DNA from: Cyanophora paradoxa CCMP329
Lineage: Eukaryota; Plantae; Glaucophyta
NCBI GenBank assembly: GCA_004431415.1
Contig: QPMI01000208.1
Location: 62,001 to 126,000 of the forward strand
Direction: 5' to 3'
DNA: 64,000 bases
In this document: piece after piece, positions 1-64,000 of the stretch
How the letters are laid out: every line of letters begins with the position of its first letter
Position numbering within the stretch: the first letter of the stretch is position 1
Position numbers and translations under genes: made by a program
The notes under the pieces: generated by a model
Databases searched by the model: none
Told to the model about the DNA's origin: nothing
The model's input: only the letters and a program-made list of their open reading frames with translations

Positions 1-1096
1 GTATGCATATATATAGATGCGCAGCTGGTGGGGGGCCAGGGGCCGGTGGGGCCGCGGGACGTGCCGGAGCCCAGGGCCAGCGCTAGCTGCAGCTGCAGGG
101 CATGCCGGGGGCGGCGGGGGGTGGGCGGGGCCGGCGCTGCAGACTGCATACGCAGCGTGGCGCCGCCCACCCCCCGCTGCAGACCCCCGCCCGCTGCATC
201 CGCGCGCGCGCCACGAGGATCCGCTGCAAACCGGCGCGGATCCTCGTGGCGCGCGCGCCGCCGGGCCGCGCGCGTGCACCGTCGCGCGCGCGCGCGCACC
301 CCTGATATCGATCCGCACGCCGCTGCGAGGCTCGCGCGAGCTAGCGAGCCTGCTGCGCTGTCCTATCTAGAGCGCCCGCGCTGCCTGTATACGTAGCTGC
401 TTCCGGGCTGCGAGCGCTCCCTGGCCGCCGGGCTCGCGCACAGGGCCGAGCTCGAGGCTAGATAGCGGCTGCTAGCCCGCGCGGCTAGCTAGGAGCGCCC
501 TAGCTAGAGCGCTACTAGGCTAGCTAGCCGTGCCTGGCCCATGGCAGCTTGCGCCGGCACATCGAATCGATGTGCGCGCCCATTGGCCAGATCTCGTGTG
601 ACTCATGGGCCGCGGCACAGCCGGCACACCAGGACACATGGATGATCAAAACAACACGAGGCCTGGTGTGGAAAAGTGATTTCCACACGGGTATCATTTC
701 CACACGGAACACACGTGCCGCGGAGCGCGCTCCAGCGCCCTGCAGCCCGTAGCCCTGAAGCTCGCATGCGCAGAGGCCCATCGATCGACGTGCTGCACTG
801 CTAAATTAAAAAGTCTGCTCAAAGAGACTGCTTTCCCTTGGGGGGTACAGACCTTAATTTGTGCGTCATCGGGAGCCCGATTCTCCCGCTCTTTCCGCAG
901 CTTTATACAACTTTTAAAGCGAGTGAGAAAGAGCAACTCTTTAAACAACTGGTTTTCAGCTCTCGCCTTGCTTCCCGCGTGAGAACCCAGCGCAGCAGCC
1001 GCAGCGGCTGCCCGCAGCTGCTGGTGAGACCGCTTGAATCTTTCTGCTTAGATTGTAGCACTGGCGCGGGTGGCGCGAGGCCGAGCTGGCGCGGCC

Positions 1097-3005
1097 ATGC
1101 CGCCCAGCCTGTTGGAGGCGGCGGAAGCGCTCGGGAGCGCCGACGAGTCCTCCACCGACGCGGATGGACCCTCTGGAGCGACTTCGGCAAGTGGCTGCGG
1201 CCTCAACGACATCGCTCGTGCGTCGAAGATCGAAAGGAGACGAGCACGGGAGCGCGAGAGCGCCAGGAGGTCCCGCCGGCGCAAGAAGGAGCAGATGGAC
1301 ACTCTGGAGCAGCGTGTTAGACAGTTACAAGAGGAGAACAGGCAGCTGCAGCTCCGAAAGGCGCACCGAGATCTAATCGTCCTCAACGAGTTGTACGCGC
1401 ATCAGATAAACACTCTCAAGCAGATGGTTCACAGCCCTCTGCTGCGTATAGAAGCTAGCTTCTGACGGCTGACGGTTCCCGGCAGGTCTCCTCGGGCCTG
1501 CCGGACCCGATGGCGTTGCAGCACACCGTGGGCACGGCCATGAAGCTGGCAAACGACCGCCGCGTCGTCGTGCGCAACATGCTGGAGGACCTTCAGCAGA
1601 TCCTCGAGGTTCGCCGCCGCCCGCTGGCCCCCGCACGCCGAGCGCCCCTTCGCCCGCCGAGCGGCCCCGCGCGGCAGCCGATCTACCGGACGGAGGCGAT
1701 GTGGTGGATCGTGGAGGGCATCGGGAAGTACGATCCAGACGAGGAGCTGCCGATCACCTCGCCGACCGCCGCCGGGGCGCCCAGCGGCAGCCGCGGCTCC
1801 GTGAGGTCGATCCTCTGCGAGCGCCGCGGCTCGCGCAGCGCCACACGCGCCGCCTCGGCTGCCGCCTCCCCGGAGCCGCAGACGGGCGGCGAGGACACCG
1901 ACGGGGCGCCGGCGCCGGGGGACGTGCCATTCCGGGAGACGCTGCCGCCCATCGGCGAGGGCGAGGGCGCGAAGGAGATCGTGCGGAGGGTGGTCAAGGC
2001 GATGGACGTGAACCGGTACCAGCACATGCAGGCGCACCTGTGGATCAGCACGCACTGCAACCTGCTGGAGCGCTGCCGCGGGCTCTACCAGGAGATGAAG
2101 CAGGCCGTGCACCGCCTCCAGCAGCTCCGCGTCGAGCACGAGCACGGCTACGCCGACCTCCTCGAGGCCCTCAAGACCGGCCCGCCCCGCCCGCCCCCGC
2201 CCGCCCCGCCCGCCCCGCCCGCCCCGCCGCCCCGCCCCGCCCTGACGCGCCGCCCCCGCCGGCAGAGATCGAACCGGCAATCAGCATCCCCCAGTACGCC
2301 CAGTTCATGCTCTTCGCGGTGAGGCGGGGCCCCGCGGGGCCGCTCGCGCGCCCTCCGGGGCGGCGCCTGACGCGGAGCACGGGGCACGGCAGGACAAGTA
2401 CGCGGCGACGGTCCTGCAGCTCGTCGGGATCGACCCCGCACGCATGCGCTCCCCCATCCCGCCCCCGTCCATGGTCACCGCGCCCCGGCCGCCCCTGCCG
2501 CCCCCCCTGCCCCGCGGCTTCCTGCCAGCCGGCGGCGAGGCCCTCCCCTCCCCCGGCCCCAGCAGCGCCGTCCTTCCCCCGCCGCCTCTCGACGGCCCGC
2601 CGCCGGCCAAGCGCGCGCGCGCCTCCGAAGCCCCACTGGTGCGTTCGCTCCCCGCCCTCACACGGCGCCCCGCCACCGACCCGGCCGCCTCGCAGCCGAC
2701 GGTGGGCGGGAAGCTCGAGCTTCCAGTGGGGGGCGAGACGGCGGCGTGGCCGGCGGCGATCGCGGCGCCGGGGGCGGCGGAGGCCTGGCCCAACGGCGCG
2801 CACGTGCCGCCGCTCGTGCCGAAGATGGAGCCCGTCGTCTTCGCCCCCGCCCCCGTCTCGGCCCCGTACCCGGTGCAGCCCTCGCGCCCCGGCGAAATGC
2901 CGACCATCGCGTGCGGCCCCCCTCGCCCCCCACGCGTCCCGTGCCCCGCGCCCCGCTTGACGCCCGCCCAGTGAGATGCTCGCCCAGCTCCGGGACGTTA
3001 TCTAG
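1097..3005 (+). CDS. bZIP transcription factor, about 6 exons, Pro-rich C-terminus
   Basis: Basic region plus zipper ERRRARERESARRSRRRKKEQMDTLEQRVRQLQEENRQLQ. Exons join through short GT/GC-AG introns (e.g. 2180-2265 GC-AG). Stop TAG at 3003-3005. Confidence 0.85.
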
Positions 3006-4184
3006 ACTCGTCCCCCCGCGCTCCGCTTTCTTTCGTTCCGCCAGGCAGCGACACAGCACGCTGACTTTCTTCTCTAGTTTCCGTACTTTGATGCTTGCGC
3101 TGTTCTTTTTGATTTCCCGGTCGAAATGCTCTTTTTGCGATGCCTTAGAGACTTCGTGGCAGAGCCCGTGCGCCGCGGCGTAAAAGCGCGCGCCTTTTCG
3201 AGATTTCCTTTCGCTAGTGCTAGCTAGGCCAGCTGTAGCCAGAGCCTAGCAGTTTCCGCTTTGCTTGCGTCAAGAACCAGGACCTGAGATTCGTCGATGG
3301 ACAAGGGCCTGGCACGCTGCGTTGCTGCACGCATACGTCGCCTAGCTAAAGCCGGCTACCACATCCGGATCCAGTCAAACAGAAGCTAACAGATGTGGAG
3401 AATGAGCTTTGGCGCTGCGGCCCGCGGCCCGCGGCGGCGGCGGCGGCGGCGGCCCGGCCCCCGGCCTGCCCCGCGGGCCGCGGCCCCCGCAATTGCAACT
3501 CGGCGCCGACATCCCCGACCGGTACCGGCGGCCGCGGTACGGCGGTAGTAGCCGCGGTACCGGTACCGGTACCGCGATTCGAATTCGCGATCGCGCGCTC
3601 CGCGATGAACTTACCCACATGCATCTTTGGCTCTTGTAGAGAGACGGGGGTACACTGTAAACGCAGTGACTCCACGGTGGCCGTCGATCGTCGGGCCGGG
3701 ATCTGTGGTCGGGCTTCGCACTGTGAGAGGCCCGCGTCGGCGCCCGGCCCCGACGTCGACCAAGTTCGTATCTAGCGAGTGAGCACGGAGCAGGAGCGGC
3801 TATAGCTAGCCGCATCGTCATCGTAGCAACTCTTTGAGCAGCCTGCTAGCGCTCCGGCAGCTAGCGCTGAGGCAGCGCCTTGCGAGCAGGCGTCACGAGC
3901 GTTTGTATCCAACCATAGATAGACCAAGCACTTGGGAAGGCGTGGGGTTGTCTTGCAGGTGAGCATTTGCAAAGGGGCGCAGGCGCGGGGTCGCGTCTTC
4001 CAGAATGACGCCAGAGACGCGCACGGGCGCAGGTCTAGAAGCCTGAAGCTCATTCTCTGTTAGCTTCCGTTTGCTGCTTCTCTGGTGGCTTCCGGAAGCA
4101 GCAAAACCACCGGAGCTTGCGGGCGGAAGTCGAGCAGCCGAGCCCGGGCCCGTTTCTGGGCCTGGGGATCGGCCAGCAGCAGCC

Positions 4185-5249
4185 ATGGACGGCAAGAGGA
4201 TCAAACCAAAGAAGAAGGGGGGAGGCGATGGCGCGTCTGAGAACGGCGGCGGCAGCAAGAACGGTGGCGGCAGCCAGGCCAGCCATGGATCGGGCGTCTC
4301 TGGCACGTCCAGCAAGAACAACGGTGGCTTGCTGGGCATGGCGGACTATCTTTACACGGCACAGGATATGATATTCGGTGTCGTCTTTCTGGTCCGCTGA
4401 CGACCCCGACCGCGGGCTCAGCCACAGACCTGACGCTCCGTGCTCGCAGATGATGAAGGAGACTGAGCGCAAGAAGTGGCTCGCAATAGCTGAAATAGTC
4501 GCTTTCAACCTCTGGTTCCTCTTCTTCCCCCTCACAGTCTTCACGTACGGGCGCTTCGCTCCGGGCTCAGCTTTTGTGCCGCTCGGCGAGGCGATGTCAT
4601 ACCCTTTCCTACGATACTGGGACTACACTGAGTGAGTGCCGGCGCCGGCGCCTGCCTGCGCCCCGTCCCTAACGCGCCGGCCCGCAGCTACTCGGTAGTG
4701 TACTGGGTGTCCGTCGTCTTGGTGCTCCTTGTGACTGCGAACCTGGCTTTCGTGCGCGGAGGACGCGCGGCGCGCAGCGCAGCCCCGCGCGCGCGCCTGA
4801 CGGATCCCGGCCGCGGCGGCAGGTCACGTGGATCTTCCAGCGGCAAAAGTTCCGCTTCAAGGACCCGATCGTGTACCTCCGCTACTGGGCCAACGCGTGC
4901 ACCTCCTGGCTCGCCGCGCCCCTCCTCCTCATCCTCTCCCAAGTCTACAACTGCCCCCTCTCCGGCGGGCGGCACGTCAACTTCCCCCGTGCGCCGGCGC
5001 CGCGCCCGCCGAGCCGGGGGGCCGGCGGCGGGGCTGACTCGGGGGCGGGGCAGAGCTGGAGTGCTGGTCGATGGCGCACATCCCGCTGGTGGTGATCGCG
5101 GCGGTGGCGTCGCTGGCCCTCGTCATCTTCACGCTCTCCATGGCCGTCTTCTACTACGAGCCGGACCCCCGCAAGGAGCACGTCTTCACCGCCCGCCCCC
5201 ACACCCGCGCCGACTTCATCGCCCAGGCCCGCCGCCGCCCCCGCCGCCG

Positions 5250-5287
<38 letters not shown>

Positions 5288-8200
5288 CCTGAGGGGGCGC
5301 GCCGGGGCTGCAGGTGGCGCTGTACGTGATGTGCATCGAGTACTCCATCACGATTCTGCCGGAGTGGGTCTTCGGGGCGACGTACCTCGTGGCCGGCCTC
5401 GCCGTCCTGTGGTCGATGCTGCAGATGTTCCCGTACTACTGCCAGTGGGTCAACTACGTGCGGATCGGCGTCGCCTCGACGTTCACCTGGTGCGCCATCC
5501 TGGTGCTGGCGGAGAGCCAGTACGCCGAGTGGCAGGGGAACAACCTCACCCTCGCCTTCATCCTGGGCGGCCTCGCCGCGCCGGCCCTCGGCGTCGCCTT
5601 CGCGCGGTGGCGCTTCCACACGCGGTACTGCACGGGGGCGCTGGAGGGCCTGGAGATGAAGAAGCCGTGGCACGTGGAGCTGGCGACGCGCTTCCTGCTC
5701 GAGGACCGCTCGCAGCAGAGCCTCGAGCTGGCGGAGGACATCTTCCTCGAGGGCGTCGACCGCTACCAGACCTCGGCGAACGTCTACGTGTGCTACAGCA
5801 ACTACCTCTACTGGGCCCGCGGCAGCGAGCAGCTCGCCTTCGACAAGGCCCGGCAGGCCTCCAAGCTGAAGCCCCTCCCGGACCACGCCTTCTACATCTA
5901 CTGCAAGATGAACCAGCGGACGCAGTCGATGCAGGGCGGGGGCGGCAAGGGGGGCCCGAGCGGCGCCTCGGACATGCTTTCCTTCATCGAGTTCCAGAAG
6001 AACTTCAGCGGGGCGAAGAAGTACCACCGGTGCGGGGCGGCCGGGGCTGGAGGGGTGCGGTGCGGGGGCGGGGCTGAGGCGCCGGCGCAGGCACGCCGTG
6101 CGGTCGTTCAAGAAGTTCTGGATGATGCTGCTCACGGAGGAGACGGACATGCGGCAGCTCGAGGCCGCCGTCTCCCGCATCGACCGCTTCGAGTCCCGCG
6201 CCCAGAACTTCTACCGCAACCTCCTCTCCAAGCACCCCAACAACCCCCGCATCCTCCGCGCCTACGGCAAATGTGCGGCCCGCGCGCCCCCCCCCCTCCT
6301 CTCTCTCTCCCTCCTCCCCTCTGACGGGGCCGGCGGCTGCAGTCCACGAGGAGGTGCTGAACGACGTCCTCTCCGCCCAAGACTTCTACGACGCCGGTGC
6401 GCCCGCCCTCCGAGCCGGCCCCCGTGGCGGCGGCCCCTCCGCCGAGCCGCGGCGCGCGCGCAGCGGACGAGTTCGAGGACGCGAACGTTGTGGCGACGAT
6501 CGACATGGACGAGGAGGAGGAGGAGGACATGGACCACGAGCTGGGGCAGGTCGTCACCACGCAGAAGGTCGTGGGCAACATCTTCGAGCAGGCCCGCGCC
6601 GAGCAGCAGCAGGCCGTCACCGTCGTCTCCAAGGGCGGCGGCTCCGTGCCCGTGCGCTCGGCGCTCAAGGGCGGGCGCGCGGACGTGACGCAGCTGGGCG
6701 GGTGGGCGGCGGACACGACCTTCGAGGTGCCCGACCCGAACGCGGCGACCAAGAAGACGGCGCGGGAGCCCAAGGACCCCCTCGCCTCGTCCCGCCACGC
6801 CAAGGAGCACAAGGAGGGCGAGGAGGCGCACCACACGCACCGCGGCGAGGGGCACCACACGCACCGCACCGACGGCCACGCCACCGCCCGCAGCGAGAAG
6901 CGCAAGAGCAACCGCAGCAAGCACGGCGTGCGCCGCGCCCTCCGCGCGCCCTCCGCGCCGTGCCTCACGCGCGGCGGCGGCGCAGGAGGAGCTCGAGATG
7001 AAGGACGCGAGCGACGAGGAGGAGGCCGGCAAGGGCGAGGCGGCGCAGGGCGAGGAGGAGGAAGAGGGCGAGAAGTACACCGCGCCCAAGGCCGCCGACC
7101 AGTCGGGGATCGACCTGATGCACGGCTTCGGCACGGAGGGCGTCGGGCGCCCGCCGGCGAAGCGGCGCGCGCCCACCAGCACCCAGATGCTCATCGCCGA
7201 GGCCAAGGTGCCCTTTCTGCATTCAAACGCCCCGCCCGACGCCGGGGCTCAGGGGCCGGGCAGGTGGAGCTGGCGGCCTCGGAGGAGACGCGGGCGATGT
7301 CGGCGCAGGGCGGGTCGCGGGCGAAGGGGGCGCGGACGAGCCCGCGGCGGAGCCTGCAGACGGGGGAGGGCCTGAAGACGTCGATCATCTTCGACGGGGA
7401 GCTGGTGGTGCAGGACGTGGATATGTACTTCAGCGTCGTGTTCGGGCACGACGAGGACGTCCGCGGGCGGCCCCTCGGCGACTTCCTCCCCGCCTTCACC
7501 CGCCCCAAGGGCGCCCCCGCCCCGCTCGGCGGCCTCCCCGGCGCCGCCAACGCCTCCCCGGGGCCCGCCGGCCCGAAGCGCTCGGTGGCCTCGGTGCTGG
7601 GTGAGGAGGCCTACGACGGGGCCGGCGCGCTGAAGAACGCGCTGGCGCGGCGGGACGACGGGAGCACCTTCCTGGCCGCGCTGGAGCCCTGGGAGATGGA
7701 GGTCGGCGACTCGCGCCTCTACCAGGTCACCGTCCGCCGCGCCGAGGTGCGGGAGAACGGAGGCGGCCGGCCCCGGGCTGCGGCCGGCGAAGCTGACGGG
7801 GCGCAGGGCTCCCCCGGGTCGCGCCCGTCGTCGCGGAGCGCCGCGGCGGGCGGCGGGGCGCAGGCGGCGGCAGTCACCCTCCTGGCGGTCCCCGAGCACT
7901 CCCGCCCCGCGAGCGTGGCGAGCAGCGCGGCGCCCGCCGGGCCCACGGCGGACCCGCCCCAGTGGCAGGCCCTCCAGCGGCCCTCCATCGCCGCCTCGGA
8001 GAACGGCCTCGAGAGCCTGCTCGCCGACGTGCGCTCGGGCCCCGCGGCGGGGCCGGCCGGGCCGCGGGCCGCCTCTGACGCCCCCCACGCGCAGCTCCGC
8101 GCCAACTCGGACGCGGCGAACGCCGGGGGGGCGCACGTCCTCTCCAAGTGGGGCCTCGACGAGGAGGACGAGGAGGAGGACAGCGGGGCGGGGACGGGGA

Positions 8201-11200
8201 CGGGCCAGGGCTCGCACGCCTCTCGGGACAGCGACATCGTCGTGCCGCTGAGCGAGAGCACGGGCCTGAAGCAGCGCAAGAAGGGCCGCCCGGGCTCCTC
8301 CGGCTCCGACTCGTCCTTCAAGAAGCCCCTCCCCATCGTCGAGCCGGCGGCCAAGCCCGTCGTCGCCAAGCCGACGGCGGCGGCGCTGGCGGCGCTGGCG
8401 GGCGGGGGGCCCGTGGGCGGCAAGGCCAAGGCGAAGGGCTCGGACGCCGGCGGCTCGGACGACGAGCACGCGCACGAGCACGAGGAGGAGGGCAAGGGCG
8501 GCGGCTCGGACAAGGGCAGCGAGGAGGGGAGCGGCAGCGGCTCGGAGGAGGGCGGGGGCGGCGAGGAGGCCCAGCAGCGCGCCAAGCGCCGCCTGAAGAA
8601 GCTGAACGCCCTCAAGCGCCGCGTCGCCGCCGCGCACACCACCCACAACACCGCCATCAAGTGCGCCGCGCTCCGCGACGCCCCCGGCCCTCCCTCTCCA
8701 GGCGCTGACGGCGGAGGCAGGCGGATGCGGCGGGTGGTCTACCTGGTGCTGATCGTGCTGGCCGGCGCCGCGCTCCTCGGCTACTTCTTCATCAAGAACC
8801 TCCTCGACACCTACATGGTTTGCGGCGCGGCGCCCCGCGCGAGGCGGTGCTGGGGGCGCTGAGGGGCGGGGGCGCAGCTGGGGATCCAGCTGGTGGGGGA
8901 CACGGGCGGGCGGCGGCGCACGGGCAACATGGCTGTCTACGCCCTCCGCTCCGTCCTCCTCCACGTCCGCCCCCGCCCCCGCCCCCGCCCCCGCCCCCGC
9001 CCCCGCCCCCGCCGCCTTGCGAGCGCCGTGCGCAGGGGCACCCCGAGTGGGACCCGGAGAAGAAGATGCTGCAGGAGTGGGCGGGGCAGCTCGAGGCGAA
9101 CCTGGACCGCATGGAGGAGAACCACCTCCACCTCTCCGACTTCTTCACCAAGCAGGCCCGCCCCGCCCCTGCCGCTCCCCGCCCCCCGCCCCCGGCGAGC
9201 GCCGGGTGCGCGCAGGACTTCAGCGTGCGGCGGATCCTCTCGGACGGGGGCGAGACGGGGATGGCCGTCGACGACATGTGGAACGCCGGCTTCGAGGCGC
9301 GCCCGCCGCCGCCCGCGCCGCGCCGCCGGCCCCTGACGCGGGGGCGCGGGGGGCAGATTGTGGACGCGGGGCGGCGGGCGCTGGACCGGATCCGGACGGA
9401 GGGGATCGACGCGGTGCGCAAGAACCGGATCCACCCGCAGGCCGGCCTCGACGACCCCGACATCTACTTCCTCATGAACGCGCGCCCCGGCCCCCGCCCC
9501 GCCCCCCGCCCCCCTGGCCCCCCTGGCCCCCCGGCCCCGCCTGACCCCGCAGCGCCGCGCAGAACACGATCGAGCGCATCCGCCTCAAGTTCATCGAGGC
9601 GGCGGACATCACCGTCGACGCGGCCGAGAGCCTCTTCGGCAACATCCGGTGCGCCCCGCCGGCCGCCCGCTCCGCCGCCGCCGCCCGGGCGCGAGGCGAG
9701 GCGGCGGGGGCGCGGGGCAGGACCTTCCTGTACATTGAGATCTGCCTCGTGACGGTCCTGATCGTGGTCCTGGCGCTGGGCTTCTTCCGCCCCACCATCC
9801 TCCGCGTCCAGGGCGAGAAGGAGCGCGCCCTCCTCCTCTTCTACGAGGTCCGCCCCCGGCCCCGAGCGCCCGGGCGAGGGCCCGCCCGCGCTCGCTCGCT
9901 CAGGGGGCGGGGTGCAGATCCCGCGGGCGACGGTGGCGCGGATGGCGGGCCTGGGGAAGAAGTCGGCGGACGACGAGGACGAGGAGGACATGGACGACGA
10001 CGACTTCGACGTGCGACCCGCCCCGCCCCGCCGCCCGCCCCGCCCCGCCCCGCCGCCCCTGACGGGGGCCCCGTGCAGGACGACTTCGAGGAGATGGACG
10101 CGGCCAAGGCGGGGCAGGGCGGCAAGGAGGCCGGCAAGGAGAAGGAGCGCTCGGCGGAGGACAAGGCGAAGCACATCCGCGAGCGCATGCAGGCCCGCAA
10201 GCGCGGCGTCGACGCCGTCACCATCAAGTGCGGGAGCCGTGCCCCCGCCCCGCTCCGCGCGTCGCGTCCTGCCTGACGCGAGGCGGCCAGGTACACGGTG
10301 GCCTTCTTCGCCCTCTTCGCCGTCTTCCTCGCCTGGTTCGTCGTCTCCTACGTCTACTCCGCCAAGGTCCGCCCCCCGCCTCCCCCCGCCCCTGCACCCG
10401 TCGCGTGACGGGCCCGGGGGCGCAGTGCTACTCGTTCGCGCGGGAGCGGAACCTCTCGGGGCTGCGGCGGAGCACGCCGGCGGCGATGCAGTACTACGCG
10501 CGGGAGCTGATCTTCGACCCCGACGCCTACGACTTCAACCTCGAGATGCTCAAGAAGCACACGCACGAGACGGAGGAGCTCGAGCGGGGCCTCCTCTACG
10601 GCTCGGAGCACCTCAAGCTGCCCGGCTCGGCGATGCGCTTCAAGGCGCAGGACGAGCTGATGTTCGGCAAGCCGTGCGCCTCGGACCCCAAGGGCTGCAC
10701 CAACTCGGCCGACAACGGCGTCCACCGCCTCCTCATGCGCTTCATCCAGGCCCGCCCCCGCCCCCGCCGCCCCCTCGGCCACTCCCCGGCCCCTCGCTGA
10801 CTGCCCCGCAGGAGGCGACCTTCCTCATCGACTCGCCCCGCGAGCTGCTCACGCCGAACAACACGCACCTCAAGTACATGAAGTCGGTGGGGCTGGAGGA
10901 CAAGAGCCAGGGGATCCACGGCGACCTCGACCTGGGCCTGCGCCACAGCGTCACCATCTTCGAGGAGGAGGCCAAGACGACCGTCGGCGAGTTCCTCCTC
11001 TACCACCAGGTGCCCCCGCCGGGGCCTCTCGGGCGGGGCCGGGGCCGGGGCCGAGGCGGGGGGCGGGGCGGGCGCAGATGATGATGGGGCTCACGTTCCT
11101 CACGATCGTGCTCTCGTACCTCCTCGTCTTCCGCGTCATCGTCTCCGCCCTCAACGACGAGTCCCGCCGCACCACCTTCCTCATGCGTGCGTCCCCCGCC

Positions 11201-11334
11201 CCGCCCCCGCCCCCGCCTCCGCCTTGCCCCTCCCCCGCCCCCGCCTTGCCCCTGATTGGCCGGCAGTGATGGTGCCCCCGGAGGTCATCGAGTCCTGCGA
11301 CTCGATCCGCGCGTACCTCCTCAGCCGCATGTAG
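4185..11334 (+). CDS. TmcB/TmcC-like multipass membrane protein with TPR-like region and PAS domain, about 25 introns
   Basis: N-terminal TM cluster, then KPWHVELATRF and helical repeats (NFYRNLLSKHPNNPRILRAYG). PAS-like segment at ~7375-7745 (FSVVFGH..VRGRPLGDFLP..ARRDDGSTFLA). C-terminal TM pairs end in ESRRTTFLMLMVPPEV. Spliced by eye. Confidence 0.8.
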
Positions 11335-12275
11335 GCGCGCCTTCTGTAGGGACCGCTTCTCGCCCGCCAGATGCTTCTTTCAACATTCACTTATGTATTC
11401 TAGATCTGTAGCCGGCCGGCCCCCTCGGGGGTTGTAGTTCGCCGCTGCCGAGCGCCTGTAAATACCGACCGTGTTTGACGTCGTGGCTCCGACGAGACTA
11501 ACGCGTCGTCTTTAATTGATCGTATAAATTGTATGCAGGAGTTTAGGAAGCTTGCTTTCAAGTGTTCTCTCTATCGCAGTTTGTCCAGTGTCTAGAGTGC
11601 TTGTCGATTTTCAGTCGCGTGTCAGTGTGATTTCAATTTGCAACACGTTTACATGTGCTGAGAGCGAGGCACTGCGGCACACGCTCTGCGTGCACGCGCG
11701 CGCTATAGCTAGCGCGCGCTGCGCGGCCGGCGACGGCGCCGCACGGGGCCGCGGATCCGATCGCGAGTTGGCGCCGGCCGCAGCGACCGTCGGACCGCGA
11801 CCGTCGATTGGACGTCAAAGCGCTATATATATATAGCTAGCAGGCCGGCGCCGGCGCGCGACGCGCGCATCATGCATATGCATATGCATGTGGGAATTGC
11901 AAGAATTCGAATCGATATCGAACGTTAACTTCAGAAAAAGCTGCAGCTGCGCCGCGCGCGGGCCGCGGCTGCGGGCCGGGCCGGGGGGCGCCTGCGCGCG
12001 CCTGCCAGGCTGCATGCTCGATGCGCGATATCATCATAGTATGTCATAGTATCATAGTCGATGCTGCAGCCTGCGCGCGCGCGGCCGCGCGGCAGCGCTA
12101 GCGCAACGCCATGATGTATGCGCGTTGGATATCGATAATACATATCGATAGCATCGAAGTCGCCGGCCTTCGCTCGATCGATATCAGCCTGCATCTGCAG
12201 CTGCGCGCGGCAGCGCTGTAGCTAGCGGAAGGCGTACCCCCCCGCCCGGATCGAGACCTCACAATCCTACTGCGG

Positions 12276-15200
12276 ATGGCCGGCCCGTCCGAGGGCCCCG
12301 GCTCGGCCCCCGTGCCTATCCGAGTGCAATCGGTCGCATTAGCAGTGGTCCTCTCGGCGGATCTCAAGGTTCTCGGCTGCTCTGAGAACTTCGATCGTCG
12401 ACACAGGCAAGCGATCCGCACCCGCGATGCGCCCCGAAGAGGGGCGATCGCTTTATATGTCTTGCCCGTGATTGCGTGTCGGTGATACGCACCGCCCCGA
12501 CCTCGCTGACCGACGTACGCGCAGTGATCTTGGCAAGGGCCCGTCGGTGGCGGAGCTCCTAAGGAAAGGGCTTTCGTCGCTTCTTGCGGATTCGAGTATT
12601 GAGCATCTAGCGGAGACCGTGACCCGCCTTGTGCGTGCCCACGTAGTGATTGATTGGCCACGATTCGCCCTTCTCACCGGCGACCTCCGGTGGGCAGATC
12701 GCAGTCCAAAAGATAAAAGCGATCGGAGCACCACCGCCGGAAGACGAGAAGAACGGATACGATGACCCCCTCGTGCTGGAGGCGGCCAGCCCCGAGGGCG
12801 AGGAGTTCACTGGTTTCGTACAGTATCGCGACGACGAAATCCTTCTAGAGCTCGATCCGACATGGTCTTTGAGCGACAACGATCGGGCATTGAGGAAACG
12901 GAGGTCGGAAAAGCTTAGCTGCCGCACAGCTCGTGATACTGATACAGGCGAGCAGGTCCGGCATCCGCTACGCAGCCGAGATGATGATGGCAACTGCGAG
13001 TGGAAAGAAGCGTACGAGCGGCAGCAGCACGCAGAACGCTGGCACGCCTGTCGCTCGCTCGGTGTCGCCGGTGCTGCAGACACTTAGTGCCGAAGACGAG
13101 GAGTCTCTTCTCTGCGCCCAAGCAGTAGACGCCATTTTTGAACTCACAGGGTGTGTTTTCTGCATATATGCGCGGGGGGACGTGTCAGCACCTGCTGACT
13201 CGCACGAGCAGATACGACAGAGTTTGCGTGTACCGACTGCGTGCGCAGCTTTTCGCGCTTAGCTTAAATGTAGTTCTTCTTCTTTCACTCATGATGTCTC
13301 TCGCAGAGGAGAACTATCATGGCCAGGTGCTGGCGGAGCGCCTCTCCGATCCCTCGACCGTCCCCTCCTACCTCAACCTGTTCTTCCCGGTCCGCGGGGA
13401 GCTCCCTGTTGTCGTTCGCATGTTTTCACCACCTAGCAGGCCGGAGACATCCCCTCCAAGCAGCGAAAGACCTTCGCGCTCCGGCCGCTCCGCATGATCG
13501 TGGACACAGAGGCTCCGCCCTGTCGCATCATGCGCCTCTCCGAAGACGGATCCTCCATTGTAGATGCCCCCCTGAAGCCCTCCTTCCTCCCCCAGTTCGC
13601 TTCCGTCCACCCCTGCCACGCCACCTGTCCGCGCCCTCCCGCCCCGCCCGCCCGCCGGCGAGCTTGCCCTCACGCGCGTCGCCCTGCAGACATGCGGAAC
13701 ATGGGCACCCCCGCCTCGATGTCCGGTACGCCTCCCGCCCTCCATGTTCCCCACGAGGCCGCTCACGCCCGCTCCCCCAGCGACCGTCCTGGCGCCCAAG
13801 CCGGCTGCGATGGTCGGGGAGATATCCGAAGCCACCCGCAAGATGTGAGCGCGGTTGCTCCAGCTCGACCTCGCCCTCGGCCGGCGGCGCTGACTGGGGC
13901 GTCCAGGTGGGGCCTGATCGTGTGCCACCACCGGACGGCGAAGGTGGTGGACTGGCACACGCGCGCCGACTGCATGCTTGTGGCCGACGCCCTCGGCGCC
14001 GCCCTCGAGCGCCTTTACGAGCGCAAGGCCGTCGCCGGCGAGCGCCGCGCCGCCGTGCGCCGCCCCCCCGCCCCTCCCGGCCGGCCCTCCGCCCTCCTGG
14101 ACCCACGCGCCCCGCGCAGGACGTGAATGGGGCGCTGATGCTGCGGGTGGCCACGCCGGCGGCGATGGCGGGCCCGGTGAAGGACTCGCCGCTGCTGGGG
14201 GTGGTGGACGAGAGCGCGGGAGCGGCGGTGGTGCGCAACGGGCGCGTCGTGGAGATGCAGGGGCGGTGCCCGCCGGAGGACTTCATCCTAGACCTGTGCG
14301 ACTGGATGCGCAAGTCGGGCCTCGGCCCGATCTGGCACTCGGACTGCCTCTCCCAGCACATGGAAGCCGGCCGCCGCGTCTCCAATGTCGCCGCCGGCGT
14401 CCTGATGGTCCGCGTCCTCGGCGGCAACCCGGGCCTCAGCGCCGGCGCAGCGGCCGCCGCGCAGCGCGCCGGCTCCCCCTCCAACGACCAGCAGGAGTCC
14501 TACATGATGTGGTTCCGCCCCGAGAAGCGCGCAGAGCGCCTCTGGGCCGGCCAGGCGGGCAGCAACCACGCGGCCGGCGGCGGCACGACGGAGACGCACG
14601 TGAGGAGCGCGGGGCCGGCGGAGGCGGCGGCCGGGGCGTCGAAGGCGCTGTGCACGACGTCGGGCCCGCGGAGCAGCTTCGACCCGCAGTCGGAGATCGT
14701 GACGCTGCACAGCAAGTCCTTCTCGGTGGAGGACTTGGGCGCCGCGCAGGCCGTCTTCCGCATCCTCAACTCCCTCGACGCCGACGTGCGCCCCCGCCCC
14801 CGCCCCCTGCTCGCAGCGCCCCTGCGCCCGCCTCGGCCCCGCCGACCGCCGGCCGGCAGTTCCTCGCCCGCATGGCCTCGTTCCAGCTGGCGCCGGAGCG
14901 GGCCGCGATGCGGGGGATGCCGGGCGGGAAGCGCCCGCTGGCGCTGCCGCCCATCGCGAAGCCGCAGGAGGACCCCGACCTCGACCACCTGCGCCCCGCC
15001 AAGGAGGAGCACGCGACGCTGCTCGAGGCGCACCCCTCGCTCCGCTACTCGAAGACGGCGGCGGTCGGCCTGCTCGAGCTGACGGGCTGCGGGGCCCTCT
15101 CGGAGCGCGTCGACCCGCTGACGTACGCGGAGAAGCTGGCGGAGCTCTTCGCGGTGCTCGACGCCGTCGCCGCCCAGCACGGCGTCGAGCGCATCAAGGT

Positions 15201-16243
15201 CTCCGGCGAGGTCTACGTCATGGGCGCCGGCACCGCCGCCGCCAACCCCGGCGACAAGCCGCCCTCGGCCGCCGCCGCCGCCTCCTCGGCCGTGCGCTGC
15301 GCGCTGGCGATGCGCGAGGCGATCGCGCAGCGGCCGCCGCTCTTCGGCGTCAAGGTCGGCCTGCGCGCCGGCGTGCACGTCGGGCCCCTCGCCCTCGGGC
15401 CCGTCGCCGGCGGGGAGCGGCCCCAGGTGGAGGCCTACGGCCCCGCCCTCCGCACCGCCCTCGAGCTCCTCTCCTCCTCCGCCTCGTCGCGCGTCCACGT
15501 CAGCCAGGTCCGCCCCGCCCCGGCTCCAGCCCCCCGCCCCGCCGCTTCCTTTTGCCGCCTCCCAATTCCTTTTCGCGCAGGTCGTCAAGGACCAGCTGCC
15601 GGCGGCGGAGTTCGCGCTGGAGCCGGCGGGGGCGGGGGCGCCGCAGGAGGGCGCGTCGGGCGCGTCGGGCCCCGGCGCCCTCAACTCGCTCATGCGCTTC
15701 TTCGGCGTGGAGGACTCGGACGACGAGTCGCGCGCGGCGGCGGCGGCGGCTGCGGCCGGCGGGGAGGCGGCGCCCGGCCCCAACGCGTACGCGACGTCGG
15801 CGCTGATGAACCAGCCGGCGGCGGCGGCGCGGGGCAGCGCGCCGGCCCCCGCCACGTACTACGTCGAGTGCCTCGCCGGGGCCGGCGCGTGCATCGAGGC
15901 GCGGCGCGGCAGCGTCGCCTCCTCCTCGGGGGGCGCCGGGGGCCTCCTCAACAGCCTCTCGGCGGACGAGGAGGAGGGCCCGGGGGGGCTCGGCAGCCTC
16001 GACTCGCACAAGCTCTCGCCCCCCTCGTCCCTCTCCCAGCTCCCCGCCCCGCCCGGCACCCTGCGCCCCATCCCCGCCACGCCCGCCGGCGCGCCGGGGC
16101 AGGCGGCTGGGGCCGTGCACCCGACGGCGGCGACGCGGGCGCTCGTGGGGCACCACCTCTCGGAGCACCATCCGACGCCCTCGGGCCCCATCCCCGCGCG
16201 CCGCAAGATCCCCTCCGCCACGTCCCTCGGCCCCGCCTCCTGA
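12276..16243 (+). CDS. Phytochrome (PAS-GAF-PHY) with C-terminal degenerate class III nucleotide cyclase domain
   Basis: Spliced GAF reads GYDRVCVYRL..GQVLAE..YLNLFFPAGDIP..VHPCHATYMRNMG..WGLIVCHH. PHY has WFRPE..WAG..PRSSF. Cyclase fold ERIKVSGEVY..LRAGVHVGP..RVHVS at ~15050-15510. One probable 1 bp error near 12885. Confidence 0.9.
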
Positions 16244-16934
16244 CAGCCCCGCCCCGCCCTCGTCCCCCGCTCCCACCCCACCGGCCCCCCTGCTCCAGCC
16301 GGCTGTATTCCTATTCACTCCCCACGCATTCCCCCGGCCGCTTAGTTGCCAGATGCATTTTTCGCGCAAGAAGGGACGCTCGCCCGCCCCAGGTATTGAT
16401 TCGTAGCGCCACTGCCGCCTAGTTTGAGCAGCTGATCGGTCCCGCTTCCCTCTTGCTCCTCGCTTTTCGGCGACCGTTTCTCGGCGCCAACGAGACGACA
16501 CGCGACGCATGAGATGTCTCCAAGTGAATTGTAAAGAAGTATTCGTTGATGACCAAGCGCGGCGCCTGCGAGCCGGGGTGCCACGGTGGGTCCGGGGCAA
16601 GCACACGGGCGGGTCACGCATACAGACAACCGTTGAACCCTGAACTTCGGAAATTGTTTTTAAGAATCGCAACGCCCTAATCATGAGGGCTGTGAGGGCC
16701 GCACCTAGGCCATGGGATCGGTTCTCGGTCTCCGAGGCTCGGTCTCGGTTTCGATTTCGATTTAATTACAAAATGTTCGATTTCGATTTGCCCACTCAGC
16801 TGCAGTTGAGCCCGGGCGTAGATTCACGTGAACTGCTAGTCAGACCGCTAGCTGACGTCGCGTGTCGCGCCAAAATGCAGGGTTATACACGCATGTACAC
16901 GTTTACACTCAAATACAGGCCCGGGGCGGGAGGC

Positions 16935-19034
16935 TCAGAGCTCGGGGACGGTGGGCTGGATGGCCGCCTGCGGGGGGGCGCCGGCCCCGAGGTGAGGGGC
17001 GAGGGGGGAGGGGGGCGGGGCGGGGCGGGGGCGCCGACCTTCGCGTCAGCGTGCTTCTTGATGGCGAGGTCGATGCAGCGCTGCAGGAGGCCGTCGTACC
17101 CCAGGCCGGCCGCCTGCGCCCCGTCGCCGCGGGGCTCAGCGCGCGCGACGCCGGTGGGGGGAGGGAGGGGGGGCGAGGGGCGGGCCTTGGCAGACTGGGG
17201 CATGAGGGAGGTGGGGGTCAGGCCGGGCAGCGTGTTGATCTCGAGCGCGTGCGGCACGCCGTTCACGTCGAGCTGCGCCCCCGCCCCCGCCGCCGGGTCG
17301 GGTCGGGTCGGGAAGGGGCGGGGCGCGGGGCGCGGGGGCGGGCGCCTTGACGTCGGTGCGGGAGTAGGTCTTGCAGCCGAGGGCGACGTGGAACGCGATC
17401 GCGATCTCGTGCAGCTCGTCCCGCAGGCTCTGCGCGCGCGCAGCGCTGAGCGCCCCCGCCGCCTCGCCGCCCCGGGGAGCCCAGGGCGCGCACCTCGGGG
17501 ATGTCGGCGGGGCAGACCTCCTCGACCGCCCCCGCCGTGTACTTGGCCACGTAGTCGAACCACTCGCCCTCCCTGCCCAGCGCGCCCCTCGGCGGGGGCG
17601 GGCGGGCGGGCGGGCGGGCGGGCGGGGCGGGCGGGGCGTACGCCTTGGTCTTGATCTCGACGATGGGGAAGCCGCGGGGGACGCCGTTCTCGTCCTCGAC
17701 GACGGGGACGGTGAACTCGCGCCCGGGCAGGTACTTCTCGAGGAGCACGTACTCCTCCCCCCCGTTCAGGTAGCCCAGGGCCTGCGGGGGCCCCCCGCGT
17801 GGGCGGCCCCGCGGCCCCCAGCGGGGCGGGGCCGGCGGGGGGCACCTTCTCGAGGAGGACCTGCTCGTTCTTGCACGGCTCGACCCCCACGCTCGAGCCG
17901 CTCTTCGCGAGCTTGAGCATGAGGGGGTACCCCAGCGCCGCCCCCGCCTGCCGAGCGTGCGAGGCTCGAGGGTCGACCCCGGGGCGCTGGGGCAGGCGGG
18001 AGGGAGGGGGCGGGGGACCTTCTTGAGGTCGTCGGGGGTGGTGGAGCCGGCGCGGAGGGTGAAGTCCTGCGCCACGCGCACCCCCGAGGCCTGCCCCCGT
18101 CCCGCCTCGCACCCACGCCGCGCGGCCTCGCGGGGGCGGCGCGGGGGAGCGGACCTGGGCGACGCGCTTGGCGAGGCCCTTGTCCATGCCGACGGCCGAG
18201 CCGGCGACCCCCGAGCCCTGGTACGGGATGTCCAGCAGGTCGAGCGCCCCCTGCCCGCCCCGCCCCGCCCCGCTCACATCCCGCGCAGCTCAGCGAGCAC
18301 GGGGGGGGGGCGCGCCTGGAGGCGCCCGTCCTCGCCGTCGGCGCCGTGCATGGCGATGAAGGCGCAGTCGGGGCTCCACTTCTTGATCGCCACCAGGCAC
18401 GCCGCGTAGTCCTCGCCCTTCCCCAGCACGTTCCCGTCTGCCGCGCCCCGCCCCTGAGCCGCGGGGAGGCGGGCTGGCGGGCCCGGGTGCCGCACCCGCA
18501 TCCTCCCACGCCGAGGTCCCGTCGGCGTTCAGCTGGAAGCGCTGCGCGACGTGGCCCATCTCCTTCAGCGTCTTCATCACGCCCGTGCCCGTGCGCATCG
18601 ACACCTCCCACTCCAGCGTCCGGCCGCCCATAATCACGGCGACCTTCTTGGGGTCTGCAAGAACCCGGCGCATGAGGCAGGCAACCGCGCAATTCCGAAA
18701 CCGGCAGAAATACGCGGACCGGCGACCTTCGCCTCGACAACAACGCGGGCAACGCCGGCCTGCTTGGCGGGCCGGGCAGCCTTGGCGACACTGAAACGAC
18801 GGGTGGTGAACTGAGAAGCGGGCGCAGCCTCGCCCTGGAAGAAAGTAGAAGACGAGCTAGCTGCGGCCAAACGCTGGCGCTGGAGCGGGGAGGCCGAACT
18901 GCGCTGCGCCGCCGCGAACTGAGCCGGCCTCACCTTCGAGCCTGCGCGCGGAATCGGGGATCGGCGAGGAGATTACATGGGATCGCGGGCAAGCCCTCAC
19001 CGGTGACGGCGACGTTGAGCGCGAAGGCGTCCAT
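16935..19034 (-). CDS. ddl: D-alanine--D-alanine ligase with plastid (muroplast) transit peptide, about 12 introns
   Basis: Motifs KVAVIMGGRTLEWEVSMRTG, FIAMHGADGEDG, IPYQGSG, MDK, GSSVG, EKYLPGREFTV, FDYVAKY, LEINTLPGLTPTSLMP. The ~80 aa Ser/Ala/Arg-rich N-extension begins MDAF. Confidence 0.93.
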
Positions 19035-19100
19035 GTTCAGCTGGCCTAGATGCGAGCCGCTGATCGTAGGGGGGTAGAGGCTGTTACGGGTTGAGGTGCG

Positions 19101-20129
19101 ATGGCATGCACATCTTCCGAGGTCTTCACACGGGAAGCGCGTAGCGGCTACGAGGCGAAGCCGCACATCAAGACAATGGCAGGCGCGTAGAGCTCGGCCT
19201 GGCGCGTTCGCCCTCCGCCGAGCGCCTCGCAGCGAGAGCGGCGGGAGCGATCGTTGCCTCTTGTGTGCTAGATCACGCGACGCGCGTGCTCAGCGTTGGT
19301 TCAGGTGCTGCGCGTTCCTCGCGTGCTTGTCCGCGCGTCAGGCCCCGCAGGCCCTGGACTACTCGAGGAGCACCTGTCGCCGCATGTCAAGTCAATTACA
19401 GGTGAAGCTCCCCATCAACTGGCTGCTGTTCTCCATCTAAGTTGATGTCGCCTGCAGGCGTCGATCCGTCGCTGGAGATGTGCGAGCGCTTCAAGGAGCG
19501 CCTTCCAGGCGCAGAATGCTTTGCCATGGAGCTGAAGGGCGAGGACGATGCCGCGCGCGTCGGCGGGCCATTCGACCTCGCCGTCGTTCATGCGTGCGCC
19601 GTTATCGGCAGTCGCCGAGTTGACTGTGACGGCGGTGCGCGATATCGATCAGGGGCGGGCCTGCAGGACCATGCACCACGTCAACAAGCCCGCGGTGGAG
19701 CCTATGCTTCGCGGCATCTTTGCGGCCTTGCGGCCTGGAGGCTCCATTGCAATTTCTGATCTCCTCTTGAGCGAGGAGTGCGTGCCGCCTTCAGGACACG
19801 TATACGTAAGCTGAAAGCCACATATGCATCAGGTCTGCCCTCTTCCACTCGAATTTGACGACGGTCTCCTTCCCCGGGGGCTTCTCTCTCGGCACAATCC
19901 GCGGCATGCTGGAGAGCGCGGGTTTCACGGACGTGCGGGCGGGCCAGGCTTGGCGCGCCGCCCCAGCGCTAGCTCTGTCCCTCCGGTCCCTATACTAGTC
20001 TAATCCAGCACATGTACATGCATGCGCAGGTCGGTGGAGCGGGAGATCGAGGGCCGCGGCGCAGTGGAGTTCCCCTTTCTCCTCGCCACGGCCTGCAGGC
20101 CAAAAGCCAGCGCCCCGCCCGAGGCGTAG
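19101..20129 (+). CDS. Class I SAM-dependent methyltransferase (spliced)
   Basis: Spliced protein has motif I VLSVGSGPGLL, then GVDPSLEM, FDLAVV..TMHHV, LRPGG.IAISD, LESAGFTDV and terminal EFPFLLATA. Confidence 0.78.
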
Positions 20130-20528
20130 GAACCCGGCCTCTCGCTTGAAATGTGGAAATCGATAGCAGGCGGCGTGTGGCGGCGGCGTCCGCGGCACGA
20201 TAGCCATCACATGCGCAGACCCACAGGCCAGGCCGCAGCGGGAGAGCGGCGCCGCTTGCGCATGCGGCGGTTGACGTCGGGGCCGGGGGCTTGCAATTAA
20301 ATATTGGGCCGGGGGCCGGGTACCGGCCGCGCATGCATATGCGCAGCTGAGCAGTGCATGACCGAGTTCGAGCTGCGAGAGCATTGAAGGTCGGCTGCGG
20401 CACTGCAGCTAGCGCTGCAGCTGAGCTCTGCAGCCTCTGCTGATGCACTGCAACGCAGCCTCCGCAGTGCCTCAGCGCCCCGAGCGATTTCACACGAGTC
20501 ACGGTCGAGCCGAGCTCGAGCATCGGCC

Positions 20529-22115
20529 ATGAGGATCCTAGTGCTATGCTGCGGCAGTCGGTGCGCTGCCTGCTGGTACCGGCCGCGGTGCTGTGCTGTG
20601 GAAGTAGCTATAGGGAGTCCGACGCTGACGGTCGGGCGGTGCGCAGCGGGGACGTGCAGCCGTTCGTTGCGCTGGGCCTCGCGCTGAAGCGCCGTGGGAA
20701 CGACGTCATGCTGGTGCGCTCGTTTTCTCCCACGCATTCGCACGTACACGTACAAAGGACCGGCCGCGGATCGAGCAGGCGGCGCACCCCCCGTACAAGG
20801 ATCTGGTCGTCAAGAACGGCCTACAGTTCGCGGATATCGGCACCGGAGGCGAGACGGCCCTCGCGGAGTGGCCAGAGGGGCACGCCCTGCAGGTCGCCGC
20901 GAGCCGGCGCCCACGCCCTGCCCCGCGCCCAGTGCCGGTGGAGCTGAGTCGAGCCTGCACTGCTTAGCACGCAGGAGCTTTGAAAATGGCGGCTGCGAGC
21001 AAGGCGTTCCTGTGGCGCCTCCTACGGGAGTGGTTCGAGGGCGCCCTCACCGCCGCCCGCTCCTTCCTGCCCGAGCACATTGTCCTCACGACGTTCGTGC
21101 GCTCGGCCGCTGTATGCGACTGAGGCGCACCCGCCGACTCCCACCTCAGCCCGCCTGGTTCGGCCCTAGCGTATGCGAGGCGGTCAAGGTGCGGGACTGC
21201 CCCCCCGCCTGACGGCCTCGGATCGACTCCGCACAGGCCCCTTTCTGCGCCGTCCACCTGCTGCCCCTGTGCGAGACCAGCGAGTTCGCCCCCCCCCTCG
21301 GCTTCGGCGACGCGCAGTGCTGGTTCGGCTTCATGGCCCTTATGTCTGTACCCCCGCCCCGCCTCCCCCCTCCCCCTGCCCCCCTTCCCCCTTCCGCCCC
21401 TCCCTCGTGTCCGACCCGTGTCGCGGGGCTGCACAGGAAGTGGCGCGTCATGACTTCGATGGCGTGGTCGTGCGCTTCTACCCCTCCCCTTCTCCCCTCC
21501 CCTCCCGTACCCCGCCACGCTCGCGCTCCCGCGTGGCTTACTGCAACCTCATTTGTTCCCAGCTTAATTTACCGCGACATCATCAACGAGCTCCGCGTCA
21601 AGGCGCGCGGCAGAGGCGGCACCCTCCCTTGCCTCGAGCTCTGGGCATCGTAACCGCGTAGCCGCGTACCCGTGCAGGCCGGACTGCAGAGGACGCACTC
21701 GAGCCCCGCCCACATCTACCGCGAGCGGCACATCCCCACCATTCACATGTCTGCTCTCTTGCCTTCCCGCCCGAAGCGCCGCGGACGCCGGGGCGAGACG
21801 CCGAGGCGGGCGCGTGTGGGGTGTTGGGCAGGTACAGCCACGAGCTGGTGCGGAGGCCGCACGACTGGCGGGCCTTCGAGCACGTCGTCGGCGCCGCCTT
21901 CCTGCCCGAGAAGGACTTCGTACCCCCGCCCGCCCTCTCCCCCCTCGAGGAGGTGCGCGCACCGTGCCTCCCCCGCCCCCAGCTCGCTTCCCTCCCCCCC
22001 CTCCCCCCTCCGACTCGTCCGGCCAGTTCCTGAAGGCGGGGGAGCCGCCCGTGTACGTCGGCTTCGGGTCTATGCTGGGGACGCTGACGGAGGAGCGGGC
22101 GGGGCGGCTGCTGCG

Positions 22116-22150
<35 letters not shown>

Positions 22151-22822
22151 ACGGCATCCGGTGCCCCCGCGCCCCCGCTGCCTCCCCGCCGGGCTCCCGC
22201 AGAGCTGAGCGGCGCACGCCTCCTCGCCCCGCAGGTCGGTCCTGCACGTGGCGTCGACGGGGCGGCCGGCGGAGCTGCCGGAGGGCACCCCCGCCCTCCC
22301 GGCGGGCGTGCTGGTGCTGCGCGAGGCGTGCCCCCACTCCTGGCTCTTCCCCCGCTGCTCCCTCGTCGTCACCCACGGCGGTGCCGCCGCCGGGGCGCGC
22401 CTCGGGAGGCCAGCTTGACGTGCCCGGCAGGGGCGGGGACGACGCACGCGGCGCTGGCGGCGGGCAAGCCGCTCGTCGTCATCCCCAACGACTACACCGC
22501 CACCGACCAGGTGCCCCGCCCCCGCCCCCGGGCCGCTACGGGGAGCCGCGGCGGGGCCTCACGGGCGGGGCAGCCCTTCTGGGCGGGGTGCGTGGAGCGG
22601 GCGGGGGCGGGGGTGAGCCCGTGCGGGTTCAGGGGCCTCGGGGAGCGGGGGCAGCCGCTGGAGCGGGCCGTGCGGCGGCTGCTCGCCGAGGCGGGGCGCC
22701 CCGCCTGGGAGCGCGCCAAGGGCGCCGCCCAGGGGATCCACGGCGAGGGCGACGGGGCGGAGCGCGCGGCGGACCTCATCCTCGGCTACGCCGCCGAGGT
22801 CGCCGCTCGCGCCCACACCTGA
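20529..22822 (+). CDS. GT-B glycosyltransferase, sterol-glucosyltransferase-like (GT1/GT28_N)
   Basis: MRILVLCCG..GDVQPFVALGLAL, PPVYVGFGSM, PHSWLFPRC..VVTHGGAGTTHAALAAGKP, DQPFWA. Confidence 0.88.
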
Positions 22823-23203
22823 CCATCATCCTTGATCCTCCGCCCGCTGCCCTCCTCGAGCTCCGGCCGCGTGCTTGTACAGAACTGCCGCAGCCCGGCA
22901 GTGCCCCACTGGCCCATAGACTCCCAGAAACGGGACCCTCCGAGCCTCTCTAGACGTAGGTCTCTCTCAGTGTCTAGATAGCCCCTTTTCTCATTTGCTC
23001 TTTCTCCGATTGATTGCGCCATCAGATCATGAGATGTCGATTCAACCATTTACGATTATGAAATCGCGGATGAGATGGGGGGCATAGAGGAGAATCTACA
23101 TTGGAGGCTGCATAGCGAGAAACTAGGCGACTAGAAGGCCCCCCAAAAGAGGAGAAAAAGCATAAAGAACTGCGGGAATCGCGCCCCCGAGCCCCGGCCG
23201 GGG

Positions 23204-26200
23204 CTACGCGGGGGCGTGCTGCGCGCTGGCCCCCGGAATGGAGGCCGCGGCGACTGCCGGCCCGTCTGCCGGCGCCTTGATCACCTGCGGCGCAGCCGCC
23301 GCCGCGGAGGCGGCGGCCCCTGCGGCCGGCGCCGCCGCCTCGGCGGTCCGGCGGGCGCTAGCGGAGACCGGGGCGGAGGCAGGCGCCGCCGGCGGGTTGC
23401 TCCGCGGCGCGCGGGGCGCAGAGGCGGCGGGGCCCGTGGCCGGCGGCGGCGCGGCGCGGGCTGCGGCAGCAGCCTGGGCCGAGGCCGATGCGGCTGCGGC
23501 GGGGACGGAGGGCGGTGCGGGAGGGGGACGGGCCGGGCGGGGAGGCGGGGACGATGGCCGGGGGCGGGTTGAAGAGGGGGTTGGAGGCGGTGACGGCGTT
23601 GGAGGGGCGAGGAGCGGCAGCACACGGCTGCTCGTTGGCGAGCCCATTGGCGCCGCCACCCGCGCCCCGGGCCCGAGCCGGCCGCGGGGCGGGGCTGCCG
23701 CGGGGGCGCCGGCCGCGTGCGAGCCGGCGGCGGAGGCCGAGCGGGGAGGGCGGGGCGCTGGCCCGAGGCCGACCCGCTTGCGCGGTGCGTGGGCGAGAGG
23801 AGGACCGAGGCCGCGGGAGGCTCGGGCAAGGCCGCCTGCGCGGGCCCCGCCGCCGGCCCGCCGCCGGGGCGCAGCCGGAGCAGGGGCCGCAGGAACAGCG
23901 GCGGGCGCAGGGACCGGGCAGGGCGGGGGCGGGGGCGGGCGCGGGGGCGGGGCTGCGCCGGGAGCGGCAGCAGCCGAGGCAGCGGGGGCGGGGCGGGGCG
24001 GCGGCCTGGACGGGGGCGGGGCGGGGGGGAATCGGGGGCGGGGGCGGGGCGCTGGGGGCGGGGTGCTCCCCCTCGCGCCGGCCCTCCCGCTCCGAGGCCG
24101 GCTCGGAGCCGTCCCCCGGCTGCTGGTACAGGTATCTGCGCCCGCCCCGGTGAGCCCCCGCCGCGCGGAAAAGGGGCGAGAAGGAAATCAAAGGACCGGA
24201 GGAGGGCGCGCGAGGCCTGCGAGCGCCGGTCCGAGTCGGGCGGGGAGCGGCGCGGGGCCGGGGCCGGGGCGGGGGCCGGGGAGAGGAAGAAGCCGCCGCC
24301 CGGGGCGCGCAGGAGCTGCATGTCGCCGTGCAGCTGCGCGCCGCGCGCCAGGCCCACCCGCCACGCCGCGTACGGGTCCGACTCGTCCCCCGCGCGCTCC
24401 TCCTCTCCTCCCCCTCCTCCACCGCGTCCGCCGCGTACCCGTACGAGCCCAGTGCGTAGCCGTACCCCGCGGGGCGTACCAGCCGGCGAGCTGCCGGGGC
24501 CCGCCGCCGCCGTACGCGGCGATGGCGGCCGCCGCCTGCGCCCGCCGCGCCGCCCGCGCGCGCTCGCGCCGCTCGTAGAGCGCGGCAGCGGCGGAGGCGG
24601 AGGCGGCCTCAGCGGCGGCGGCGGCGGCGGCGCGGCCGTTGGCGCGGGGCCCGCCGTAGGCGTAGTAGGCGGCAGCGGCGGCGGCCTCGGCGTCGCGTTC
24701 GGCGTCGCCCTCGCTCCCCTCGCCCTCCTCCGCCTCCGCCTCGTCGTCGGCGGCGTGCGCGTGCCCGCCGGCCGCCCACAGCGCCTCCGAGTGGCACGCG
24801 CACGCGCACAGCTGGTCCCCCGCGCACTCGTACGCGCACTCGCAGTAGATCGGCATCGCCGCCCCCGCGTTCAGGTGCTGGCCCCCGCTCGCCTCCTCCT
24901 GCGCGGCCCCGGAGCCCGGCGGCGTCAGTCCGGCGGGGCGGGGCGCGCCGGGTGCTGGCTGAGAAGGGCCGGCGGACCTCGTCGGCGTCGGGGATCGCGG
25001 AGGGGAGGAGGCTCTCGTCGTAGCCGAAGCGGCTCGCGGCGGCGAGGCGGAGCGAGCGGCGCAGGGCGCGCCGGTAGGGCACGGTCAGCGCCGAGCCGGC
25101 CTCGCCCTCCCCGTACCCCTCGTCCGCGTACTCCTCGCCGCCCTCCTCGGCGCCGCTGTCGCCGGCGAGGAGCCGCTGGTGGTGCGCGGCGACGTGCGCC
25201 GCCGCGGCGGCGGCGATCCGCCGGCGCGTCAGCTCGCCCTCCTCCGCCGCCTCCGCGTCGCCCTCGCCGTAAGCCTCCTCCTCGCCCTCCTCGCCGTCCC
25301 CGCCGCCGTAGTGCAGCCGCTGCGCCGCGTAGGCCGCCGCCGCCGACACCGCGCCCCGCTGAGCCCGCCGCCGCTCCTCCTCCTCCTCGCCATCCTCTTC
25401 TCCCTCATCTTCTTCCTCTTCCCCGGCCGCTACGAGAGCCCCGGGCTGCGCGCGCGCGGGGGCGGGCGTCAGCGCCAGAACAGAGAAGAAGGAGCGAGAA
25501 AGGAGCGGGGGCGCGGCCGGCGCACCGGGAGGTGCGGGTAGAGGAGATGCGCGGCATGGAGGTGCTCGGCACGCTGCAAATAGCCGCCGCGCACGCGCTG
25601 CATCGCCAGCTCGAACTCCACCTCGGGCGCGCCTTCTCCCATCTCGTACCAGTACGCGTCCGCCGCCGCCTGCGCATGTCCCTGGTACATCTCGAGGCCG
25701 CCGCTGCCGTACAGCCAGTCACCCTGCTCCTGGAAACGGCAGTCTGCGGCGAGCGCGCCCGATTAGCTAAAGAAGGGGCGTGAAACGCGCGGGGTGAGCG
25801 TTTCCGCGCACTCGGGCACTCCATGATCCCCTTCGCGTTAAAAGCAGAGCCAACACAGTCAAGGTGGAACTTGTGTGCGCAAGCAAGAGTTGCCACGCCG
25901 CGAGTCGACGTTGAGCCTGGCACGACCGCCAGGATCTCATCCAGGCAAATGGAGCAGGTGTCATCGTGCCCCGCAGACGGTGCCGCGGACACGCTTGCCG
26001 CCGAGACGAGTCCAGCGGACAGCGGTCTGGTTCTGTGCTCTGAGGAGTTCGCGGCGGCGCCCGCAGCGCCCGCGCCGCCCGCGGCGCTCGACCCATGTCC
26101 AGCTATTCCTTGGGTCGAGGACGAAGCAGGGACCTGCAGGCTATTGCTCGCCGGCTCGTGATGCTGCCCCCTTGCTGACGGGGGCCTCGCAGAGCTCGCT

Positions 26201-26514
26201 CTCACGCTTGAGGATGCCGCGGGGGGAGGGGCTGAAGCCGACGAGGATGCCGCTGCCTGACCAGACGATGAGGAGGCCGTCGGCGGTCGGGGCGCGGCCG
26301 AAGAGGACGACGCCGACGCGGAGGAAGACGAAGACGGCAACAGCACGGGCTCAACGCGGAGCCTGGCCAAAGCTTCTCTGAGGTTGGGGGAAAGCACCGA
26401 GGCACTTAATGAAGCACTGTGGCCGGGATTGGTGGTCGCTAGGGCCTGCCTGCTGGAGAAGCTCGGCTGCCGCTGCTGCGCAGCTGGCGCTTCTCCTTCC
26501 CCAGGGGCGCTCAT
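23204..26514 (-). CDS. RING-H2 E3 ubiquitin ligase, RFI2/IPI1-like; 3' structure uncertain
   Basis: CSICL..LACAHKFHLDCVGSAFNAKGIMECP[intron]NCRFQEQGDWLY matches the plant RFI2-family RING signature as I recall it. The remainder is low-complexity. Confidence 0.75.
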
Positions 26515-26590
26515 CGCGGCGCCGATGATGGCTTCAGCAAGCTCGCTGACCCCGCCTAAATTGCGTACTGGGACGGGTACCACTTCGAGA

Positions 26591-26654
26591 AGCTGAAGCT
26601 GCAAACTCGCAGCTGAAGCTGCAAACTCCTTCCCGCAGCTGAAGCTGCATACTC
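26591..26654. promoter_or_regulatory. Three copies of AGCTGAAGCTGCA(A/T)ACTC in the divergent RING/P4-ATPase intergenic region
   Basis: Copies at 26591, 26611 and 26637, inside a 225 bp ATG-to-ATG gap. Regulatory role is inferred. Confidence 0.45.
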
Positions 26655-26739
26655 GAGAAAGAACAAGAACACGCTCGTGGTATTGCAGAGGGCAGCCCCC
26701 GCACGCGAGATGCTCAGTCGTACCTAGCCGTCTGGAAAG

Positions 26740-29700
26740 ATGGTGGCACCAGGGGCCCCCTCGGGGGCCCCTTACAGTTTTTACATTAACAGTCCCTCCT
26801 CGAATGCATCGCTACCCTATAGGTTCCCGAAGAACAGGTTCGCCCTCCGTTCAACATCTTCTTGAGCGCCAGCGGCGCCGTTGACGCGCCCCGGCGCAGA
26901 ATCTCGACCACAAAATACACGCTGCTCAGCTTCCTCCCCAAGAACTTGCTCCTGCAGTTCAAGAAAGCGTACAAGTGAGCCGCCTCGAGCGCTCGTGCTC
27001 CGCCTGCGCCGCCTGCTTCCTTCCTTCGCTGCAGCTGACGAATTGTGTTGTGACAGTCAATATTTCCTCCTCATTGTGCTCGCCCAGTTCCTGCCTGGCG
27101 TCTCCCCCGTCGACCCCGTGGTCAACATGCTGCCGCTAATCTTCGTGCTCGCTGTCACTGCAATAAAGGATGCCCTAGAGGATTACAGGCGCTACCGCGC
27201 CGATAAGGTGAGAAGTGCTTGCGGCGCCGCGCTCCGGGGATCAAAAGGCTCAGTGTCGTGCAGGTCACGAATGAAGCCGAGTACCTGGTGCTTCCCCGCG
27301 GCCAGCACCATCCAGGCTCGAAGCCGGAACATGTAGAGTGGACTCGGGTTCAAGCCCAGCGACTGCAGGTGCACCGCATCCGCCGCTCGCCACGCCCTCC
27401 CGTCTCAGCGCGCCTGCGCAGGTGGGCGACATCATCATGATAGAAAAGGAGCAGTTTCTTCCCGCGGATGTTCTGCTGCTGTCAACGGCGGATCCCGCGG
27501 GCACATGCTACGTTGAGACTGGGAACCTGGACGGGGAGTCGAATTTGAAGCAGATGCAGGCCGTCGCGGCCACGAACGAAGTCTTCCGCACGCCGGAAGC
27601 CTTCGCGACGGCCCGCGGTCGCGTTTTGTGCGCTCTTTCTTCGTTGGATTCCTTTTGCAGAGCCCTGACGCCCTTGCGCAGCTGCGACGAGCCGAACAAC
27701 TTGTTGTACCAGTTCAGCGGGCACCTTTGCCTGGAGAACGGCCTGAAACGCTCAAACAGCCTCGCCGCAAACCTGGGGACGCCGCTGTCGTCGGCGCGCA
27801 AGGCGGGGAAGGACCTGCCAATGACCGAGCAGCAGCTGCTGCTGCGGGGCGTTCGCGTCCGCAACACGCCCTGGGCCGCCGGCGTCGTCGTCTACACAGG
27901 CGCCGACACCAAGCTATCCCGCAACTCCCGCCTCCAGTGAGCCGCACCGCCCCTTCCTCTTCCGCTGCTTTTGCCAAGGGGCGCCCCGCAGCCCGCCGAT
28001 CAAGGTCGCGCACATGGAGCGGCAGATGAACCGCTACATCGTCTGGATTTTCATCGTGCAGGTAATTATATGCGTCGTCCTTGGTGCCTACTCGGGCAAC
28101 TGGCTGGCGGAGAACCGCTCCAAGTGAGCCGCGCTGGCGCCCCCGCGTCCGCCTTTCCACCTCCTGAGGCGCCGGTGCCCGAAGGGCGTGGTACCTCGCG
28201 GGGGGCGACAGCAACTCGCCGGCCGTCTTCGGGGTCCTCCAGGTCTGCCCGTACCCCCTCCGCGCCCCGCCCCCTCTCCGCGCCTGGCGCGAGCTTCCCG
28301 CCAGTGCATCACGTACTTCGTGCTCATCTGCCGCATCGTGCCGACCGCCCTCATCGTCTCCGCTGAGCTCGGTGCGGGCCGCCGGCGCCCCGCTGGCCGG
28401 CTCGCCTGACGGGGGCGGCAGTCCGGGTGGCCTCGGTGGCGTTCATGGAGTGGGACGTGCAGCTCGCGGGGGACCGGCGGCGCCCCTCGGAGACCCGCAT
28501 GCGCGTCAAGACCTCCAACCTCCTCGACGAGCTGCCCCGGGTCCCCCCCCCGCCCTCCCCTCCTCCCGCCCCCACGCCCCCTCTGAAGGCGGCCGGCGGG
28601 GCGCAGGTCGAGCACGTCTTCGCGGACAAGACGGGGACGCTGACGGAGAACCGGATGGTCTTCACGCGGGCCTGGGTGCCCCGCCCCGGGCGCTACTTCA
28701 GCGAGGCGGGCCCCGGGGGCCCGGGGTCGCTCTGGCGGGCCCTCTCCTCGGGCGAGAAGGGCGCCGACGCGGCGGCGGAGATGCTGCTCGCCATGGGCCT
28801 CTGCAACGCCGTCGTCCCCGACCCCAGCGCCAGCGCCCCCCACGAGCGCGCCGACGACGACTCGGGCGCCGAGGAGGAGGAGGAGGAGAAGGGCGGGCGC
28901 GCCGCTGCGCCGCCAGACGCTCCGGCGGGCCCCGCGGCGCCCGTCAGCATGAACCTGGAGGAGAGCCAGGAGTCGGGCCTGTCCGAGGGCGGGCCGCCCG
29001 TCAAGCTCATTCCCGCAGAGTCGAAGGCTGCGGGGCGCCTTTCGCCCCGCGGCGCCGCCGGCCCCGAGGAGCGGCCCGCGCCCCGCAAGCCGCTCAACGA
29101 CCCTCCCCGCGAGGGCCGCGAGGGGCCCGACCCCCCGACGCGTCCCCCCTCCGCCTACTCCCTCTACGCCCCCTCCACCGTCCCCGACACCGACGCCCTC
29201 GCCTCGGCCCCCTCGGCCCCCCCCGCCCTCGCCTCGGCCCCCTCGGCCCCCCCCGCCCGCAGCCCCGTACCCCCGCTCCCCGTCGCCAGCGCCCAGCGCT
29301 CGCCCCGGAGCTCCCCCCGCGCACGCGCCTCGGCCAGCCTACCCCCCATGTCTCCCCACTCGCTCGAGCCCATCCGCTGCCCCCCGCCCCTGCCGCTTAG
29401 CCTCGCCCCCGGGGGCCCCTCCCGCGGCCCTTCCCGCCCCGGATCGCCCCTCCACGCGGCGCCGGCGGCGCGGATGTCGCTGAGCGCAGAGCCGGCGGCG
29501 GGGCCGGCGCGTGCGGCGTCGGCGCAGCCGCCAGCGGCCTACAGCGGGCTCGTATACATGGGCCAGTCCCCGACGAGGTCGCCCTCGTCAAGGTTCGCCG
29601 CCCTCGCCCGTCCCGCGCGCCGCCGCCGGCGGCCGAGCGCGCGGCCGGCGCGCAGGCGGCGCGCACGAACGGCGTGACCCTCGTCGCCCGCTCCGCCGAG

Positions 29701-32510
29701 GCGGTCCGGGTCTCCTTCTTCGTGCGCCCCGCCCCGCCCGGGCCGCTGCTACCACCGGCGGCGCGCGTGACACGGCGTGGCGCGGGGGCGCAGGGCGTGG
29801 AGAAGGAGTACCGGGTGGTGGCGACCCTCAAGTTCACCAGCGAGCGCCGCCGCATGTCCACCGTCGTCCAGGCCCGCCGCCCCTCCCCCGCCCGCCCCGC
29901 CGGCCCCCGCCCCGCCCCTGACGGGCCTTGAGCAGGAGGTCGAGCAGGAGGGGGCCGAGCCCGGCCGCGTCCTTCTCCTCACCAAGGGCGCCGACGAGGA
30001 GATCATGGGGCGCCTCGCGCACCCCGCCAGTGCGCCCCGCGCCCCGCCCCGCGCCCGCCCGCCCCGCCCCGCCGCGGCGAGCGTGCTGTGCAGCGGCGGG
30101 CGAGGCGGCGGCCGTGGCGGAGGCAGGCGAGGCGGTGGCGCGCTTCTCGACGGAGGGGCTGCGGACGCTGCTCTGGGGCGCGCGGGAGATGCCGTCGGAC
30201 GAGTTCGGGGAGTGGCTGGCGCGCTACGAGGCGGCGGAGTGCATCGCGGAGCCGGCGGTGCGGGCGGAGCGGGCGGAGGCGCTGGCGGACGAGCTGGAGC
30301 GGGGCCTGCGCCTCGTCGGCGTCTCCGCCGTGGAGGACCGCCTGCAGCGCGGCGTCCCCGCCGCCATCGCCTTCCTCCGCGCCGCCGGCGTCCGCGTCTG
30401 GCTCCTCACCGGCGACATGCAGGCCCGCCCGCCCGCCCCTCCGCCACCCGCGCCCCGCGCCGCCCCGCGCTCACGCGTGGCCGGCGCAGGAGACGGCGAT
30501 CAACATCGCGCACTCGTCTCGGCTGCTGGCGCCGGGCATGGAGCTCCTCAAACTGCACGCCACCAGCGCCGAGGAAGCCCGCCAGCAGCTCGCCGAGTTT
30601 GCCGCGAAGGCACCCTCACCCGCCCCCGCTCCCGCGCGCCGGGCCGCCCCGCCCGCCGCCGCCTCTTCGGCGGGGGCGCTGCCGTCGTGCCCGACCCGCC
30701 GGGGCCGGTGACGCCGGCGAGCTCGTGCGGGGCGCCGACGACGGCTCCCTCGGCGGCGCGGCCGGGGCGGGCCCTGGTCGTCGACGGCCGATCCCTGGCC
30801 CTCGTCCTCGAGTCGCCACCCCTCACCGTGCGGCCTGCCCCGCGCCCCGCGCCCCGCCGGCGCTCTCACGCCGGCCGGCAGTCGATGCTGCTGGACGTGG
30901 CGCACGGCTGCGAGGCGCTCGTCTGCTGCCGCGTGACGCCGCTGCAGAAGGCGCGCGTGGTGCGGGCCGTGCGGGAGGCCGACCCTGAGCGCGTGCTGCT
31001 GGCGATCGGGGACGGGGCGAACGACGTGGGGATGATCCACGAGGCGCACGTGGGAGTGGGGATCCTGGGGAACGAGGGGACGCAGGCGGCGCAGGCGTCG
31101 GACATCGCGGTGTGGCGCTTCGCGGCGCTGCGGCGGCTGCTGGCGCTCCACGGGCGCCAGAACGCCCTCCGCATGGCCGCCCTCATCCACTCCATCTTCT
31201 ACAAGGACGTCCTCTTCGCCCTGCCCCTCCTCTGGTTCTCCCCCTTCATGGCCGCCACCGGCCAGGCCCTCTACGCCGACTGGATCTTCGCCGGCTTCGA
31301 CGTCGTGCGCCCGCGCCCCGCGCCGCGTCGCCCCGCGCGCGCGCGTCGACGGGCGCGCGCGGGGCCGGCGCGCAGGTCTTCACCTCGCTGCCGCCGATCG
31401 TCCTCGGCTGCTTCGAGAAGGACCTGGACGACTCGCTGGTGCCCCTCACCGAGCACCCCGCCGCCCTCCGCACCTTCCGCGACGACTTCCCCGTCCGCCA
31501 CCCCCGCGCCCCGCCCCCTGCGCCCCGCGAGGGAGGCGACCCCCGCCCGCCTTGCGCAGAAGCGCACCTTCTCCGCCCGCACCCTCGCCCAGTGGTACTC
31601 CGCCGCCGTCCTCCACTCGATCGGTGCCCCGCGCCCCGCCCCCGCTTCCCTTCCCGCGCACGCTGACGCCCCCGGGCACAGTGATCTTCTTCGGGGTTTA
31701 CCTGGGCGTGCGGGGCGGCGGCGAGGTCGTCAGCGGCGGCTCCACGCGCTCCCTCTACGACACGGTGCGCGGGCCGGCGGCGCCGCGCCGCGCGGCGGCC
31801 CCGCGTGAAGTGCGCGGCGGGGCGGCGCAGGGCGTGCTCGTCTCGACGGCCGGCATGCTCGTCATCCTCCTCAAGCTCGCCCTGCACACCATGGTCCGCC
31901 CCGCCCGCCCGCCGCGGGGCCGCGGGGCCGGGCGGCGATGGCGGGTGGGGGGGCAGCACTGGACGTGGGTGCACGCGGCGGCCTCGGCGGTCTCCTTCCT
32001 CGCCTACGTCGTCTGGATCGCCCTCGACTCCAGCGTCGGCGCCTCCCCGGGCTTCCAGGTGGGCGGGAGCCGGCGCCCGCCCGGGGCGCCGCGCCGAGCG
32101 GGGCGCAGGGGACGCTGCGGACGAGCGCGGGGGACGCGGCGACGTACCTGCTCGTGGTGGCGACCGTCTTCGCGGCCCTGCTGCCCGACGCCGCCGCCCG
32201 CTTCGCCCGCCGCAACTTCGCCCCCGCCCCCTGGGAGCGCCTCCAGGACGCTTACGCTGCCCTCGACGCGGGGCCGGCCTCGCCGCCGGCCTCGCCCGGA
32301 GCGCCGGGGACGGGCCGCGCGAGCGTCGCCCCCTCGATGGCGCACAGCGGGTCGACAGCGAGCGTGGGGACCCTCGCGGGGCGCTCCTCGGCGGGGCCCC
32401 TGCCCCGCACCCCGAACGCCAACATCGACCCCCTCCCCGCTGCTCCTGCGCCTGCAGCCAGAGCGGCTCCTCGCGGTCCTCCCGGCGAGGCCGCCGCGTA
32501 CCCGTCCTGA
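26740..32510 (+). CDS. P4-type ATPase (phospholipid flippase), many introns
   Basis: NRISTTKYTLLSFLPKNL, YVETGNLDGESNLK, DKTGTLTEN, FTSERRRMS, KGAD, EGLRTL, EDRLQ, WLLTGD, CCRVTPLQKA, GDGANDVGMI. Confidence 0.95.
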
Positions 32511-32698
32511 TCGGAGCTAGCCAGGCTGGCCCGGCGGACCAGGCCGCACGTACACGCAGACGGTAGGGTTGCCGCAAATCGCCCCCAATTAATTCGGAAA
32601 ATCGGATTTTCGATCGCCCACGCACACTGTTCAGAACGCTCTGTCCAGAACGCTCTCAGAGTCAGTTATGTACTTAGCAACTGGCAAAGCAATTAATT
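32462..32698 (+). repeat. Segment A (flippase 3' end and downstream); second copy at 36771-37007
   Basis: Direct sequence identity. Confidence 0.95.
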
Positions 32699-33158
32699 GG
32701 GGAAGGACCTCCTTCCCCTTCCCCCACTTGGGGGTGTTCGGGTGCCCACCCTAGGCCAAAATGAAATGTCCCGACCTCCCAAAAGCCCGGTTTTCTCGCC
32801 GGATCCTAGCAAGGCATGCCCCTAGGAGACCGGGAACATGTCTTGGGAGATCCGGGTCCCGTCGGGTCGACCAGGAATGGGCAATAACACATTTTCAAAA
32901 AATGCAATCTAGCGCCTCACCAAGTGGCGGTATATCTGCCGGACCGAGTGCGCCTGAATGCGCCTGATACGCCCGATGATTCATGTCATACATGCCGAGA
33001 CCGGAGGGGCAGAGGGTGGCCCGCTAGGCCGCCTCAAGTACCTGTTGTACCGGGCGCCGAAAAAAAGCGCTCCTGCGAGTTTGAGGAGATCGAGTCTCGA
33101 ACGCTCCGGATCCGTGGCCGTACCCTAGAAACTAGGGCCTGTGCGACGCAGTTGAGCA

Positions 33159-33497
33159 ATGCCTCCGCCGACCGGCTCGGCGGCAGTAGCCGCGACGGAG
33201 TATGAGCTCTGTCTGGAGCCCTGTCACGACCCGCGCGGCTGCCATCCGGGCTGCAGATGCGTTCGATGCGGGAAGCACTTCGCTCGTCCGGACAACGTGT
33301 ATCGGCACGTGCGAGAGTGTCGGAAGAAGGCGCCTGCGACGCCGCGTTCCGGTGCGCGCCGCTTGGCCGAGTGTGCGCCGATGGTTCTGACTGCCCCGCG
33401 CCTGCCGCCCGCAGATCCGAGCTCGGCGATTGCGATGTCTTCAAACATGTCGCTCTCTTGCTCGGTTTCTGATGGACTCCGGTTCAAGCAGATCTAG
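33159..33497 (+). CDS. Small zinc-finger (C2HC/C2H2-like) ORF carried inside the TIR element
   Basis: CVRCGKHFARPDNVYRHVREC, with a possible in-frame intron at ~33352-33414. Confidence 0.5.
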   Translation: MPPPTGSAAVAATEYELCLEPCHDPRGCHPGCRCVRCGKHFARPDNVYRHVRECRKKAPATPRSGARRLAECAPMVLTAPRLPPADPSSAIAMSSNMSLSCSVSDGLRFKQI

Positions 33498-33689
33498 ACT
33501 CCTGCTCGGCGTTGTCTAGCCCTTCAAGCGCCTCGAGCACGCACGCGCGCGCACGCACGCGTGTCTTGACTCGCGCGCGCGCGGCCAGCGACCCGCGCCG
33601 TAGCAGATGGAGGCGGCGTCGCAGTATTCGCAGCTGCTCCTAGCACGCCGCGCCTCCAGGGCCCGCGCCGCGCGCCGCTCTCCAGAGCG

Positions 33690-34335
33690 CGCTGACGCCT
33701 CGGCTCTGCCGATCCACCCGCTTCGATCGAATTCCCCGTCAGGTTCGTCGACTCCAGGTTCGCCCCGCCGCTGCTGCGCATGCTACGCATCTCACCCGGC
33801 TGCTGGCGCTGGGCCCCGCCCCCGCGCCGCCGCTGTACAGCATGTCTGGCGCGAGCTGATGGCTCGGCCTTGCGCAGGCTATGTGCAGGGCCCGGCGCCA
33901 CCTGCCGCCCCTCCCGCTTCCTCGCCCGCCCCCCCGCAGGCTACTTCAGCTTCGAATTCCCGCCCGCCGGATGCTTCAGCTTCGTCGACTCCAGGTTCGC
34001 CCCGCCGCTGCTGCTGCGCACCTGGCCCGGCCGCCCCGCCGGGTCCCGTCCCTCACGGCCTCTGTCCGGGGCGAGCTGACGCCTCGGCTCTGCGTATGTG
34101 CAGGCTATGCGCAGGGCCCGGCGCCACCTACCTCTCCCCTGCTTTCCCGCCCGCCGCCCGCCGAATGCTTCAGCTACGTCGACTCCAGGTTTGCCCCGCC
34201 GCTGCTGCTGCGCACCTGGCCCGGCCGTCCCGCCGGGTCCCGCCCCCTCACGGCCTCTGTCCGGGCGAGCTGACGCCTCGGCTCTGCGTATGTGCAGGCT
34301 ATGCGCAGGGCCCGGCGCCACCTACCTCTCCTCCC
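33690..34335 (+). repeat. About 3.5 tandem copies of a ~190-230 bp unit with intron/micro-exon-like signals
   Basis: GCGAGCTGA..GCAGGCTATG.GCAGGGCCCGGCGCCACCT at 33851, 34071, 34265. GTCGACTCCAGGTT at ~33747, 33984, 34178. Confidence 0.85.
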
Positions 34336-35959
34336 GCCGCTGCTTTCCCGCCGCCGCCGCCGCCGTCCGCCTCGCCACCCCACGTGCACCCGCCCGCCTC
34401 GCCACCCCGCCCGCCTCGCCCGCCCGCCCGCCTCGCCTTTCTGGCCCCCCCCCCTCACCCCCCCCACCCCCAGTACCCTGCAATGTGTACAAGTACCCCC
34501 CTTGCACCCGCGGCCCGCACTTGGCGCACTTGCACAGGGCCAGGCGCAGTCTGCTTTGATCCAGACTCTAATTCGTAATTGTCAACTACATAGCTAAACC
34601 TGCCCGTTCCTGCTCGGAATTTAGAGGTCCTTCCCCTCCAACAGGGCCACTGCGACAGCAGTGTCCCTGTTCCGTTCATTATAAAAAGGGCCACTGACTT
34701 GCCGCGCGCGTCAGTTGGGTCCGGGGAAGGGCATTTAACCTCGGCGAATCCAAGATCTAGATGCAGAGGGCAGCTGCAGGGACTTAAACTAGCGCTTAAG
34801 CTTAAGAAGGCGCGCGCGCGGTGGCCGGGCGAGCCGCTGGGCCGGCTCCGGCCGAGGCTGGCCATGCCAGGCGAGCTCAGCGGCTGCAGCTGTCCTCGCG
34901 ATCGAGGCGAGCTGTCCTCTTAGAGGTAGGCCTCATGATCAGGGCCTAGCGAGCTAGCTATAGCTATGTAAGGCGCGGGCCGGGCCTTGGGACTCCGGGA
35001 AGGGGGAGGGAACCTTGTCTGGCCATGGACGTGCTCGAGCTCCTGCAGCTGCCAGGCTGCGCATGCCCCGCGGCCGTCGCGCGCGGAGGCGTGGCGGGTG
35101 CACGAGTGCGCATGTGCTGCGGGTGCACGTGCGTCACGGCGCGCGTGGCTATAGCTACATAGCTAGCTATAGGGGCTGGCCGGCGCCTCGGCCTCCGCGC
35201 GATCTGGGCGCGGGCGCGGGGACGCTGCTCAAGCTCACGTTCCGCTCAAAAAGCGGCGCAGCGGGCCAGCTCATGATCAGCGGCGCCGGCTGCAGCAGGC
35301 ATGCGCATCGCGCGCGCGCGGGGGCTCTGCGTCGCGCGGCGCGCGCGCCGCGCTGGCATCGGCTTGTTGCAAGTGGCATAGCCGGCCAAGTGCGGCCGGC
35401 TTGCGGCCGGCTTGTGCAATTGCGTCGGGGCGCGGTTGGCGCGGGTGAAGCGTGCGCGGCTGGCGCGGCTAGCCGCTGAGCCACAGCAAGCTGCCGCGCG
35501 CGCGAGAGGCGTAACCATTGTTGAGCCGAGCCGAGCTGCGGCGCCCGGGGGAGAAAGCGGCCGGGGGGTACTTTAAGAGGTTTCTCAGGGTAAGTTAACT
35601 GACTCTCCAATGTGATTGGCTAGCGCGCGCGGCGTCCTCCCACGCGACCGCGCTCGCGCCCGGCCTTGCGCTTGCAGTACGGAATGTCGAACATGATGCG
35701 CGCAACGACCTCGAACTGGTCTGGCCCGTATATCTGCTCCCTGTGCGTCGCTGGACCCATTTTTGTCCCGGGTGTTGGTGCCTGTTCCTGGATCACCCTT
35801 TGGTCGGACGGGACCGGGAGACATGGTTTCGGGGTCCCCTGGGGATGCGCTTTCAGGGTGTACCGCGCGGCCCCGGTTTTGCGGAGGTCGGGGAAATGGG
35901 ATTTGGGGTAGGGTTGGGCCCAAGGGACAGGGACAGGGGAAGTGTTTTACCCTTCCCCA

Positions 35960-36727
35960 ATAATTATAAGCACGCAAGATTTACAGAGTCGAGTCCGACC
36001 CGCGGGGGCACGTGAAAGCTACGTGCGAATTTCGCAACTTCTCCCGTCTAGCTCCTCGCCACCGAAAATGTCACCTGGCCATCGGCAGCCCTGTGGACCG
36101 CGCGCGCCTATATATCCCGCGAATACCGCAAGAAAGGGCTCTCCCGCGATGCATCGCACCCCCTGAATGCGAGGCTTGCACATGCTCAAATCACGAATTT
36201 TAGCTCCGAGCTCGCACCCCTCATGCATGAAGGTGCACGTGACGCCCCCACGTCGGCGTCTACAGCGCAATAAACCCAAATTAAACGTTACCGTAACGGC
36301 CTCTTTGTTCGCTCAGGCTGCGCTTTCGTGCTAGCTGTAGGCACAGATGGTGGACCGATTCCAGCCCGGCCCCTCTATGCATATGGATCATCGGATGCCG
36401 TCTGCATCAATATCTCAGAGTCTGATCATGGTCATGACTCTGATCATGAGGAACTTCGGAAGACGGCGAGAACGGCCCCAACAACGACAGCGCCGCACGC
36501 CTTGCAATTGCAAGGGGCAGATCTAGACATGACAGGCGACCCCCCAAAATCGTTAGCGGGACGCCTGAAACCCACGACCATGCCTTCATCCGGATCCTCG
36601 AGCTCTGCCCAACAACACGCGCCCGGCCCTCCGATCCGCGTCGAGACCCATGGCCAAACTGAGATATTTCAACATACTGCACGAAACCATATGCATGGCC
36701 ATCACGTCTCGACGTCTCAAAATATTA
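35960..36727 (+). repeat. Segment B; second copy at 37008-37769
   Basis: Near-identical; the difference I found is a 6 bp TTGCAA duplication at 36502-36513. Confidence 0.95.
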
Positions 36728-36765
36728 TAATATTTTGAGACGTCGAGACGTGATGGCCATGCATA
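36690..36765. repeat. Perfect 76 bp palindrome at the duplication junction
   Basis: 38 bp arms, centre TTA|TAA at 36727/36728. Confidence 0.95.
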
Positions 36766-36770
36766 GCGCT

Positions 36771-37769
36771 AGCGGCTCCTCGCGGTCCTCCCGGCGAGGC
36801 CGCCGCGTACCCGTCCTGATCGGAGCTAGCCAGGCTGGCCCGGCGGACCAGGCCGCACGTACACGCAGACGGTAGGGTTGCCGCAAATCGCCCCCAATTA
36901 ATTCGGAAAATCGGATTTTCGATCGCCCACGCACACTGTTCAGAACGCTCTGTCCAGAACGCTCTCAGAGTCAGTTATGTACTTAGCAACTGGCAAAGCA
37001 ATTAATTATAATTATAAGCACGCAAGATTTACAGAGTCGAGTCCGACCCGCGGGGGCACGTGAAAGCTACGTGCGAATTTCGCAACTTCTCCCGTCTAGC
37101 TCCTCGCCACCGAAAATGTCACCTGGCCATCGGCAGCCCTGTGGACCGCGCGCGCCTATATATCCCGCGAATACCGCAAGAAAGGGCTCTCCCGCGATGC
37201 ATCGCACCCCCTGAATGCGAGGCTTGCACATGCTCAAATCACGAATTTTAGCTCCGAGCTCGCACCCCTCATGCATGAAGGTGCACGTGACGCCCCCACG
37301 TCGGCGTCTACAGCGCAATAAACCCAAATTAAACGTTACCGTAACGGCCTCTTTGTTCGCTCAGGCTGCGCTTTCGTGCTAGCTGTAGGCACAGATGGTG
37401 GACCGATTCCAGCCCGGCCCCTCTATGCATATGGATCATCGGATGCCGTCTGCATCAATATCTCAGAGTCTGATCATGGTCATGACTCTGATCATGAGGA
37501 ACTTCGGAAGACGGCGAGAACGGCCCCAACAACGACAGCGCCGCACGCCTTGCAAGGGGCAGATCTAGACATGACAGGCGACCCCCCAAAATCGTTAGCG
37601 GGACGCCTGAAACCCACGACCATGCCTTCATCCGGATCCTCGAGCTCTGCCCAACAACACGCGCCCGGCCCTCCGATCCGCGTCGAGACCCATGGCCAAA
37701 CTGAGATATTTCAACATACTGCACGAAACCATATGCATGGCCATCACGTCTCGACGTCTCAAAATATTA
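36771..37769 (+). repeat. Second copy of segments A+B without the TIR element
   Basis: Identity to 32462-32698 and 35960-36727. Confidence 0.95.
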
Positions 37770-38720
37770 ATCGCAGTCGACGCCGCAGCCACTGCAGCTG
37801 GCGACCCGGCTTACAAGCTGCCCCCGGCCCTGGCCTGCGCCAGGACGGACTGCTATATTGCGCGCTCCTGCGCCAACTGTTCAACGGTTCCCGGCCTTCG
37901 CACTGGCTGACGATGCGAACTGGGGCTGGTCAGAGCGACAACGCCACTGGGGCCAGCGGCCGGGACCCCTTCCCCGGCCCCCGCATAATCGCGCCGCCGC
38001 CCGCCGCGCCTCCGCCCGCGGCCGGGGCGCCGCGCCGCGCGCGCGCTCCGCTAGCGCTCTGCCGGCGAGCAGCGCGCGCCGCCCTAGGCCTCGAGCTCCC
38101 GTGTCCCCGCGCCTGGCCCCGCGCGGTACCCGGTCCTAGCTGGACATGTCGCCCTCCGCGATGTCGACGTCGACTCGCCGTACGCGTGTACATGCATTGC
38201 TTGGCTAACCGGGCGCGGCACGCGGGAGCGCGCAGCGGCCGGCTGCGCGACGCGAGGCCGGCGCCGTGCACGTGACGGGCGGGGCGATCGGGCAGCGGCC
38301 GCGGTCGGCGCGGCTCGCCAGGCGGCGCGGTCGGCGGTCGGCCGGGTGGAGGCGCCGCGGCGCGGCAGCTGCAGGCGGCGGCGCGGCTCGGCCTGCGGGA
38401 CGGGGGCGCGGCGCGCCGCGTCGCGGCGGCGCGGCTCGGCGCGCGCGCGGGCGGGGCGGGTCGGGGGCGTGGCGCGCGGCGGGGCGCAGCGGCTCGGCGG
38501 GCGGGCGGGGGCGCGGTGGGCAGCGGCGCAGCTCTCCGGGCACCGGCGCGCGGGGGGGGAGGCGCGGGCGGCGGCGCGCTGCGCGCAGGCCCAGGCCTAC
38601 GCCTAGCGAGCGAAGATCTAGATAGCCGCTGAGCATGCGCATTACTTAGTTGTTGTATTCTGTCAACGCCGGCGCCCCTACTTTAGACCCCACCTTGCAC
38701 CTCCTGAGACGAGCGGGGGC

Positions 38721-38976
38721 TGTCGGATGGGAAGAAGCCCACCCGGTACGCCCTGCGCGGTCTAGCGCAGGCGGTGGTGATAGCAGGAAGCACAAGTGGT
38801 CTATTCACAAGTGTACCCGTACAGCGACGGCGTACCCCTCAGATGGGGCCGCGCCCGGCGCTAAGTCACAACACAGAGAGCACTACAAGCTAGAAGCTTA
38901 CTAGCGCTAGACTAAGGCTAGAGGCTAACCATAGACTACCAGCTAGCCTAGTCCGAGGGCATCGCGGCATGCGACA
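38721..38976 (-). repeat. 3' LTR
   Basis: Identical to 58978-59233. Confidence 0.97.
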
Positions 38977-38988
38977 ACTCCTCACTCT
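38977..38988 (-). other. Polypurine tract
   Basis: AGAGTGAGGAGT on the minus strand abutting the 3' LTR. Confidence 0.75.
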
Positions 38989-39608
38989 GCATACGATGCG
39001 TCCGCGCATCGGACCGCGCCAAGCTCGTCAGCACGCGCAGCGGGTCTCCCAAATCGCGGCGGCGACGGAGCAGGAGCTCCACTCGAGGAAGATAGGTCAT
39101 CACCAGCAACCAGCAGCACCAGGTCGACGAAGTCGGGGTAGATAATAAGGGTAGAGGTAGCAGGATCCGATACCGGAAATGCATGTACCTAGGCAACCCC
39201 TGGCAAAGCTTGAAAAGTGCTGAAAAGCATAGACTCGAAACCCGTGGGCTGGCCCAAAACTCGCTCCGTACGGCGAGCACCGCAGGAGAGGGGCACGGAT
39301 GGGAAGTTTCACCGCCTCGGAAGAAAACGCGAGGAGGTATCCGGGCCACCCATCAGGCCCAACGAAAGAGCGGGGCACGATAGAGTGAGCCGCCGACTAC
39401 ACGCCTTTCTGGGGCCGTGCACCAACGAAGCCCCACTCTACCACTCCTCTGAGCTCTAGGGCCCGCGCTCCAGAAAAGGGAACGAAAGTCTTCATGGAGC
39501 CAGCACGCCACCGACCCACGCTTGGCCCGACAAGACAGCGCAAGTGTGATCGGCCGACGTCTCCAAGAGAGGACAAGGCTGAGGCAAAGCTGGCAAAGAA
39601 ATCTGCCC

Positions 39609-42314
39609 TCAAGCATCTTCCACCAAGACCACATCTTCGGAGTCGCCCGAGGCCATCTGCTCCAGATCCTCGGCGCCGACGTCAGGGACAGAGTTTGAGT
39701 CTTGATTTGGTTGAGAAGAACTTGCTGATCCATCCACGGGGTCCTCGGAGTTCACTTTACGCGGCCGGCCCAAGCGGGGACGAGCTTGCGACTCAGAGAG
39801 GCGCGGCCGGAAAGGAAGCATGCAGTCGATGTGGGCGACCGTCTCGCGGAGAGGTCGAACCCGCGTGTCGCTCATGGTCGAATAGGGTTTAGCCGATCCC
39901 TTCACGGTGTAGGTGTAACCGCCCGGGTTAACGCCAGTAACCGTGTAAGGTCCGACCCATGAATTGTACAACCCCTTGTCATGGTCGCCCATCCAGCACA
40001 ACACCTTGTCGCCGACCTGGAAGCGACGGCGATGCGGAGGATCACCCGTGCGAGCTACCATGCGATTCCGATAGAACCGCCGGTATTCGCGCGAGGCGGC
40101 ATCGACGCTGGCCGCTGCCCTTGTCATGGCGAGGAGGTAGTCGGCTGGGTGCGTATGGTCGGGATTCGCGAAGCGGACACCTGCACCGAAGCGCACTTCA
40201 CAAGGAAGGTGCACGTCAACGCCACGGTGTAAGACCATCGGTGAGAAACCGGTGGCGGAGTGCACGGTGGTCCGCAAAGCGAGGACGATGTCCGCGTTGT
40301 ACAAGGGCCAATCAGAAAGAGGCCGCTTGTGCTCGCGGCACATCGCGTAGGCGAGAGTTTTGTAAACACCGCCGAGGCGCTCGGCGCCGCCGTTGGTGGC
40401 GTGGTGATAAGCGGCAGCGTGCACAAAGCGCGTGCCCTTTTCTTTGAAGAACTCGTTCCACAGGCCCCCAACCAACTGAGAGCCGCGGTCCGTGAGAATG
40501 CGCGCAGGCACGCCCTCATGCATATAGAAATCGATCGCGGTGGCGAGCAAGGCCTCGCCCGAGACGCGGGCCAGTGGATAGATGTAGCAGAACTTGGTAT
40601 ACGCGTCGACGTACGCGATGATGTACCGCAATCCGTCTTCGTGCATATCCAAGTGGAAGATATCCACCTGCCACAGATCGCCTCGGCCCGAAGGCTGTAT
40701 CACTTGAATAGCGGTACGGCGGGGCTTTACTGCCTTCGCGAACTGGCAGTGGGGGCACGATCGCACGAAGCGAGCGATCGAGGCGTACATGCCTGGCCAC
40801 CAGAATCGTTGGGAAATCCGACGCGCGATCACGGGGGCGCCACGGTGGGCCCAGCCCTCATGATAGGCGTACAGAACTCGATCGATCCAGGCGTCCGGCA
40901 GCACTGGTAAGAATCGGCCGGCAGGCACCAGCGGGTTACGTTCGATGACGCCATCTTCGGCGAGGCTGAAGTCGGCGGCCAATCGCACGAAACGCTCCTG
41001 GGCCCGCAAGCAATGTGCGCAGGAAGGGGGGCAAGGGTCCGCCCCTCGCTTGTCGCCACGCGAGCACCGAGTCGGGTTCTCACCCTTCTCAAAGTAACCC
41101 AAGAGCTTCTTGCAGAAAGAGTCTTCCCTTTGGGCGGCAAGCAGGCGCTCCCGTCTCTCGAGCGGGAACATGCGACGCAGCGAGCCGGGGAGGGCGCCAT
41201 CGATCGCCGGCGAAGGCCCACAGGCCCAGGCGTCAAGGACCGTGTCCACGAAGACCGGCTTGCACGGCGGGCGTACTTCGCGACCTCTGGGGTCAAGCTC
41301 GATCCACCGTCGCGGAGCGAGAGTCTCTGCGGCGACTACCTCGGGGCCCGGAGCCTGAGGAGCTGGCGACGGCTCGCCCCCACGGCGGCGCAGCGGCTTC
41401 GGAGGATCGGGCATGGTAGGCTGCACTCGCATCTGGTTCCGCGCCGTCTCAGGGGAGAGCGAGCGGCGGCGAGAGGGCCCCGGGGGCGGCTCGCCCTCGA
41501 CGGACTCGGGCTCCCAATCCAAGTGGATTGGCACCGGCGCCTCGCTTTGATCAGCTGGGGCACGCCAGTGGCGGGTATTGTGCTCGTTTCGCGGCTGACG
41601 TCTCATGGCTGGACCGCGGGGAAGGACACCGGAGGGGTGCGCGGGACGAGGCTCGGCGAAGCCCCGGCGGTCCCATCGGCGCGGGCCTGTCTCGGCGCGC
41701 GGCGGCAGTTTGCCCAGGAGGGTCAACGGGAATCCGTCGGCGTCGCACTCAGCGTCCAGTTCAGCCTCAGGCGAGACTTCCGACTCTGAATCAGCCGCCG
41801 CGGCCTCGGCGTGTGCACTCTTGAGCAATGCCGGCGGCGCGCCGTCCTCATTGTCGGTGGGGGCGTCCGGCATGTCCACGTCGGAATCCGAGCCGGCCCC
41901 AGGGCCAGTAGTGGGGCGACGGTCTCGCTTCGCAGGCGGCGGGGACGGCGACTCGGGTGCACGAGGCGCGAAGCGCTCGGGTACGGCCCTCGCCCTCTTC
42001 CTTGACTCGTCGTCGCTGGCGGTAGCGGACGCCTTGGCCTCGGCATAGCCCGCAGAGGCGGCGAGCTTAGCAAGCTCGCGGGGCACTCGGCGGCGGCCGG
42101 CCGGCGCGGGTGCAGGCTCGGGGGGCCGCGACTCCTCCTCTGCATTAGAGGAGCGGCCCACTGGTTTCGCAGGTACGGCTGCTGGGCTCGACTCGTCGAC
42201 GGGCGGGCGGCCACGCCGGCGGCCCGAACGATCGAGGCCCGCAGGCACCGCGCCCTGGAAGCCGGCGGAGTCGGCGAGCTTCCGCAGGGCTCGCTCTGTC
42301 GGGCCCAACTGCAC
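39609..42314 (-). CDS. pol: pol: long disordered linker plus integrase (HHCC, DDE, GPY/F)
   Basis: YHEGWAHRG..CPHC, WQVDIF, ILTDRGSQ, NGGAER, WVGPYTV. No chromodomain visible. Confidence 0.93.
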   Translation of the reverse strand: MQLGPTERALRKLADSAGFQGAVPAGLDRSGRRRGRPPVDESSPAAVPAKPVGRSSNAEEESRPPEPAPAPAGRRRVPRELAKLAASAGYAEAKASATASDDESRKRARAVPERFAPRAPESPSPPPAKRDRRPTTGPGAGSDSDVDMPDAPTDNEDGAPPALLKSAHAEAAAADSESEVSPEAELDAECDADGFPLTLLGKLPPRAETGPRRWDRRGFAEPRPAHPSGVLPRGPAMRRQPRNEHNTRHWRAPADQSEAPVPIHLDWEPESVEGEPPPGPSRRRSLSPETARNQMRVQPTMPDPPKPLRRRGGEPSPAPQAPGPEVVAAETLAPRRWIELDPRGREVRPPCKPVFVDTVLDAWACGPSPAIDGALPGSLRRMFPLERRERLLAAQREDSFCKKLLGYFEKGENPTRCSRGDKRGADPCPPSCAHCLRAQERFVRLAADFSLAEDGVIERNPLVPAGRFLPVLPDAWIDRVLYAYHEGWAHRGAPVIARRISQRFWWPGMYASIARFVRSCPHCQFAKAVKPRRTAIQVIQPSGRGDLWQVDIFHLDMHEDGLRYIIAYVDAYTKFCYIYPLARVSGEALLATAIDFYMHEGVPARILTDRGSQLVGGLWNEFFKEKGTRFVHAAAYHHATNGGAERLGGVYKTLAYAMCREHKRPLSDWPLYNADIVLALRTTVHSATGFSPMVLHRGVDVHLPCEVRFGAGVRFANPDHTHPADYLLAMTRAAASVDAASREYRRFYRNRMVARTGDPPHRRRFQVGDKVLCWMGDHDKGLYNSWVGPYTVTGVNPGGYTYTVKGSAKPYSTMSDTRVRPLRETVAHIDCMLPFRPRLSESQARPRLGRPRKVNSEDPVDGSASSSQPNQDSNSVPDVGAEDLEQMASGDSEDVVLVEDA

Positions 42315-43552
42315 GCGGAAGATGCCGAGGGGAACGTCGGGGTCCTCGGGCTCGGCGCCCTCGGCATGCTGGGAACGCCAAAGCCCTCGGCTCCCTTGTA
42401 GGCCGCGGGCGTCGAGGAAGAGCCATCGGCGCCGCCGGGCTGCCAGACGGGGTGGTCCTTAGGGAGGCGCGAACACGCGTCAGGGCCGCCGTTCTGTTTG
42501 CCCGGGCGATAGACAATATCAAAATCGTAAGCCTGCAGGAGCAGGGACCAGCGGCCTAGCCGACCCGTCGTCGGATCGAGGCTTTTCAACCACTGGAGGG
42601 CGTGGTGGTCGGTTCGGACCAGGAACTGGGGCCCGCCTAGCAGATAGTGGCGCCAATACTTGATGGCCCACACGACGGCGAGACACTCGAGTTCCGTAGC
42701 CGAGTAGTTCATCTCAGCCGGCAGCAAAGTGCGGCTGATAAAGGCAAGGGGCGCTCGACGCCGTCCTTGTCCGTCTGGCTCAGAATCGCGCCGATTGCGT
42801 ATGTACTGGCGTCCGTCTGGAGTATGAAGGGCTTCGAGAAATCCGGGAACCGCAATATGATATCGCGACCCAGCAGTTCTTTCAGCTCCTTAAAGGCACG
42901 GTCGGCGGCACCGCCCTCAGGCCAACTCCAGACGGCGTCCTTCAATAGAAGGCGCTGCATAGCGTAAACCACTTTGGAGAAGTTCTCAACAAAGCGGCGG
43001 TAGTAACCGGCGAGGCCCAGGAACGAGCGGAGCTCGTCCGCGTTCTTAGGCGTCTGCCAGTCCGAGATCACCTTGGTCTTCGCGGGGTCCTGCCGGATCC
43101 CCTCGGCGGAGATGCGGTGGCCTAGAAGGTCGATTTCTGGCACGCAGAAGCGGCACTTCGACGGCTTCAGGCGCAAGTTCGCCTTGGAGATCGCTTCGAA
43201 AAGCGCCTTCAAGTCCAAGAGGTGCTGATCGATCGACGGCGAGAACACCGTGATGTCATCGATGTAGGCCACGACACAGGTCGTCAGGAGAGGGCCCAAG
43301 ATCGCGGTGATCGCACGAGAGAAGGCCGCAGGGCCATTGGTCACCCCGAACGGGGTCACGCGCCACTGGAAGTGACCCCAGGGGACGACGAATGCAGTGT
43401 ACGCGCGCGAGCCGGGGTGGAGAGGGAGCTGCCAGAAGCCGGCGGTAGCATCCGCCGTCGAGAAGACCATCGAGCCGCGCAGGCGCTCGAGCTGGTCGTC
43501 GATGCGGGGCAGCGGGAATACGTCGCGCTCCGTGATCTGATTAAGCCTTCTC
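42315..43552 (-). CDS. pol: pol: reverse transcriptase (N-terminally deleted) plus RNase H, frameshifted
   Basis: FPLPRIDD, GFWQ, PFGVTNGPAAF, YIDD, FLGLAGYYRRFV, LQTDAS, NYSATELECLAVVWA, TDHHAL. Confidence 0.93.
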
Positions 43553-45130
43553 GTCTCCGAGCCTTGCGGACTGTCATCACGTCATGTAACGAGCGGACGG
43601 CGCGTAGGATGTCGGCTTCCCCAGCCTCTGTGAGCTTGGGGAAGGTCCCGCGCAGCGTTGCGCCTGCGGGCACGGCCACGGCTTCGACCGCGTCGGCAAA
43701 TTCGGTTGCCGGCGGGCCCGAGATCGGTACTGTTGTCGGAGATGCGCTTCTCTGGGACGCGCCGTCGAGGTCAGAGGCGTCGTCGAAACTAATAAGGCTC
43801 ATAGCGTCCGTCTCTTGCCACGGCCGGTCATAGACATCGAACGGCATTGCGCCGAATGCGACAACGAGATCATCGGCGTCGTAGAGCGGCGCGCGGGTCG
43901 GGCCCGGAGGGCCAAGCACAGGTAGAGCAGCGGTGGCTGCCCGTGCTTCTTCAGCTGCAGTTACTACGGCGCGCAGCGAGGTGATGATCTTTTCGACATC
44001 TTTGGCAGGCTCGTAAGCCGCCCCAAGCATGCGCGCTTTTCTATTGAAGTGGCGAAGTCCCGTGCGGCGTTTAGCCGGCACAATTCGCATGCGGCGAATT
44101 AAAAGATCAGTCAGATCTTTGGGACTGGTGGGAATTTGCTCAGGCTCATACAAGAAATCACCAGGGGGCAAAGCCACTGCCTCGGCGACTGCTACTACTG
44201 AACCTAAGGGGAGGGTAACTGGCTGGCGTCTGGGGTTACACAGCCGCACGTGGAACATTTTGTTCCCCGGGTTGTTGTGCAGCTGGAAGGGGCAGAGTAC
44301 GCCCAAGGCTTGAGGCGACTCCGGCGAGGGCTCGACGTAGAGGTGCGGCAACTCACGCGTTGCCGGGCCCTGCCCATTGAGCGTACATGGGACGAGGGCC
44401 TCTCCGACGGGGAGCTTTACAGGTCCGAGCACGCGGACCAGGATCCCAAGCTGGTCCGGAGCCGAAAAGGGACGACAACCTCACGGTAGTGGCTGTCGCG
44501 GGCGCGGAGGCACCAGCCCGACAGCGTAGTATCGATCTGGCCGTGGATGGCCTGGATGGCATCCAGGCCGAGAAGAATGTCGGGCTCGGGGCCCATGACG
44601 CCGCGCGGGACGACGAAAACACGACGGCAGAAACGGAGAGTCCCGAGGATGAAAACTACGTCGGCGCGACGGCAACGGATTTTGTCGCGGTCCATGAAGC
44701 CACGAACTACGGTGTGGCCCTCGACGTAATTGACTTCGTCGGGCGGCAGGCGATCGAGGACTTCCTGCGGGACGACGGTGCCTTGGGCGCCCGTGTCGAT
44801 GACGATGCGGACAGGCCGCTCGGCGCCCGACCGTCCGTTGGGGAGTCGCATCGCGATGCAGCCTGGGATTTGCAGTGTTTTTGGCCGGAAGAACTCGAGC
44901 GTTTTGTCGCGAGGCCAGCCGGTGCGGGCCTTGCGGACGTAGTACTCGGGTTCCGGCGGGGCGGGCGGTCCCGCAAGGTCGGGGCTGCCCGCTTCAGAGC
45001 TCGGCGAGGACGGGCGCGAGTTGCGAGCGGCTGCGCGGCGCGCGATCCGCTGCTGCTCCGCCTGCTCCTCCGCGGGGGACGGGCGCGAGCGTTTACGCCG
45101 GCTCGGGCCGTGACGGTTTGCATAAATCAA
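43553..45130 (-). CDS. pol: pol: retropepsin aspartic protease plus dUTPase-like linker, frameshifted at ~44470
   Basis: IVIDTGAQ and ILLGLD. The following segment VRLCNPRRQPVTLPLGSVVA resembles degenerate dUTPase-like folds. Confidence 0.82.
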
Positions 45131-45444
45131 CTCGTCGGCGGGCGGGTCGTAGCCCGCGCGCGTGCCCAGCGGAGTGTCCTCTGCCGGCCGAGGGACGTTT
45201 CAAACTGAACGGAGTTTGCGTCACGCCCCGCCCATTGTTAACTTCTTCCGCCAATGAAATTAGCCCAGCGCAAACTTGAGCTCGAACTTGGCCTCGTACA
45301 CAGTGGCGTACACACGCGGCCACAACGGTCACAGTAACGGTCAGCAGGCCGGCTTGCTAGTCAGCTTCCCTCGGCTAGGCCGGACTAGCTAGCTTCCCGC
45401 CATCGCGCACGCCCGAGCGCGAGCATTCCTGCACGCCGCCGTGC

Positions 45445-47072
45445 ATGAAGCAGTCAAAGCGAAAGGAACCCAGCCTCTGGGATGACGGCTTCGACGAGGC
45501 CCGACGTCGGCACCGCTGGCACGGCAAGCGACCCGACAGCAGCAGCTCGTGGGCCGGCAAGGGCAACATGAAGCGTGTCAACAAGATCACTCAGCAGGCG
45601 CGCAAGGCGAAGGAGCCCAAGCTCCCTGACCTCGACATCCTCAAGGGCGAGCACCCCGCGGCAACGGTCCGCTGCCTGGACACCAGCGGCCGCGCCTACC
45701 ACGTTCGCCTTGGCGACTTCGTCATCTGTTCAGTTAGCTCAGACACCCAGCTGTGTCCAGAACTCAGCGTCGTTCGCCCGAAGCCCTTCCATTTCCCGCG
45801 CCCAGGTGAAACGATTTTGGCGCGAGTCGAGGGCGAGTTCCCAACACAGACGAAGGCGAAGCGCGGCGACTTCAACTACTCCGTCAACGGCGTCATCCTT
45901 CGGCGCTTCGTGCGCCCGGAGGACTCCGATGTGAAGGACTGCGGGCTCGGCAGCGTGATCATCAAGGCAGACGGGGAGCAGGCAGCCGTGGCCATCGCAA
46001 ACCACCTCATCTACTACTCGAACGTGACGGTCCGCCCGCCGCGCCCGCGCCCCGTTCCAGCGTCCGATGCCCGTGCGCGCAGGTTCACGCACCCGCGAAG
46101 GTGGTGGCCGCGGACGAGTACAAAGCCCTCAACCACGCCGATCCCCACATCTACGTCTGTAAGCAAATCATGACGTTCCCGGGCGACGGCTCCTTCCAGT
46201 TCGACGTCGCCCTCGCCTTCAACGCGAGGCTCAAGCGAGTGGCGAAGAAGAAGATGGCGTGCTTCCTCCGGCCGCTGTCGAGGCCGGAGGAGCGCGTGGA
46301 GGCGATTGGCTACCTTCAGGACGCCGCCGCGAACGCCCTCAAGCGCCGGAAGACCGGGACGCAGCTTGTCAACGTCAAGATCCCGGTGGCCGGGCCGGCA
46401 ATGTTGGTCTGCGGCTCTTATGACTCGTTCGAAGTTCTTTTTCCTATCCTCTAACGGTGCGCATCGCAGGAGAACATCGTGGCGCAGGTCGCGCACGTCG
46501 CCACGCCCATCGACCCGAAGACGGGCCAGCCGATCCCGGTTGACAAGCTGCCGGCGGCGAATCGCTTCGTTATCGAGCTTCCGGACCGCGAGACCGCTGC
46601 TGGTGGAAGCCGCTTCCTTTTTCCCGCTCGCTGTTCTTTTTCCGACCTCTTTGCAGCTGTTCTCGGTCCCTCCGGCGTGGCGCAAGCGTCCAAGCGCGTC
46701 TGCAAGCGGGACGCGGACGGGAAGGCGATCCGGAAGCACAGCGAGCACAGCGATCCGGACGCGGACGGGAAGGCGATCCGGAAGGCGAGACGGGGACGGG
46801 AACGGCGCGCGCACACGCTGCTGAAGGTACTCGATCGCTTCAAGGAGCTTGGACGCCATGCGAACCGCATCGGAAACCCGCTTGCAGCCGGTGAGCCTCC
46901 GATAGAGTGCGGCGTCCTCCTCCTCGATGCGAAAGCGGTGCCGCCCGGGCTTGTCCCAGGGGGTGAATCGATCTTCCTCCTCGCCCGTCATCTCGACATC
47001 GCACTTGCGCCGCTTGCACTGCTGCTTGGTGGACGTGGCGGGCTTCTTCGGGGCTGGCTTCTTCGCGGCTGA
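45445..47072 (+). CDS. Antisense intron-containing BAH-domain protein inside the retrotransposon; 3' end uncertain
   Basis: YHVRLGDFVIC..ILARVE..VILRRFVRPEDS..LIYYSN[intron 46030-46082]VHAPAKVVAADEY..IYVC follows the BAH pattern. A second GT-AG intron at 46407-46469 has a CTAAC branch site and keeps the frame. Confidence 0.68.
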
Positions 47073-47780
47073 GCTGGCAGGCGACGGCGCGACAGAGGGA
47101 TCGTCCATATACCGCTCCATGGCAACGAAGGGATCCTCATATTGCTCGCTCGGTGCCGCCGCGGGCGAAGGCTGGGAGGTCGCCGCCGCTGCCCGCTTGC
47201 GACTCACGCGCTTAGGCATGTCCACGGGGGTCGCTGGCGAGGCCGCTGCCGCCGGCGGCTGCGTGCGTGGAGGCGTGGCCGGCTGATCATGCGAAGGCTG
47301 CGATTGCGAGGGCGCAGCTACTACCCGCTTGCGACGCGGGCGATCAGGCGTGTACACGGGGGTCGCTGATGAGGCAGCTGCGACAGGCGGCGTACACGGC
47401 TGTACAGGCGTACCCCCCCCCAAAGGCGTCCCTGGCGTCTCACAGCAGCCGCTGCCGGGGCTCTGCTCGAGCTCTGAGCGTACTGGCGAGACTTGTGGGG
47501 AGTCGCTCCCGCCCGCCGGCTCCGCCGCGGGAGGCGCCAGCGCGACCGCGGCCGTCGCATGCGCAGCTGGCGCTGCATGCGCAGGCTGAACGACTTGCTC
47601 GCTCAAAGCTGCGTCGCCAAAGTCGTCTGGATTCACGTCCTCGCCGAGGTCGTCCTGGCTGCCGCAGGTGCTGCCGCCAATCTGGCCGTGCCGCGGCCTG
47701 CCATCGCTGGCGCCGCCCAGCCACGCTCTAATGGAACCGAACGCTGAGCCGACCTTGGCAGACAGCACAGAGAGCGGCAT
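46451..47780 (-). CDS. Accessory protein, disordered with HLH-like C-terminal segment; 3' end uncertain
   Basis: ATG at 47780, Pro/Ala/Ser-rich region, NLS-like KRRK, then RIEEEDAALYRRLTGCKRV..ASKLLEAIEYLQQ. Possible intron from ~46814. Confidence 0.5.
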
Positions 47781-48089
47781 CTCGATCGCCGAACGCTAAG
47801 CTATAAGCGCTTTTGCTTTTCCCGCGCAAGTCCGTGGCTGGCCGCAATCTAGCTGCAGCTGGCCGTGGCTTGGAAGGGGGGGGAGATGGCTTGGGGGGGA
47901 TATAGAATTTGGTCTAGCCAGCTCGAACTCGAACTCAGCCGGCTGATAGCCGCCGTGACACGGCCGTGTTCAAAATTCAAATTCCATCCATTGTTAAAGC
48001 TCGCGAACTAGCGGGATGTCCAAAAGGTCGCGCCGTTTTCGGCCCGTCGAGGTCCGTCCGGGGCCGTCTGCGACATGCGAAACAGCTCC

Positions 48090-51000
48090 TTACGGGAGGG
48101 CAGCGGTGGGGCGGTTCTTGGCGCTCAGCGCGTGACCGACAGGGACCATCGCCTCCTCGTCCGAGCTGATGCCCTCGGGGTAGATGATGGCCTCAGCCTC
48201 AAGGGCCGTTTTCGGGGCGAAGGCCGCGGTCGGAGTCGACCCTGAGAACCACTCACGGGCGAGGCGTGGCGGGGCTTTGTAGCCCTGCTTGTGCAGCGTG
48301 AGCCCGTAGCGGTTCATGATCGACTGGTGCGCAGCGCGGAGCGCCGGCGACAGCTCGGACGGCTTGACCGTCAGCATGAGGGCCGGGTTCGCCAGCCAGT
48401 TGAAAACTGTGACCGTGGAGCGGGGCCCCAGCTGGTTGAGAAGGCGGCGCGCCCAGGCCGGAGCCTGCTCGCGCTGAGCTGCCGGGGCGGGTTGCTCCTG
48501 TGCCGGCGAGCTAGCGGGCGGGGGCGAGGGCGCCGGGTCCTGGCGCGGCGGGGGGACCGCTGGGGCGGCCCTCTCGACGAGCAGGACGGGCTCTCGGACG
48601 CTGACGCAGGGCGCAGCACTGCGCTCTTCGACTGCGGTGGCGCCCAGGGCTGCGCCGCTCGGGGAAACGTGCAGGTGCGCGGGCAGGTCGCCGTGAACTC
48701 GCGCCGCGCGAATGGGCTCGGCAGTCTCAGCTGCTTTGCGCACCATCCGAACGACTCGCGATCCGGTCGCCTCTGCCTCGCGGGCATGGATTTCGCGAAG
48801 ATCCCGTTGCCGCTCGCGTTCCAGCTGGGTGCGGAACTCACGAGTGACGTCGAGAGTGCGCCGGAGCGACTCGAGCTCGTTGCGAGGGCCCGTCGGAAGG
48901 GTCGACAGGAGGGACGTAACCGTGCCCTCGGGGAGAGTGATCTCCATGGAAATGTTTTGTTTCAGAGCCCGGCTCAGGAGCTCGAGCATTTGACAGCATC
49001 TTCTGTGGGCCTCTTTCCAATTGTCCTGCGGCGCCGCATTGCCGCCCTTCATTCGGCGGTACACGTCGTGCGCGGTGGTCACCCGGCGGTCAACCGTGTA
49101 CACCCAGTTCCGAAGATTCTGGAGTCCGGTGTCTCGCAGGCCCGGGTCACGGCAAGCCGCGCACTCTTGTGCAAAGGCCAGAAGGCCGAGAGTGGCGATG
49201 TTGGCCGCAGGGTCAAAAGAGGAAATCGACGCAGAAGGCCTGGCTTTCTTTTTCTCAGCGGTCTGCGACGTCGGCTGACCGGCCTGGGAGGAGGAGGCGC
49301 TACCCTCCGCAGCGGCAGCGTGCGGCCCCGTCGCACCCTGCTCAGACTGCCCCCCAGGCCCGCTCAGAAAGGGCTGCTTCCCCTTCTCGGCGGCCCGCAA
49401 GCGCTCAAGCTCGGCCCGTTCCGTGGCCGCTAGCGGCTCGGAAGAGCTCTGCGCCGCGGGCGTGGCGGGAGCCGAGCCCCAGCCCCACGCGGGCGCCATC
49501 GCGTACGTGCCGGCCCCGTGGCCGCCGTAGGAAGAGCGCGCTGTGGCCTGGTCCAGCTGGCGCAGCAGCGAGGCACGCAACGTGTCTGTCGTGTACTGCG
49601 CGCGCTTCTTTGCGTCCAGCTGGTGCGTAGCCTCGGCGTACGTCTTTTCCCACAGCGCGGTGTAGGCCTCGCGGGCCGTCGGGTTCTGGTAAACGCGAGA
49701 CGCGTCGCGAACGTGCTCGTCGTACCCGGCCTCTTCGGCGCCCTTGGGCGGCGTCGGTGGGCGGCCCTTTCCCTTCCTGGGGCTGCGGAGACTGTCCCGG
49801 CGGCGGTCGCGCGACCGGGAACGCGATCGTGAGCGCGTTCGGCTGCGCCGGTCCCGCGAGCTGCGGCGCGGGCTGCGGCTCGAACGGTCCCGGGAGGAGC
49901 TGCGCCGGGAGCGCGAGGGGCTCCTGCGGTCGTGGCGGCTTCGCGAGCTGCTCCGGCGGCGCTCAGGGGAGCGGTGCCGGCTGCGACGGTCGTCGCGGTC
50001 GCGGGACCGGCTGCGCCGGGAGTACTTCGATTGGGCCCGGGAGGAGCGGGCCGGCGAGCGCGAGCGGCGCTTTGAGGGTGCCCGTGAGGACTCCCTGTCG
50101 CGTTCACGGGTTGCCGGCGGGGCCGTAGTCTGGCTCGTGCTACTGCGCGGCGAGCGTTGGCCTTCTGTGACCCGAGGCCGATCAGGCGTGCGCCGGGGCG
50201 GCGGCGGGGCCATCGGCGTCTGCTCGCGTGGGGGAGGGGACCGCGGCGGGTGCTGCGGAACAGGCGGTGTGGTCGGGGGAGGCTGCCCGGACTGCCACTG
50301 CCCGGACTGCCACTGCTGTCCTGGCGGTCCGGGGGGCCAGGGCTGGGGGCCGGGCTGCCAGGGCTGACCCTGGAACCCCTGGTTGGGGCCGCCACCCTGG
50401 TAACCTCCGGGACCCTGCCAGCCGCCACGGCCGCGCCAGCCGCCGCCACGCCAGCCGCCACCGCCGCGCCAGCCGCCACGGCCGCGCGAGTCGCCTCCGC
50501 CTCGGCCGCCACGGCCACCATGGCCACCGTGGGGCGCAGCGTGGGGCGGGGTCTGTCCGGCCTGCTGAGGGGCGCTCGAGCTCGAGGCCGCAGCCGGGGC
50601 GACGGCCTGTGCGGCCGCGGGGGCGGGGCCCTCGTTTTCGAGCGGCGTGACGCCCGTCTTTGCATCATCGACTAGTGCCGGCGGGGGAACGAAGTGTGTC
50701 CCCGCCCACGAGGTGCGCACGTCGGCGTCGTAGATCGGCTGGTACGGCGTGCGGACCAGGTGGGCCTCGTCAGGGCTTTGCGCCTTGCCGCGCAGCTTCA
50801 TGACCGGAGCGGCGTTCTTCTGCGTGGTGACGGCGTCCCACATGAGCGCTGGTGAGAGAGCGTCGTTCTCCCATTCCGGGGACTTCAGGGCCTCCCAGTC
50901 GATCTTCGAGTCGCCGACGTGCCCAATCACATGCACGTACTCGGCGTACAGAGTGCGCAGGATTCCCTCGAAGTTCTCTCTCACGCCGAAGGCTGTGCCC

Positions 51001-54000
51001 GTGAACACGAAGCCGTGGGGGAAATTCTCGGGGTGGCTCCAGAGCTCATTGGCGGCTCGAGCGGCCTCGGTGTCGGGGAGCACAGTCGGCTTCCAGGTGC
51101 CGGCGACCTTGGTCACTGGCCAGTGATCCTCCTCGCCAGCCATAGGCGGGGAGGCAAGCTCGAGGCGCTGGTACCCGAGTCCCTGCGGCGTCTGAGCGAG
51201 GTAGTCGCGCAGGGCGCTCGCTACGACGCCCTCGTGCGTCGAGCGGTCCGTCGCCCGCTTCAGGTGGTACTCCAGAACGTCACAGAGCGTCTCGCTCTGT
51301 ACCGCGTTGAGCGGCGCCCGGCCGTCCTTCCGGCGCGGCAGCAGCGGGATCCCGGAGTGCTGGTGGCCCTGGAGAACGGCCAGGAGGATGCGCGAGCAGA
51401 TGGCCAGGCGGCCCTCGTAGTCGGGTACTACTTTACCCTGCTCGTACTTCCAAGCAAGCGTCGGGCGCCCATCGGCGTACGTCGGGCGCGCATCGCGGGT
51501 TCCCTTTTCCTTTTCGGGTTTGGACGGCGGCGGTGTGAGGAAGGCCCTGTGCAGAAATCGCACGAGGCCGTCGGGCACGACGCAGCGGTATGAGTTCAGA
51601 ATGGCGTTTGTGTCCTCGTCGAGCGAGGCCACATTCGCGATGTATCGCTCAACAACCTCGTCGCTGTCCTCGATGACCATCGGCGTGACAGAGAAGTCAT
51701 CGGACCAAGGCTGGCTGCCGAGCGCCTTGCCTGGCGCGTAAGCCTGGAAGCACCGGTGCTGCCACGCGACGGTGAAGCCGGCGAGGGTGCACGCGAGGTC
51801 TTCCTCCACCGGGATCGGGGCCCATGCGAGGGCGGACGAGGTGGCCCCCGCAGACAGCTCGTAGCCAAAGGCGTTGACGAGGGGAGGATGGGCCTTGCTG
51901 CGCTTCGGCGCGCGAGCTAGCTTCCCCATCGTGCCACCCAGCCAGAGCGCTTGGTTGGTTGCCTGGTGCCGAGCATTTGTCTTTGCGTCGGCATCGTGCA
52001 GCTTCCCAAGCACTGCAGTGCCCGCGACGATGCGCGGCGCGTAGGTGCGGACTACTTCGAAGCGCTCACTGTCGCTGCTCTGGGCAGTGCGCTTGTCGCA
52101 GAGCGGGCGGTGGAGATCGAGGATAACGGTCTCGCGCGCGTAACGCGTGCCGAACGGCGACGCGGCAGACTCGACTCGCGTGTCCGCGAGGTTGTTGTTG
52201 AGGACCGCCGTATACGGGGAGGGGTTCATGTCGTCCTGGATATACGGCGGGCTTTCATCGCCGGGGTCATCCACGAAGAAAACGGTGTACAACACGCGCG
52301 CCGTCTGGGCGAGCGCGGAGCTCATGGCGGCGTGCGCCGTTCCCTCATGCGAAATGTCCCACGGGCCTAGGTACGAGGGCACCATGGACTGCGCGGAGCG
52401 CGTGCCGACCGCCAGGTACTGCGCAACGTCCGGGTCGACGCCGCACATGACGTGCGCGAACGCCAGACCCTGGATATCGAACAGCCGGCTCTCCCGCAGG
52501 GGCAGCATCGGCGGGCCTACGGCCGCGAAAAAGTTCGTGATGCCGCGGGCAGCGCTCCCGACTCGCTTCAGGATAGTGGACGCAAACTCGCCCAGGTGCG
52601 TATCGAGGCCATGGATCGCGTCCCCGTAGCTCTCGTCCGTCTCAGTCTCCGAGCGCCACTGCAGCGGGTAGCTGATCGCAGGCAGGGCCGCCCAGTCGAG
52701 GACCGAGCTATCGAAGCAGCCGAGGGGGCGGAAAAACGAGCTCGTCTCAGACAGATACTGCTCGAGCAACGTGTGGTCGTTTAGATACGTCTTTTCCGTG
52801 AGAGAGAACACCGGGCGAGGCTTCCACTTCGGGTGAGGTGCGAAAGCGGCGCCGGCGTGGAGCCGAGCGACCTCGCCCTCCGCGCCCTCGTCGGGGCGGA
52901 GGTCCTCGCCCTCGGGAAGATCGACGAGGAAGGGGTGCAAGGGCGGGTCGGGCTCGTCGGTGTCAGCACCAGCGAGGCGGGCCTCGTCCACCGCGTACGT
53001 CTTCGGGCGACGCAGCATTTTCAAGATGGAGTCGCGCATCGCGGCCCACTCCGCCGTCGCAGCGGTCTCGAAGATGCTGGCCCGCGACGCAAGGCGCAGG
53101 TACTTACGAGCCCACCTCAGCCCCTTCGGCAGCTCCAGGGCTGCTCGGGCCGCCGACGGGGCTTCCGCGGCCGGGGCCTCGTCGAGGAGCAGCGCGTGGG
53201 CCTGCAGAAGGTAGCGCGCGACGCTCGACGGGATGACGACCGCATTCGGGTTGAAGCGATTCTCGTGCACCCAAGCCGGCGTGCGCGGCTGCGGGATGCG
53301 CCAGCGAGCCGTGAGATACCACTCGACATCGTCCTGCGCCCAGTCATGGAGGCTGGTCGGCAGGCCATCGGTCTGAGGAGTGATTTCAGAAACCAGCCCC
53401 AGGCCGAGCATGAGCAGCTCAAGAGCCGCAGCGTTCTCGCGGGCGATCCGAATGGAGCTCGGCGCGCGGCGGGCCGGGAGGCCGGCCAGCGGTACGACGG
53501 CGGGGAGCGGGTTGTCCGCGCGCTCGTACGGCTGCGAGCCGCACTCCTCGATGATGAAATCTTTCAAGTGGGGGACGCGGAGCGTCTCGAGCGTCCCCTT
53601 GACAGCGGACGTTTCAATACCCCAGCGTGCTGCCAGAATTTTGCGCTGGGCAGGCGGCCAATTCTCAAGGCTCTTGCCGCGGTTGTGCGGCGAGACCCTG
53701 GGCACTACGAGGGCTCCGCCAATGACCCCAAGCGCTTCGTACAGGGCGTACTGGGCGGGGTCGTCGGCGTCGGGAGTCCCGGCAGGCTCAGGCTGGGACG
53801 CGGGCTGCGTGGGCTCGCTGGGGCCCTCGCCGCCACCTCCCCCCTCATCGCGCTTCTCCGACATGGGCACATCACCCTCCTTGTCCTTCTGGGGCTCCTG
53901 GCCCTGGGCGCCCTTGCGGCCCCGCCCCTGGCCCCGCCGGCCGCCTCCGCGGCCCTGACCCTTCGCGCCCCCAGCCGCTGCCTGCCGCGGCTTCCCGCCA

Positions 54001-54959
54001 GCTAGTGGGCCAGGCTCGTGCGCAGGGTTGAGGGCGGGCGTCGGCGTCCGCGGAGGCGAGAGGCGGCCGCCGGGCAGGATCGCCGGCTCGGGCGCGGCTG
54101 TCTGCGGCACGAGAGCGGCCGCAGCCTGCAGCGTGAGCCCGATGGCCTTCACGGTGGCCTGGCCGTCGAGAGCGCGGGCGTGCGCCTCGCGATCGAGCTT
54201 CGAGGCGACCGGGGTCGTCGTCGGGCAGCTCGGATCCAAGCGCCACTTCTCTGCGAACGCGATGAGCTGGTCGACCTCCTCGTCGCTCAGACCGCCGCTC
54301 TTCCGCTTGAGGCGGCGGTACAGAAGGATGAGGTGTGCGCGCGAGTGGGGCGGAGTGCCCTCAATGTACTTGATGAGGCGGGCGCTGCCGGCACTCCCCG
54401 TCACAGTCTTAATGTGGACGAGGCTCTTCAGGGTTTCCAAGGGCTCGGTGGGCCCCAGGGGGCTCAAGATCGAGACCTCCTCCGGGATGATAGTGGGCTG
54501 ACGCCCAGCATCCTTGTCGGCATGCAAGGTCAGCTGCGTGCCCCGCGTCGCCGGCCGCACGAGCCCCAGGTACCAGCCCGTCGGGACTGGCGCCTTGGAG
54601 TCGCCAGGGGCCGGCGGGCGGTGACCCAGCAGCGCGTAGAGCCAGGCGGTGCACAGCGGAAGGTCGCGGAGCGCGAGGATGCGCTCGGCGGCGAGGCCCT
54701 CGCCGACCGACATCCGCTCGACGACGCAGGCGTCGCTGAGCCGGCTGTAGTCCGGGGCGCGCCCCTTGCGGTACGCCTCATGGCGCTCGTGGGCGGCCCT
54801 GGCCAGCCAGCCCTCAGTGTCCTTCACCGAGTGGAGCACCTTCGCTGACGGAACTGGCAGCTCGAGCGAGAGCGCCGCGGTCGTGAGCAGGTGCACCGCA
54901 GTCGTGAAGTCAAAGTCCGAGGGGCAGGCACGGCCTCGCTCGCGAGGAGAGCGGCACAC
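48090..54959 (-). CDS. 2289 aa uncharacterised ORF with RGG- and RS-rich regions; probable C-terminal part of the giant Gag ORF
   Basis: Uninterrupted 6.9 kb frame with protein-like composition. No domain recognised. Confidence 0.85.
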   Translation of the reverse strand: MCRSPRERGRACPSDFDFTTAVHLLTTAALSLELPVPSAKVLHSVKDTEGWLARAAHERHEAYRKGRAPDYSRLSDACVVERMSVGEGLAAERILALRDLPLCTAWLYALLGHRPPAPGDSKAPVPTGWYLGLVRPATRGTQLTLHADKDAGRQPTIIPEEVSILSPLGPTEPLETLKSLVHIKTVTGSAGSARLIKYIEGTPPHSRAHLILLYRRLKRKSGGLSDEEVDQLIAFAEKWRLDPSCPTTTPVASKLDREAHARALDGQATVKAIGLTLQAAAALVPQTAAPEPAILPGGRLSPPRTPTPALNPAHEPGPLAGGKPRQAAAGGAKGQGRGGGRRGQGRGRKGAQGQEPQKDKEGDVPMSEKRDEGGGGGEGPSEPTQPASQPEPAGTPDADDPAQYALYEALGVIGGALVVPRVSPHNRGKSLENWPPAQRKILAARWGIETSAVKGTLETLRVPHLKDFIIEECGSQPYERADNPLPAVVPLAGLPARRAPSSIRIARENAAALELLMLGLGLVSEITPQTDGLPTSLHDWAQDDVEWYLTARWRIPQPRTPAWVHENRFNPNAVVIPSSVARYLLQAHALLLDEAPAAEAPSAARAALELPKGLRWARKYLRLASRASIFETAATAEWAAMRDSILKMLRRPKTYAVDEARLAGADTDEPDPPLHPFLVDLPEGEDLRPDEGAEGEVARLHAGAAFAPHPKWKPRPVFSLTEKTYLNDHTLLEQYLSETSSFFRPLGCFDSSVLDWAALPAISYPLQWRSETETDESYGDAIHGLDTHLGEFASTILKRVGSAARGITNFFAAVGPPMLPLRESRLFDIQGLAFAHVMCGVDPDVAQYLAVGTRSAQSMVPSYLGPWDISHEGTAHAAMSSALAQTARVLYTVFFVDDPGDESPPYIQDDMNPSPYTAVLNNNLADTRVESAASPFGTRYARETVILDLHRPLCDKRTAQSSDSERFEVVRTYAPRIVAGTAVLGKLHDADAKTNARHQATNQALWLGGTMGKLARAPKRSKAHPPLVNAFGYELSAGATSSALAWAPIPVEEDLACTLAGFTVAWQHRCFQAYAPGKALGSQPWSDDFSVTPMVIEDSDEVVERYIANVASLDEDTNAILNSYRCVVPDGLVRFLHRAFLTPPPSKPEKEKGTRDARPTYADGRPTLAWKYEQGKVVPDYEGRLAICSRILLAVLQGHQHSGIPLLPRRKDGRAPLNAVQSETLCDVLEYHLKRATDRSTHEGVVASALRDYLAQTPQGLGYQRLELASPPMAGEEDHWPVTKVAGTWKPTVLPDTEAARAANELWSHPENFPHGFVFTGTAFGVRENFEGILRTLYAEYVHVIGHVGDSKIDWEALKSPEWENDALSPALMWDAVTTQKNAAPVMKLRGKAQSPDEAHLVRTPYQPIYDADVRTSWAGTHFVPPPALVDDAKTGVTPLENEGPAPAAAQAVAPAAASSSSAPQQAGQTPPHAAPHGGHGGRGGRGGGDSRGRGGWRGGGGWRGGGWRGRGGWQGPGGYQGGGPNQGFQGQPWQPGPQPWPPGPPGQQWQSGQWQSGQPPPTTPPVPQHPPRSPPPREQTPMAPPPPRRTPDRPRVTEGQRSPRSSTSQTTAPPATRERDRESSRAPSKRRSRSPARSSRAQSKYSRRSRSRDRDDRRSRHRSPERRRSSSRSRHDRRSPSRSRRSSSRDRSSRSPRRSSRDRRSRTRSRSRSRSRDRRRDSLRSPRKGKGRPPTPPKGAEEAGYDEHVRDASRVYQNPTAREAYTALWEKTYAEATHQLDAKKRAQYTTDTLRASLLRQLDQATARSSYGGHGAGTYAMAPAWGWGSAPATPAAQSSSEPLAATERAELERLRAAEKGKQPFLSGPGGQSEQGATGPHAAAAEGSASSSQAGQPTSQTAEKKKARPSASISSFDPAANIATLGLLAFAQECAACRDPGLRDTGLQNLRNWVYTVDRRVTTAHDVYRRMKGGNAAPQDNWKEAHRRCCQMLELLSRALKQNISMEITLPEGTVTSLLSTLPTGPRNELESLRRTLDVTREFRTQLERERQRDLREIHAREAEATGSRVVRMVRKAAETAEPIRAARVHGDLPAHLHVSPSGAALGATAVEERSAAPCVSVREPVLLVERAAPAVPPPRQDPAPSPPPASSPAQEQPAPAAQREQAPAWARRLLNQLGPRSTVTVFNWLANPALMLTVKPSELSPALRAAHQSIMNRYGLTLHKQGYKAPPRLAREWFSGSTPTAAFAPKTALEAEAIIYPEGISSDEEAMVPVGHALSAKNRPTAALP

Positions 54960-56060
54960 TTATGCAGGTCGATGCGACCGGTGTGGCCCCCGAAGCTTCC
55001 CGCAGTTTTCCAGCGAGCCCAGTGCTCGAGGAGGACGAGCGCGAGCCCGTAGGCATCCGTGTGCTCGTCGACCATGAGCGGGGCCGCGAAGTCGAAGTAC
55101 CGCTGGAGAATTTTCTCGGCGGCCTTAGACGACCCCGGGGCACCGTAGTCGAGGCGGTGCAGGTAATAACCGGCGACGCAGGCCGCAGCTGCCAGCCGCA
55201 GGCGGGTCTGGTCGGAAACCAACTGGCCGCGACCCAGGCGCGTCGATCCCATCAGCTGCATCTCGTGCGGCGCGAGTGCGAGGGCGATCGGGGACTGCGA
55301 GCCGACGCTCTCGTGGCCCCGGTAACCCTCGAGCCAGCCCGCGATCGCTATCTCGCCCGGCCGAAGCTTCTGGAGGTCCGGTTCCACCTCCGGCTTGCCG
55401 AAGGCGGTCAGGCCCTTCGTGGGCCACGGCCTCCCCTTGGCAACGCGCTGGGCGTGAAGGCCGACCTGCCGTACCAGGTGCATCGTGCTGAGGTAGCGCG
55501 TCGGCCAGGCGTGCGCCAGCAGGTCGCGCGAGGCGCTGCTGTGCCCCAGCATGTGCAAGAAAGCCGTCGGCAGGGTCGGGGAATCGGTATACACACTCTC
55601 ATCCGCAAACGGCTGCGTGAGCGCCGAGAGCAGGAAGGAGAAAGCCTGGCGAGTGCGGCCAGGGCAGCGGAACGCGGTAGCGTACCACTGCACCTCCGGC
55701 TGCTCGACCAGGCCCTCGAGGCAGTACGTCACACAGTGGCTGAGGCGAGGGTTCGGGTACACGAAACCCTCGCGCCCTAGTTCCACGGGAGCGGCACCCT
55801 TCAGCTTGTGCCCCTGAACATCCCAGAGGATGGCCGGGCCCAGCTCGGCCTCGCGGCCGGGCTCCTCCGTGAGATTTAGGGCGCCGAAGTGTGCTACAGT
55901 GAACCCAGCGCGCGCAAGGTAAGCGCGGTTGGTGCGGATGCACTCCTTAGAGGCGGCCTCGCGATCCTCCTCGGCCGCCGAAGCGCCGTCGTCCGTGACC
56001 GAGAGGCTCGCAACGGTCTCAGCGCCCGACGAGTACTCCAGGCAAGGGCCGACCCGGCGG
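54824..56060 (-). CDS. Middle part of the giant Gag ORF, bounded by 1 bp frameshifts
   Basis: The frame of ORF 54824-55786 stays open upstream to at least ~56060. Both junctions fall at C-runs. Confidence 0.65.
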
Positions 56061-58425
56061 CGGGGTCGACGTCGCCCTTGACGCAGGTGGCCGCCACGGC
56101 GGACTCCAGGCTGCCAATTGCCAGTGCGTCAGCATCCCCGCCCGAGCTCGCCGGCTGCAGAGCAGCGACATCAGAACCCTTCGCTTCTGCGTCAGCGCCC
56201 TCAACCTCCGTTGGGTCCGGGGCGGCCGCAGACTCGAGGGCAAAGGTGCCCAGGTCGGCGGCGTTCATGATGTCGGCAAATGAGCTCAGGCCGGCGGAGA
56301 GCCCAGGGCCGATGCCGGCCGCGATCGGCTCGGTCGCGGTCTTTTCCGTCTCAGCGAGGCCCGACTCCGGGCGGGCCCGCATGTCGATCACGGTTTCCTC
56401 CTCCGGGCAAAGGTCCGGCCGCGCAGCCAAGATAATCTGCACGAGGCCGATCGCGAACGCCGTTGCGGCTGCGGCGCAGGTGCTCAGGCTCTCATCCTTG
56501 TGCAGGGCTGCGGCATGCTCCGTAGTGACGGCGCTGAAGCGCTCGAAGGCGCGCGCAAGCTCGAGACCGGTGCTCGCGCTGGTGCGGTCGATTTTGACGC
56601 GGAATACGCGGCGCTCTTTGCCGAGCTCCGCGGGCGCAGGAGCCGCAGTCGGGCCGGAGCCGGGGCTCGCGGCCGGGGTGGACGGGCTGCCCAGAAGGCT
56701 CGGGCCTCCGCGGACGGCCTCCGAGAGGATGGCGCGCGCGATCGCGAAGGTCGCGGCCTCGCTCGCGGGGCTCGTCGCCGGCGCAGAGGCGAGGGCTTCC
56801 TTGTGCTCAGCGAACGCGCGGCGGACGGCGATCCCAACCTCACTCGCGATCTTGGAGTCGATCGCGGGGCAGTTAGCCTGGCGGTGCCCCGGCTTTCCGC
56901 ACCCGTAGCAGACAGGGGGCCCGTTGCCGGACGGCGGGGCGGGGCTGAAGTTCCCACCCTGAGGGCGGCGCTTGGCCTCGCCTCCGAACCCGCCGGCGCG
57001 GCGCTTGTTGGGGTTGATCACCGCCCAATCGGGCAGCGGCGTCGGGCTCACGTCGCACTCGAACTTCCAGTGGCGCTTGCCGCAGTGGCACGGGTTGCGC
57101 GGCTGAGCCGGCAGACCGCGCTCGCGCAGGAATTCGGTGATCTTCTGGCGGTATACCGGGTCGTCGGGCCGCGGCGGCGGCGCGGAGGAGGACGGGTAGA
57201 TCGCGCGGATCACCACGTCAACTTCCTCATCGTCGCCCGCGAATGCGTACCGGCAGAACATCACGAGTTCCTCCGTCTGCGCGTCGTCCGCGACGCCGTC
57301 ATCGTACCCGCCGTCGTACGCCTCATGCGTGTGCGCTCGCATCACGCGCGCGTCCTTCGATGCGCGGCTACCGGGCGGGACGACGGGGACGGCCGGCGGC
57401 GCAGCGTGCATGGCCGCGCGCTGCAGGGACTGCATAGCGCTCGGGGCCGGGGCCGGCGCCGCGCTCGGCAGCGCGCTGCGTTTGACGACGTACGCTGAGC
57501 CCGGCACGTTCGAGATATCCGTGTCCCATGCGCCGAGCTCGCGGCAGCGCTTGCGTACGTAGTTGACGAGGGCAACCTCGTCTTTCAGCAAGCCCTCGCG
57601 CACGCGCTGTGCAAGTTCGGCTTGCACTACTGTCAAGACCTCGAGGTTCTTGAGCATGCGGCGCCGGTCTTTCTCCGACAGATCCTTCACGTCATCGAAT
57701 TCGCGGTACGCGCCGCGATTCCGGTGTGCGATCATGTCGCCGAGCTGGCGGACCAGCGCCGAGAGCGGGTTCTCGAGGAGCTGGCGCGCGTCCGGGTGCA
57801 TGCACAAGCGGCAGGTGCGGCGGACGCACGCCTCGGGATTCTCGCCTAGATAGGGCAGGCGCAGAACTTCCTTCAGGTCGTCCGGGTTGCGCTCGCCCGA
57901 GTCGGACTCCAGGCGGGCGCGGATCGCAGCGAAGGTGGTCTCGCGCTTAGACGCCACGATGGCCTCTTCGATTTCTGCGATCTGCTCGCCGAGCCCTTCG
58001 AGCAGCATGAGCTCGTGCTCATTAGCAGCGCCCAGCCGTTCCTTTTCGGCCTTTTCGCTCTTCAGCTTCGCCAGCTCGCTCTTGCGCGCGCGCTGGCCGG
58101 CGTGGAAGAGCTCGATCTCGCTCCGCACGCTGTGCGCGGGGTCGAGAGTCTGTACGAGCGCGAGGCCAGTGTTCTGCTGCTGGCTATCGCCTGCATCTTC
58201 AGCCAGATTCAGGATGTTCCGGCTAAGTGCGGCGGCAGCCTCGAAGGCCGCGAGGTGATCCTCGACGGTCTGGCGGTCGGCGCCTGGCTGCAGCGGCGGA
58301 ATCCGACGCAGCATCTCTAGCGCATTCGTCGGAATGCCGCTTAGAGTGCTCGGCTCTGCCGTGAAAGGAGCCAAGTTCGCCATCCGGATGTGGTACTCCG
58401 CGGAAGCTCCGGTGCCGGAGGACAT
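55894..58425 (-). CDS. gag: Gag with zinc knuckle(s)
   Basis: CYGCGKPGHRQANC (CX2CX4HX4C) plus variant CHCGKRHWKFEC, with a coiled-coil N-terminus. First ORF after the 5' LTR. Confidence 0.85.
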   Translation of the reverse strand: MSSGTGASAEYHIRMANLAPFTAEPSTLSGIPTNALEMLRRIPPLQPGADRQTVEDHLAAFEAAAALSRNILNLAEDAGDSQQQNTGLALVQTLDPAHSVRSEIELFHAGQRARKSELAKLKSEKAEKERLGAANEHELMLLEGLGEQIAEIEEAIVASKRETTFAAIRARLESDSGERNPDDLKEVLRLPYLGENPEACVRRTCRLCMHPDARQLLENPLSALVRQLGDMIAHRNRGAYREFDDVKDLSEKDRRRMLKNLEVLTVVQAELAQRVREGLLKDEVALVNYVRKRCRELGAWDTDISNVPGSAYVVKRSALPSAAPAPAPSAMQSLQRAAMHAAPPAVPVVPPGSRASKDARVMRAHTHEAYDGGYDDGVADDAQTEELVMFCRYAFAGDDEEVDVVIRAIYPSSSAPPPRPDDPVYRQKITEFLRERGLPAQPRNPCHCGKRHWKFECDVSPTPLPDWAVINPNKRRAGGFGGEAKRRPQGGNFSPAPPSGNGPPVCYGCGKPGHRQANCPAIDSKIASEVGIAVRRAFAEHKEALASAPATSPASEAATFAIARAILSEAVRGGPSLLGSPSTPAASPGSGPTAAPAPAELGKERRVFRVKIDRTSASTGLELARAFERFSAVTTEHAAALHKDESLSTCAAAATAFAIGLVQIILAARPDLCPEEETVIDMRARPESGLAETEKTATEPIAAGIGPGLSAGLSSFADIMNAADLGTFALESAAAPDPTEVEGADAEAKGSDVAALQPASSGGDADALAIGSLESAVAATCVKGDVDPAAGSALAWSTRRALRPLRASRSRTTALRRPRRIARPPLRSASAPTALTLRALGSL

Positions 58426-58977
58426 TCTTTTCACGAAAAGCTCGCGGCGTAAAGCCAAGCTTATCGATCAGAATGTCCGCGATCCGGCTCCTCTGAGGTC
58501 CGCGGTCGCGCGACGAGGCTTCTCGAAGCCAAGTCGCCGATGTCCTCTGATCAAGCACGCCCTTTCAAGAAGACAGGCTCACTACGCGGTAGTAGAGCAA
58601 CTGCTTCGGGCGGCTAGCGATGCAACGGCGATCCGAGCAGTCTGCCTCGGTCCCGGTTCGCTTTTCGATTCTCTCCGTCGCTCGGTGCCGCGGGCAGCCG
58701 AGGTGAGCAAGCTCACGTCGCACGAAACCGGAGCGATCTGCCCCCGGCTCGTGTTTGCGCTCTACTTGCGAGAGCAGCACGCCCCAGTTCGTCAACCTGC
58801 TCGCTCAGCCTTTGCGGGCACGGGCGGGGAGCGTCCGCACGCTCCTCGACCTCTTTCGAGGTTCTCCCGTGCGCCGGCTGAGCTGCGGGTGCTGGATTGG
58901 GCTGGTTGCTGAGGATGGTCGCTGAAGATCGCTGGTTCGTGCTCCGTAGGCACGTGGCGCCTGTCGGCAGTGGCGCC

Positions 58978-59233
58978 TGTCGGATGGGAAGAAGCCCACC
59001 CGGTACGCCCTGCGCGGTCTAGCGCAGGCGGTGGTGATAGCAGGAAGCACAAGTGGTCTATTCACAAGTGTACCCGTACAGCGACGGCGTACCCCTCAGA
59101 TGGGGCCGCGCCCGGCGCTAAGTCACAACACAGAGAGCACTACAAGCTAGAAGCTTACTAGCGCTAGACTAAGGCTAGAGGCTAACCATAGACTACCAGC
59201 TAGCCTAGTCCGAGGGCATCGCGGCATGCGACA
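58978..59233 (-). repeat. 5' LTR
   Basis: Identical to 38721-38976. Confidence 0.97.
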
Positions 59234-59462
59234 GGGGCGGGGGCGAGTCGAAGACCTAGTTGGAAACCGTTGAACGGGGTAGGGCCCCCGTTTTCGGTAA
59301 CTTACAAAATGACGAGTCTGCTCATCTCCCGATCCAGCTCCGAGCTCTTAACCACGTGTTAGTGCATGCATGAGAGCCCGGAATTCGTTGTCAGAACCCG
59401 AAACTTTGAAAAGAGCGGAATGCTGCGCGGAAAACCGGACCCTTTCCTGGACTATCCCTTGC

Positions 59463-59634
59463 AGCGCCTGATCCTGTGGTCGTATAGAGGCCGGACCAAG
59501 TGCATAAGAAAGCTCTTGCGATGCTCGACAGAGCATGTCATACATGCCAGCGCTCGGGAAGCAGCGCGTGGCGCGCTAGGCCGCATCAAGTACCTGTTGT
59601 ACCGAACGCGGAAAAAAAGAGCTCCTGAGAGTTT
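59463..59634 (+). repeat. Diverged relative of the sub-terminal region of the 32.7 kb TIR element
   Basis: Colinear shared blocks with 32911-33081: CATGTCATACATGCC, CGCTAGGCCGC.TCAAGTACCTGTTGTACCG, GAAAAAAAG.GCTCCTG.GAGTTT. Confidence 0.8.
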
Positions 59635-62471
59635 CAGTACAGGCGCACAATTTAGCCGTCAACCTGAGAGTAAGAGCTTTTGCTGGGTACAAGCGCACAA
59701 TTTAGCCGTCAACCTAGCCGACAGGTTCGCTAGCTGGCCAGCGTAGCTAGCTATAGCTGAGCTCCGGCTAGCGGCTTGCTGGACTTGCGCGCGAGGCGTC
59801 GACGTCACCAGCGCGCTAGCAGTGCAGGCGCCGGCAGTGCGGGCGCGGCGCCGCGCCGGCCGGCGGCAGTACTAGTTGGCAGGCGCGGCGCCGGCATGCG
59901 CATGCATATGCATACTATAGCGCTAGCTATGATGATTTGCGCATGCGCAGCGCTATAGGTAGCTGCAGCTGCAGGCTGCAGCTGCATAGCAGCTGCAGCA
60001 GCTGCTGCAGCTGCAGCAGCTGCTATGCGCAGGCGCGGGCCCGCGCCGCACGCGCGCGCCCCGCCGGGCCGCGCCGCCGCCGGCGCCGGTCCCACTCTAC
60101 CCCGTTTCCAACCGGCGGCCGGCCCAGTCAGAGCCCGAGCAGAGGCCGCCGCGTGCTAGTATAAGGATCTCTCAGTTGCATGTTCGCACATCGGCCGACG
60201 GTCGGCCTTGCGTCCGGTGAAAGACCACAGCCAGCGGACGGTCTTGAACCACGCGGTGGAGCATCGCAGGGATCGTTTCGCCTGACTAAGTAGCTTGCCT
60301 CTAGTGCGGCCGGGTCGGTCGGCTCGCGATCGCGATCGGGTGCACGGATTTGAAGTGCCGCGCTTCGGAACTGCTACGGCTGCTGTGCAAAACGGTTCTA
60401 GCGAAGCGGTGGGCCTGGGCAAGCCGAGGCGGCCGTGCGCCGTAGGTCGCTCGTGGTCGGTGTGACATGTCCAGCCGAAATTCTAGCGGAGCACAGCGAT
60501 CGCGAACGATTGGCGCGAATTCGAAACTGAGCACGTCTGAAGTGCATTTTAGATCAGTCTAAAGCAAGGAAATTTTTGGTTTCGCGCCAATTGCAATGTC
60601 TCGCAGTGCAAGTTGGCCTCGGAGGTCGCTGCGCCCCGGCCCCCTTTTCAGCCAAGGCAGCTCAAGGCCCGCCCAGGCCCCCCCGCTCCCCCCAACTGCC
60701 CTTCCCGGGACTCGAACGCTGGGGCAATAAGACGCCGCGGCCGGCCGGGCGCGCTGCTAGCTCGGCTAGCTCGCTGCGCGCGAAACTGGCCTTTTCCTCG
60801 TCGCTTTTGTATGGCCATACATCTAGGAAATTTTCGTACCGCATCCGCACGAAACTGAGCCTCTTCCTAGCATCAAGATGCATATTAGCTAGTATATATA
60901 GAACGCTTCAGTTTCTCGTCAATCGCTTTCCATCATTTTATCCAGACAAATCGACCATGGCCAGAAATAGGAGGAGGAGTACAAAGATGTTGCAGACTGA
61001 ACTTTTTTTGGCGGCTTCGATCTCTGGGATACGCCGGCGGCCGCGGGCCACTGGGGAGCGTCGGGGCTTCAACGCTGAATCCACGGCGTGGCTTCAACGG
61101 GATCTTCAGGTGCGCGGCGGCCGCGCTTAAGCTTGCGGATGCACATCCTTCAAACTCGTATTGACAGCAGGGCTCCGCAAGCTTTAAGGCGACGAGATCA
61201 TCATGAAGAGTTGCGGCGCGCAGAAGGCCTAGGGGCGGCGCGCACCCGTTGCCGCGCGCGAGCGTCTCCCCTGGTTCGAGTCTGGTGCGTCCCCTCATCC
61301 ACCTGCCGCGCCTTGAATTCGAATGTCGACGTCGGTTCTTCTGAAAGATCTGACGCCAAAGATCTTCAAGTGCACATATTGATTATTTTCTTCACCAGAT
61401 CGAGAAGTTCGACCGCGAGGTCCTTCGGCGGAGGGCTTCTCTCATATTCCCTTCACCAACTCCGCTCTCGATCCACTTCAGATCTAGAGAGGAAGACGGG
61501 TCGATCGAGATTTGAAGACGGGCCCTCGAAGTGCGTGTTGATGAAAACCTCAGGGCCTTCCTTTGCGCAGGTCATGCGCAGGATGTCGATAGATGACCAT
61601 GCGCAGGATATCGATGGATGACAAGCTTCGCTACGGATAATCCTTCGTATAGGGGCTTTGTCTCCTAATAATTTAAACTACGGAAAACTCAAAAAACAAA
61701 AAGGAGGCATGCGCAGCTCAGCCGGGGGCGCCGCTAGCTAATTATAAAGAGAGAGGGCGCTATAGCTATACAGCCGGCAACAAGCTCATCGCCGCTGCCG
61801 CGGCGGGCGGCGCGCGCGACCGCGCGGGACGGACGCGGGGCCGCCGGCGCGGGCGGGCGGCGCGGCTCGCCGGGCGGCGAGGATATCGATCCGGAGGCGC
61901 TGCTGGCGGCGGCGCAGCTCGCCGGGCGGCCGCGGCCGCGGACCGGAGCTCGAGGCGCGGCGGGGCGGAGGCGCGGCGGAACTATAAATATATATGCAGC
62001 ACACTAAATATTTCTAGCTCTCCGGGGATCCATTATATCATGGCCATGGGAGTCACGCGCACTGCAAATGCGCAGCAGCCGCAGGCCCGCAGCTCTAGAT
62101 CTATAGCTAGCTGCGTACCGGTAGTGCGCAGTACTGCTCGGCTAGCTATATATAGTGCGCACGTGCACTGCGGCATGCCCATGATGCCATGCATATGATA
62201 ATCATCTTGAACTTGAAAACCGATCGGAGCTCTTGATCTGTTGTTTTTTTCATGAGGCTCGAATCATGATCATATGCATGCTGATAATATGAATGTAGTT
62301 TTTAACAGACGGTTCTCCGTCTGTGTTCGTCACTCGATACGCACCCCTGCTACTACTACCAGGTAAGCAGTACTCAGTACGTACCGGACTCATATATATA
62401 TATATATATATTGCGGAAGTTGAAGCAGCGGAACCCACACCGTCGATCGCGAACCGACATTTCTCGTTTTA

Positions 62472-62734
62472 CAGTACCGTAATACACTTAATTAATGCGC
62501 CAGATATTAATATTTAATGCGTTTTTGGACCCGGACCCCTAGTATGGATAATAGTGCGGTCTCAAATTAATGCGTTTTGAGGCCTTTTAGTTGGATGGGG
62601 GTACGTAAACAGCCGTTTCTTAGCGTTTCGATATTAATGCGGTACCAAATTAATGCGTTTTGCCAGCGGAAAACGCATTAATTTGGAGCCGCATTAATAA
62701 AGTGCGCGCATTAATAAAGTGCATTACGGTACTG
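62472..62734. mobile_element. Tc1/mariner-type MITE (263 bp)
   Basis: TIR CAGTACCGTAAT(A/G)CACTT(A/T)ATTAATGCGC, TA duplication on both sides, internal TTAATGCG repeats. Confidence 0.85.
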
Positions 62735-63723
62735 TAATAAGTAACAGTATATCGAGCTCGAGGTTCACGGTTGACCGTTCAAAGCGTTGACTCGGCCGCG
62801 GCGAGTCACTGACTGACACTGAGTCGGCGTTGCGCATGCCGGCGCCAAACAACGTTAACGCCGCCAAGTTAAACGTTGAGCCTGCGCATGCCAGGCGCCG
62901 CGGCCGGCATTGCCAGCACTCAGTGACTGCGCATGCCCAGCACTGGGCCAGCAGTGCCAGCAGTGTGACTCCTGTGAGTCCTGTGACCAGTGATGTTATC
63001 ATGATAATGATGTCCTATCATGATAATGATATGATGCATGATATCATCATGATACGGGCCCCCCTGCCATCATGGCTATCATGATGATGATAGATCCCCC
63101 CCCTAGACCCCCCAAACCGCGAGTTTTTTATGCTCTAAACACCTTGCAGAGTTAAATAAGTAACTTAGTAGTAATCAAGAGAGTGAGTAGCATGATCTTT
63201 AGCAGAAATTTAAAACGCACCGAAATAGCGATGTTCTTGCCATCACAGCGCCTCCACCGGTACCCCCCTCGAGCTCTGGCCCATCGTCATCACAGCGCTA
63301 GCGCCAGATGTAAAGGATGTGTCTGAGTAGGATTATAGTGCAGCTGTATGCTTCTTCTGTCGATATTCGTGTCAAAACGACCATCTTTGCAGCAACTTTC
63401 ACTGTTTAATTTCATACTGTGACAGCGCCGGGAACTTCGTATGGTGATAATGATATGATATAATATGATATGATGCTGATAATGATATCATGACTTTTTG
63501 GGCGGCCGTATCATGATAACATCACTGCCTGTGACTCCTGTCACCTAGCGCCTGTGTCACCTGCCAGGCTGTGACTCTAGGCTGTGAGTCTGTGACCGTG
63601 TATACGTACTGTCACAGTGTAGTAAGACTATATTAAGGACCAAATTGAAGGTACTCACTTTATTATCATCCTAAAGTGCATTGAAGGTATGTCATCCCCC
63701 GGGGGCCGGGAGGCCCGCGGCCC

Positions 63724-63763
63724 GGGACTCGGGAGTCGGGACTCGGGAGTCGGGACTCGGGAG
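63724..63763 (+). repeat. 7-bp microsatellite GGGA(C/G)TC
   Basis: About five tandem units. Confidence 0.8.
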
Positions 63764-64000
63764 GCGGGCAAAAAATACAAAACAAAAAGCCCCAACTTTT
63801 TTTGGCAAATTTAAAAAGGGCGCATTGTAATTACTACGTATACTAAGATTGTACCGATAAAATTTAAAGACACTGTGACCGTCGGTCCGGCGTCGGACCG
63901 TCGGACATGTAGATGTACACTTTAAAATTTCACGGCATTTCACGTGCACGTGCGCGTGGCGTGGGCAGGGGGCACTGCGGCATTGGCAGGGCCAGTGGCC

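What the first reader, a model, noticed from the sequence alone, without database searches (positions are those of the whole stretch)
12276..16243. Phytochrome with a pseudo-cyclase output instead of a histidine kinase
Seen: a complete PAS-GAF-PHY with bilin Cys (HPCH), DIP and PRxSF, followed directly by a class III cyclase fold. Both metal-binding Asp are Glu (LLELTG, SGEVY), the N-x3-R catalytic pair is lost (LRTALE), and the ATP-selecting Lys is kept. Known: eukaryotic phytochromes typically carry kinase-type outputs. Inference: a natural light-regulated pseudo-cyclase that may act as a heterodimer partner, inhibitor or nucleotide sensor; of optogenetic interest.
Basis: partly seen in the sequence, partly recalled or inferred. 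Interest (0 to 1): 0.85.

Follow-up and report, generated by a model that had tools for sequence, protein, structure and literature searches.

The report
Algal phytochrome with a dead cyclase
The alga Cyanophora paradoxa expresses one spliced gene that joins a red-light-sensor (phytochrome) module to a cAMP-cyclase fold that has lost its catalytic chemistry, a rare natural version of a pairing otherwise built in the lab, but light control of cAMP by it is not shown.

Summary
Single RNA contigs from three studies show all 12 splice joints, including PHY-to-cyclase (intron 14786-14859). The result is one 1053-aa ORF, identical to Cyanophora paradoxa tig00000881_g5234.t1. It folds as PAS-GAF-PHY with the bilin Cys, DIP, His, Tyr and PRxSF residues kept; the B-ring Arg and the tongue Trp are lost. 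The class III domain cannot be an active homodimer: both metal Asp are Glu, N-x3-R is R-x3-E, and the triphosphate Lys is gone. The metal-side Arg and purine Lys remain, a partly C1/NeoR-like pattern. A 29-residue Pro-rich break and a decayed transducer element separate sensor from cyclase, which argues against direct helical coupling. Best reading: a photoreceptor with a non-catalytic dimer/partner module, like the pseudo-kinase of plant phytochromes. A NeoR-like half-enzyme is the exciting but less likely rival. No orthologue or other PHY-cyclase fusion turned up, and this scan did not note it on other DNA. However, a 2026 review already lists 'cyclase' among algal phytochrome outputs (lineage not stated in the text held), so the architecture is probably catalogued. 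I found no description of the pseudo-enzyme state.

The parts
12276..16243 (+). Complete CDS, 13 exons, 1053 aa. Exons: 12276-12406, 12525-12630, 12698-12903, 12956-13150, 13212-13240, 13307-13389, 13440-13626, 13690-13725, 13781-13844, 13907-14054, 14120-14785, 14860-15507, 15581-16243
   Evidence: Joints in RNA contigs; open frame without internal stop; identical to P0003 = EukProt Cyanophora paradoxa tig00000881_g5234.t1
12407..12524 (+). Intron 1, non-canonical GC-AG
   Evidence: Joint 12403-12522 with 3-base slide; ends GCAAGC..GCGCAG
12324..12859 (+). Divergent N-terminal PAS domain (aa 17-133); knot residues V17-Q18 kept, G21 of IQPHG lost
   Evidence: AlphaFold2 strands and helices at pLDDT 65-92 by 10-residue block, except block 91-100; alignment; no Pfam hit
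12866..13055 (+). Disordered insert between PAS and GAF (aa 136-181) with a basic RKRR cluster, a possible NLS (weak)
   Evidence: pLDDT <50; run of four basic residues, P about 0.06 against shuffles
13080..14024 (+). GAF domain (aa ~190-385). Kept: R216, Y220, Y244, D253-I-P, R259, R268, C309-H310, Y313, S322, S324, H353. Changed: conserved Arg->A304, Met->C218, Asp->K296
   Evidence: Pfam GAF; comparison with 89 phytochromes; PDB alignments
13614..13616 (+). Canonical bilin-attachment Cys309
   Evidence: Aligns with the C of plant HGCH and glaucophyte xCH
14120..14773 (+). PHY domain (aa ~396-613) with WAG and PRSSF tongue motifs, two low-complexity inserts, and tongue Trp->Q585
   Evidence: Pfam PHY
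14786..14859 (+). Intron 11 (phase 0, GT-AG) between the PHY exon and the cyclase exon
   Evidence: Joint 14785-14860 with 255 letters each side in three studies
14860..14913 (+). Post-PHY helix (aa 618-635), resembling the post-PHY linker of glaucophyte GPS proteins
   Evidence: Helix 616-635 in both models; alignment A1
14914..15000 (+). Pro-rich disordered break (aa 636-664, 7 Pro) ending in a decayed cyclase transducer element; only the invariant Pro663 is kept, 27 aa before the first metal site
   Evidence: pLDDT <50; Pro in 84/84 relatives, spacing 27 in 71/84
15055..15625 (+). Class III pseudo-cyclase core (aa 683-848; interrupted by intron 12, 15508-15580)
   Evidence: Pfam PF00211; confident model, Foldseek E about 1e-12 to RhGC, the AC5 C1 domain and Rv1625c
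15076..15078 (+). E690, first metal site (Asp in 97/97 relatives); the following P-loop F-T is C-G
15196..15198 (+). K730, adenine-selecting Lys, kept
15208..15210 (+). E734, second metal site (Asp in 96/97)
15364..15366 (+). R786, metal-side triphosphate Arg, kept (97/97)
15430..15432 (+). E808, adenine-specifying Asp changed to Glu (Asp in 96/97)
15451..15465 (+). R815-x3-E819 in place of the catalytic N-x3-R (each 96/97)
15626..16240 (+). 205-aa low-complexity Ala/Gly/Pro/Ser tail; replaces the KGKG hairpin (Lys->Q855)
16244..16554 (+). 3' UTR covered by the transcript contig; TGTAA at 16530-16534 lies 20 nt before the contig end (possible poly(A) signal, inference)
   Evidence: X1 contig ends at 16554

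Best explanation
An expressed Cyanophora paradoxa phytochrome of the plant/glaucophyte/cryptophyte type whose output is a catalytically dead class III cyclase fold. Shown: one spliced ORF, an intact PAS-GAF-PHY fold, and loss of the catalytic residues. Inferred: the GAF domain attaches phycocyanobilin at Cys309 and photoswitches, probably with altered dark reversion because of Arg->A304 and tongue Trp->Q585. The cyclase fold makes no cAMP or cGMP; it serves as a head-to-tail dimerisation or partner-binding module, loosely tethered through a Pro-rich break. Light would then act mainly through the state of the sensor module (partner binding, localisation), as in plant phytochromes with their pseudo-kinase. 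Any effect on cyclic nucleotides would be indirect, by binding and damping host class III cyclases.
For: Splicing and expression in three studies. GC at third codon positions is 0.97-1.0 in the PHY, cyclase and tail exons, with no stop in 1053 codons. The photochemical core residues are kept: 55 of 76 conserved columns, against 59-67 for glaucophyte GPS proteins and 54 for a cryptophyte-type PEK. Of the six catalytic residues listed for a Chlamydomonas cyclase (PMC2576301), only the Arg (R786) is unchanged, while 93 of 97 relatives keep D,D,K,D,N,R. The fold itself is predicted with high confidence, so structure is kept while chemistry is lost. The linker helix is broken (pLDDT <50, aa 635-663), and the transducer element has Leu->Asp/Arg changes; engineered phytochrome-cyclases rely on a continuous coiled coil into that element (PMC5995499). 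Pseudo-enzyme outputs are established for plant phytochromes (PMC4525182).
Against: All three catalytic-pocket Asp became Glu while nearby non-catalytic acids were lost (D->P812, E->L821). The rough chance of three D->E is 0.005 (post hoc), which suggests the pocket still binds a metal or nucleotide rather than being a bare scaffold. No orthologue was found, so purifying selection cannot be shown. No dimer could be modelled, and no partner was tested.
Confidence: 0.45

Rival explanations
1. NeoR/C1-like half-enzyme: inactive alone, it heterodimerises with a host class III cyclase, supplies the metal side (E690, E734, R786) to one composite active site, and so puts cAMP synthesis under phytochrome control.
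For: The asymmetry matches chytrid NeoR and mammalian C1: N-x3-R absent, metal side retained (PMC12264004). The best full-length eukaryotic hit aligns to a C1-like degenerate domain (P0004), and AC5 C1 ranks second in Foldseek. Other notes of this scan report several host adenylyl cyclases in the genome (unchecked).
Against: NeoR and C1 keep Asp, not Glu, and Glu occurs at neither metal site in 97 relatives. The P-loop F-T is C-G. The linker is broken and the transducer element decayed. No partner cyclase lies in the 64-kb window, whereas chytrid partners are often neighbours.
Confidence: 0.18
2. Nucleotide sensor: the homodimer keeps a non-catalytic pocket (K730, E808, E690, E734, R786) that binds ATP or cAMP and tunes the phytochrome's dark reversion or partner binding, integrating light with energy or cAMP state.
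For: Acids are kept at all three pocket positions together with the purine Lys and the phosphate Arg. A non-catalytic nucleotide site regulates heterodimeric rhodopsin cyclases allosterically. Three RRxS motifs, a PKA-type consensus from my own knowledge, occur (P about 0.015, post hoc).
Against: Longer side chains at five pocket positions (three Glu, R815, E819) could fill the site or salt-bridge each other instead (inference). The triphosphate Lys is lost.
Confidence: 0.15
3. Decaying paralogue: a once-active phytochrome-cyclase under relaxed selection, still transcribed but no longer signalling or even binding bilin efficiently.
For: Very long branch (2-3.4 substitutions per site, the longest in each tree). 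Loss of the B-ring Arg, many inserts, and lower GC3 (0.6-0.7) in the 5' exons. No orthologue was found. Other notes of this scan report several degenerate phytochromes in this genome (unchecked).
Against: Intact 3.2-kb frame with 12 precisely spliced introns. Nearly all photochemical residues (C309, H310, D253, Y220, Y313, H353, R579) survive despite that divergence, which neutral decay would not spare.
Confidence: 0.15
4. Non-canonical but active cyclase: the Glu pair binds Mn2+ and R815 replaces the transition-state Arg from one helical turn away.
For: Charges are conserved in kind at the metal sites, and an Arg remains on helix alpha4.
Against: An acidic E819 sits where the phosphate-binding Arg belongs, the Asn and Lys are gone, and no relative among 97 has this set. 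NeoR, which lacks only NxxxR, is already inactive alone.
Confidence: 0.05

Closest known systems
Glaucophyte phytochrome sensors (GPS; CparGPS2 = P0021, Gloeochaete P0012)
   Same: Same lineage of host, PAS-GAF-PHY with the GAF Cys, and shared PHY features (WxxDCLSxHxE; Phe for the Trp of the usual PW motif). CparGPS2 is the best BLAST hit among the proteins held.
   Different: No PAS-histidine kinase-REC output. It keeps His at 353 where all four GPS have Tyr, and has lost the Arg they keep. It is not nested in the GPS clade in any tree; placement is unresolved (AU p 0.32 for a joint clade).
Algal phytochrome with a 'cyclase' domain drawn in Fig. 1a of PMC13150293 (after Rockwell and Lagarias 2020)
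   Same: Phytochrome core with an adenylate/guanylate cyclase domain; may be this protein or its kind.
   Different: The figure is not held and the source review could not be read, so lineage and catalytic state are unknown. No mention of a pseudo-enzyme was found.
Chytrid neorhodopsin (NeoR)/RGC heterodimeric rhodopsin-guanylyl cyclases
   Same: Far-red photoreceptor fused to a class III domain that lacks NxxxR and is inactive alone (PMC12264004).
   Different: Rhodopsin rather than phytochrome. NeoR keeps both metal Asp and a coiled-coil linker, and has a known partner.
Engineered bacteriophytochrome-cyclases (IlaC, PaaC/PagC, DdPAC) and the natural cyanobacteriochrome cyclase cPAC
   Same: Bilin photosensor joined to a class III cyclase (PDB 6FHT is among the fold hits).
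   Different: These are active enzymes. PaaC/PagC was built with a continuous helix into an intact transducer element. The first three are artificial; cPAC uses a cyanobacteriochrome GAF, not PAS-GAF-PHY.
Canonical plant phytochromes (histidine kinase-related domain)
   Same: Phytochrome whose C-terminal enzyme fold has lost its catalytic residue (PMC4525182).
   Different: Different fold (kinase rather than cyclase), no PAS-PAS repeat, and a long disordered tail here.

Membership tests
Canonical (knotted) phytochrome | PAS-GAF-PHY tridomain in one chain | tested here: met
   One spliced ORF; Pfam GAF and PHY; PAS by predicted fold, Foldseek E about 1e-32 to full modules
Canonical (knotted) phytochrome | Bilin-attachment Cys in GAF with DIP, His, Tyr and tongue PRxSF | tested here: met
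   C309, H310, D253, Y220, Y313, H353, P578-F582; B-ring Arg and tongue Trp are lost
Canonical (knotted) phytochrome | Covalent bilin binding and reversible photoconversion | not testable with these tools
   Needs recombinant protein and spectra
Glaucophyte phytochrome sensor (GPS) | C-terminal PAS plus histidine kinase with conserved His | tested here: not met
   No PAS, HisKA, HATPase or REC hit after PHY
Glaucophyte phytochrome sensor (GPS) | Sensor module groups with the GPS clade | tested here: inconclusive
   Falls on the eukaryotic side on a very long branch; query+GPS, query+plant/cryptophyte and query+bacteria are all unrejected
Class III nucleotidyl cyclase (fold) | PF00211 domain and class III fold | tested here: met
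   Pfam 57.8 bits against a cut-off of 21.9; Foldseek rmsd about 2.1-2.5 A over about 160 residues
Active homodimeric class III adenylyl cyclase | Two metal-binding Asp | tested here: not met
   E690 and E734; Asp in 97/97 and 96/97 relatives
Active homodimeric class III adenylyl cyclase | N-x3-R on helix alpha4 | tested here: not met
   R815-x3-E819
Active homodimeric class III adenylyl cyclase | Lys/Asp adenine pair and triphosphate Arg/Lys | tested here: not met
   K730 and R786 are kept; Asp->E808 and Lys->Q855
C1/NeoR-like heterodimer half | NxxxR absent | tested here: met
C1/NeoR-like heterodimer half | Metal-binding Asp pair retained | tested here: not met
   Both are Glu, and the P-loop F-T is C-G
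C1/NeoR-like heterodimer half | Forms an active heterodimer with a partner cyclase | not testable with these tools
   No multimer prediction or assay available; no partner in the window
Class IIIa cyclase with transducer element (CTE) | Hydrophobic LLxNILP element continuous with the sensor helix | tested here: not met
   Only L658, L661 and P663 match; the element is preceded by a Pro-rich disordered segment, and an HMM without the query does not extend over it

The most novel reading that the evidence does not exclude
A natural phytochrome half-enzyme: light-switched PAS-GAF-PHY gates a heterodimer in which this protein's Glu-Glu-Arg metal side completes, or blocks, the active site of a host adenylyl cyclase. 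Together with the phytochrome-phosphodiesterase noted elsewhere in this genome, this would give a glaucophyte direct phytochrome control of cAMP.
Probability: 0.18. Interest if true: 0.85.

Novelty: new variant of a known kind. Interest (0 to 1): 0.55.

Why it matters
How algal phytochromes signal downstream is largely unknown. This gene is an expressed natural example of a phytochrome tied to the cyclic-nucleotide machinery in the earliest-branching plastid lineage. It also shows a second, independent route to a pseudo-enzyme output (cyclase rather than kinase). It gives a compact test of whether a Glu/Glu pseudo-cyclase can act as a half-enzyme, inhibitor or nucleotide sensor. Its sensor keeps His where GPS proteins have Tyr, lacks the B-ring Arg and has an extra pocket Cys (C218), so it is a useful natural variant for spectral tuning. 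As an optogenetic tool it is a weak starting point unless heterodimer control is shown.

Tried and rejected
Two separate genes or a frameshifted pseudogene: rejected. The apparent frame break at 12900-13090 is a 52-nt intron, and every joint is in the RNA contigs. Sequencing error at the catalytic codons: rejected, as no differing letters were listed for any of the four runs. Orthologues or other PHY-cyclase fusions: none in exon-wise homologue searches, in the exhaustive 1.84-billion search with the PHY exon (14 hits; of the 10 non-self hits scanned with Pfam none carries a cyclase), in 80 metagenomic phytochrome loci or 80 bacterial cyclase loci (capped samples), in plasmids or in the Atlas (only clusters of 50 or more). 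These blanks are not proof of absence. A partner cyclase in the window: none. Exon shuffling at intron 11: ambiguous, because the start of exon 12 resembles the GPS post-PHY linker, so the junction may lie inside the exon. Phylogeny: careful IQ-TREE runs did not finish; quick trees and AU tests do not place the sensor. No tree of the cyclase was built. Papers not held: Rockwell 2014, Duanmu 2014, Rockwell and Lagarias 2017 and 2020. The Cyanophora genome paper does not mention phytochromes. Diurnal expression tables were truncated and use other gene ids. Later full-length steps used the database's own protein P0003.
Full report
Source and gene model. The window is GC-rich eukaryotic DNA with short introns. 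Laying public contigs on 11900-16700 gave one contig per run, in three different studies, carrying the same 12 splice joints. A fourth run (X14) is unspliced and serves as DNA control; no differing letters or indels were listed for any run. The runs are only guessed to be RNA, but the joints show it. The 13 exons give one stop-free ORF of 1053 aa; intron 1 is GC-AG and the others GT-AG. A search with the cyclase exon, by reference, returned a 1053-aa protein, P0003, identical to my model: EukProt Cyanophora paradoxa tig00000881_g5234.t1. The 'two separate genes' refutation therefore fails.

Sensor. Pfam finds GAF and PHY. PAS is too diverged for Pfam, but AlphaFold2 builds it, and Foldseek matches complete PAS-GAF-PHY modules at E about 1e-32. 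Against 89 phytochromes the protein keeps C309, H310, D253-I-P, R216, Y220, Y244, R259, R268, Y313, S322, H353, W537-x-G and PRSSF. It has lost the Arg at 304 (99% conserved), Met218 (now Cys), Asp296 and the tongue Trp at 585. From my own knowledge of Cph1 and phyB, the Arg binds the B-ring propionate, and its loss alters but usually does not abolish bilin binding or photoconversion. A held preprint says only that such a change is expected to reduce chromophorylation. All four glaucophyte GPS sequences have Tyr where this protein keeps His353, so their unusual photocycles cannot be assumed. Trees put the sensor on the eukaryotic (glaucophyte/plant/cryptophyte) side on the longest branch, but AU tests reject none of the placements tried.

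Output. Residues 683-848 form a confident class III fold. Using the residue map of a solved algal cyclase (PMC2576301) and 97 relatives: on the metal side, Asp->E690, Asp->E734, the P-loop F-T->C-G, and Arg786 is kept. On the other side, Asn->R815, Arg->E819, the triphosphate Lys->Q855 with the whole KGKG hairpin gone, Lys730 kept and Asp->E808. 93 of 97 relatives have the full D,D,K,D,N,R set and none has Glu at a metal site. An active homodimer is therefore very unlikely (inference from established mechanism). The three pocket Asp all became Glu while two neighbouring non-catalytic acids were lost (rough chance 0.005, post hoc), which hints that the pocket is still constrained.

Coupling. 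The PHY helix runs to residue 635, then a 29-residue segment with seven prolines is predicted disordered. A remnant of the cyclase transducer element survives: Pro663 lies 27 residues before the first metal site, as in 71 of 84 relatives, but three of its Leu positions are Asp or Arg. Engineered phytochrome-cyclases depend on a continuous coiled coil into this element (PMC5995499), so direct mechanical gating is doubtful here. A 205-aa low-complexity tail follows.

Mechanism. I favour (0.45) a photoreceptor whose dead cyclase fold is a dimerisation or partner-binding module, analogous to the pseudo-kinase of plant phytochromes (PMC4525182), with any effect on cAMP arising from binding host cyclases. 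Rivals: a NeoR/C1-like half-enzyme (0.18; precedent PMC12264004, but NeoR keeps its Asp pair), a nucleotide-binding sensor (0.15), a decaying paralogue (0.15) and a non-canonical active enzyme (0.05). Shown: gene structure, expression, folds and residue losses. Inferred: bilin binding, photocycle, dimerisation and partners.

Distribution and prior knowledge. No orthologue or second PHY-cyclase fusion was found, within the stated limits of each tool; the nearest PHY hits include four glaucophyte-type phytochromes with PAS outputs. No second cyclase lies in the window. The Fig. 1a legend of a 2026 review lists 'cyclase, adenylate/guanylate cyclase' among domains of algal phytochromes, citing Rockwell and Lagarias 2020 (PMC13150293). 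I could read neither the figure nor that source, so I cannot say whether it depicts this gene, but the architecture is probably catalogued. I found no paper on this gene or on a pseudo-cyclase phytochrome. Earlier notes of this scan report a phytochrome-phosphodiesterase, several receptor cyclases and several degenerate phytochromes in the same genome; these are unchecked leads, and none describes this fusion on other DNA.

Verdict. A real, expressed, rare fusion; a new variant of a known kind. Interest 0.55: surprising to a phytochrome specialist and easy to test, but a single-species orphan with a dead enzyme, doubtful coupling and a probably catalogued architecture.

Noticed in passing
window 16900-18670 (-): Intron-rich D-Ala-D-Ala ligase gene directly downstream, tail to tail (Pfam Dala_Dala_lig_C and _N); fits peptidoglycan synthesis of the glaucophyte plastid. 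Probably unrelated to the phytochrome.
   Followed up: partly
window 11680-12230: Intergenic stretch upstream of the ATG packed with short palindromes (runs of CG, AT, GATATC, GCATGC, CTGCAG); only short imperfect repeats were found. Function unknown.
   Followed up: partly
window 12276-13240 (+): The first five exons have GC3 of 0.60-0.72, while the last four have 0.96-1.0: a steep 5'-3' gradient over the most diverged (PAS) part. Not explained.
   Followed up: no
window ~4800-11190 (+): Large multi-exon membrane-protein gene upstream with acidic low-complexity loops; resembles TmcB-like proteins from memory. No Pfam hit on the three ORFs tested.
   Followed up: partly
run X13: A run labelled as a different organism holds 6% of the gene's words: a possible orthologue in a related species, or contamination.
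   Followed up: no
P0021 and P0013: CparGPS2 and a related protein carry an N-terminal HLH domain before PAS-GAF-PHY (Pfam); agrees with scan note s1-572092.
   Followed up: partly
L034:3683-7234 (+): Metagenomic intronless cryptophyte-type PEK phytochrome (GAF-PHY-PAS-Ser/Thr kinase-RING by inspection of the translation).
   Followed up: no
window 13225-13227 (+): Cys218 replaces a Met conserved in 96% of relatives beside Tyr220; a candidate second chromophore-contacting Cys (speculative).
   Followed up: no
window ~27600-32400 (+) and ~43000-43540 (-): Coding stretches that read like a P4-type ATPase and a reverse transcriptase (by inspection). Not tested.
   Followed up: no

Follow-up and report, generated by a model that had tools for sequence, protein, structure and literature searches.

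Yeast Ty3 (Metaviridae) is a compact element whose frameshift falls between Gag and protease (PR). In the Alpharetrovirus-type layout (gag-pro, -1, pol) the protease is encoded in the Gag frame and one -1 slip leads into reverse transcriptase (RT). Plant Ogre/Tat elements are gypsy elements of large size that also carry additional coding sequence; long LTRs, non-coding stretches and further ORFs lying outside the polyprotein account for their bulk, and they have a second RNase H (PMC6317226, PMC12786077). Giant in-frame Gag extensions have already been described for the planarian Burro elements. As reported (PMC6431247), Burro/GYPSM1 has Gag with a CCHC knuckle at its N-terminus, thousands of residues in frame before the protease, and PR, RT, RNase H (RH) and integrase (IN) within the Gag polyprotein; BIR, ankyrin, MATH and BCL2-like domains and env homology occur in it, coding sequence totals ~5,000 aa, and the internal region reaches up to 25 kb.

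Here we describe a gypsy-type retrotransposon of Cyanophora, spanning 38721..59233 on the minus strand of the window (the whole 64,000-nt stretch analyzed) and 17.6 kb long once a nested insertion is subtracted (Table 1). We hold with good confidence that this is a Ty3/gypsy element whose ORF1 encodes Gag, a long insert and PR in ~3,700 codons and likely passes by -1 frameshifting into RT-RH-IN, with an unrelated 2.9-kb element in the studied copy. The closest known architecture is that of Burro, minus its domains. The N-terminal Gag and CCHC, the thousands of residues in frame before the protease and the ~5,000-aa coding total are alike in the two, but the Cyanophora element is smaller, has a stop common to its copies after PR and a frame break before RT, and yielded none of the domains or the env homology reported in PMC6431247. 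The likeness, judged by description, is likely convergent. The domain order is that of Ty3, yet Gag to PR spans 3,700 aa and the frame breaks after PR. The gag-pro/-1/pol layout (given the candidate frameshift) is shared with the Alpharetrovirus type, from which the element differs in having no env and a Ty3-like RT. Extra coding sequence is shared with Ogre/Tat, whereas no second RNase H was detected.

Table 1. Coordinates of features of the LTR element and of the element nested in it.
Feature	Position	Strand	Basis or remark
5' LTR	58978..59233	-	256 nt, TGT...ACA; 100% identical to 3' LTR
3' LTR	38721..38976	-	256 nt, TGT...ACA; direct repeat of 5' LTR
TSD GGGGC, left copy	38716..38720	+	sequence match
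TSD GGGGC, right copy	59234..59238	+	sequence match
Candidate PBS, GGCGCC..., without usual first T	58965..58977	-	presumed resemblance to tRNA-type PBSs
Purine-rich tract, imperfect PPT, adjoining 3' LTR	38977..38990	-	sequence inspection
Gag part of ORF1, CCHC knuckle at its end (56913-56866)	56866..58425	-	zf-CCHC E 0.0017; start codon from P0038/P0037/P0047
In-frame insert of ORF1, ~3,050 aa up to PR active site, no known family	48095..56865	-	gene models, frame analysis, alignment
ORF1 end: linker and aspartic protease (DTG), stop 44419-44417	44417..45195	-	Asp_protease_2 E 2.9e-5
Candidate -1 slippery site C_CCU_UUU, in phase with PR	44465..44471	-	heptamer scan
8-bp hairpin, 6 nt downstream of slippery site	44434..44458	-	z -1.3
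~300 codons open in -1 frame ahead of RT; RT N-terminus missing at its end	43556..44464	-	frame and model comparison
RT (YIDD) and RNase H, 1-nt gap near 42750	42527..43555	-	profile matches, motifs
Integrase: HHCC, DDE core, GPY motif	39612..40898	-	profile match, motifs
Nested multicopy mobile element	45196..48094		ends CGT...ACG, TSD GGA (or GGGA), no long TIR
Spliced nested gene (earlier 'BAH' gene), truncated here	45445..46745	+	contigs of presumed RNA runs; no family match
Exon 1 of second nested gene (earlier 'HLH-like' gene)	46814..47780	-	contigs of presumed RNA runs leave window at 46814; no family match

Boundaries and domains of the element

An earlier note on this DNA had recognized identical LTRs with an intact TSD, a PPT and the order PR-RT-RH-IN. 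All three hold: the LTRs and GGGGC repeats match exactly, the purine-rich tract lies ahead of the 3' LTR, and profile searches recover the series PR, RT, RH, IN on the minus strand (the order Gag-PR-RT-RH-IN was also checked in the protein model P0042). LTRs with TG...CA ends and a TSD within 4-6 nt agree with Ty3/gypsy elements, and the best match of RT among solved structures is Ty3 (4OL8, E 2.8e-48), against 2.4e-30 for a caulimovirus and with retroviruses weaker than Ty3. The element belongs to the Ty3/gypsy LTR retrotransposons. Neither of two further assignments is indicated, as in scans covering the main ORFs Pfam matched no chromodomain after the integrase (chromoviruses) and profile searches matched no second, archaeal-type RNase H (Tat/Ogre). 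A low-complexity linker of ~500 aa precedes the integrase. A pattern scan for the primer of the candidate PBS (120 stretches, 80 listed, 60 scanned) returned 0 tRNAs, and no self-priming match between candidate PBS and LTR was found.

The studied copy retains its catalytic motifs (DTG, YIDD, TDAS and those of the integrase) and has no RT N-terminus; it is likely non-autonomous today. Copies were compared through automatic gene models, which contain invented introns, and contigs from sequencing runs, not by LTR collection. No contig spans the whole element, and no second full-length copy turned up as DNA. P0041 and P0018 carry the same lesions as the studied copy, may be the same locus, and were left out as independent copies. 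Assembly misjoining as the source of the element was rejected on the TSD and on the colinear copies elsewhere, as represented by gene models and run contigs.

ORF1 and the element nested in it

Very long ORFs lie between Gag and PR. The earlier note saw in them a multi-gene architecture; in other copies, a single reading frame takes in the ORFs between 58425 and 48095 together with PR. Two 1-nt gaps, at 56052 and 54920, break ORF1 in the studied copy only, and an extra base is present in all three DNA runs at both positions (at all depth at 54920, at 82-84% of depth at 56052). P0026 and P0038 read through both gaps, P0040 and P0043 read through the empty site of the nested element, and the single 3,411-aa gene model P0047 is open across all three, from Gag to protease. 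Deleting 2,902 nt brings the 2,289-aa ORF into frame with PR, whose C-terminus is also that of P0040, P0043 and P0047. With the nested element removed, ORF1 runs from Gag through an insert of ~9.2 kb (3,056 codons) to the protease. The zf-CCHC match falls short of the Pfam cut-off in the studied copy but exceeds it in P0037, a sister protein; profile searches of the Gag region recognized this knuckle alone and no capsid family.

DNA contigs join 45191 directly to 48094 in both runs of one check and, at 95%, in all three of another (two runs are common to the checks). The intervening sequence is a separate mobile element, absent from other copies of the LTR element. Summed depth over 45.3-48.0 kb is ~10-20 times that over 48.6-52.6 kb, a hint rather than a copy number, and nested exon 1 matches 21 of 23 retrieved proteins, 15 of them at ≥98.9% over all 193 aa. 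The studied copy's own nested junction was not recovered from any sequencing run. The element is internally deleted near 46745-46801; its visible parts gave no profile match to a transposase (the middle being deleted here), and its ends share only CGT...ACG and the 3- or 4-nt TSD.

Two genes in this element had been read as HLH-like and BAH regulators, conserved as lineage cargo between gag and pol. Both do lie between the LTRs here and are spliced in contigs of presumed RNA runs, but other copies lack them, models of the plus-strand gene occur on 20 contigs, and RNA contigs continue into other flanks exactly at 45196 and 48094-48095, which makes conserved regulatory cargo barely credible. Nor was either domain recovered. 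The plus-strand gene is real as a spliced gene antisense to the LTR element, with GT..AG joints in two presumed RNA runs and introns of ~54, 63 and 54 nt near 46029, 46406 and 46602. Its BAH label did not survive: there was no Pfam match to E 0.1 or 1, and exon 1 had no usable PDB or Atlas match, in profile and sequence searches that leave room for a remote fold. The HLH label likewise found no Pfam match to E 0.1 or 1, in exon 1 and its ORF, the parts of the gene covered; the remainder of the 593-codon minus-strand ORF is antisense to the plus-strand gene. The nested element represents another mobile family, likewise undescribed, that is multicopy and transcribed and adds at least 20 models to the Cyanophora gene count. 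Contigs of the presumed RNA runs are nearly absent over ORF1 and pol and were not used as evidence.

The claim of ~11 kb of coding cargo splitting gag from pol thus stands for ~9.2 kb of coding sequence, conserved in three subfamilies, but as an in-frame Gag extension reaching PR rather than as separate genes. Absence of 45.3-56 kb from other copies, which the earlier note had named as the case against its proposal, applies to 45.2-48.1 kb, the empty site; 48.1-56 kb is kept.

The frame break after the protease

All three models on other contigs that run through the end of PR stop where the studied copy does. RT-RH-IN is likely made by programmed -1 ribosomal frameshifting, because this break is common to other copies and is the only one of five frame breaks with an in-phase slippery heptamer (1 in 4,842 codons elsewhere). 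Among the best-supported 40 of 48 differences, synonymous changes make up 14 of 16 in the PR frame ahead of the break and 6 of 7 in the -1 frame beyond it, and none listed falls between 44434 and 44482. Under this model, ribosomes would produce Gag-insert-PR in bulk, a minority would slip at C_CCU_UUU and add RT-RH-IN, and the protease would cut the precursor, yielding insert pieces one-to-one with capsid.

The same architecture might instead reach RT-RH-IN by splicing, as in Ogre, or from a second transcript. The host is intron-rich and Ogre has a functional intron, according to PMC6704402 and PMC12786077 respectively; all four pol models of the distant subfamily leave the frame right after PR via a predicted intron, and the hairpin near the slippery site is no more stable than shuffled sequence (z -1.3). 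We nevertheless consider such a route improbable, since the slippery site is in phase at the one common break and, among the best-supported 40 of 48 differences, -1-frame synonymous bias begins right after it, with four of the sites lying ahead of the PR stop, where an intron would call for no such bias. In the literature covered (Repbase, most subscription papers and supplements lay outside it), we found no post-protease slip in a gypsy element and no Cyanophora gypsy family. The supplement on repeats of PMC6704402 may bear on the novelty of the family.

Conservation and possible role of the insert

Three Cyanophora subfamilies carry the insert in colinear form, with identity along it of 63-82% to P0047 and 35-40% to P0037, and on three of the distant subfamily's contigs insert and pol models lie no more than two gene numbers apart. 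Among the 2,097 insert positions aligned in all three, 864 are invariant; 78% of tryptophans and 16% of serines are conserved. This W-high, S-low conservation is, in the alignments, the pattern of folded domains. Conserved positions are rich in W/P/F/L/R, with no excess of Cys or His. An RGG- and RS-rich stretch near 50600-49750 (-) is mostly missing from the P0047 model, through a predicted intron or true loss. In the 2,289-aa ORF, synonymous changes account for 14 of 28 differences, where 26-29% would be expected (p 0.005-0.016; best-supported 40 of 48 differences). Rough dN/dS is 0.35-0.41 for the insert versus 0.05-0.07 for pol (the same best-supported 40 of 48, in comparison sets that differ in divergence), which suggests, roughly, weaker selection on the insert.

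No match to the insert was found in Pfam, PDB profiles, PHROGs, NCBIfam, Rfam or other species searched. Searches of metagenome and viral contigs with narrow peptide patterns, a weak negative, found no relatives, and an Atlas search with P0025 gave only scores under 0.8. Predicted folds were poor (pLDDT 29.8 for 50640-53756 and 34.5 for 54923-56050); fold searches with these models, with nothing at E 0.001, are uninformative. A resemblance of one insert motif to RNase H was also weighed and found no support in profile and fold searches.

The insert could derive from the capture of coding sequence from the host or a giant virus, doing little and being kept open since a stop would cut off the protease. 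Its weaker selection, its want of a known domain and the giant-virus insertions reported for this alga (PMC12344493) fit such an origin, but the residue-specific invariance over three subfamilies does not. All looked-up match clusters (10 of 10, then a further 2 of 2) are element-like Cyanophora models, and no host or viral donor appeared among 1.84 billion proteins; we regard capture as quite unlikely. That the insert serves infectivity or host manipulation, as an envelope-like or anti-silencing module of the kind proposed for Burro, is scarcely more probable. Burro does have in-frame env homology, placed between gag and pol (PMC6431247), and methylation of repeats is reported for this alga (PMC12344493), yet profile searches of the insert matched no env, BIR, ankyrin or MATH domain.

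A structural or RNA-handling role, that is, scaffolding, protecting or exporting an unspliced genomic RNA of 17.6 kb in a host rich in introns, seems to us the likeliest, though at somewhat less than an even chance, because of the one-to-one stoichiometry that the mechanism would impose, the W/P/F/L/R conservation and the RGG/RS stretch. Cer1 CERV, from C. elegans, offers a precedent for such a role by analogy alone: this gypsy element is reported to have an additional protein that exports unspliced genomic RNA (PMC10309623). More tentatively, and with the odds against it as a whole, the element may represent an undescribed glaucophyte gypsy lineage that assembles its particles from a Gag-protease precursor of 3,700 residues, with several folded domains without relatives held one-to-one with capsid by a post-protease frameshift. 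It would then be a second independent route, besides Burro, to giant virus-like retroelements, and the insert would form a new layer of the particle or a machine that exports RNA, serving a genome of 17.6 kb.

If this layout occurs in a glaucophyte with content unrelated to Burro, giant in-frame Gag extension would be shown to evolve repeatedly. The ~3,000 conserved residues, which lack any known relative, offer a source of new folds, and with three subfamilies present in a single culturable alga the role of extra retrotransposon coding sequence becomes directly testable.

Boundaries and setting of the LTR element

The element is bounded by 256-nt direct repeats that are identical throughout, start with TGT and end with ACA, and GGGGC stands on both sides of the pair as a 5-nt target-site duplication (TSD), bearing out the earlier note's description of identical LTRs with an intact TSD. 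With 0 differences in 256 nt, our arithmetic limits LTR divergence to about 1.2%, so the insertion is young, as had been proposed, though this bound gives no close date. The element shows the Ty3/gypsy features of paired LTRs with a TSD, the domain order PR-RT-RH-IN and a Ty3-type RT, for which Ty3 is the closest solved structure (E 2.8e-48). A tandem duplication of period 16 at 58950-58983 takes in the final LTR bases and the start of the candidate PBS, and perhaps reflects a primer template switch.

Features of the LTR element in the window copy
Feature	Position	Strand
LTR element	38721-59233	minus
LTRs	38721-38976, 58978-59233	
ORF with CCHC knuckle	58467-55894	minus
Second ORF	56128-54824	minus
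2,289-aa ORF	54959-48090	minus
Nested element	45196-48094	
PR, RT, RH, IN, in this order after the 2,289-aa ORF	four broken frames	minus

G+C is 68% in the window and drops to 48% past 62 kb. Just right of the element, summed contig depth of 19,000-49,000 over 60642-61308 marks a high-copy repeat. The host genes at 13295-18856 pair a phytochrome PHY region with a downstream nucleotide-cyclase domain and include a D-Ala-D-Ala ligase, which fits a glaucophyte. Apart from one unnamed 54-aa member, the homologues looked up bear Cyanophora paradoxa accessions, so this species or a very near relative is the host. At 35960-37769, two direct 768-nt copies (99.2%, TA-rich ends) have between them a short end fragment in inverted orientation and 237 nt identical to 32462-32698; the arrangement resembles that of a small non-autonomous transposon that transposed aberrantly. 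A 194-nt unit is duplicated in tandem at 33960-34331 (96% matched).

A nested element in the coding region

HLH-like and BAH genes, putative regulators, had been read as cargo of the LTR lineage. Contigs of the DNA runs X1 and X7, however, link 45191 directly to 48094, leaving out 2,902 nt, and at 95% likeness the joint is present in X1, X7 and a third run, X16. Both genes thus belong to a nested multicopy element, and neither label is borne out by our searches, which matched no BAH or HLH domain in the parts present. Summed contig depth, a hint only, was 1,228-4,509 at 45.3-48.0 kb versus 114-295 at 48.6-52.6 kb.

In two RNA-guessed runs from two studies, contigs of the nested element start at 45196 and stop at 48094-48095, with flanks that differ from the window, and RNA-guessed contigs skip its GT..AG introns. 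Exon 1 of the plus-strand gene retrieved nine clusters as a query; of the 23 members obtained, 21 match this exon and 15 do so at 98.9% or above, spread over 20 contigs. The nested element is transcribed and multicopy and carries two convergent spliced genes that belong to no known family. Its junctions read GGA/CGT...ACG/GGA, with a TSD of 3-4 nt and no long inverted repeats, and no transposition enzyme was seen in the parts present. Related models run on beyond 46745 with sequence absent from the window, indicating that this copy is internally deleted. One nested-element model, P0008, is fused to a ketosynthase-like model.

One giant frame and a break after the protease

Without the nested element the LTR element measures 17,611 nt, and the 2,289-aa ORF falls in frame with the protease (PR). 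At 54920 and 56052, both in short homopolymer runs, X1, X7 and X16 each carry one extra base. Among automatic gene models, P0026 and P0038 are continuous across both gaps, P0040 and P0043 are continuous across the empty nested-element site, and the 3,411-aa P0047 extends as one model all the way from Gag start to PR stop. Because other copies and models lack the nested element and read across both gaps, the predicted ORF1 is about 3,700 aa long, with 3,056 codons from knuckle to PR active site. The proposal that some 11 kb of coding cargo separates gag and pol is partly supported: a conserved coding insert of about 9.2 kb lies there, but it does not consist of separate genes, since Gag, insert and PR share one frame in other copies. 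These gaps, and the single-base ones near 42750 and 42371 that are filled in other contigs, may be long-read errors or decay; the published assembly of this species is PacBio RSII-based (PMC6704402).

The window RT matches the Ty3 chain only from residue 119, and the ORF upstream gave no match when searched. Sister models hold well over 100 residues at this N-terminal position that are absent from the window, so the window copy has lost its RT N-terminus. Given this deletion and the nested element, it is likely dead or dependent on other copies.

P0040, P0043 and P0047 stop at the same PR-end position as the window, so this break is not a one-copy lesion. Of five frame breaks, it alone has an in-phase X_XXY_YYZ heptamer, C_CCU_UUU at 44471-44465, which leads into the -1 frame; elsewhere, 4,842 other codons hold one such site. 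An 8-bp hairpin begins 6 nt after the heptamer, its stability no greater than that of shuffles (z -1.3). As far as 44483, the differences seen in relatives are mostly synonymous when read in the PR frame; from 44433 onward they are mostly so in the -1 frame, and none is listed between these two positions. Splicing is the rival way past the break; a programmed -1 slip into RT-RH-IN is the best reading and a probable one. Classical heptamer slips between gag and pol have been described in gypsy-type elements (PMC5009743).

Inheritance and predicted role of the insert

Searching 1,039 insert residues against 1.84 billion proteins returned 13 matches, all Cyanophora models by name, and library searches put no name on the insert. 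Its relatives form three colinear subfamilies: near-identical (95-100%), P0047 (63-82%), and P0037 with relatives on 10 contigs (35-40% identity over long stretches). Where all three align, 864 of 2,097 positions are invariant; by residue, the conserved share is 78% for W, 62% for P, 54% for F, 23% for C and 16% for S. Three contigs of the distant subfamily have insert and pol models no more than two gene numbers apart, and a fourth has them 31 apart. Of the listed differences from other copies, 28 fall in the 2,289-aa ORF and 14 of these are synonymous, where 26-29% would be expected (p 0.005-0.016); the synonymous count is 11 of 13 for RT and 14 of 16 for PR, and neither of the two differences in the Gag-frame ORF is synonymous. 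To judge from these comparisons, the insert is inherited and under constraint. The window and P0037 share the position of an RGG and RS-rich stretch, most of which is missing from the P0047 model. At the Gag start (58396-58425), ten residues are identical in all three subfamilies though their neighbours differ, possibly through RNA-level or targeting constraint.

The giant planarian Burro elements have a similar layout (PMC6431247), but their domain content and single-ORF organisation were not found here. The genome paper (PMC6704402) gives LTRs as 1.77% of the genome, in passages that describe no families, and our search of mainly open-access papers found no description of a Cyanophora gypsy family of this kind.

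In the mechanism we propose, full-length RNA would be translated to Gag-insert-PR, a fraction of products would be extended into RT-RH-IN, and the protease would cut the precursor; reverse transcription and integration would follow the usual route, leaving a 5-nt TSD. The insert would be made in an amount equal to capsid, and this predicted stoichiometry favours a structural or RNA-handling role over a catalytic one.

Follow-up and report, generated by a model that had tools for sequence, protein, structure and literature searches.

An intron-containing gene in antisense orientation within a Ty3/gypsy retrotransposon of Cyanophora paradoxa

Introduction

The locus described here raises the question of how a gene with spliceosomal introns came to lie antisense within an LTR retrotransposon of the glaucophyte Cyanophora paradoxa, and whether its product serves the element that carries it. 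The window, which is the whole stretch of DNA that was analyzed, comprises 64,000 nucleotides of nuclear DNA of strain CCMP329 (contig QPMI01000208.1, positions 62,001 to 126,000), and all coordinates below refer to it. The original prediction for the plus-strand gene starting at position 45445 was a BAH chromatin reader that would act in trans, either directing integration or countering silencing, within an element whose integrase has no chromodomain.

The genome of C. paradoxa has a GC content of 67.6%, a mean intron length of 86 bp, and 9.2 introns per gene, and its genes are available as BRAKER/Augustus models; LTR elements are few in it (1.77%) (PMC6704402).

Results

Host retrotransposon

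The plus-strand gene is carried by a Ty3/gypsy LTR retrotransposon of 20,513 bp, which occupies positions 38721 to 59233 on the minus strand (Table 1). The two LTRs are 100% identical, and a 5-bp target duplication lies outside them. The parts of the element follow each other on the minus strand in the order gag, ORF B, ORF C, ORF D, protease, reverse transcriptase, RNase H, and integrase, and the Pfam domains zf-CCHC, Asp_protease_2, RVT_1, RT_RNaseH, Integrase_H2C2, and rve were detected in this order on the same strand. The LTRs, the target duplication, the CCHC knuckle of gag, and the PR-RT-RH-IN order identify the element as Ty3/gypsy. No TGG-type primer-binding site was seen next to the 5' LTR, and the window contains no tRNA gene for comparison. 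The sequence CCGACAGGCGCCAC occurs two times over 58953-58983 (minus strand), a stretch that covers the 5' LTR terminus and the expected primer-binding site. Just outside the 3' LTR, a near-perfect tandem duplication of ~770 bp with a spacing of 1,048 bp extends over 35960-37769, and a 237-bp exact repeat (32462-32698 and 36771-37007) represents another young repeat.

The coding block formed by gag (CCHC), ORF B, and ORF C (48090-58458, minus strand; ~3,400 codons) is, its knuckle aside, an orphan with no Pfam or PDB match, and PDB searches with ORF C and ORF D likewise gave no match. The block was collinear from 58425 to ~51066 (minus strand) with three Cyanophora gene models, P0005-7, at 35-58% identity, and the zf-CCHC knuckle is present in these models as in the element's own gag. 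This collinearity indicates that giant gypsy elements with a ~3,400-codon orphan ORF1 extension form a conserved Cyanophora lineage.

The pol region begins after a gap of 11 kb from gag, and its frame changes at least four times (at ~44450, 43550, 42745, and 42330, minus strand). The frame changes could reflect real decay or PacBio indel/assembly errors, the PacBio-based assembly of the genome being a possible source of the latter (PMC6704402). Unless they are assembly errors, this copy of the element is non-autonomous. The change at ~42745 sits in a C/T run inside the conserved RNase H motif. A search of the integrase C-terminus (296 aa of the ORF) matched no chromodomain at E<=1; the element is without this chromovirus hallmark, as had been noted from the sequence.

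The sequence TTAACAATGG occurs exactly two times on the minus strand, at 45232-45241 just upstream of the pol frame and at 47988-47997 in the gap between ORF C and ORF D. The ATG of both sites opens a mini-ORF of 4 codons, and a word resembling GAGTTCGAG is found nearby. These TTAACAATGG/GAGTTCGAG sites could be a translation or subgenomic signal.

Table 1. Features of the retrotransposon and of the antisense gene in the window, in plus-strand order
Feature	Position	Strand	Remarks
Target-site duplication, 3' side	38716-38720	-	GCCCC on the minus strand; same 5 nt at both LTRs
3' LTR	38721-38976	-	256 bp; TG..CA; purine-rich tract before it (~38978-38990)
Integrase ORF	39609-42314	-	Zinc-binding domain ~40731-40898; catalytic core ~40404-40685
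Reverse transcriptase and RNase H	41723-43580	-	Split over three frames
Protease-containing pol start	44420-45199	-	Opens right after TGA 45200-45202; no ATG
Upstream non-coding spacer	45200-45444	+	Presumed promoter and 5' UTR; contains CGGACTAGCTAGCT; TTAACAATGG on the minus strand
Exon 1	45445-45727	+	ATG; basic, NLS-like N-terminus
Likely intron a	45728-45805	+	78 nt, in frame; GT..AG; 3' end rich in pyrimidines; coding periodicity absent
Exon 2	45806-46029	+	Codon periodicity and codon score
Intron 1	46030-46082	+	53 nt; GT..AG; frame-shifting; score ~zero or negative
Exon 3	46083-46406	+	Codon periodicity and codon score
Intron 2	46407-46469	+	63 nt; GT..AG; GC 0.51; in-frame stop; pyrimidine tract; score ~zero or negative
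Exon 4	46470-46602	+	Codon periodicity and codon score
Likely intron c	46603-46656	+	54 nt, in frame; GT..AG; GC 0.54
Exon 5	46657-46745	+	Final segment common to all other copies
Breakpoint zone	46746-46827	+	Departs here from 20 other copies; weak coding signal
ORF D	46828-47780	-	ATG 47780; Pro/Ala-rich, then a short helical-looking C-terminus
ORF C	48090-54959	-	2289 aa, orphan; belongs to the gag-B-C block conserved in other Cyanophora elements
ORF B	54824-55786	-	Between gag and ORF C
ORF A (gag)	55894-58458	-	CCHC knuckle (Pfam zf-CCHC)
5' LTR	58978-59233	-	256 bp; followed by repeated CCGACAGGCGCCAC at the place of a TGG-type primer-binding site
Target-site duplication, 5' side	59234-59238	-	GCCCC; matches the other flank

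Coding signal and introns of the antisense gene

The coding signal was followed by the GC content of codon positions and by a log-odds score of codon usage, for which gag and ORF C of the element served as the training set. By both measures, plus-strand coding signal inside the element was confined to positions 45445 to ~46827. The ATG at 45445 opens a frame with a GC3 of 0.83-0.90 and a GC2 of 0.41-0.47, and the five coding pieces scored +0.36 to +0.68 bits/codon, with positive values in the annotated frame only. The segment represents a true copy of a protein-coding gene that is spliced, its five exons being separated by four short introns of the GT-AG type; the predicted plus-strand gene and its start codon are borne out by the GC periodicity, the codon usage, and the gene models.

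Introns 1 and 2, which had been named from the sequence, were confirmed by the frame shift of the one and the in-frame stop of the other, by their non-coding scores, and by independent Augustus/BRAKER gene models of other copies, in which the junction of intron 1 recurs in 22 of 24 and that of intron 2 in 21 of 24. By the open-frame criterion alone, the positions of intron 1 and intron 2 are not unique, as 15 and 30 GT..AG pairs, respectively, leave the frame open. The predicted exon layout was correct for these two introns but overlooked two likely in-frame introns, a and c, the former of which had been counted as exon. The codon score of both is around zero or negative. Intron a is spliced out in gene models P0002 and P0004, and intron c, which has a 19-nt pyrimidine motif in common with intron 2, is spliced out in P0013, P0015, P0022, and P0023.

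The CGGACTAGCTAGCT in the upstream spacer resembles an LTR motif, at a similarity not above that of shuffled sequences. The spacer as a whole (242 nt) was rejected as an LTR-derived promoter, its best match being 15 nt long and within the shuffle range.

Copies of the gene in the genome

The gene is represented by 24 gene models, which are distributed over at least 22 contigs, and at least 24 near-identical copies are present in the genome. Where models are co-linear, they differ from one another in 0-4 of 340 residues. Twenty of the 24 models, which represent 21 copies, run past 46745 into a common segment (TVTVEKAYGG ... SLAGP) followed by a Pro/Ala-rich tail, and neither this segment nor the tail is found anywhere in the window. 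Among the 24 models, the window-type end was seen only in P0022 and P0023 (tig00000881), and P0022 (tig00021038_g17499) is this very locus, with a 100% match that includes the last small exons. Up to codon 395, the reading frame is undisrupted and does not differ from that of other copies.

Two further arrangements were observed. In P0001, the gene forms a fusion with the host ketoacyl-synthase gene immediately upstream of it. P0029 and P0028, two adjacent models on contig tig00020848, contain three partial copies head to tail, which hints that the main vehicle of the gene can form tandem arrays. The fusion and the tandem copies are hard to reconcile with a gene whose only vehicle is a 20-kb element. 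Because all copies keep the frame-shifting and the stop-containing intron, the gene was presumably never copied via its own spliced RNA; its vehicle would be DNA-based or else a retroelement in antisense orientation to the gene. An argument from copy number (24 gene models versus 2-3 gag-B-C models) was discarded, since the window's own gag-B-C model was absent from the same search.

3' end of the gene and its collision with ORF D

A 35-nt direct repeat (46702-46736 and 46750-46784, 91% identical) brackets the point at which the window departs from the 20 other copies. From 46828 onward, the periodicity and the codon score switch to the minus strand. The 3' end of the gene had been placed at 47072; this could not be upheld, as the last 245 nt (46828-47072) are the antisense of the minus-strand ORF D. 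ORF D itself meets no stop codon until 46014, so that the plus-strand gene and ORF D converge head-on at ~46828 with a stop codon in neither at that place. The lack of stops at this collision, together with a pol frame that follows a TGA without an ATG, gives the region the appearance of a rearrangement junction.

ORF D contains an internal 87-nt duplication (47173-47259 and 47305-47391, 78% identical) that encodes two similar Pro-rich basic peptide repeats. On the sense strand of the element, a phase-0 GT..AG pair runs from 46814 to 45179 (minus strand), and removal of the 1,636 nt between its ends would take out the whole antisense gene. The joining of ORF D to the protease frame by this pair was derived by hand arithmetic only, and many such pairs occur by chance.

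Properties of the predicted protein and searches for a BAH domain

The encoded protein is basic (pI 9.7) with a strongly basic, NLS-like stretch in its first 65 residues, and the gene product is an orphan and probably nuclear. Its central region contains 0 Trp, 6 Tyr, and 11 Phe residues. Exons were searched singly, and full-length searches used the database gene models P0002, P0010, and P0012; P0010, P0012, and P0016 equal the window exons through 46745, barring one Pro/Leu site in some models.

The BAH family (PF01426) was not matched at E<=10 by exons 1, 2, and 4, by the 242-aa ORF, or by the spliced models P0002, P0010, and P0012. More generally, the exons and the three models gave nothing at E<=10 in Pfam beyond chance-level matches to unrelated families, including no TRP28 (PF04195) or other known antisense-ORF domain; matches weaker than about E=0.1 may have been removed by filtering in HMMER. 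A phmmer search against PDB at E<=10 returned no BAH structure but only an ankyrin protein and gp120, both at chance level. When exon 1 was compared by phmmer with 1.84 billion representative proteins, only Cyanophora paradoxa copies (EukProt EP00741) were retrieved, and a metagenome scan with P0010 gave no match. P0027 was discarded as a relative, since this AT-rich sequence from an unrelated metagenome had been placed in the cluster spuriously. Internal paralogy was also rejected, as no similarity was found between the gene and gag or ORFs B, C, and D. AlphaFold2, run without a usable alignment, reached a pLDDT of 36.3 for exon 1 and 32.8 for P0010:60-320, values that are low because the only homologues are near-identical copies.

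As a result, the BAH assignment is unsupported and fails at the level of sequence: no profile or PDB search reproduced the BAH-like pattern that splicing was thought to complete. The sole pointer to a putative chromatin-related role is the basic, NLS-like N-terminus. The proposed function in integration targeting or anti-silencing is thus left without a BAH signal, in a copy that is shortened at its 3' end and runs stopless into an opposing ORF. With its C-terminal part missing and with this stopless run, the gene resembles a truncated passenger more than a factor tuned to target integration.

Discussion

With moderate confidence, we regard the gene as a 3'-truncated copy of a repeated gene that is carried in, and moved with, a gypsy element, its likeliest state being that of a passenger. 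A DNA-level insertion or rearrangement may have put a 5' gene fragment (~1.4-1.6 kb, ~45200-46827) between ORF D and pol. The fragment would have lost the conserved C-terminal exon(s) after 46745 that are present in 20 other copies, and the composite element would since have been copied by retrotransposition, as indicated by the lack of differences between the LTRs, by the target duplication, and by the recurrence of the junction elsewhere (at least two loci share it). The gene lies antisense inside the LTR retrotransposon, as predicted, and this orientation accounts for the survival of its introns, the genomic RNA being the complement of the strand that bears the splice signals. The retention of antisense introns in retrotransposition is established behaviour. 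Such a carried-along passenger may still be transcribed, and an adaptive accessory role for the element is possible. A nested DNA transposon was rejected as the vehicle, as no terminal inverted repeats or target duplication were found around 45200-46830. Three considerations count against the preferred interpretation. The 395 intact codons, identical to those of other copies, make a truncated yet functional protein possible; the frame changes of pol may stem from errors of the PacBio assembly (PMC6704402); and the long-tail copies might reside in fuller versions of the same gypsy family, in which case the gene would be regular cargo and the present copy derived from it by deletion.

The latter thought leads to a possible but less probable explanation, namely that the gene is an integral antisense accessory gene of the gypsy family, comparable to Grande gene23, Retand, or Boty brtn, with a nuclear regulatory product. 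The long-tail copies would then be canonical, and the window would hold a deletion variant in which the gene and ORF D had each lost the 3' end. The introns kept in all copies would be expected if the genomic RNA of every vehicle is antisense to the gene, and the gypsy-linked junction shared by at least two loci and the NLS-like N-terminus are consistent with this explanation, as are the conserved antisense ORFs, some with nuclear products, of other LTR elements (PMC7264820, PMC11963269). That gag-B-C models are missing on other contigs is uninformative here, since the window's own model is missing too. The P0001 fusion and the three tandem partial copies in P0029/P0028 argue against it, however, as do the related giant gypsy families P0005-7, for which no homologue of the gene was detectable among 1.84 billion representatives. 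A more specific form of this idea is unlikely: the gene would be regular, functional cargo of a glaucophyte lineage of giant gypsy elements, its nuclear product, with a fold that is new or has diverged beyond recognition (possibly SH3-barrel/BAH-like), would direct integration or oppose silencing, and the gene would reside within a sense-strand intron (46814-45179). If this were true, the spliced RNA would lead to pol, and the unspliced RNA would carry the antisense gene and its introns to new sites.

A BAH chromatin reader that acts in trans to target integration or counter silencing, and so replaces the chromodomain of the integrase, is very improbable. The chromodomain is indeed missing, the central region seemed beta-rich with short BAH-like motifs when viewed by eye, and a reverse-oriented chromodomain gene is described for Chlamydomonas REM1 (PMC2774666); against this stand the negative BAH searches of Pfam and PDB, the absence of tryptophan from the central domain, and the C-terminal truncation of the copy. 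A function at the RNA level, in which an antisense transcript from the internal promoter would hybridize to the genomic RNA and enter small-RNA silencing or regulation of the element, the protein being irrelevant, has a comparably small probability. The convergent plus- and minus-strand coding regions do meet without terminators at ~46828, such regulation has been proposed for antisense ORFs (PMC7264820), and Cyanophora is described as RNAi-active, with small RNAs from exons (PMC3700990). The strong codon signature and the intact frame in 24 copies nevertheless indicate a protein that is made now or was made recently. The same signature bears on whether there is a gene at all. Chance antisense ORFs are common in 67% GC DNA, long ORFs run on both strands throughout the window, overlapping bidirectional ORFs have been noted for the C. 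paradoxa genome (PMC6704402), and the tail at 46828-47072 of the original prediction was itself such an artefact. The GC3/GC2 periodicity and the codon usage, however, favor the plus strand only here in the element and drop exactly in the GT..AG segments, and the view that no gene exists is close to refuted.

What the locus means depends on the state of the gene. Should the gene be regular cargo, no antisense accessory gene with introns would have been described before in a retrotransposon of a glaucophyte; its place upstream of pol would be unusual, and it would form a natural counterpart to the antisense-intron reporters with which retrotransposition is detected. If it is only a truncated passenger, nothing beyond nested or captured sequence of the usual kind is present, and the main lesson is caution in judging domains and gene ends by eye in 67% GC DNA. 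The gene and the 3,400-codon orphan gag extension in several Cyanophora families point to a little-known giant Ty3/gypsy lineage.

Additional ORFs in antisense orientation are already known from LTR elements. The antisense ORFs of Grande gene23, RIRE2, Retand, and Boty encode products of uncertain role, some of them nuclear (PMC7264820, PMC11963269). Similarly to the Cyanophora gene, maize Grande gene23, rice RIRE2, Silene Retand/TRP28, and Botrytis Boty brtn are coding units antisense to gag-pol in the internal region, with a promoter of their own, as presumed in Cyanophora. These ORFs are located between pol and the 3' LTR, whereas the Cyanophora gene is found before the protease, in the space that separates ORF D from pol; it also has 2-4 spliceosomal introns, no TRP28 or other Pfam domain, and a glaucophyte host. 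Unlike them, the Cyanophora copy is truncated. Its gypsy-linked junction was found at two loci, with 20 models in another 3' context.

The closest precedent for the BAH-reader idea is Chlamydomonas REM1, which is described as an algal gypsy element with a reverse-oriented, presumably chromatin-reading gene (PMC2774666; PHD mention in PMC6673714). The reverse gene of REM1 is recognizably derived from integrase (GPY/F module and chromodomain), whereas the integrase of the Cyanophora element is normally oriented and its antisense protein has no recognizable domain. BAH proteins (PF01426) themselves share with the Cyanophora product the impression of a beta-rich domain and a few short motifs, a likeness with no profile or sequence support.

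Gene-fragment transduction or nested insertion, as in maize Bs1, also amplifies foreign coding sequence, often truncated, inside an LTR element (PMC7264820). Classical transduction through read-through or spliced RNA yields sense, intron-less sequences in one or few copies, in contrast to the Cyanophora fragment, which is antisense and has introns. The antisense orientation and the kept introns thus argue for acquisition of the fragment at the DNA level. HTLV-1 HBZ is a spliced gene. Like the Cyanophora gene, it is antisense within a reverse-transcribing element, and an antisense promoter has been noted (PMC7264820). The two have no sequence relationship, and HBZ is located at the 3' LTR, whereas the Cyanophora gene is located between the gag-side ORFs and pol. 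In summary, the Cyanophora case differs from the known ones in its position, its introns, its orphan protein, its host lineage, and its truncation.

Follow-up and report, generated by a model that had tools for sequence, protein, structure and literature searches.

A giant first gene, probably one frame from Gag to protease, in a Ty3/gypsy-type retrotransposon of Cyanophora paradoxa

The first gene of a 20.5 kb Ty3/gypsy-type element in Cyanophora paradoxa, an alga of the glaucophytes, is probably a single reading frame of 3,702 codons. This frame leads from Gag through a region of ~3,000 aa, here termed X, into the protease (PR). The sequence analyzed was a stretch of 64,000 nucleotides, referred to as the window, and all positions are counted from its first letter. 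A preliminary description of this DNA had placed a Gag fusion unit of ~3,400 aa at 48090-58425. The notion of one Gag fusion frame was upheld, but the end at 48090 was wrong, as the frame continues into the protease. A literature search found no description of this Cyanophora element.

An LTR retrotransposon of Ty3/gypsy type

The element is 20,513 bp long and spans positions 38721-59233. Its ends are marked by the following features.

58978-59233, minus strand: 5' LTR, 256 bp, TG..CA ends read from the sequence
38721-38976, minus strand: 3' LTR, 256 bp
~38977-38990, adjoining the 3' LTR: purine-rich, PPT-like candidate tract, read by eye

The LTR pair was identical over 257/257 nt in blastn, where 38720-38976 is the aligned span at the 3' LTR. 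A 5 bp target duplication, GGGGC, is found outside the 5' LTR (59234-59238) and outside the 3' LTR (38716-38720). On the minus strand, Pfam revealed protease, RT (RVT_1, E 1.3e-30), RNase H and integrase in this order. With its LTRs and target duplication, this pol order and a CCHC knuckle, the element is of Ty3/gypsy (Metaviridae) type. No tRNA genes were detected within the 64-kb window. The copy is defective, carrying a nested insert and a deletion of the RT N-terminus. Further joints in short-read contigs connect 43904 to 57165, 48261 to 52941 and 55811 to 56176, with sides of 21-30 nt.

The Gag part opens the first gene (ORF1).

56869-58425, minus strand: Gag portion of ORF1, starting with the ATG at 58425, N-terminal region helical

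All sibling gene models share its N-terminus, MSSGTGASAE. A CCHC-like motif lies at aa 446 of ORF1, and the CCHC zinc knuckle follows at aa 506-519 (56910-56869), with the sequence CYGCGKPGHRQANC. Against a Pfam zf-CCHC cutoff of 20.8 bits, the copy in the window stayed below with 18.8, and sister copies exceeded it with 25 and 25.5. The AF2 model of Gag aa 1-482 had a pLDDT of 51.7, and only aa 33-177 reached 70-88. Searching this model for a capsid-like fold with Foldseek against pdb gave no match at E<=0.001; the wide VIA search returned only generic helical matches (helical hairpins) with Z<=8.6.

Two junctions within ORF1

In the window, the path from Gag to X is divided over three open frames.

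55894-58458, minus strand: Gag-side ORF, carrying the CCHC knuckle
54824-56128 (stop-to-stop), minus strand: middle ORF, 434 aa
48090-54959, minus strand: 2289 aa ORF, open frame
56053-56055, minus strand: junction 1, GGG run lacking one base against contigs and siblings
54921-54924, minus strand: junction 2, CCCC run lacking one base against contigs and siblings

The 2289 aa frame is far above chance, since shuffling 48090-58425 200 times gave longest ORFs with a mean of 325 aa and a maximum of 565. The 434 aa middle frame alone is within chance, but has the support of homology. The preliminary description had claimed that one added base per junction fuses the three ORFs, and had named short reads and sibling copies as the means to check this. 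Both comparisons agreed with the claim. In the contigs of 4/4 public short-read runs, which merge all copies of the family, lose rare variants and possibly derive from another strain, a C was added behind 56052 and a G behind 54920. At both places the added base extended an existing run of the same letter and was present at full depth, the depth with the insertion being equal to the total depth in each run. Of the positions given earlier, ~54922 coincides with the CCCC run of junction 2. The other, ~56063, lies ~10 nt from the GGG run, which is junction 1 as judged by sibling proteins and short-read contigs.

The sibling proteins P0004 (~99.7% identical) and P0023 (~96%) run through both junctions without a break, reading '..DPAAGVGPC..' and '..EAVPAPSDFDF..'; these proteins are gene models, some of which have parts spliced out, and P0004 lacks the zinc knuckle. 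In the sister family (~43% identity), P0018 and P0024 each align over the two junctions within a single HSP, whereas P0005 crosses junction 1. When an N was placed at the missing positions, the frame was open across both junctions. With the contig-supported differences set aside, the edited frame from 58467 to 44420 was open for 3,716 codons. Losses of the same kind had been reported elsewhere in the window, and these were recovered in the RT/RNase H/integrase part. In addition to a deletion at 43551-43561, 1-nt losses break pol of this copy at 42747 and at 42370, and contigs of 4/4 runs had one extra base at both, at full depth and extending a run of the same letter.

The two 1-nt homopolymer losses in ORF1 are likely assembly errors. 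An alternative would be that the family frame is fused and that this copy truly bears four 1-nt deletions, as a decaying rather than a mis-assembled copy. Other damage to it is certain (the nested 2.9 kb insert and the RT deletion), and since the contigs pool copies and lose rare variants, the four losses could be real here. We consider this rather unlikely. At each of the four places a run of G or C lacks a single base, the typical error of long-read consensus sequences. Moreover, the run lengths of the window occurred in no contig of the 4/4 runs, though the minority form with the RT deletion did appear, its junction being confirmed by a 69-nt contig at ~1/4 of the family depth. The identity of the LTRs also speaks against decay. 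According to the excerpted account of the published Cyanophora assembly, PacBio RSII sequence was corrected by the Illumina majority, and areas lacking coverage retained their PacBio sequence (PMC6704402). If the window stems from that assembly, such uncorrected areas argue for mis-assembly as well.

A nested repeat between X and the protease

The stop codon at 48090-48092, at which the frame seemed to end, is supplied by a nested repeat.

45192-48093, strand not given: nested high-copy repeat, 2,902 bp, GGGA on both sides
44420-45191, minus strand: linker and aspartic protease, end of ORF1, Asp_protease_2 with 25.1 bits (Pfam)

A joint from 45191 to 48094, which skips the repeat, was present in the contigs of 4/4 runs, and the contig depth of the repeat was ~10x that of the element. 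The repeat had no Pfam match, no terminal inverted repeat was seen, and no second copy was found within the window. When it is removed, the last block of X is continuous in frame with the protease, which gives the 3,702 codons. The protease DTG lies at 44797-44789 and the ORF1 stop TAA at 44417-44419. The sister protein P0022 displays the same order, from the end of X into PR and on to RT, RNase H and integrase. Between them, the overlapping proteins P0018 and P0022 cover the path from Gag to protease. It had been named in advance as a possible objection that the region matches a nested element; this applies to the boundary at 48090, but X itself is unaffected.

The region between Gag and protease

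X was divided into three blocks and the tracts between them.

54108-55906, minus strand: X1, aa 841-1440, conserved, no family, spans junction 2
53748-54107, minus strand: first G/R/P-rich disordered tract, aa 1441-1560, with 8 RG/GR and 1 RGG
50640-53762, minus strand: X2, ~aa 1556-2596, largest conserved block, no family
49728-50687, minus strand: RGG box, P/Q-rich tract and RS domain, by composition
48094-49727, minus strand: X3, aa 2901-3444, final block ahead of the protease linker

The RGG box holds 6 RGG repeats. The RS domain (aa 2761-2900, 140 aa) contains 41 RS/SR dipeptides and consists of 35% R and 27% S. ORF1 and P0018 share 43% identity over aa 1-2586; for X1 this amounts to 25-65% identity per 60-aa window. 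A tract similar to the RGG/RS region is also present in P0018. The C-terminal ~130 aa of X3 are 70% identical to P0022. No internal duplication in ORF1 was detected by self-blastp.

It had been remarked that the ~2,800 aa after the zinc knuckle include long globular-looking stretches of no recognizable family, and the lack of a family was borne out. The proposed profile searches left X1, X2 and X3 without a Pfam match at E<=10. PDB sequence searches of X gave no match beyond cruciferin (E 0.91) and the RG tails of SmD1 (E 0.05). X1 had no usable match in the ESM Atlas, and the AF2 model of X2, built on a 14-row alignment (in effect two families), was unusable with a pLDDT of 30.3. An Env-like reading of X was rejected, as its 2,844 aa contain 1 hydrophobic segment, 2 N-glycosylation sequons and few Cys (27). 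Relatives were confined to the same organism. A phmmer search with X2 against 1.84 billion representatives yielded 13 matches, and 13/13 were from Cyanophora paradoxa, namely models from the same two element families. Thus, X is restricted to Cyanophora paradoxa among the proteins searched.

GC3 was 0.80-0.88 in Gag and in every X block. Among the copy differences listed, of which there are at least 34, 21/34 were synonymous compared with 8.8 +/- 2.5 expected, and 0/1000 simulations reached 21. Within X, 20/31 listed differences were synonymous. The order Gag, X1, X2, RGG/RS tracts, X3, PR is kept in two families at 43% identity. X is maintained by selection in these two diverged families.

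These data bear on the idea that X represents one or several captured host genes, or a foreign insertion whose frame simply remained open. Such an origin would suit the RS and RGG tracts, which are characteristic of RNA-binding proteins of the cell. Giant gypsy elements such as Burro hold captured cellular domains in the published excerpt (PMC6431247). No donor emerged, however, given that every phmmer match was a Cyanophora model of the element itself or its sister family. The common block order and the synonymous excess within X likewise disagree with a passive passenger. We therefore regard this origin as unlikely; an ancient capture of X followed by long co-evolution may have occurred.

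Another reading takes X2, which with its 1,040 aa forms the core of X, for a viral-type RNA-dependent RNA polymerase (RdRP) that has diverged strongly. By features, X2 comes closest in the ESM Atlas to clusters of viral RdRPs, with scores of 0.91-0.92, and the best ten Atlas matches with a family fall, 10/10, into one clan. However, the Atlas recognition was 1943 against a mark of 2300, only 125-140 of 256 features were shared, and, by the tool's own account, ten concordant matches also arise for a third of shuffled proteins. Neither an RdRP family of Pfam (E<=10) nor a PDB profile was matched. The sole GDD-like site, FFVDD, is FFHEG in the sister family, and with only two families to compare the motif reading is weak. 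An RdRP in X2 is thus very unlikely. If true, it would mean a retrotransposon with its own RNA replicase, which might for example amplify its RNA or feed or jam small-RNA silencing.

A candidate frameshift into pol

The end of ORF1 overlaps with pol.

39612-44480, minus strand: pol, opening with a family-less N-terminal part of 374 aa, followed by RT, RNase H and integrase
44435-44471, minus strand: candidate -1 frameshift signal with heptamer C_CCT_TTT, spacer and hairpin

Programmed -1 sites have an X_XXY_YYZ heptamer in the upstream frame within the overlap. Here, C_CCT_TTT is found at 44471-44465, in the Gag-X-PR frame and inside the overlap; a 60 nt overlap would, roughly estimated, contain a heptamer of this kind by chance in ~1% of cases. 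A stimulatory structure is expected 5-9 nt downstream. A hairpin of 7-8 bp (44457-44435) begins 7 nt past the heptamer and is contained in the MFE structure, with z = -0.19 and 74/200 shuffles equally stable. The contigs had no indels at the site. At programmed sites the -1 frame is selected before the zero-frame stop, and the variants fit this, as 5/5 at 44385-44433 would change an amino acid in the Gag-X-PR frame but none in the -1 frame. The 4/4 differences at 44421-44433 and the one at 44385 are at third codon positions of the -1 frame. Of 7 variants in the N-terminal part of pol, however, one (44231) alters the protein in the -1 frame, and GC3 of this 374 aa part is only 0.65. From these sequence features, pol is likely reached through a -1 ribosomal frameshift at C_CCT_TTT.

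Although the element apparently uses one programmed -1 frameshift at this downstream site, it is extremely unlikely that the three ORFs of the first gene are truly separate and linked by programmed +1/-1 frameshifts at both junctions, as contigs and sibling proteins have one base more there and neither junction 1 nor junction 2 has a slippery heptamer.

Discussion

The single Gag-X-PR frame has its closest known case in the planarian Burro elements. Burro/GYPSM1 are giant gypsy-like LTR retrotransposons with an ORF1 polyprotein of 4,873-5,140 aa, as far as the excerpted account goes (PMC6431247). Like them, the Cyanophora element has a giant ORF1 that opens with Gag and CCHC, thousands of extra residues ahead of the protease in one ORF, and an internal region of ~20 kb or more (PMC6431247). 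The extra part of Burro includes BIR, BCL2-like, MATH, ankyrin and SUMO-like domains and an in-frame Env in the same account (PMC6431247). In contrast, X of the Cyanophora element is devoid of Pfam matches and of anything Env-like, and its host is a glaucophyte alga. Ogre/Retand elements, plant members of Ty3/gypsy, are likewise LTR elements of large size, with additional coding sequence or long internal stretches of unknown function, but in the portions of the reports available their extra ORFs are separate and lie upstream of gag or downstream of pol (PMC6431247; PMC11963269), whereas the extra sequence in Cyanophora is in frame between Gag and protease. Much of the size of Ogre is LTR (PMC6431247), and the LTRs here have 256 bp.

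With respect to expression, we propose that Gag-X-PR would be translated as one frame, followed by a -1 ribosomal shift at C_CCT_TTT into pol. Four runs of possible RNA origin contained almost none of the sequence words looked for, too little to bear on expression either way. The polyprotein would be cleaved, and X would be freed by the protease as accessory proteins, which would bind and handle the long RNA of the element. For the ~20 kb genomic RNA, the arginine-rich RGG/RS tracts of X might serve in binding, in packaging or in nuclear trafficking. This functional reading of X as an RNA-handling part is drawn from composition and is tentative. Roles in particle assembly, movement or host-defence suppression, as suggested in the preliminary description, are likewise no more than candidates.

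Other systems may be compared with it. The hepadnavirus core protein has an Arg/Ser-rich tail that binds pregenomic RNA and is regulated by phosphorylation. By analogy of composition, X likewise places an RS-containing, arginine-rich tract in a capsid-side protein of a reverse-transcribing element; unlike in the core protein, the tract lies ~2,250 aa past the knuckle and between large family-less blocks. SR proteins combine an RS domain with an RRM, whereas X has the RS tract and no RRM in Pfam scans. As a working model for X we take Cer1 of C. elegans, an LTR element which encodes CERV, an accessory protein without known relatives that is needed for nuclear export of the genomic RNA; the likeness is one of description, and CERV, according to the excerpted source, is small and made from a spliced mRNA, unlike X (PMC10309623).

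The giant Gag-to-protease polyprotein layout, known so far from planarian Burro, would thus be present in a glaucophyte alga as well. The setting for X would be a virus-like particle that has to express, traffic and package an RNA of ~20 kb. In the public Cyanophora protein set, copies of the element figure as numerous distinct 'hypothetical' genes of the host, and homopolymer errors split the copies further, so that gene counts are inflated. With ~3,000 residues that have no detectable relatives elsewhere and are nevertheless under selection, the element represents a large pool of family-less protein sequence.

Three minus-strand frames inside an LTR retrotransposon

An ORF scan returned three long frames on the minus strand. 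Downstream of them, on the same strand, Pfam placed the protease and the pol domains of a retrotransposon.

55894-58458, minus strand, Gag-side frame (ORF scan)
54824-56128, minus strand, middle frame, stop to stop (ORF scan)
48090-54959, minus strand, 2289 aa frame (ORF scan)
44417-45199, minus strand, aspartic protease (Pfam)
42709-43581, minus strand, RVT_1 (Pfam, E 1.3e-30)
41723-42889, minus strand, RNase H (Pfam)
within 39609-42458, minus strand, integrase (Pfam)

Two repeats of 256 bp each (38721-38976 and 58978-59233) are identical in 257/257 nt by blastn, start with TG, end with CA and have GGGGC flanking both sides. These very short, identical LTRs delimit a Ty3/gypsy-type LTR retrotransposon of 20,513 bp, to which the three frames belong. 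Since the LTRs are identical, the sequence points to a recent insertion of the element. Upstream of it, several direct repeats of 220-300 nt that are 100% identical (32462-37769; spacings 1,042-1,048 and 4,309 nt) represent a recent tandem or segmental duplication.

The region has a G+C content of ~69%, so that long chance ORFs have to be expected. However, in 200 shuffled versions of 48090-58425 the longest ORF had a mean of 325 aa and a maximum of 565 aa, and thus the 2289 aa frame is real. The five remaining frames of the same region carried 42-67 stops. GC3 was 0.80-0.88 in Gag, in the middle frame and in every block of the 2289 aa frame, with GC2 near 0.5.

Junctions between the frames

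According to the preliminary description, the three ORFs were probably one Gag fusion of ~3,400 aa, split by losses of 1 bp. The sibling protein P0004, a gene model of the window's own family, is ~99.7% identical to the window frames; several residue differences show that it derives from another locus. It aligned successively to the three frames, passing from one to the next at 56053-56080 and 54920-54923, where the minus strand contains a GGG run (56053-56055) and a CCCC run (54921-54924). P0004 and P0023 (same family, ~96%) both read ..DPAAGVGPCLEYSS.. and ..EAVPAPSDFDFTT.. across the junctions. This reading requires exactly one additional base at each run, which cannot arise from an intron in a gene model.

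Twenty public DNA runs contain 0.96 of the stretch's words. Short-read contigs of six of these runs were mapped, with four runs covering 39500-58500. Contigs of 4/4 runs carried an additional C behind 56052 and an additional G behind 54920, and likewise an additional G behind 42747 and behind 42370. Each of the four inserted bases falls in a run of its own kind and lengthens it. With contigs and both siblings supplying the missing base at both junctions, the single Gag-fusion frame was confirmed. The breaks are very probably assembly errors. A copy that is really decayed would also explain them, as contigs pool all copies and rare variants are lost. At each of the four sites the depth with the insertion equaled the total depth. 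We give true decay only the small remaining probability. The published Cyanophora assembly, possibly another one than that of the window, is described in the genome paper as a Canu and Quiver build of PacBio RSII reads, followed by majority-rule Illumina correction that retained PacBio sequence where no short read mapped (PMC6704402).

A nested insert and the extension into the protease

Contigs of 4/4 runs joined 45191 directly to 48094 at the element's own depth, omitting 2,902 bases. The omitted stretch (45192-48093) has ~10 times the depth of the element, carries GGGA on both sides and contains the stop codon 48090-48092. With the insert removed and an N placed at the four 1-nt sites, the minus strand is open from 58467 to 44420, giving 3,716 codons; counted from the ATG at 58425, with which all sibling models start, there are 3,702. 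The insert sits after residue 3444 of this ORF1. The sister-family gene model P0022 takes the same path, with the end of conserved block X3, the protease, RT, RNase H and integrase following each other in one protein. At its N-terminus it overlaps P0018, a sister-family model that starts at Gag, in that protein's C-terminal part. The core of the fusion-protein interpretation therefore stands, but its boundary does not, as the frame runs into the protease and the supposed stop belongs to the insert. In the insert, no terminal inverted repeat was seen and no Pfam match was obtained. It contains plausible plus-strand ORFs (e.g. 45379-46173) and a minus-strand frame of 593 aa, and contigs of other copies diverge at 46745/46801.

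Layout of ORF1 and relatives of X

ORF1 is a Gag-X-PR frame, in which X denotes the ~3,000 residues between Gag and protease (PR).

aa 1 to ~520, Gag, with CCHC knuckle at aa 506-519
aa ~600-840, variable linker with one conserved hydrophobic segment, aa 650-668
aa 841-1440, X1, conserved block
aa 1441-1560, first tract, G/R/P-rich, with RG-rich patch (8 RG/GR, 1 RGG)
aa ~1560-2580, X2, largest conserved block
aa 2581-2900, second tract, 6 RGG, then P/Q-rich, then RS domain
aa 2761-2900, RS domain, 41 RS/SR dipeptides (R 35%, S 27%)
aa 2901-3444, X3, last block ahead of the linker
aa 3445-3702, linker and protease, DTG at aa 3577

The segment aa 650-668 (56422-56478) is the only strongly hydrophobic one in ORF1 (Kyte-Doolittle 2.13); it is Ala-rich, conserved in the sister family, and might act as a helix for membrane contact or oligomerisation. 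No internal duplication was found in ORF1. Pfam gave no match to X at E<=0.1 with whole ORFs and none at E<=10 with the blocks, and comparison with PDB sequences gave low-complexity matches only. A phmmer search of X2 against 1.84 billion representatives revealed 13 matches, all of them Cyanophora paradoxa gene models, and word-based searches with X2, Gag and X3 gave 2, 2 and 1 matches, all with 'tig' naming. The matches are members of two families, that of the window itself (P0004, P0023, P0009) and a sister family at ~43-50% identity. In the latter, P0018 (3,082 aa) and P0024 (2,717 aa) extend from Gag across X, with P0018 continuing into the RS tract. Structure prediction failed for X2 (pLDDT 30) and was weak for Gag. 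An Atlas pointer to X2 as a viral RdRP gained no support: its score statistics were as expected for chance hits, profile searches gave no match, and X2 has a single GDD-like site, which lacks conservation.

From protease to pol

ORF1 stops at TAA 44417-44419, and the next frame (44480-43359) lies at -1. Within the 60 nt overlap, the heptamer C_CCT_TTT stands in the ORF1 frame at 44471-44465, and a hairpin begins after a spacer of 7 nt; the likely signal spans 44435-44471. The hairpin was present in the minimum-energy fold, and the stretch folded no better than shuffles (z = -0.19). The contigs showed no indel at the overlap. Differences from an abundant related family occur at 44433, 44430, 44427, 44421 and 44385. 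Read in the -1 frame, each of the five is a synonymous change at a third codon position; read in the ORF1 frame, each is non-synonymous. Of the differences downstream of these, 44163 is silent in the -1 frame and 44231 is not. These patterns make a programmed -1 frameshift from protease to pol at C_CCT_TTT the probable reading.

Contigs at 1,200-2,800 depth with a few differences cover 44329-44476 and 43103-43175; a much more abundant related family has the protease-pol junction and part of the RT in common with the element. The N-terminal part of pol (43359-44480, 374 aa) had no Pfam match and an unusually weak codon-position signal, its GC3 being 0.65 versus >=0.8 elsewhere in the element.

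Another frame change, near 43555, is of a different nature. The contig graph splits at 43551/43561, where a 69 nt contig confirmed the window's form at a depth of 61-103, compared with 172-412 in adjoining contigs. The major form has additional sequence, which matches a part present in P0022; we translate its ends as ..VRKASPDAAPSPAA.. and as ..DGTWRFCVDY running into RRLNQIT. Thus in the window copy and a minority of copies a real deletion has removed the RT N-terminus. A defective sub-family may have been copied, possibly in trans.

Constraint on X and its possible role

Family copies differ by at least 34 single bases in ORF1. Among the 34 listed, 21 were synonymous, whereas random placement of these base changes gave an expectation of 8.8 +/- 2.5, and 0/1000 simulations reached 21. 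For X alone (48313-52926), 20/31 of the differences listed were synonymous. Together with 43% identity between the two families over 2,586 residues, this synonymous excess shows that X is kept as protein.

A Gag-X-PR polyprotein would be processed by the protease it contains, and its arginine-rich tracts would bind the element's RNA. X1-X3 may be accessory proteins with a part in the expression, nuclear trafficking or packaging of the unusually long (~20 kb) genomic RNA. We regard protease-released RNA-handling accessory proteins as the leading reading of X, though a tentative one held with low confidence. An analogue for such a role is the hepadnavirus core protein with its RS-rich tail. Another is Cer1 CERV (PMC10309623). 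Other roles, for example countering host silencing, are no more hypothetical than RNA handling.

The closest known case is Burro/GYPSM1 of planarians, with an ORF1 of 4,873-5,140 aa that begins with Gag and CCHC knuckles and has many extra domains ahead of the protease (PMC6431247). In contrast, the Cyanophora element has a glaucophyte host, no recognisable domain and very short LTRs. LTR elements make up 1.77% of the Cyanophora genome, and the Gag-X-PR family is not described in the text examined of the genome paper (PMC6704402); a literature search found no description of such an element.

In the public gene models P0004, P0005 and P0022, which represent sibling copies, parts of the element have been removed as introns: P0004 is without the zinc knuckle, and P0022 lacks part of the RT as well as most of the N-terminal part of pol. 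Element copies are moreover broken up into many short annotated 'genes'. These elements inflate and distort the annotated proteome.
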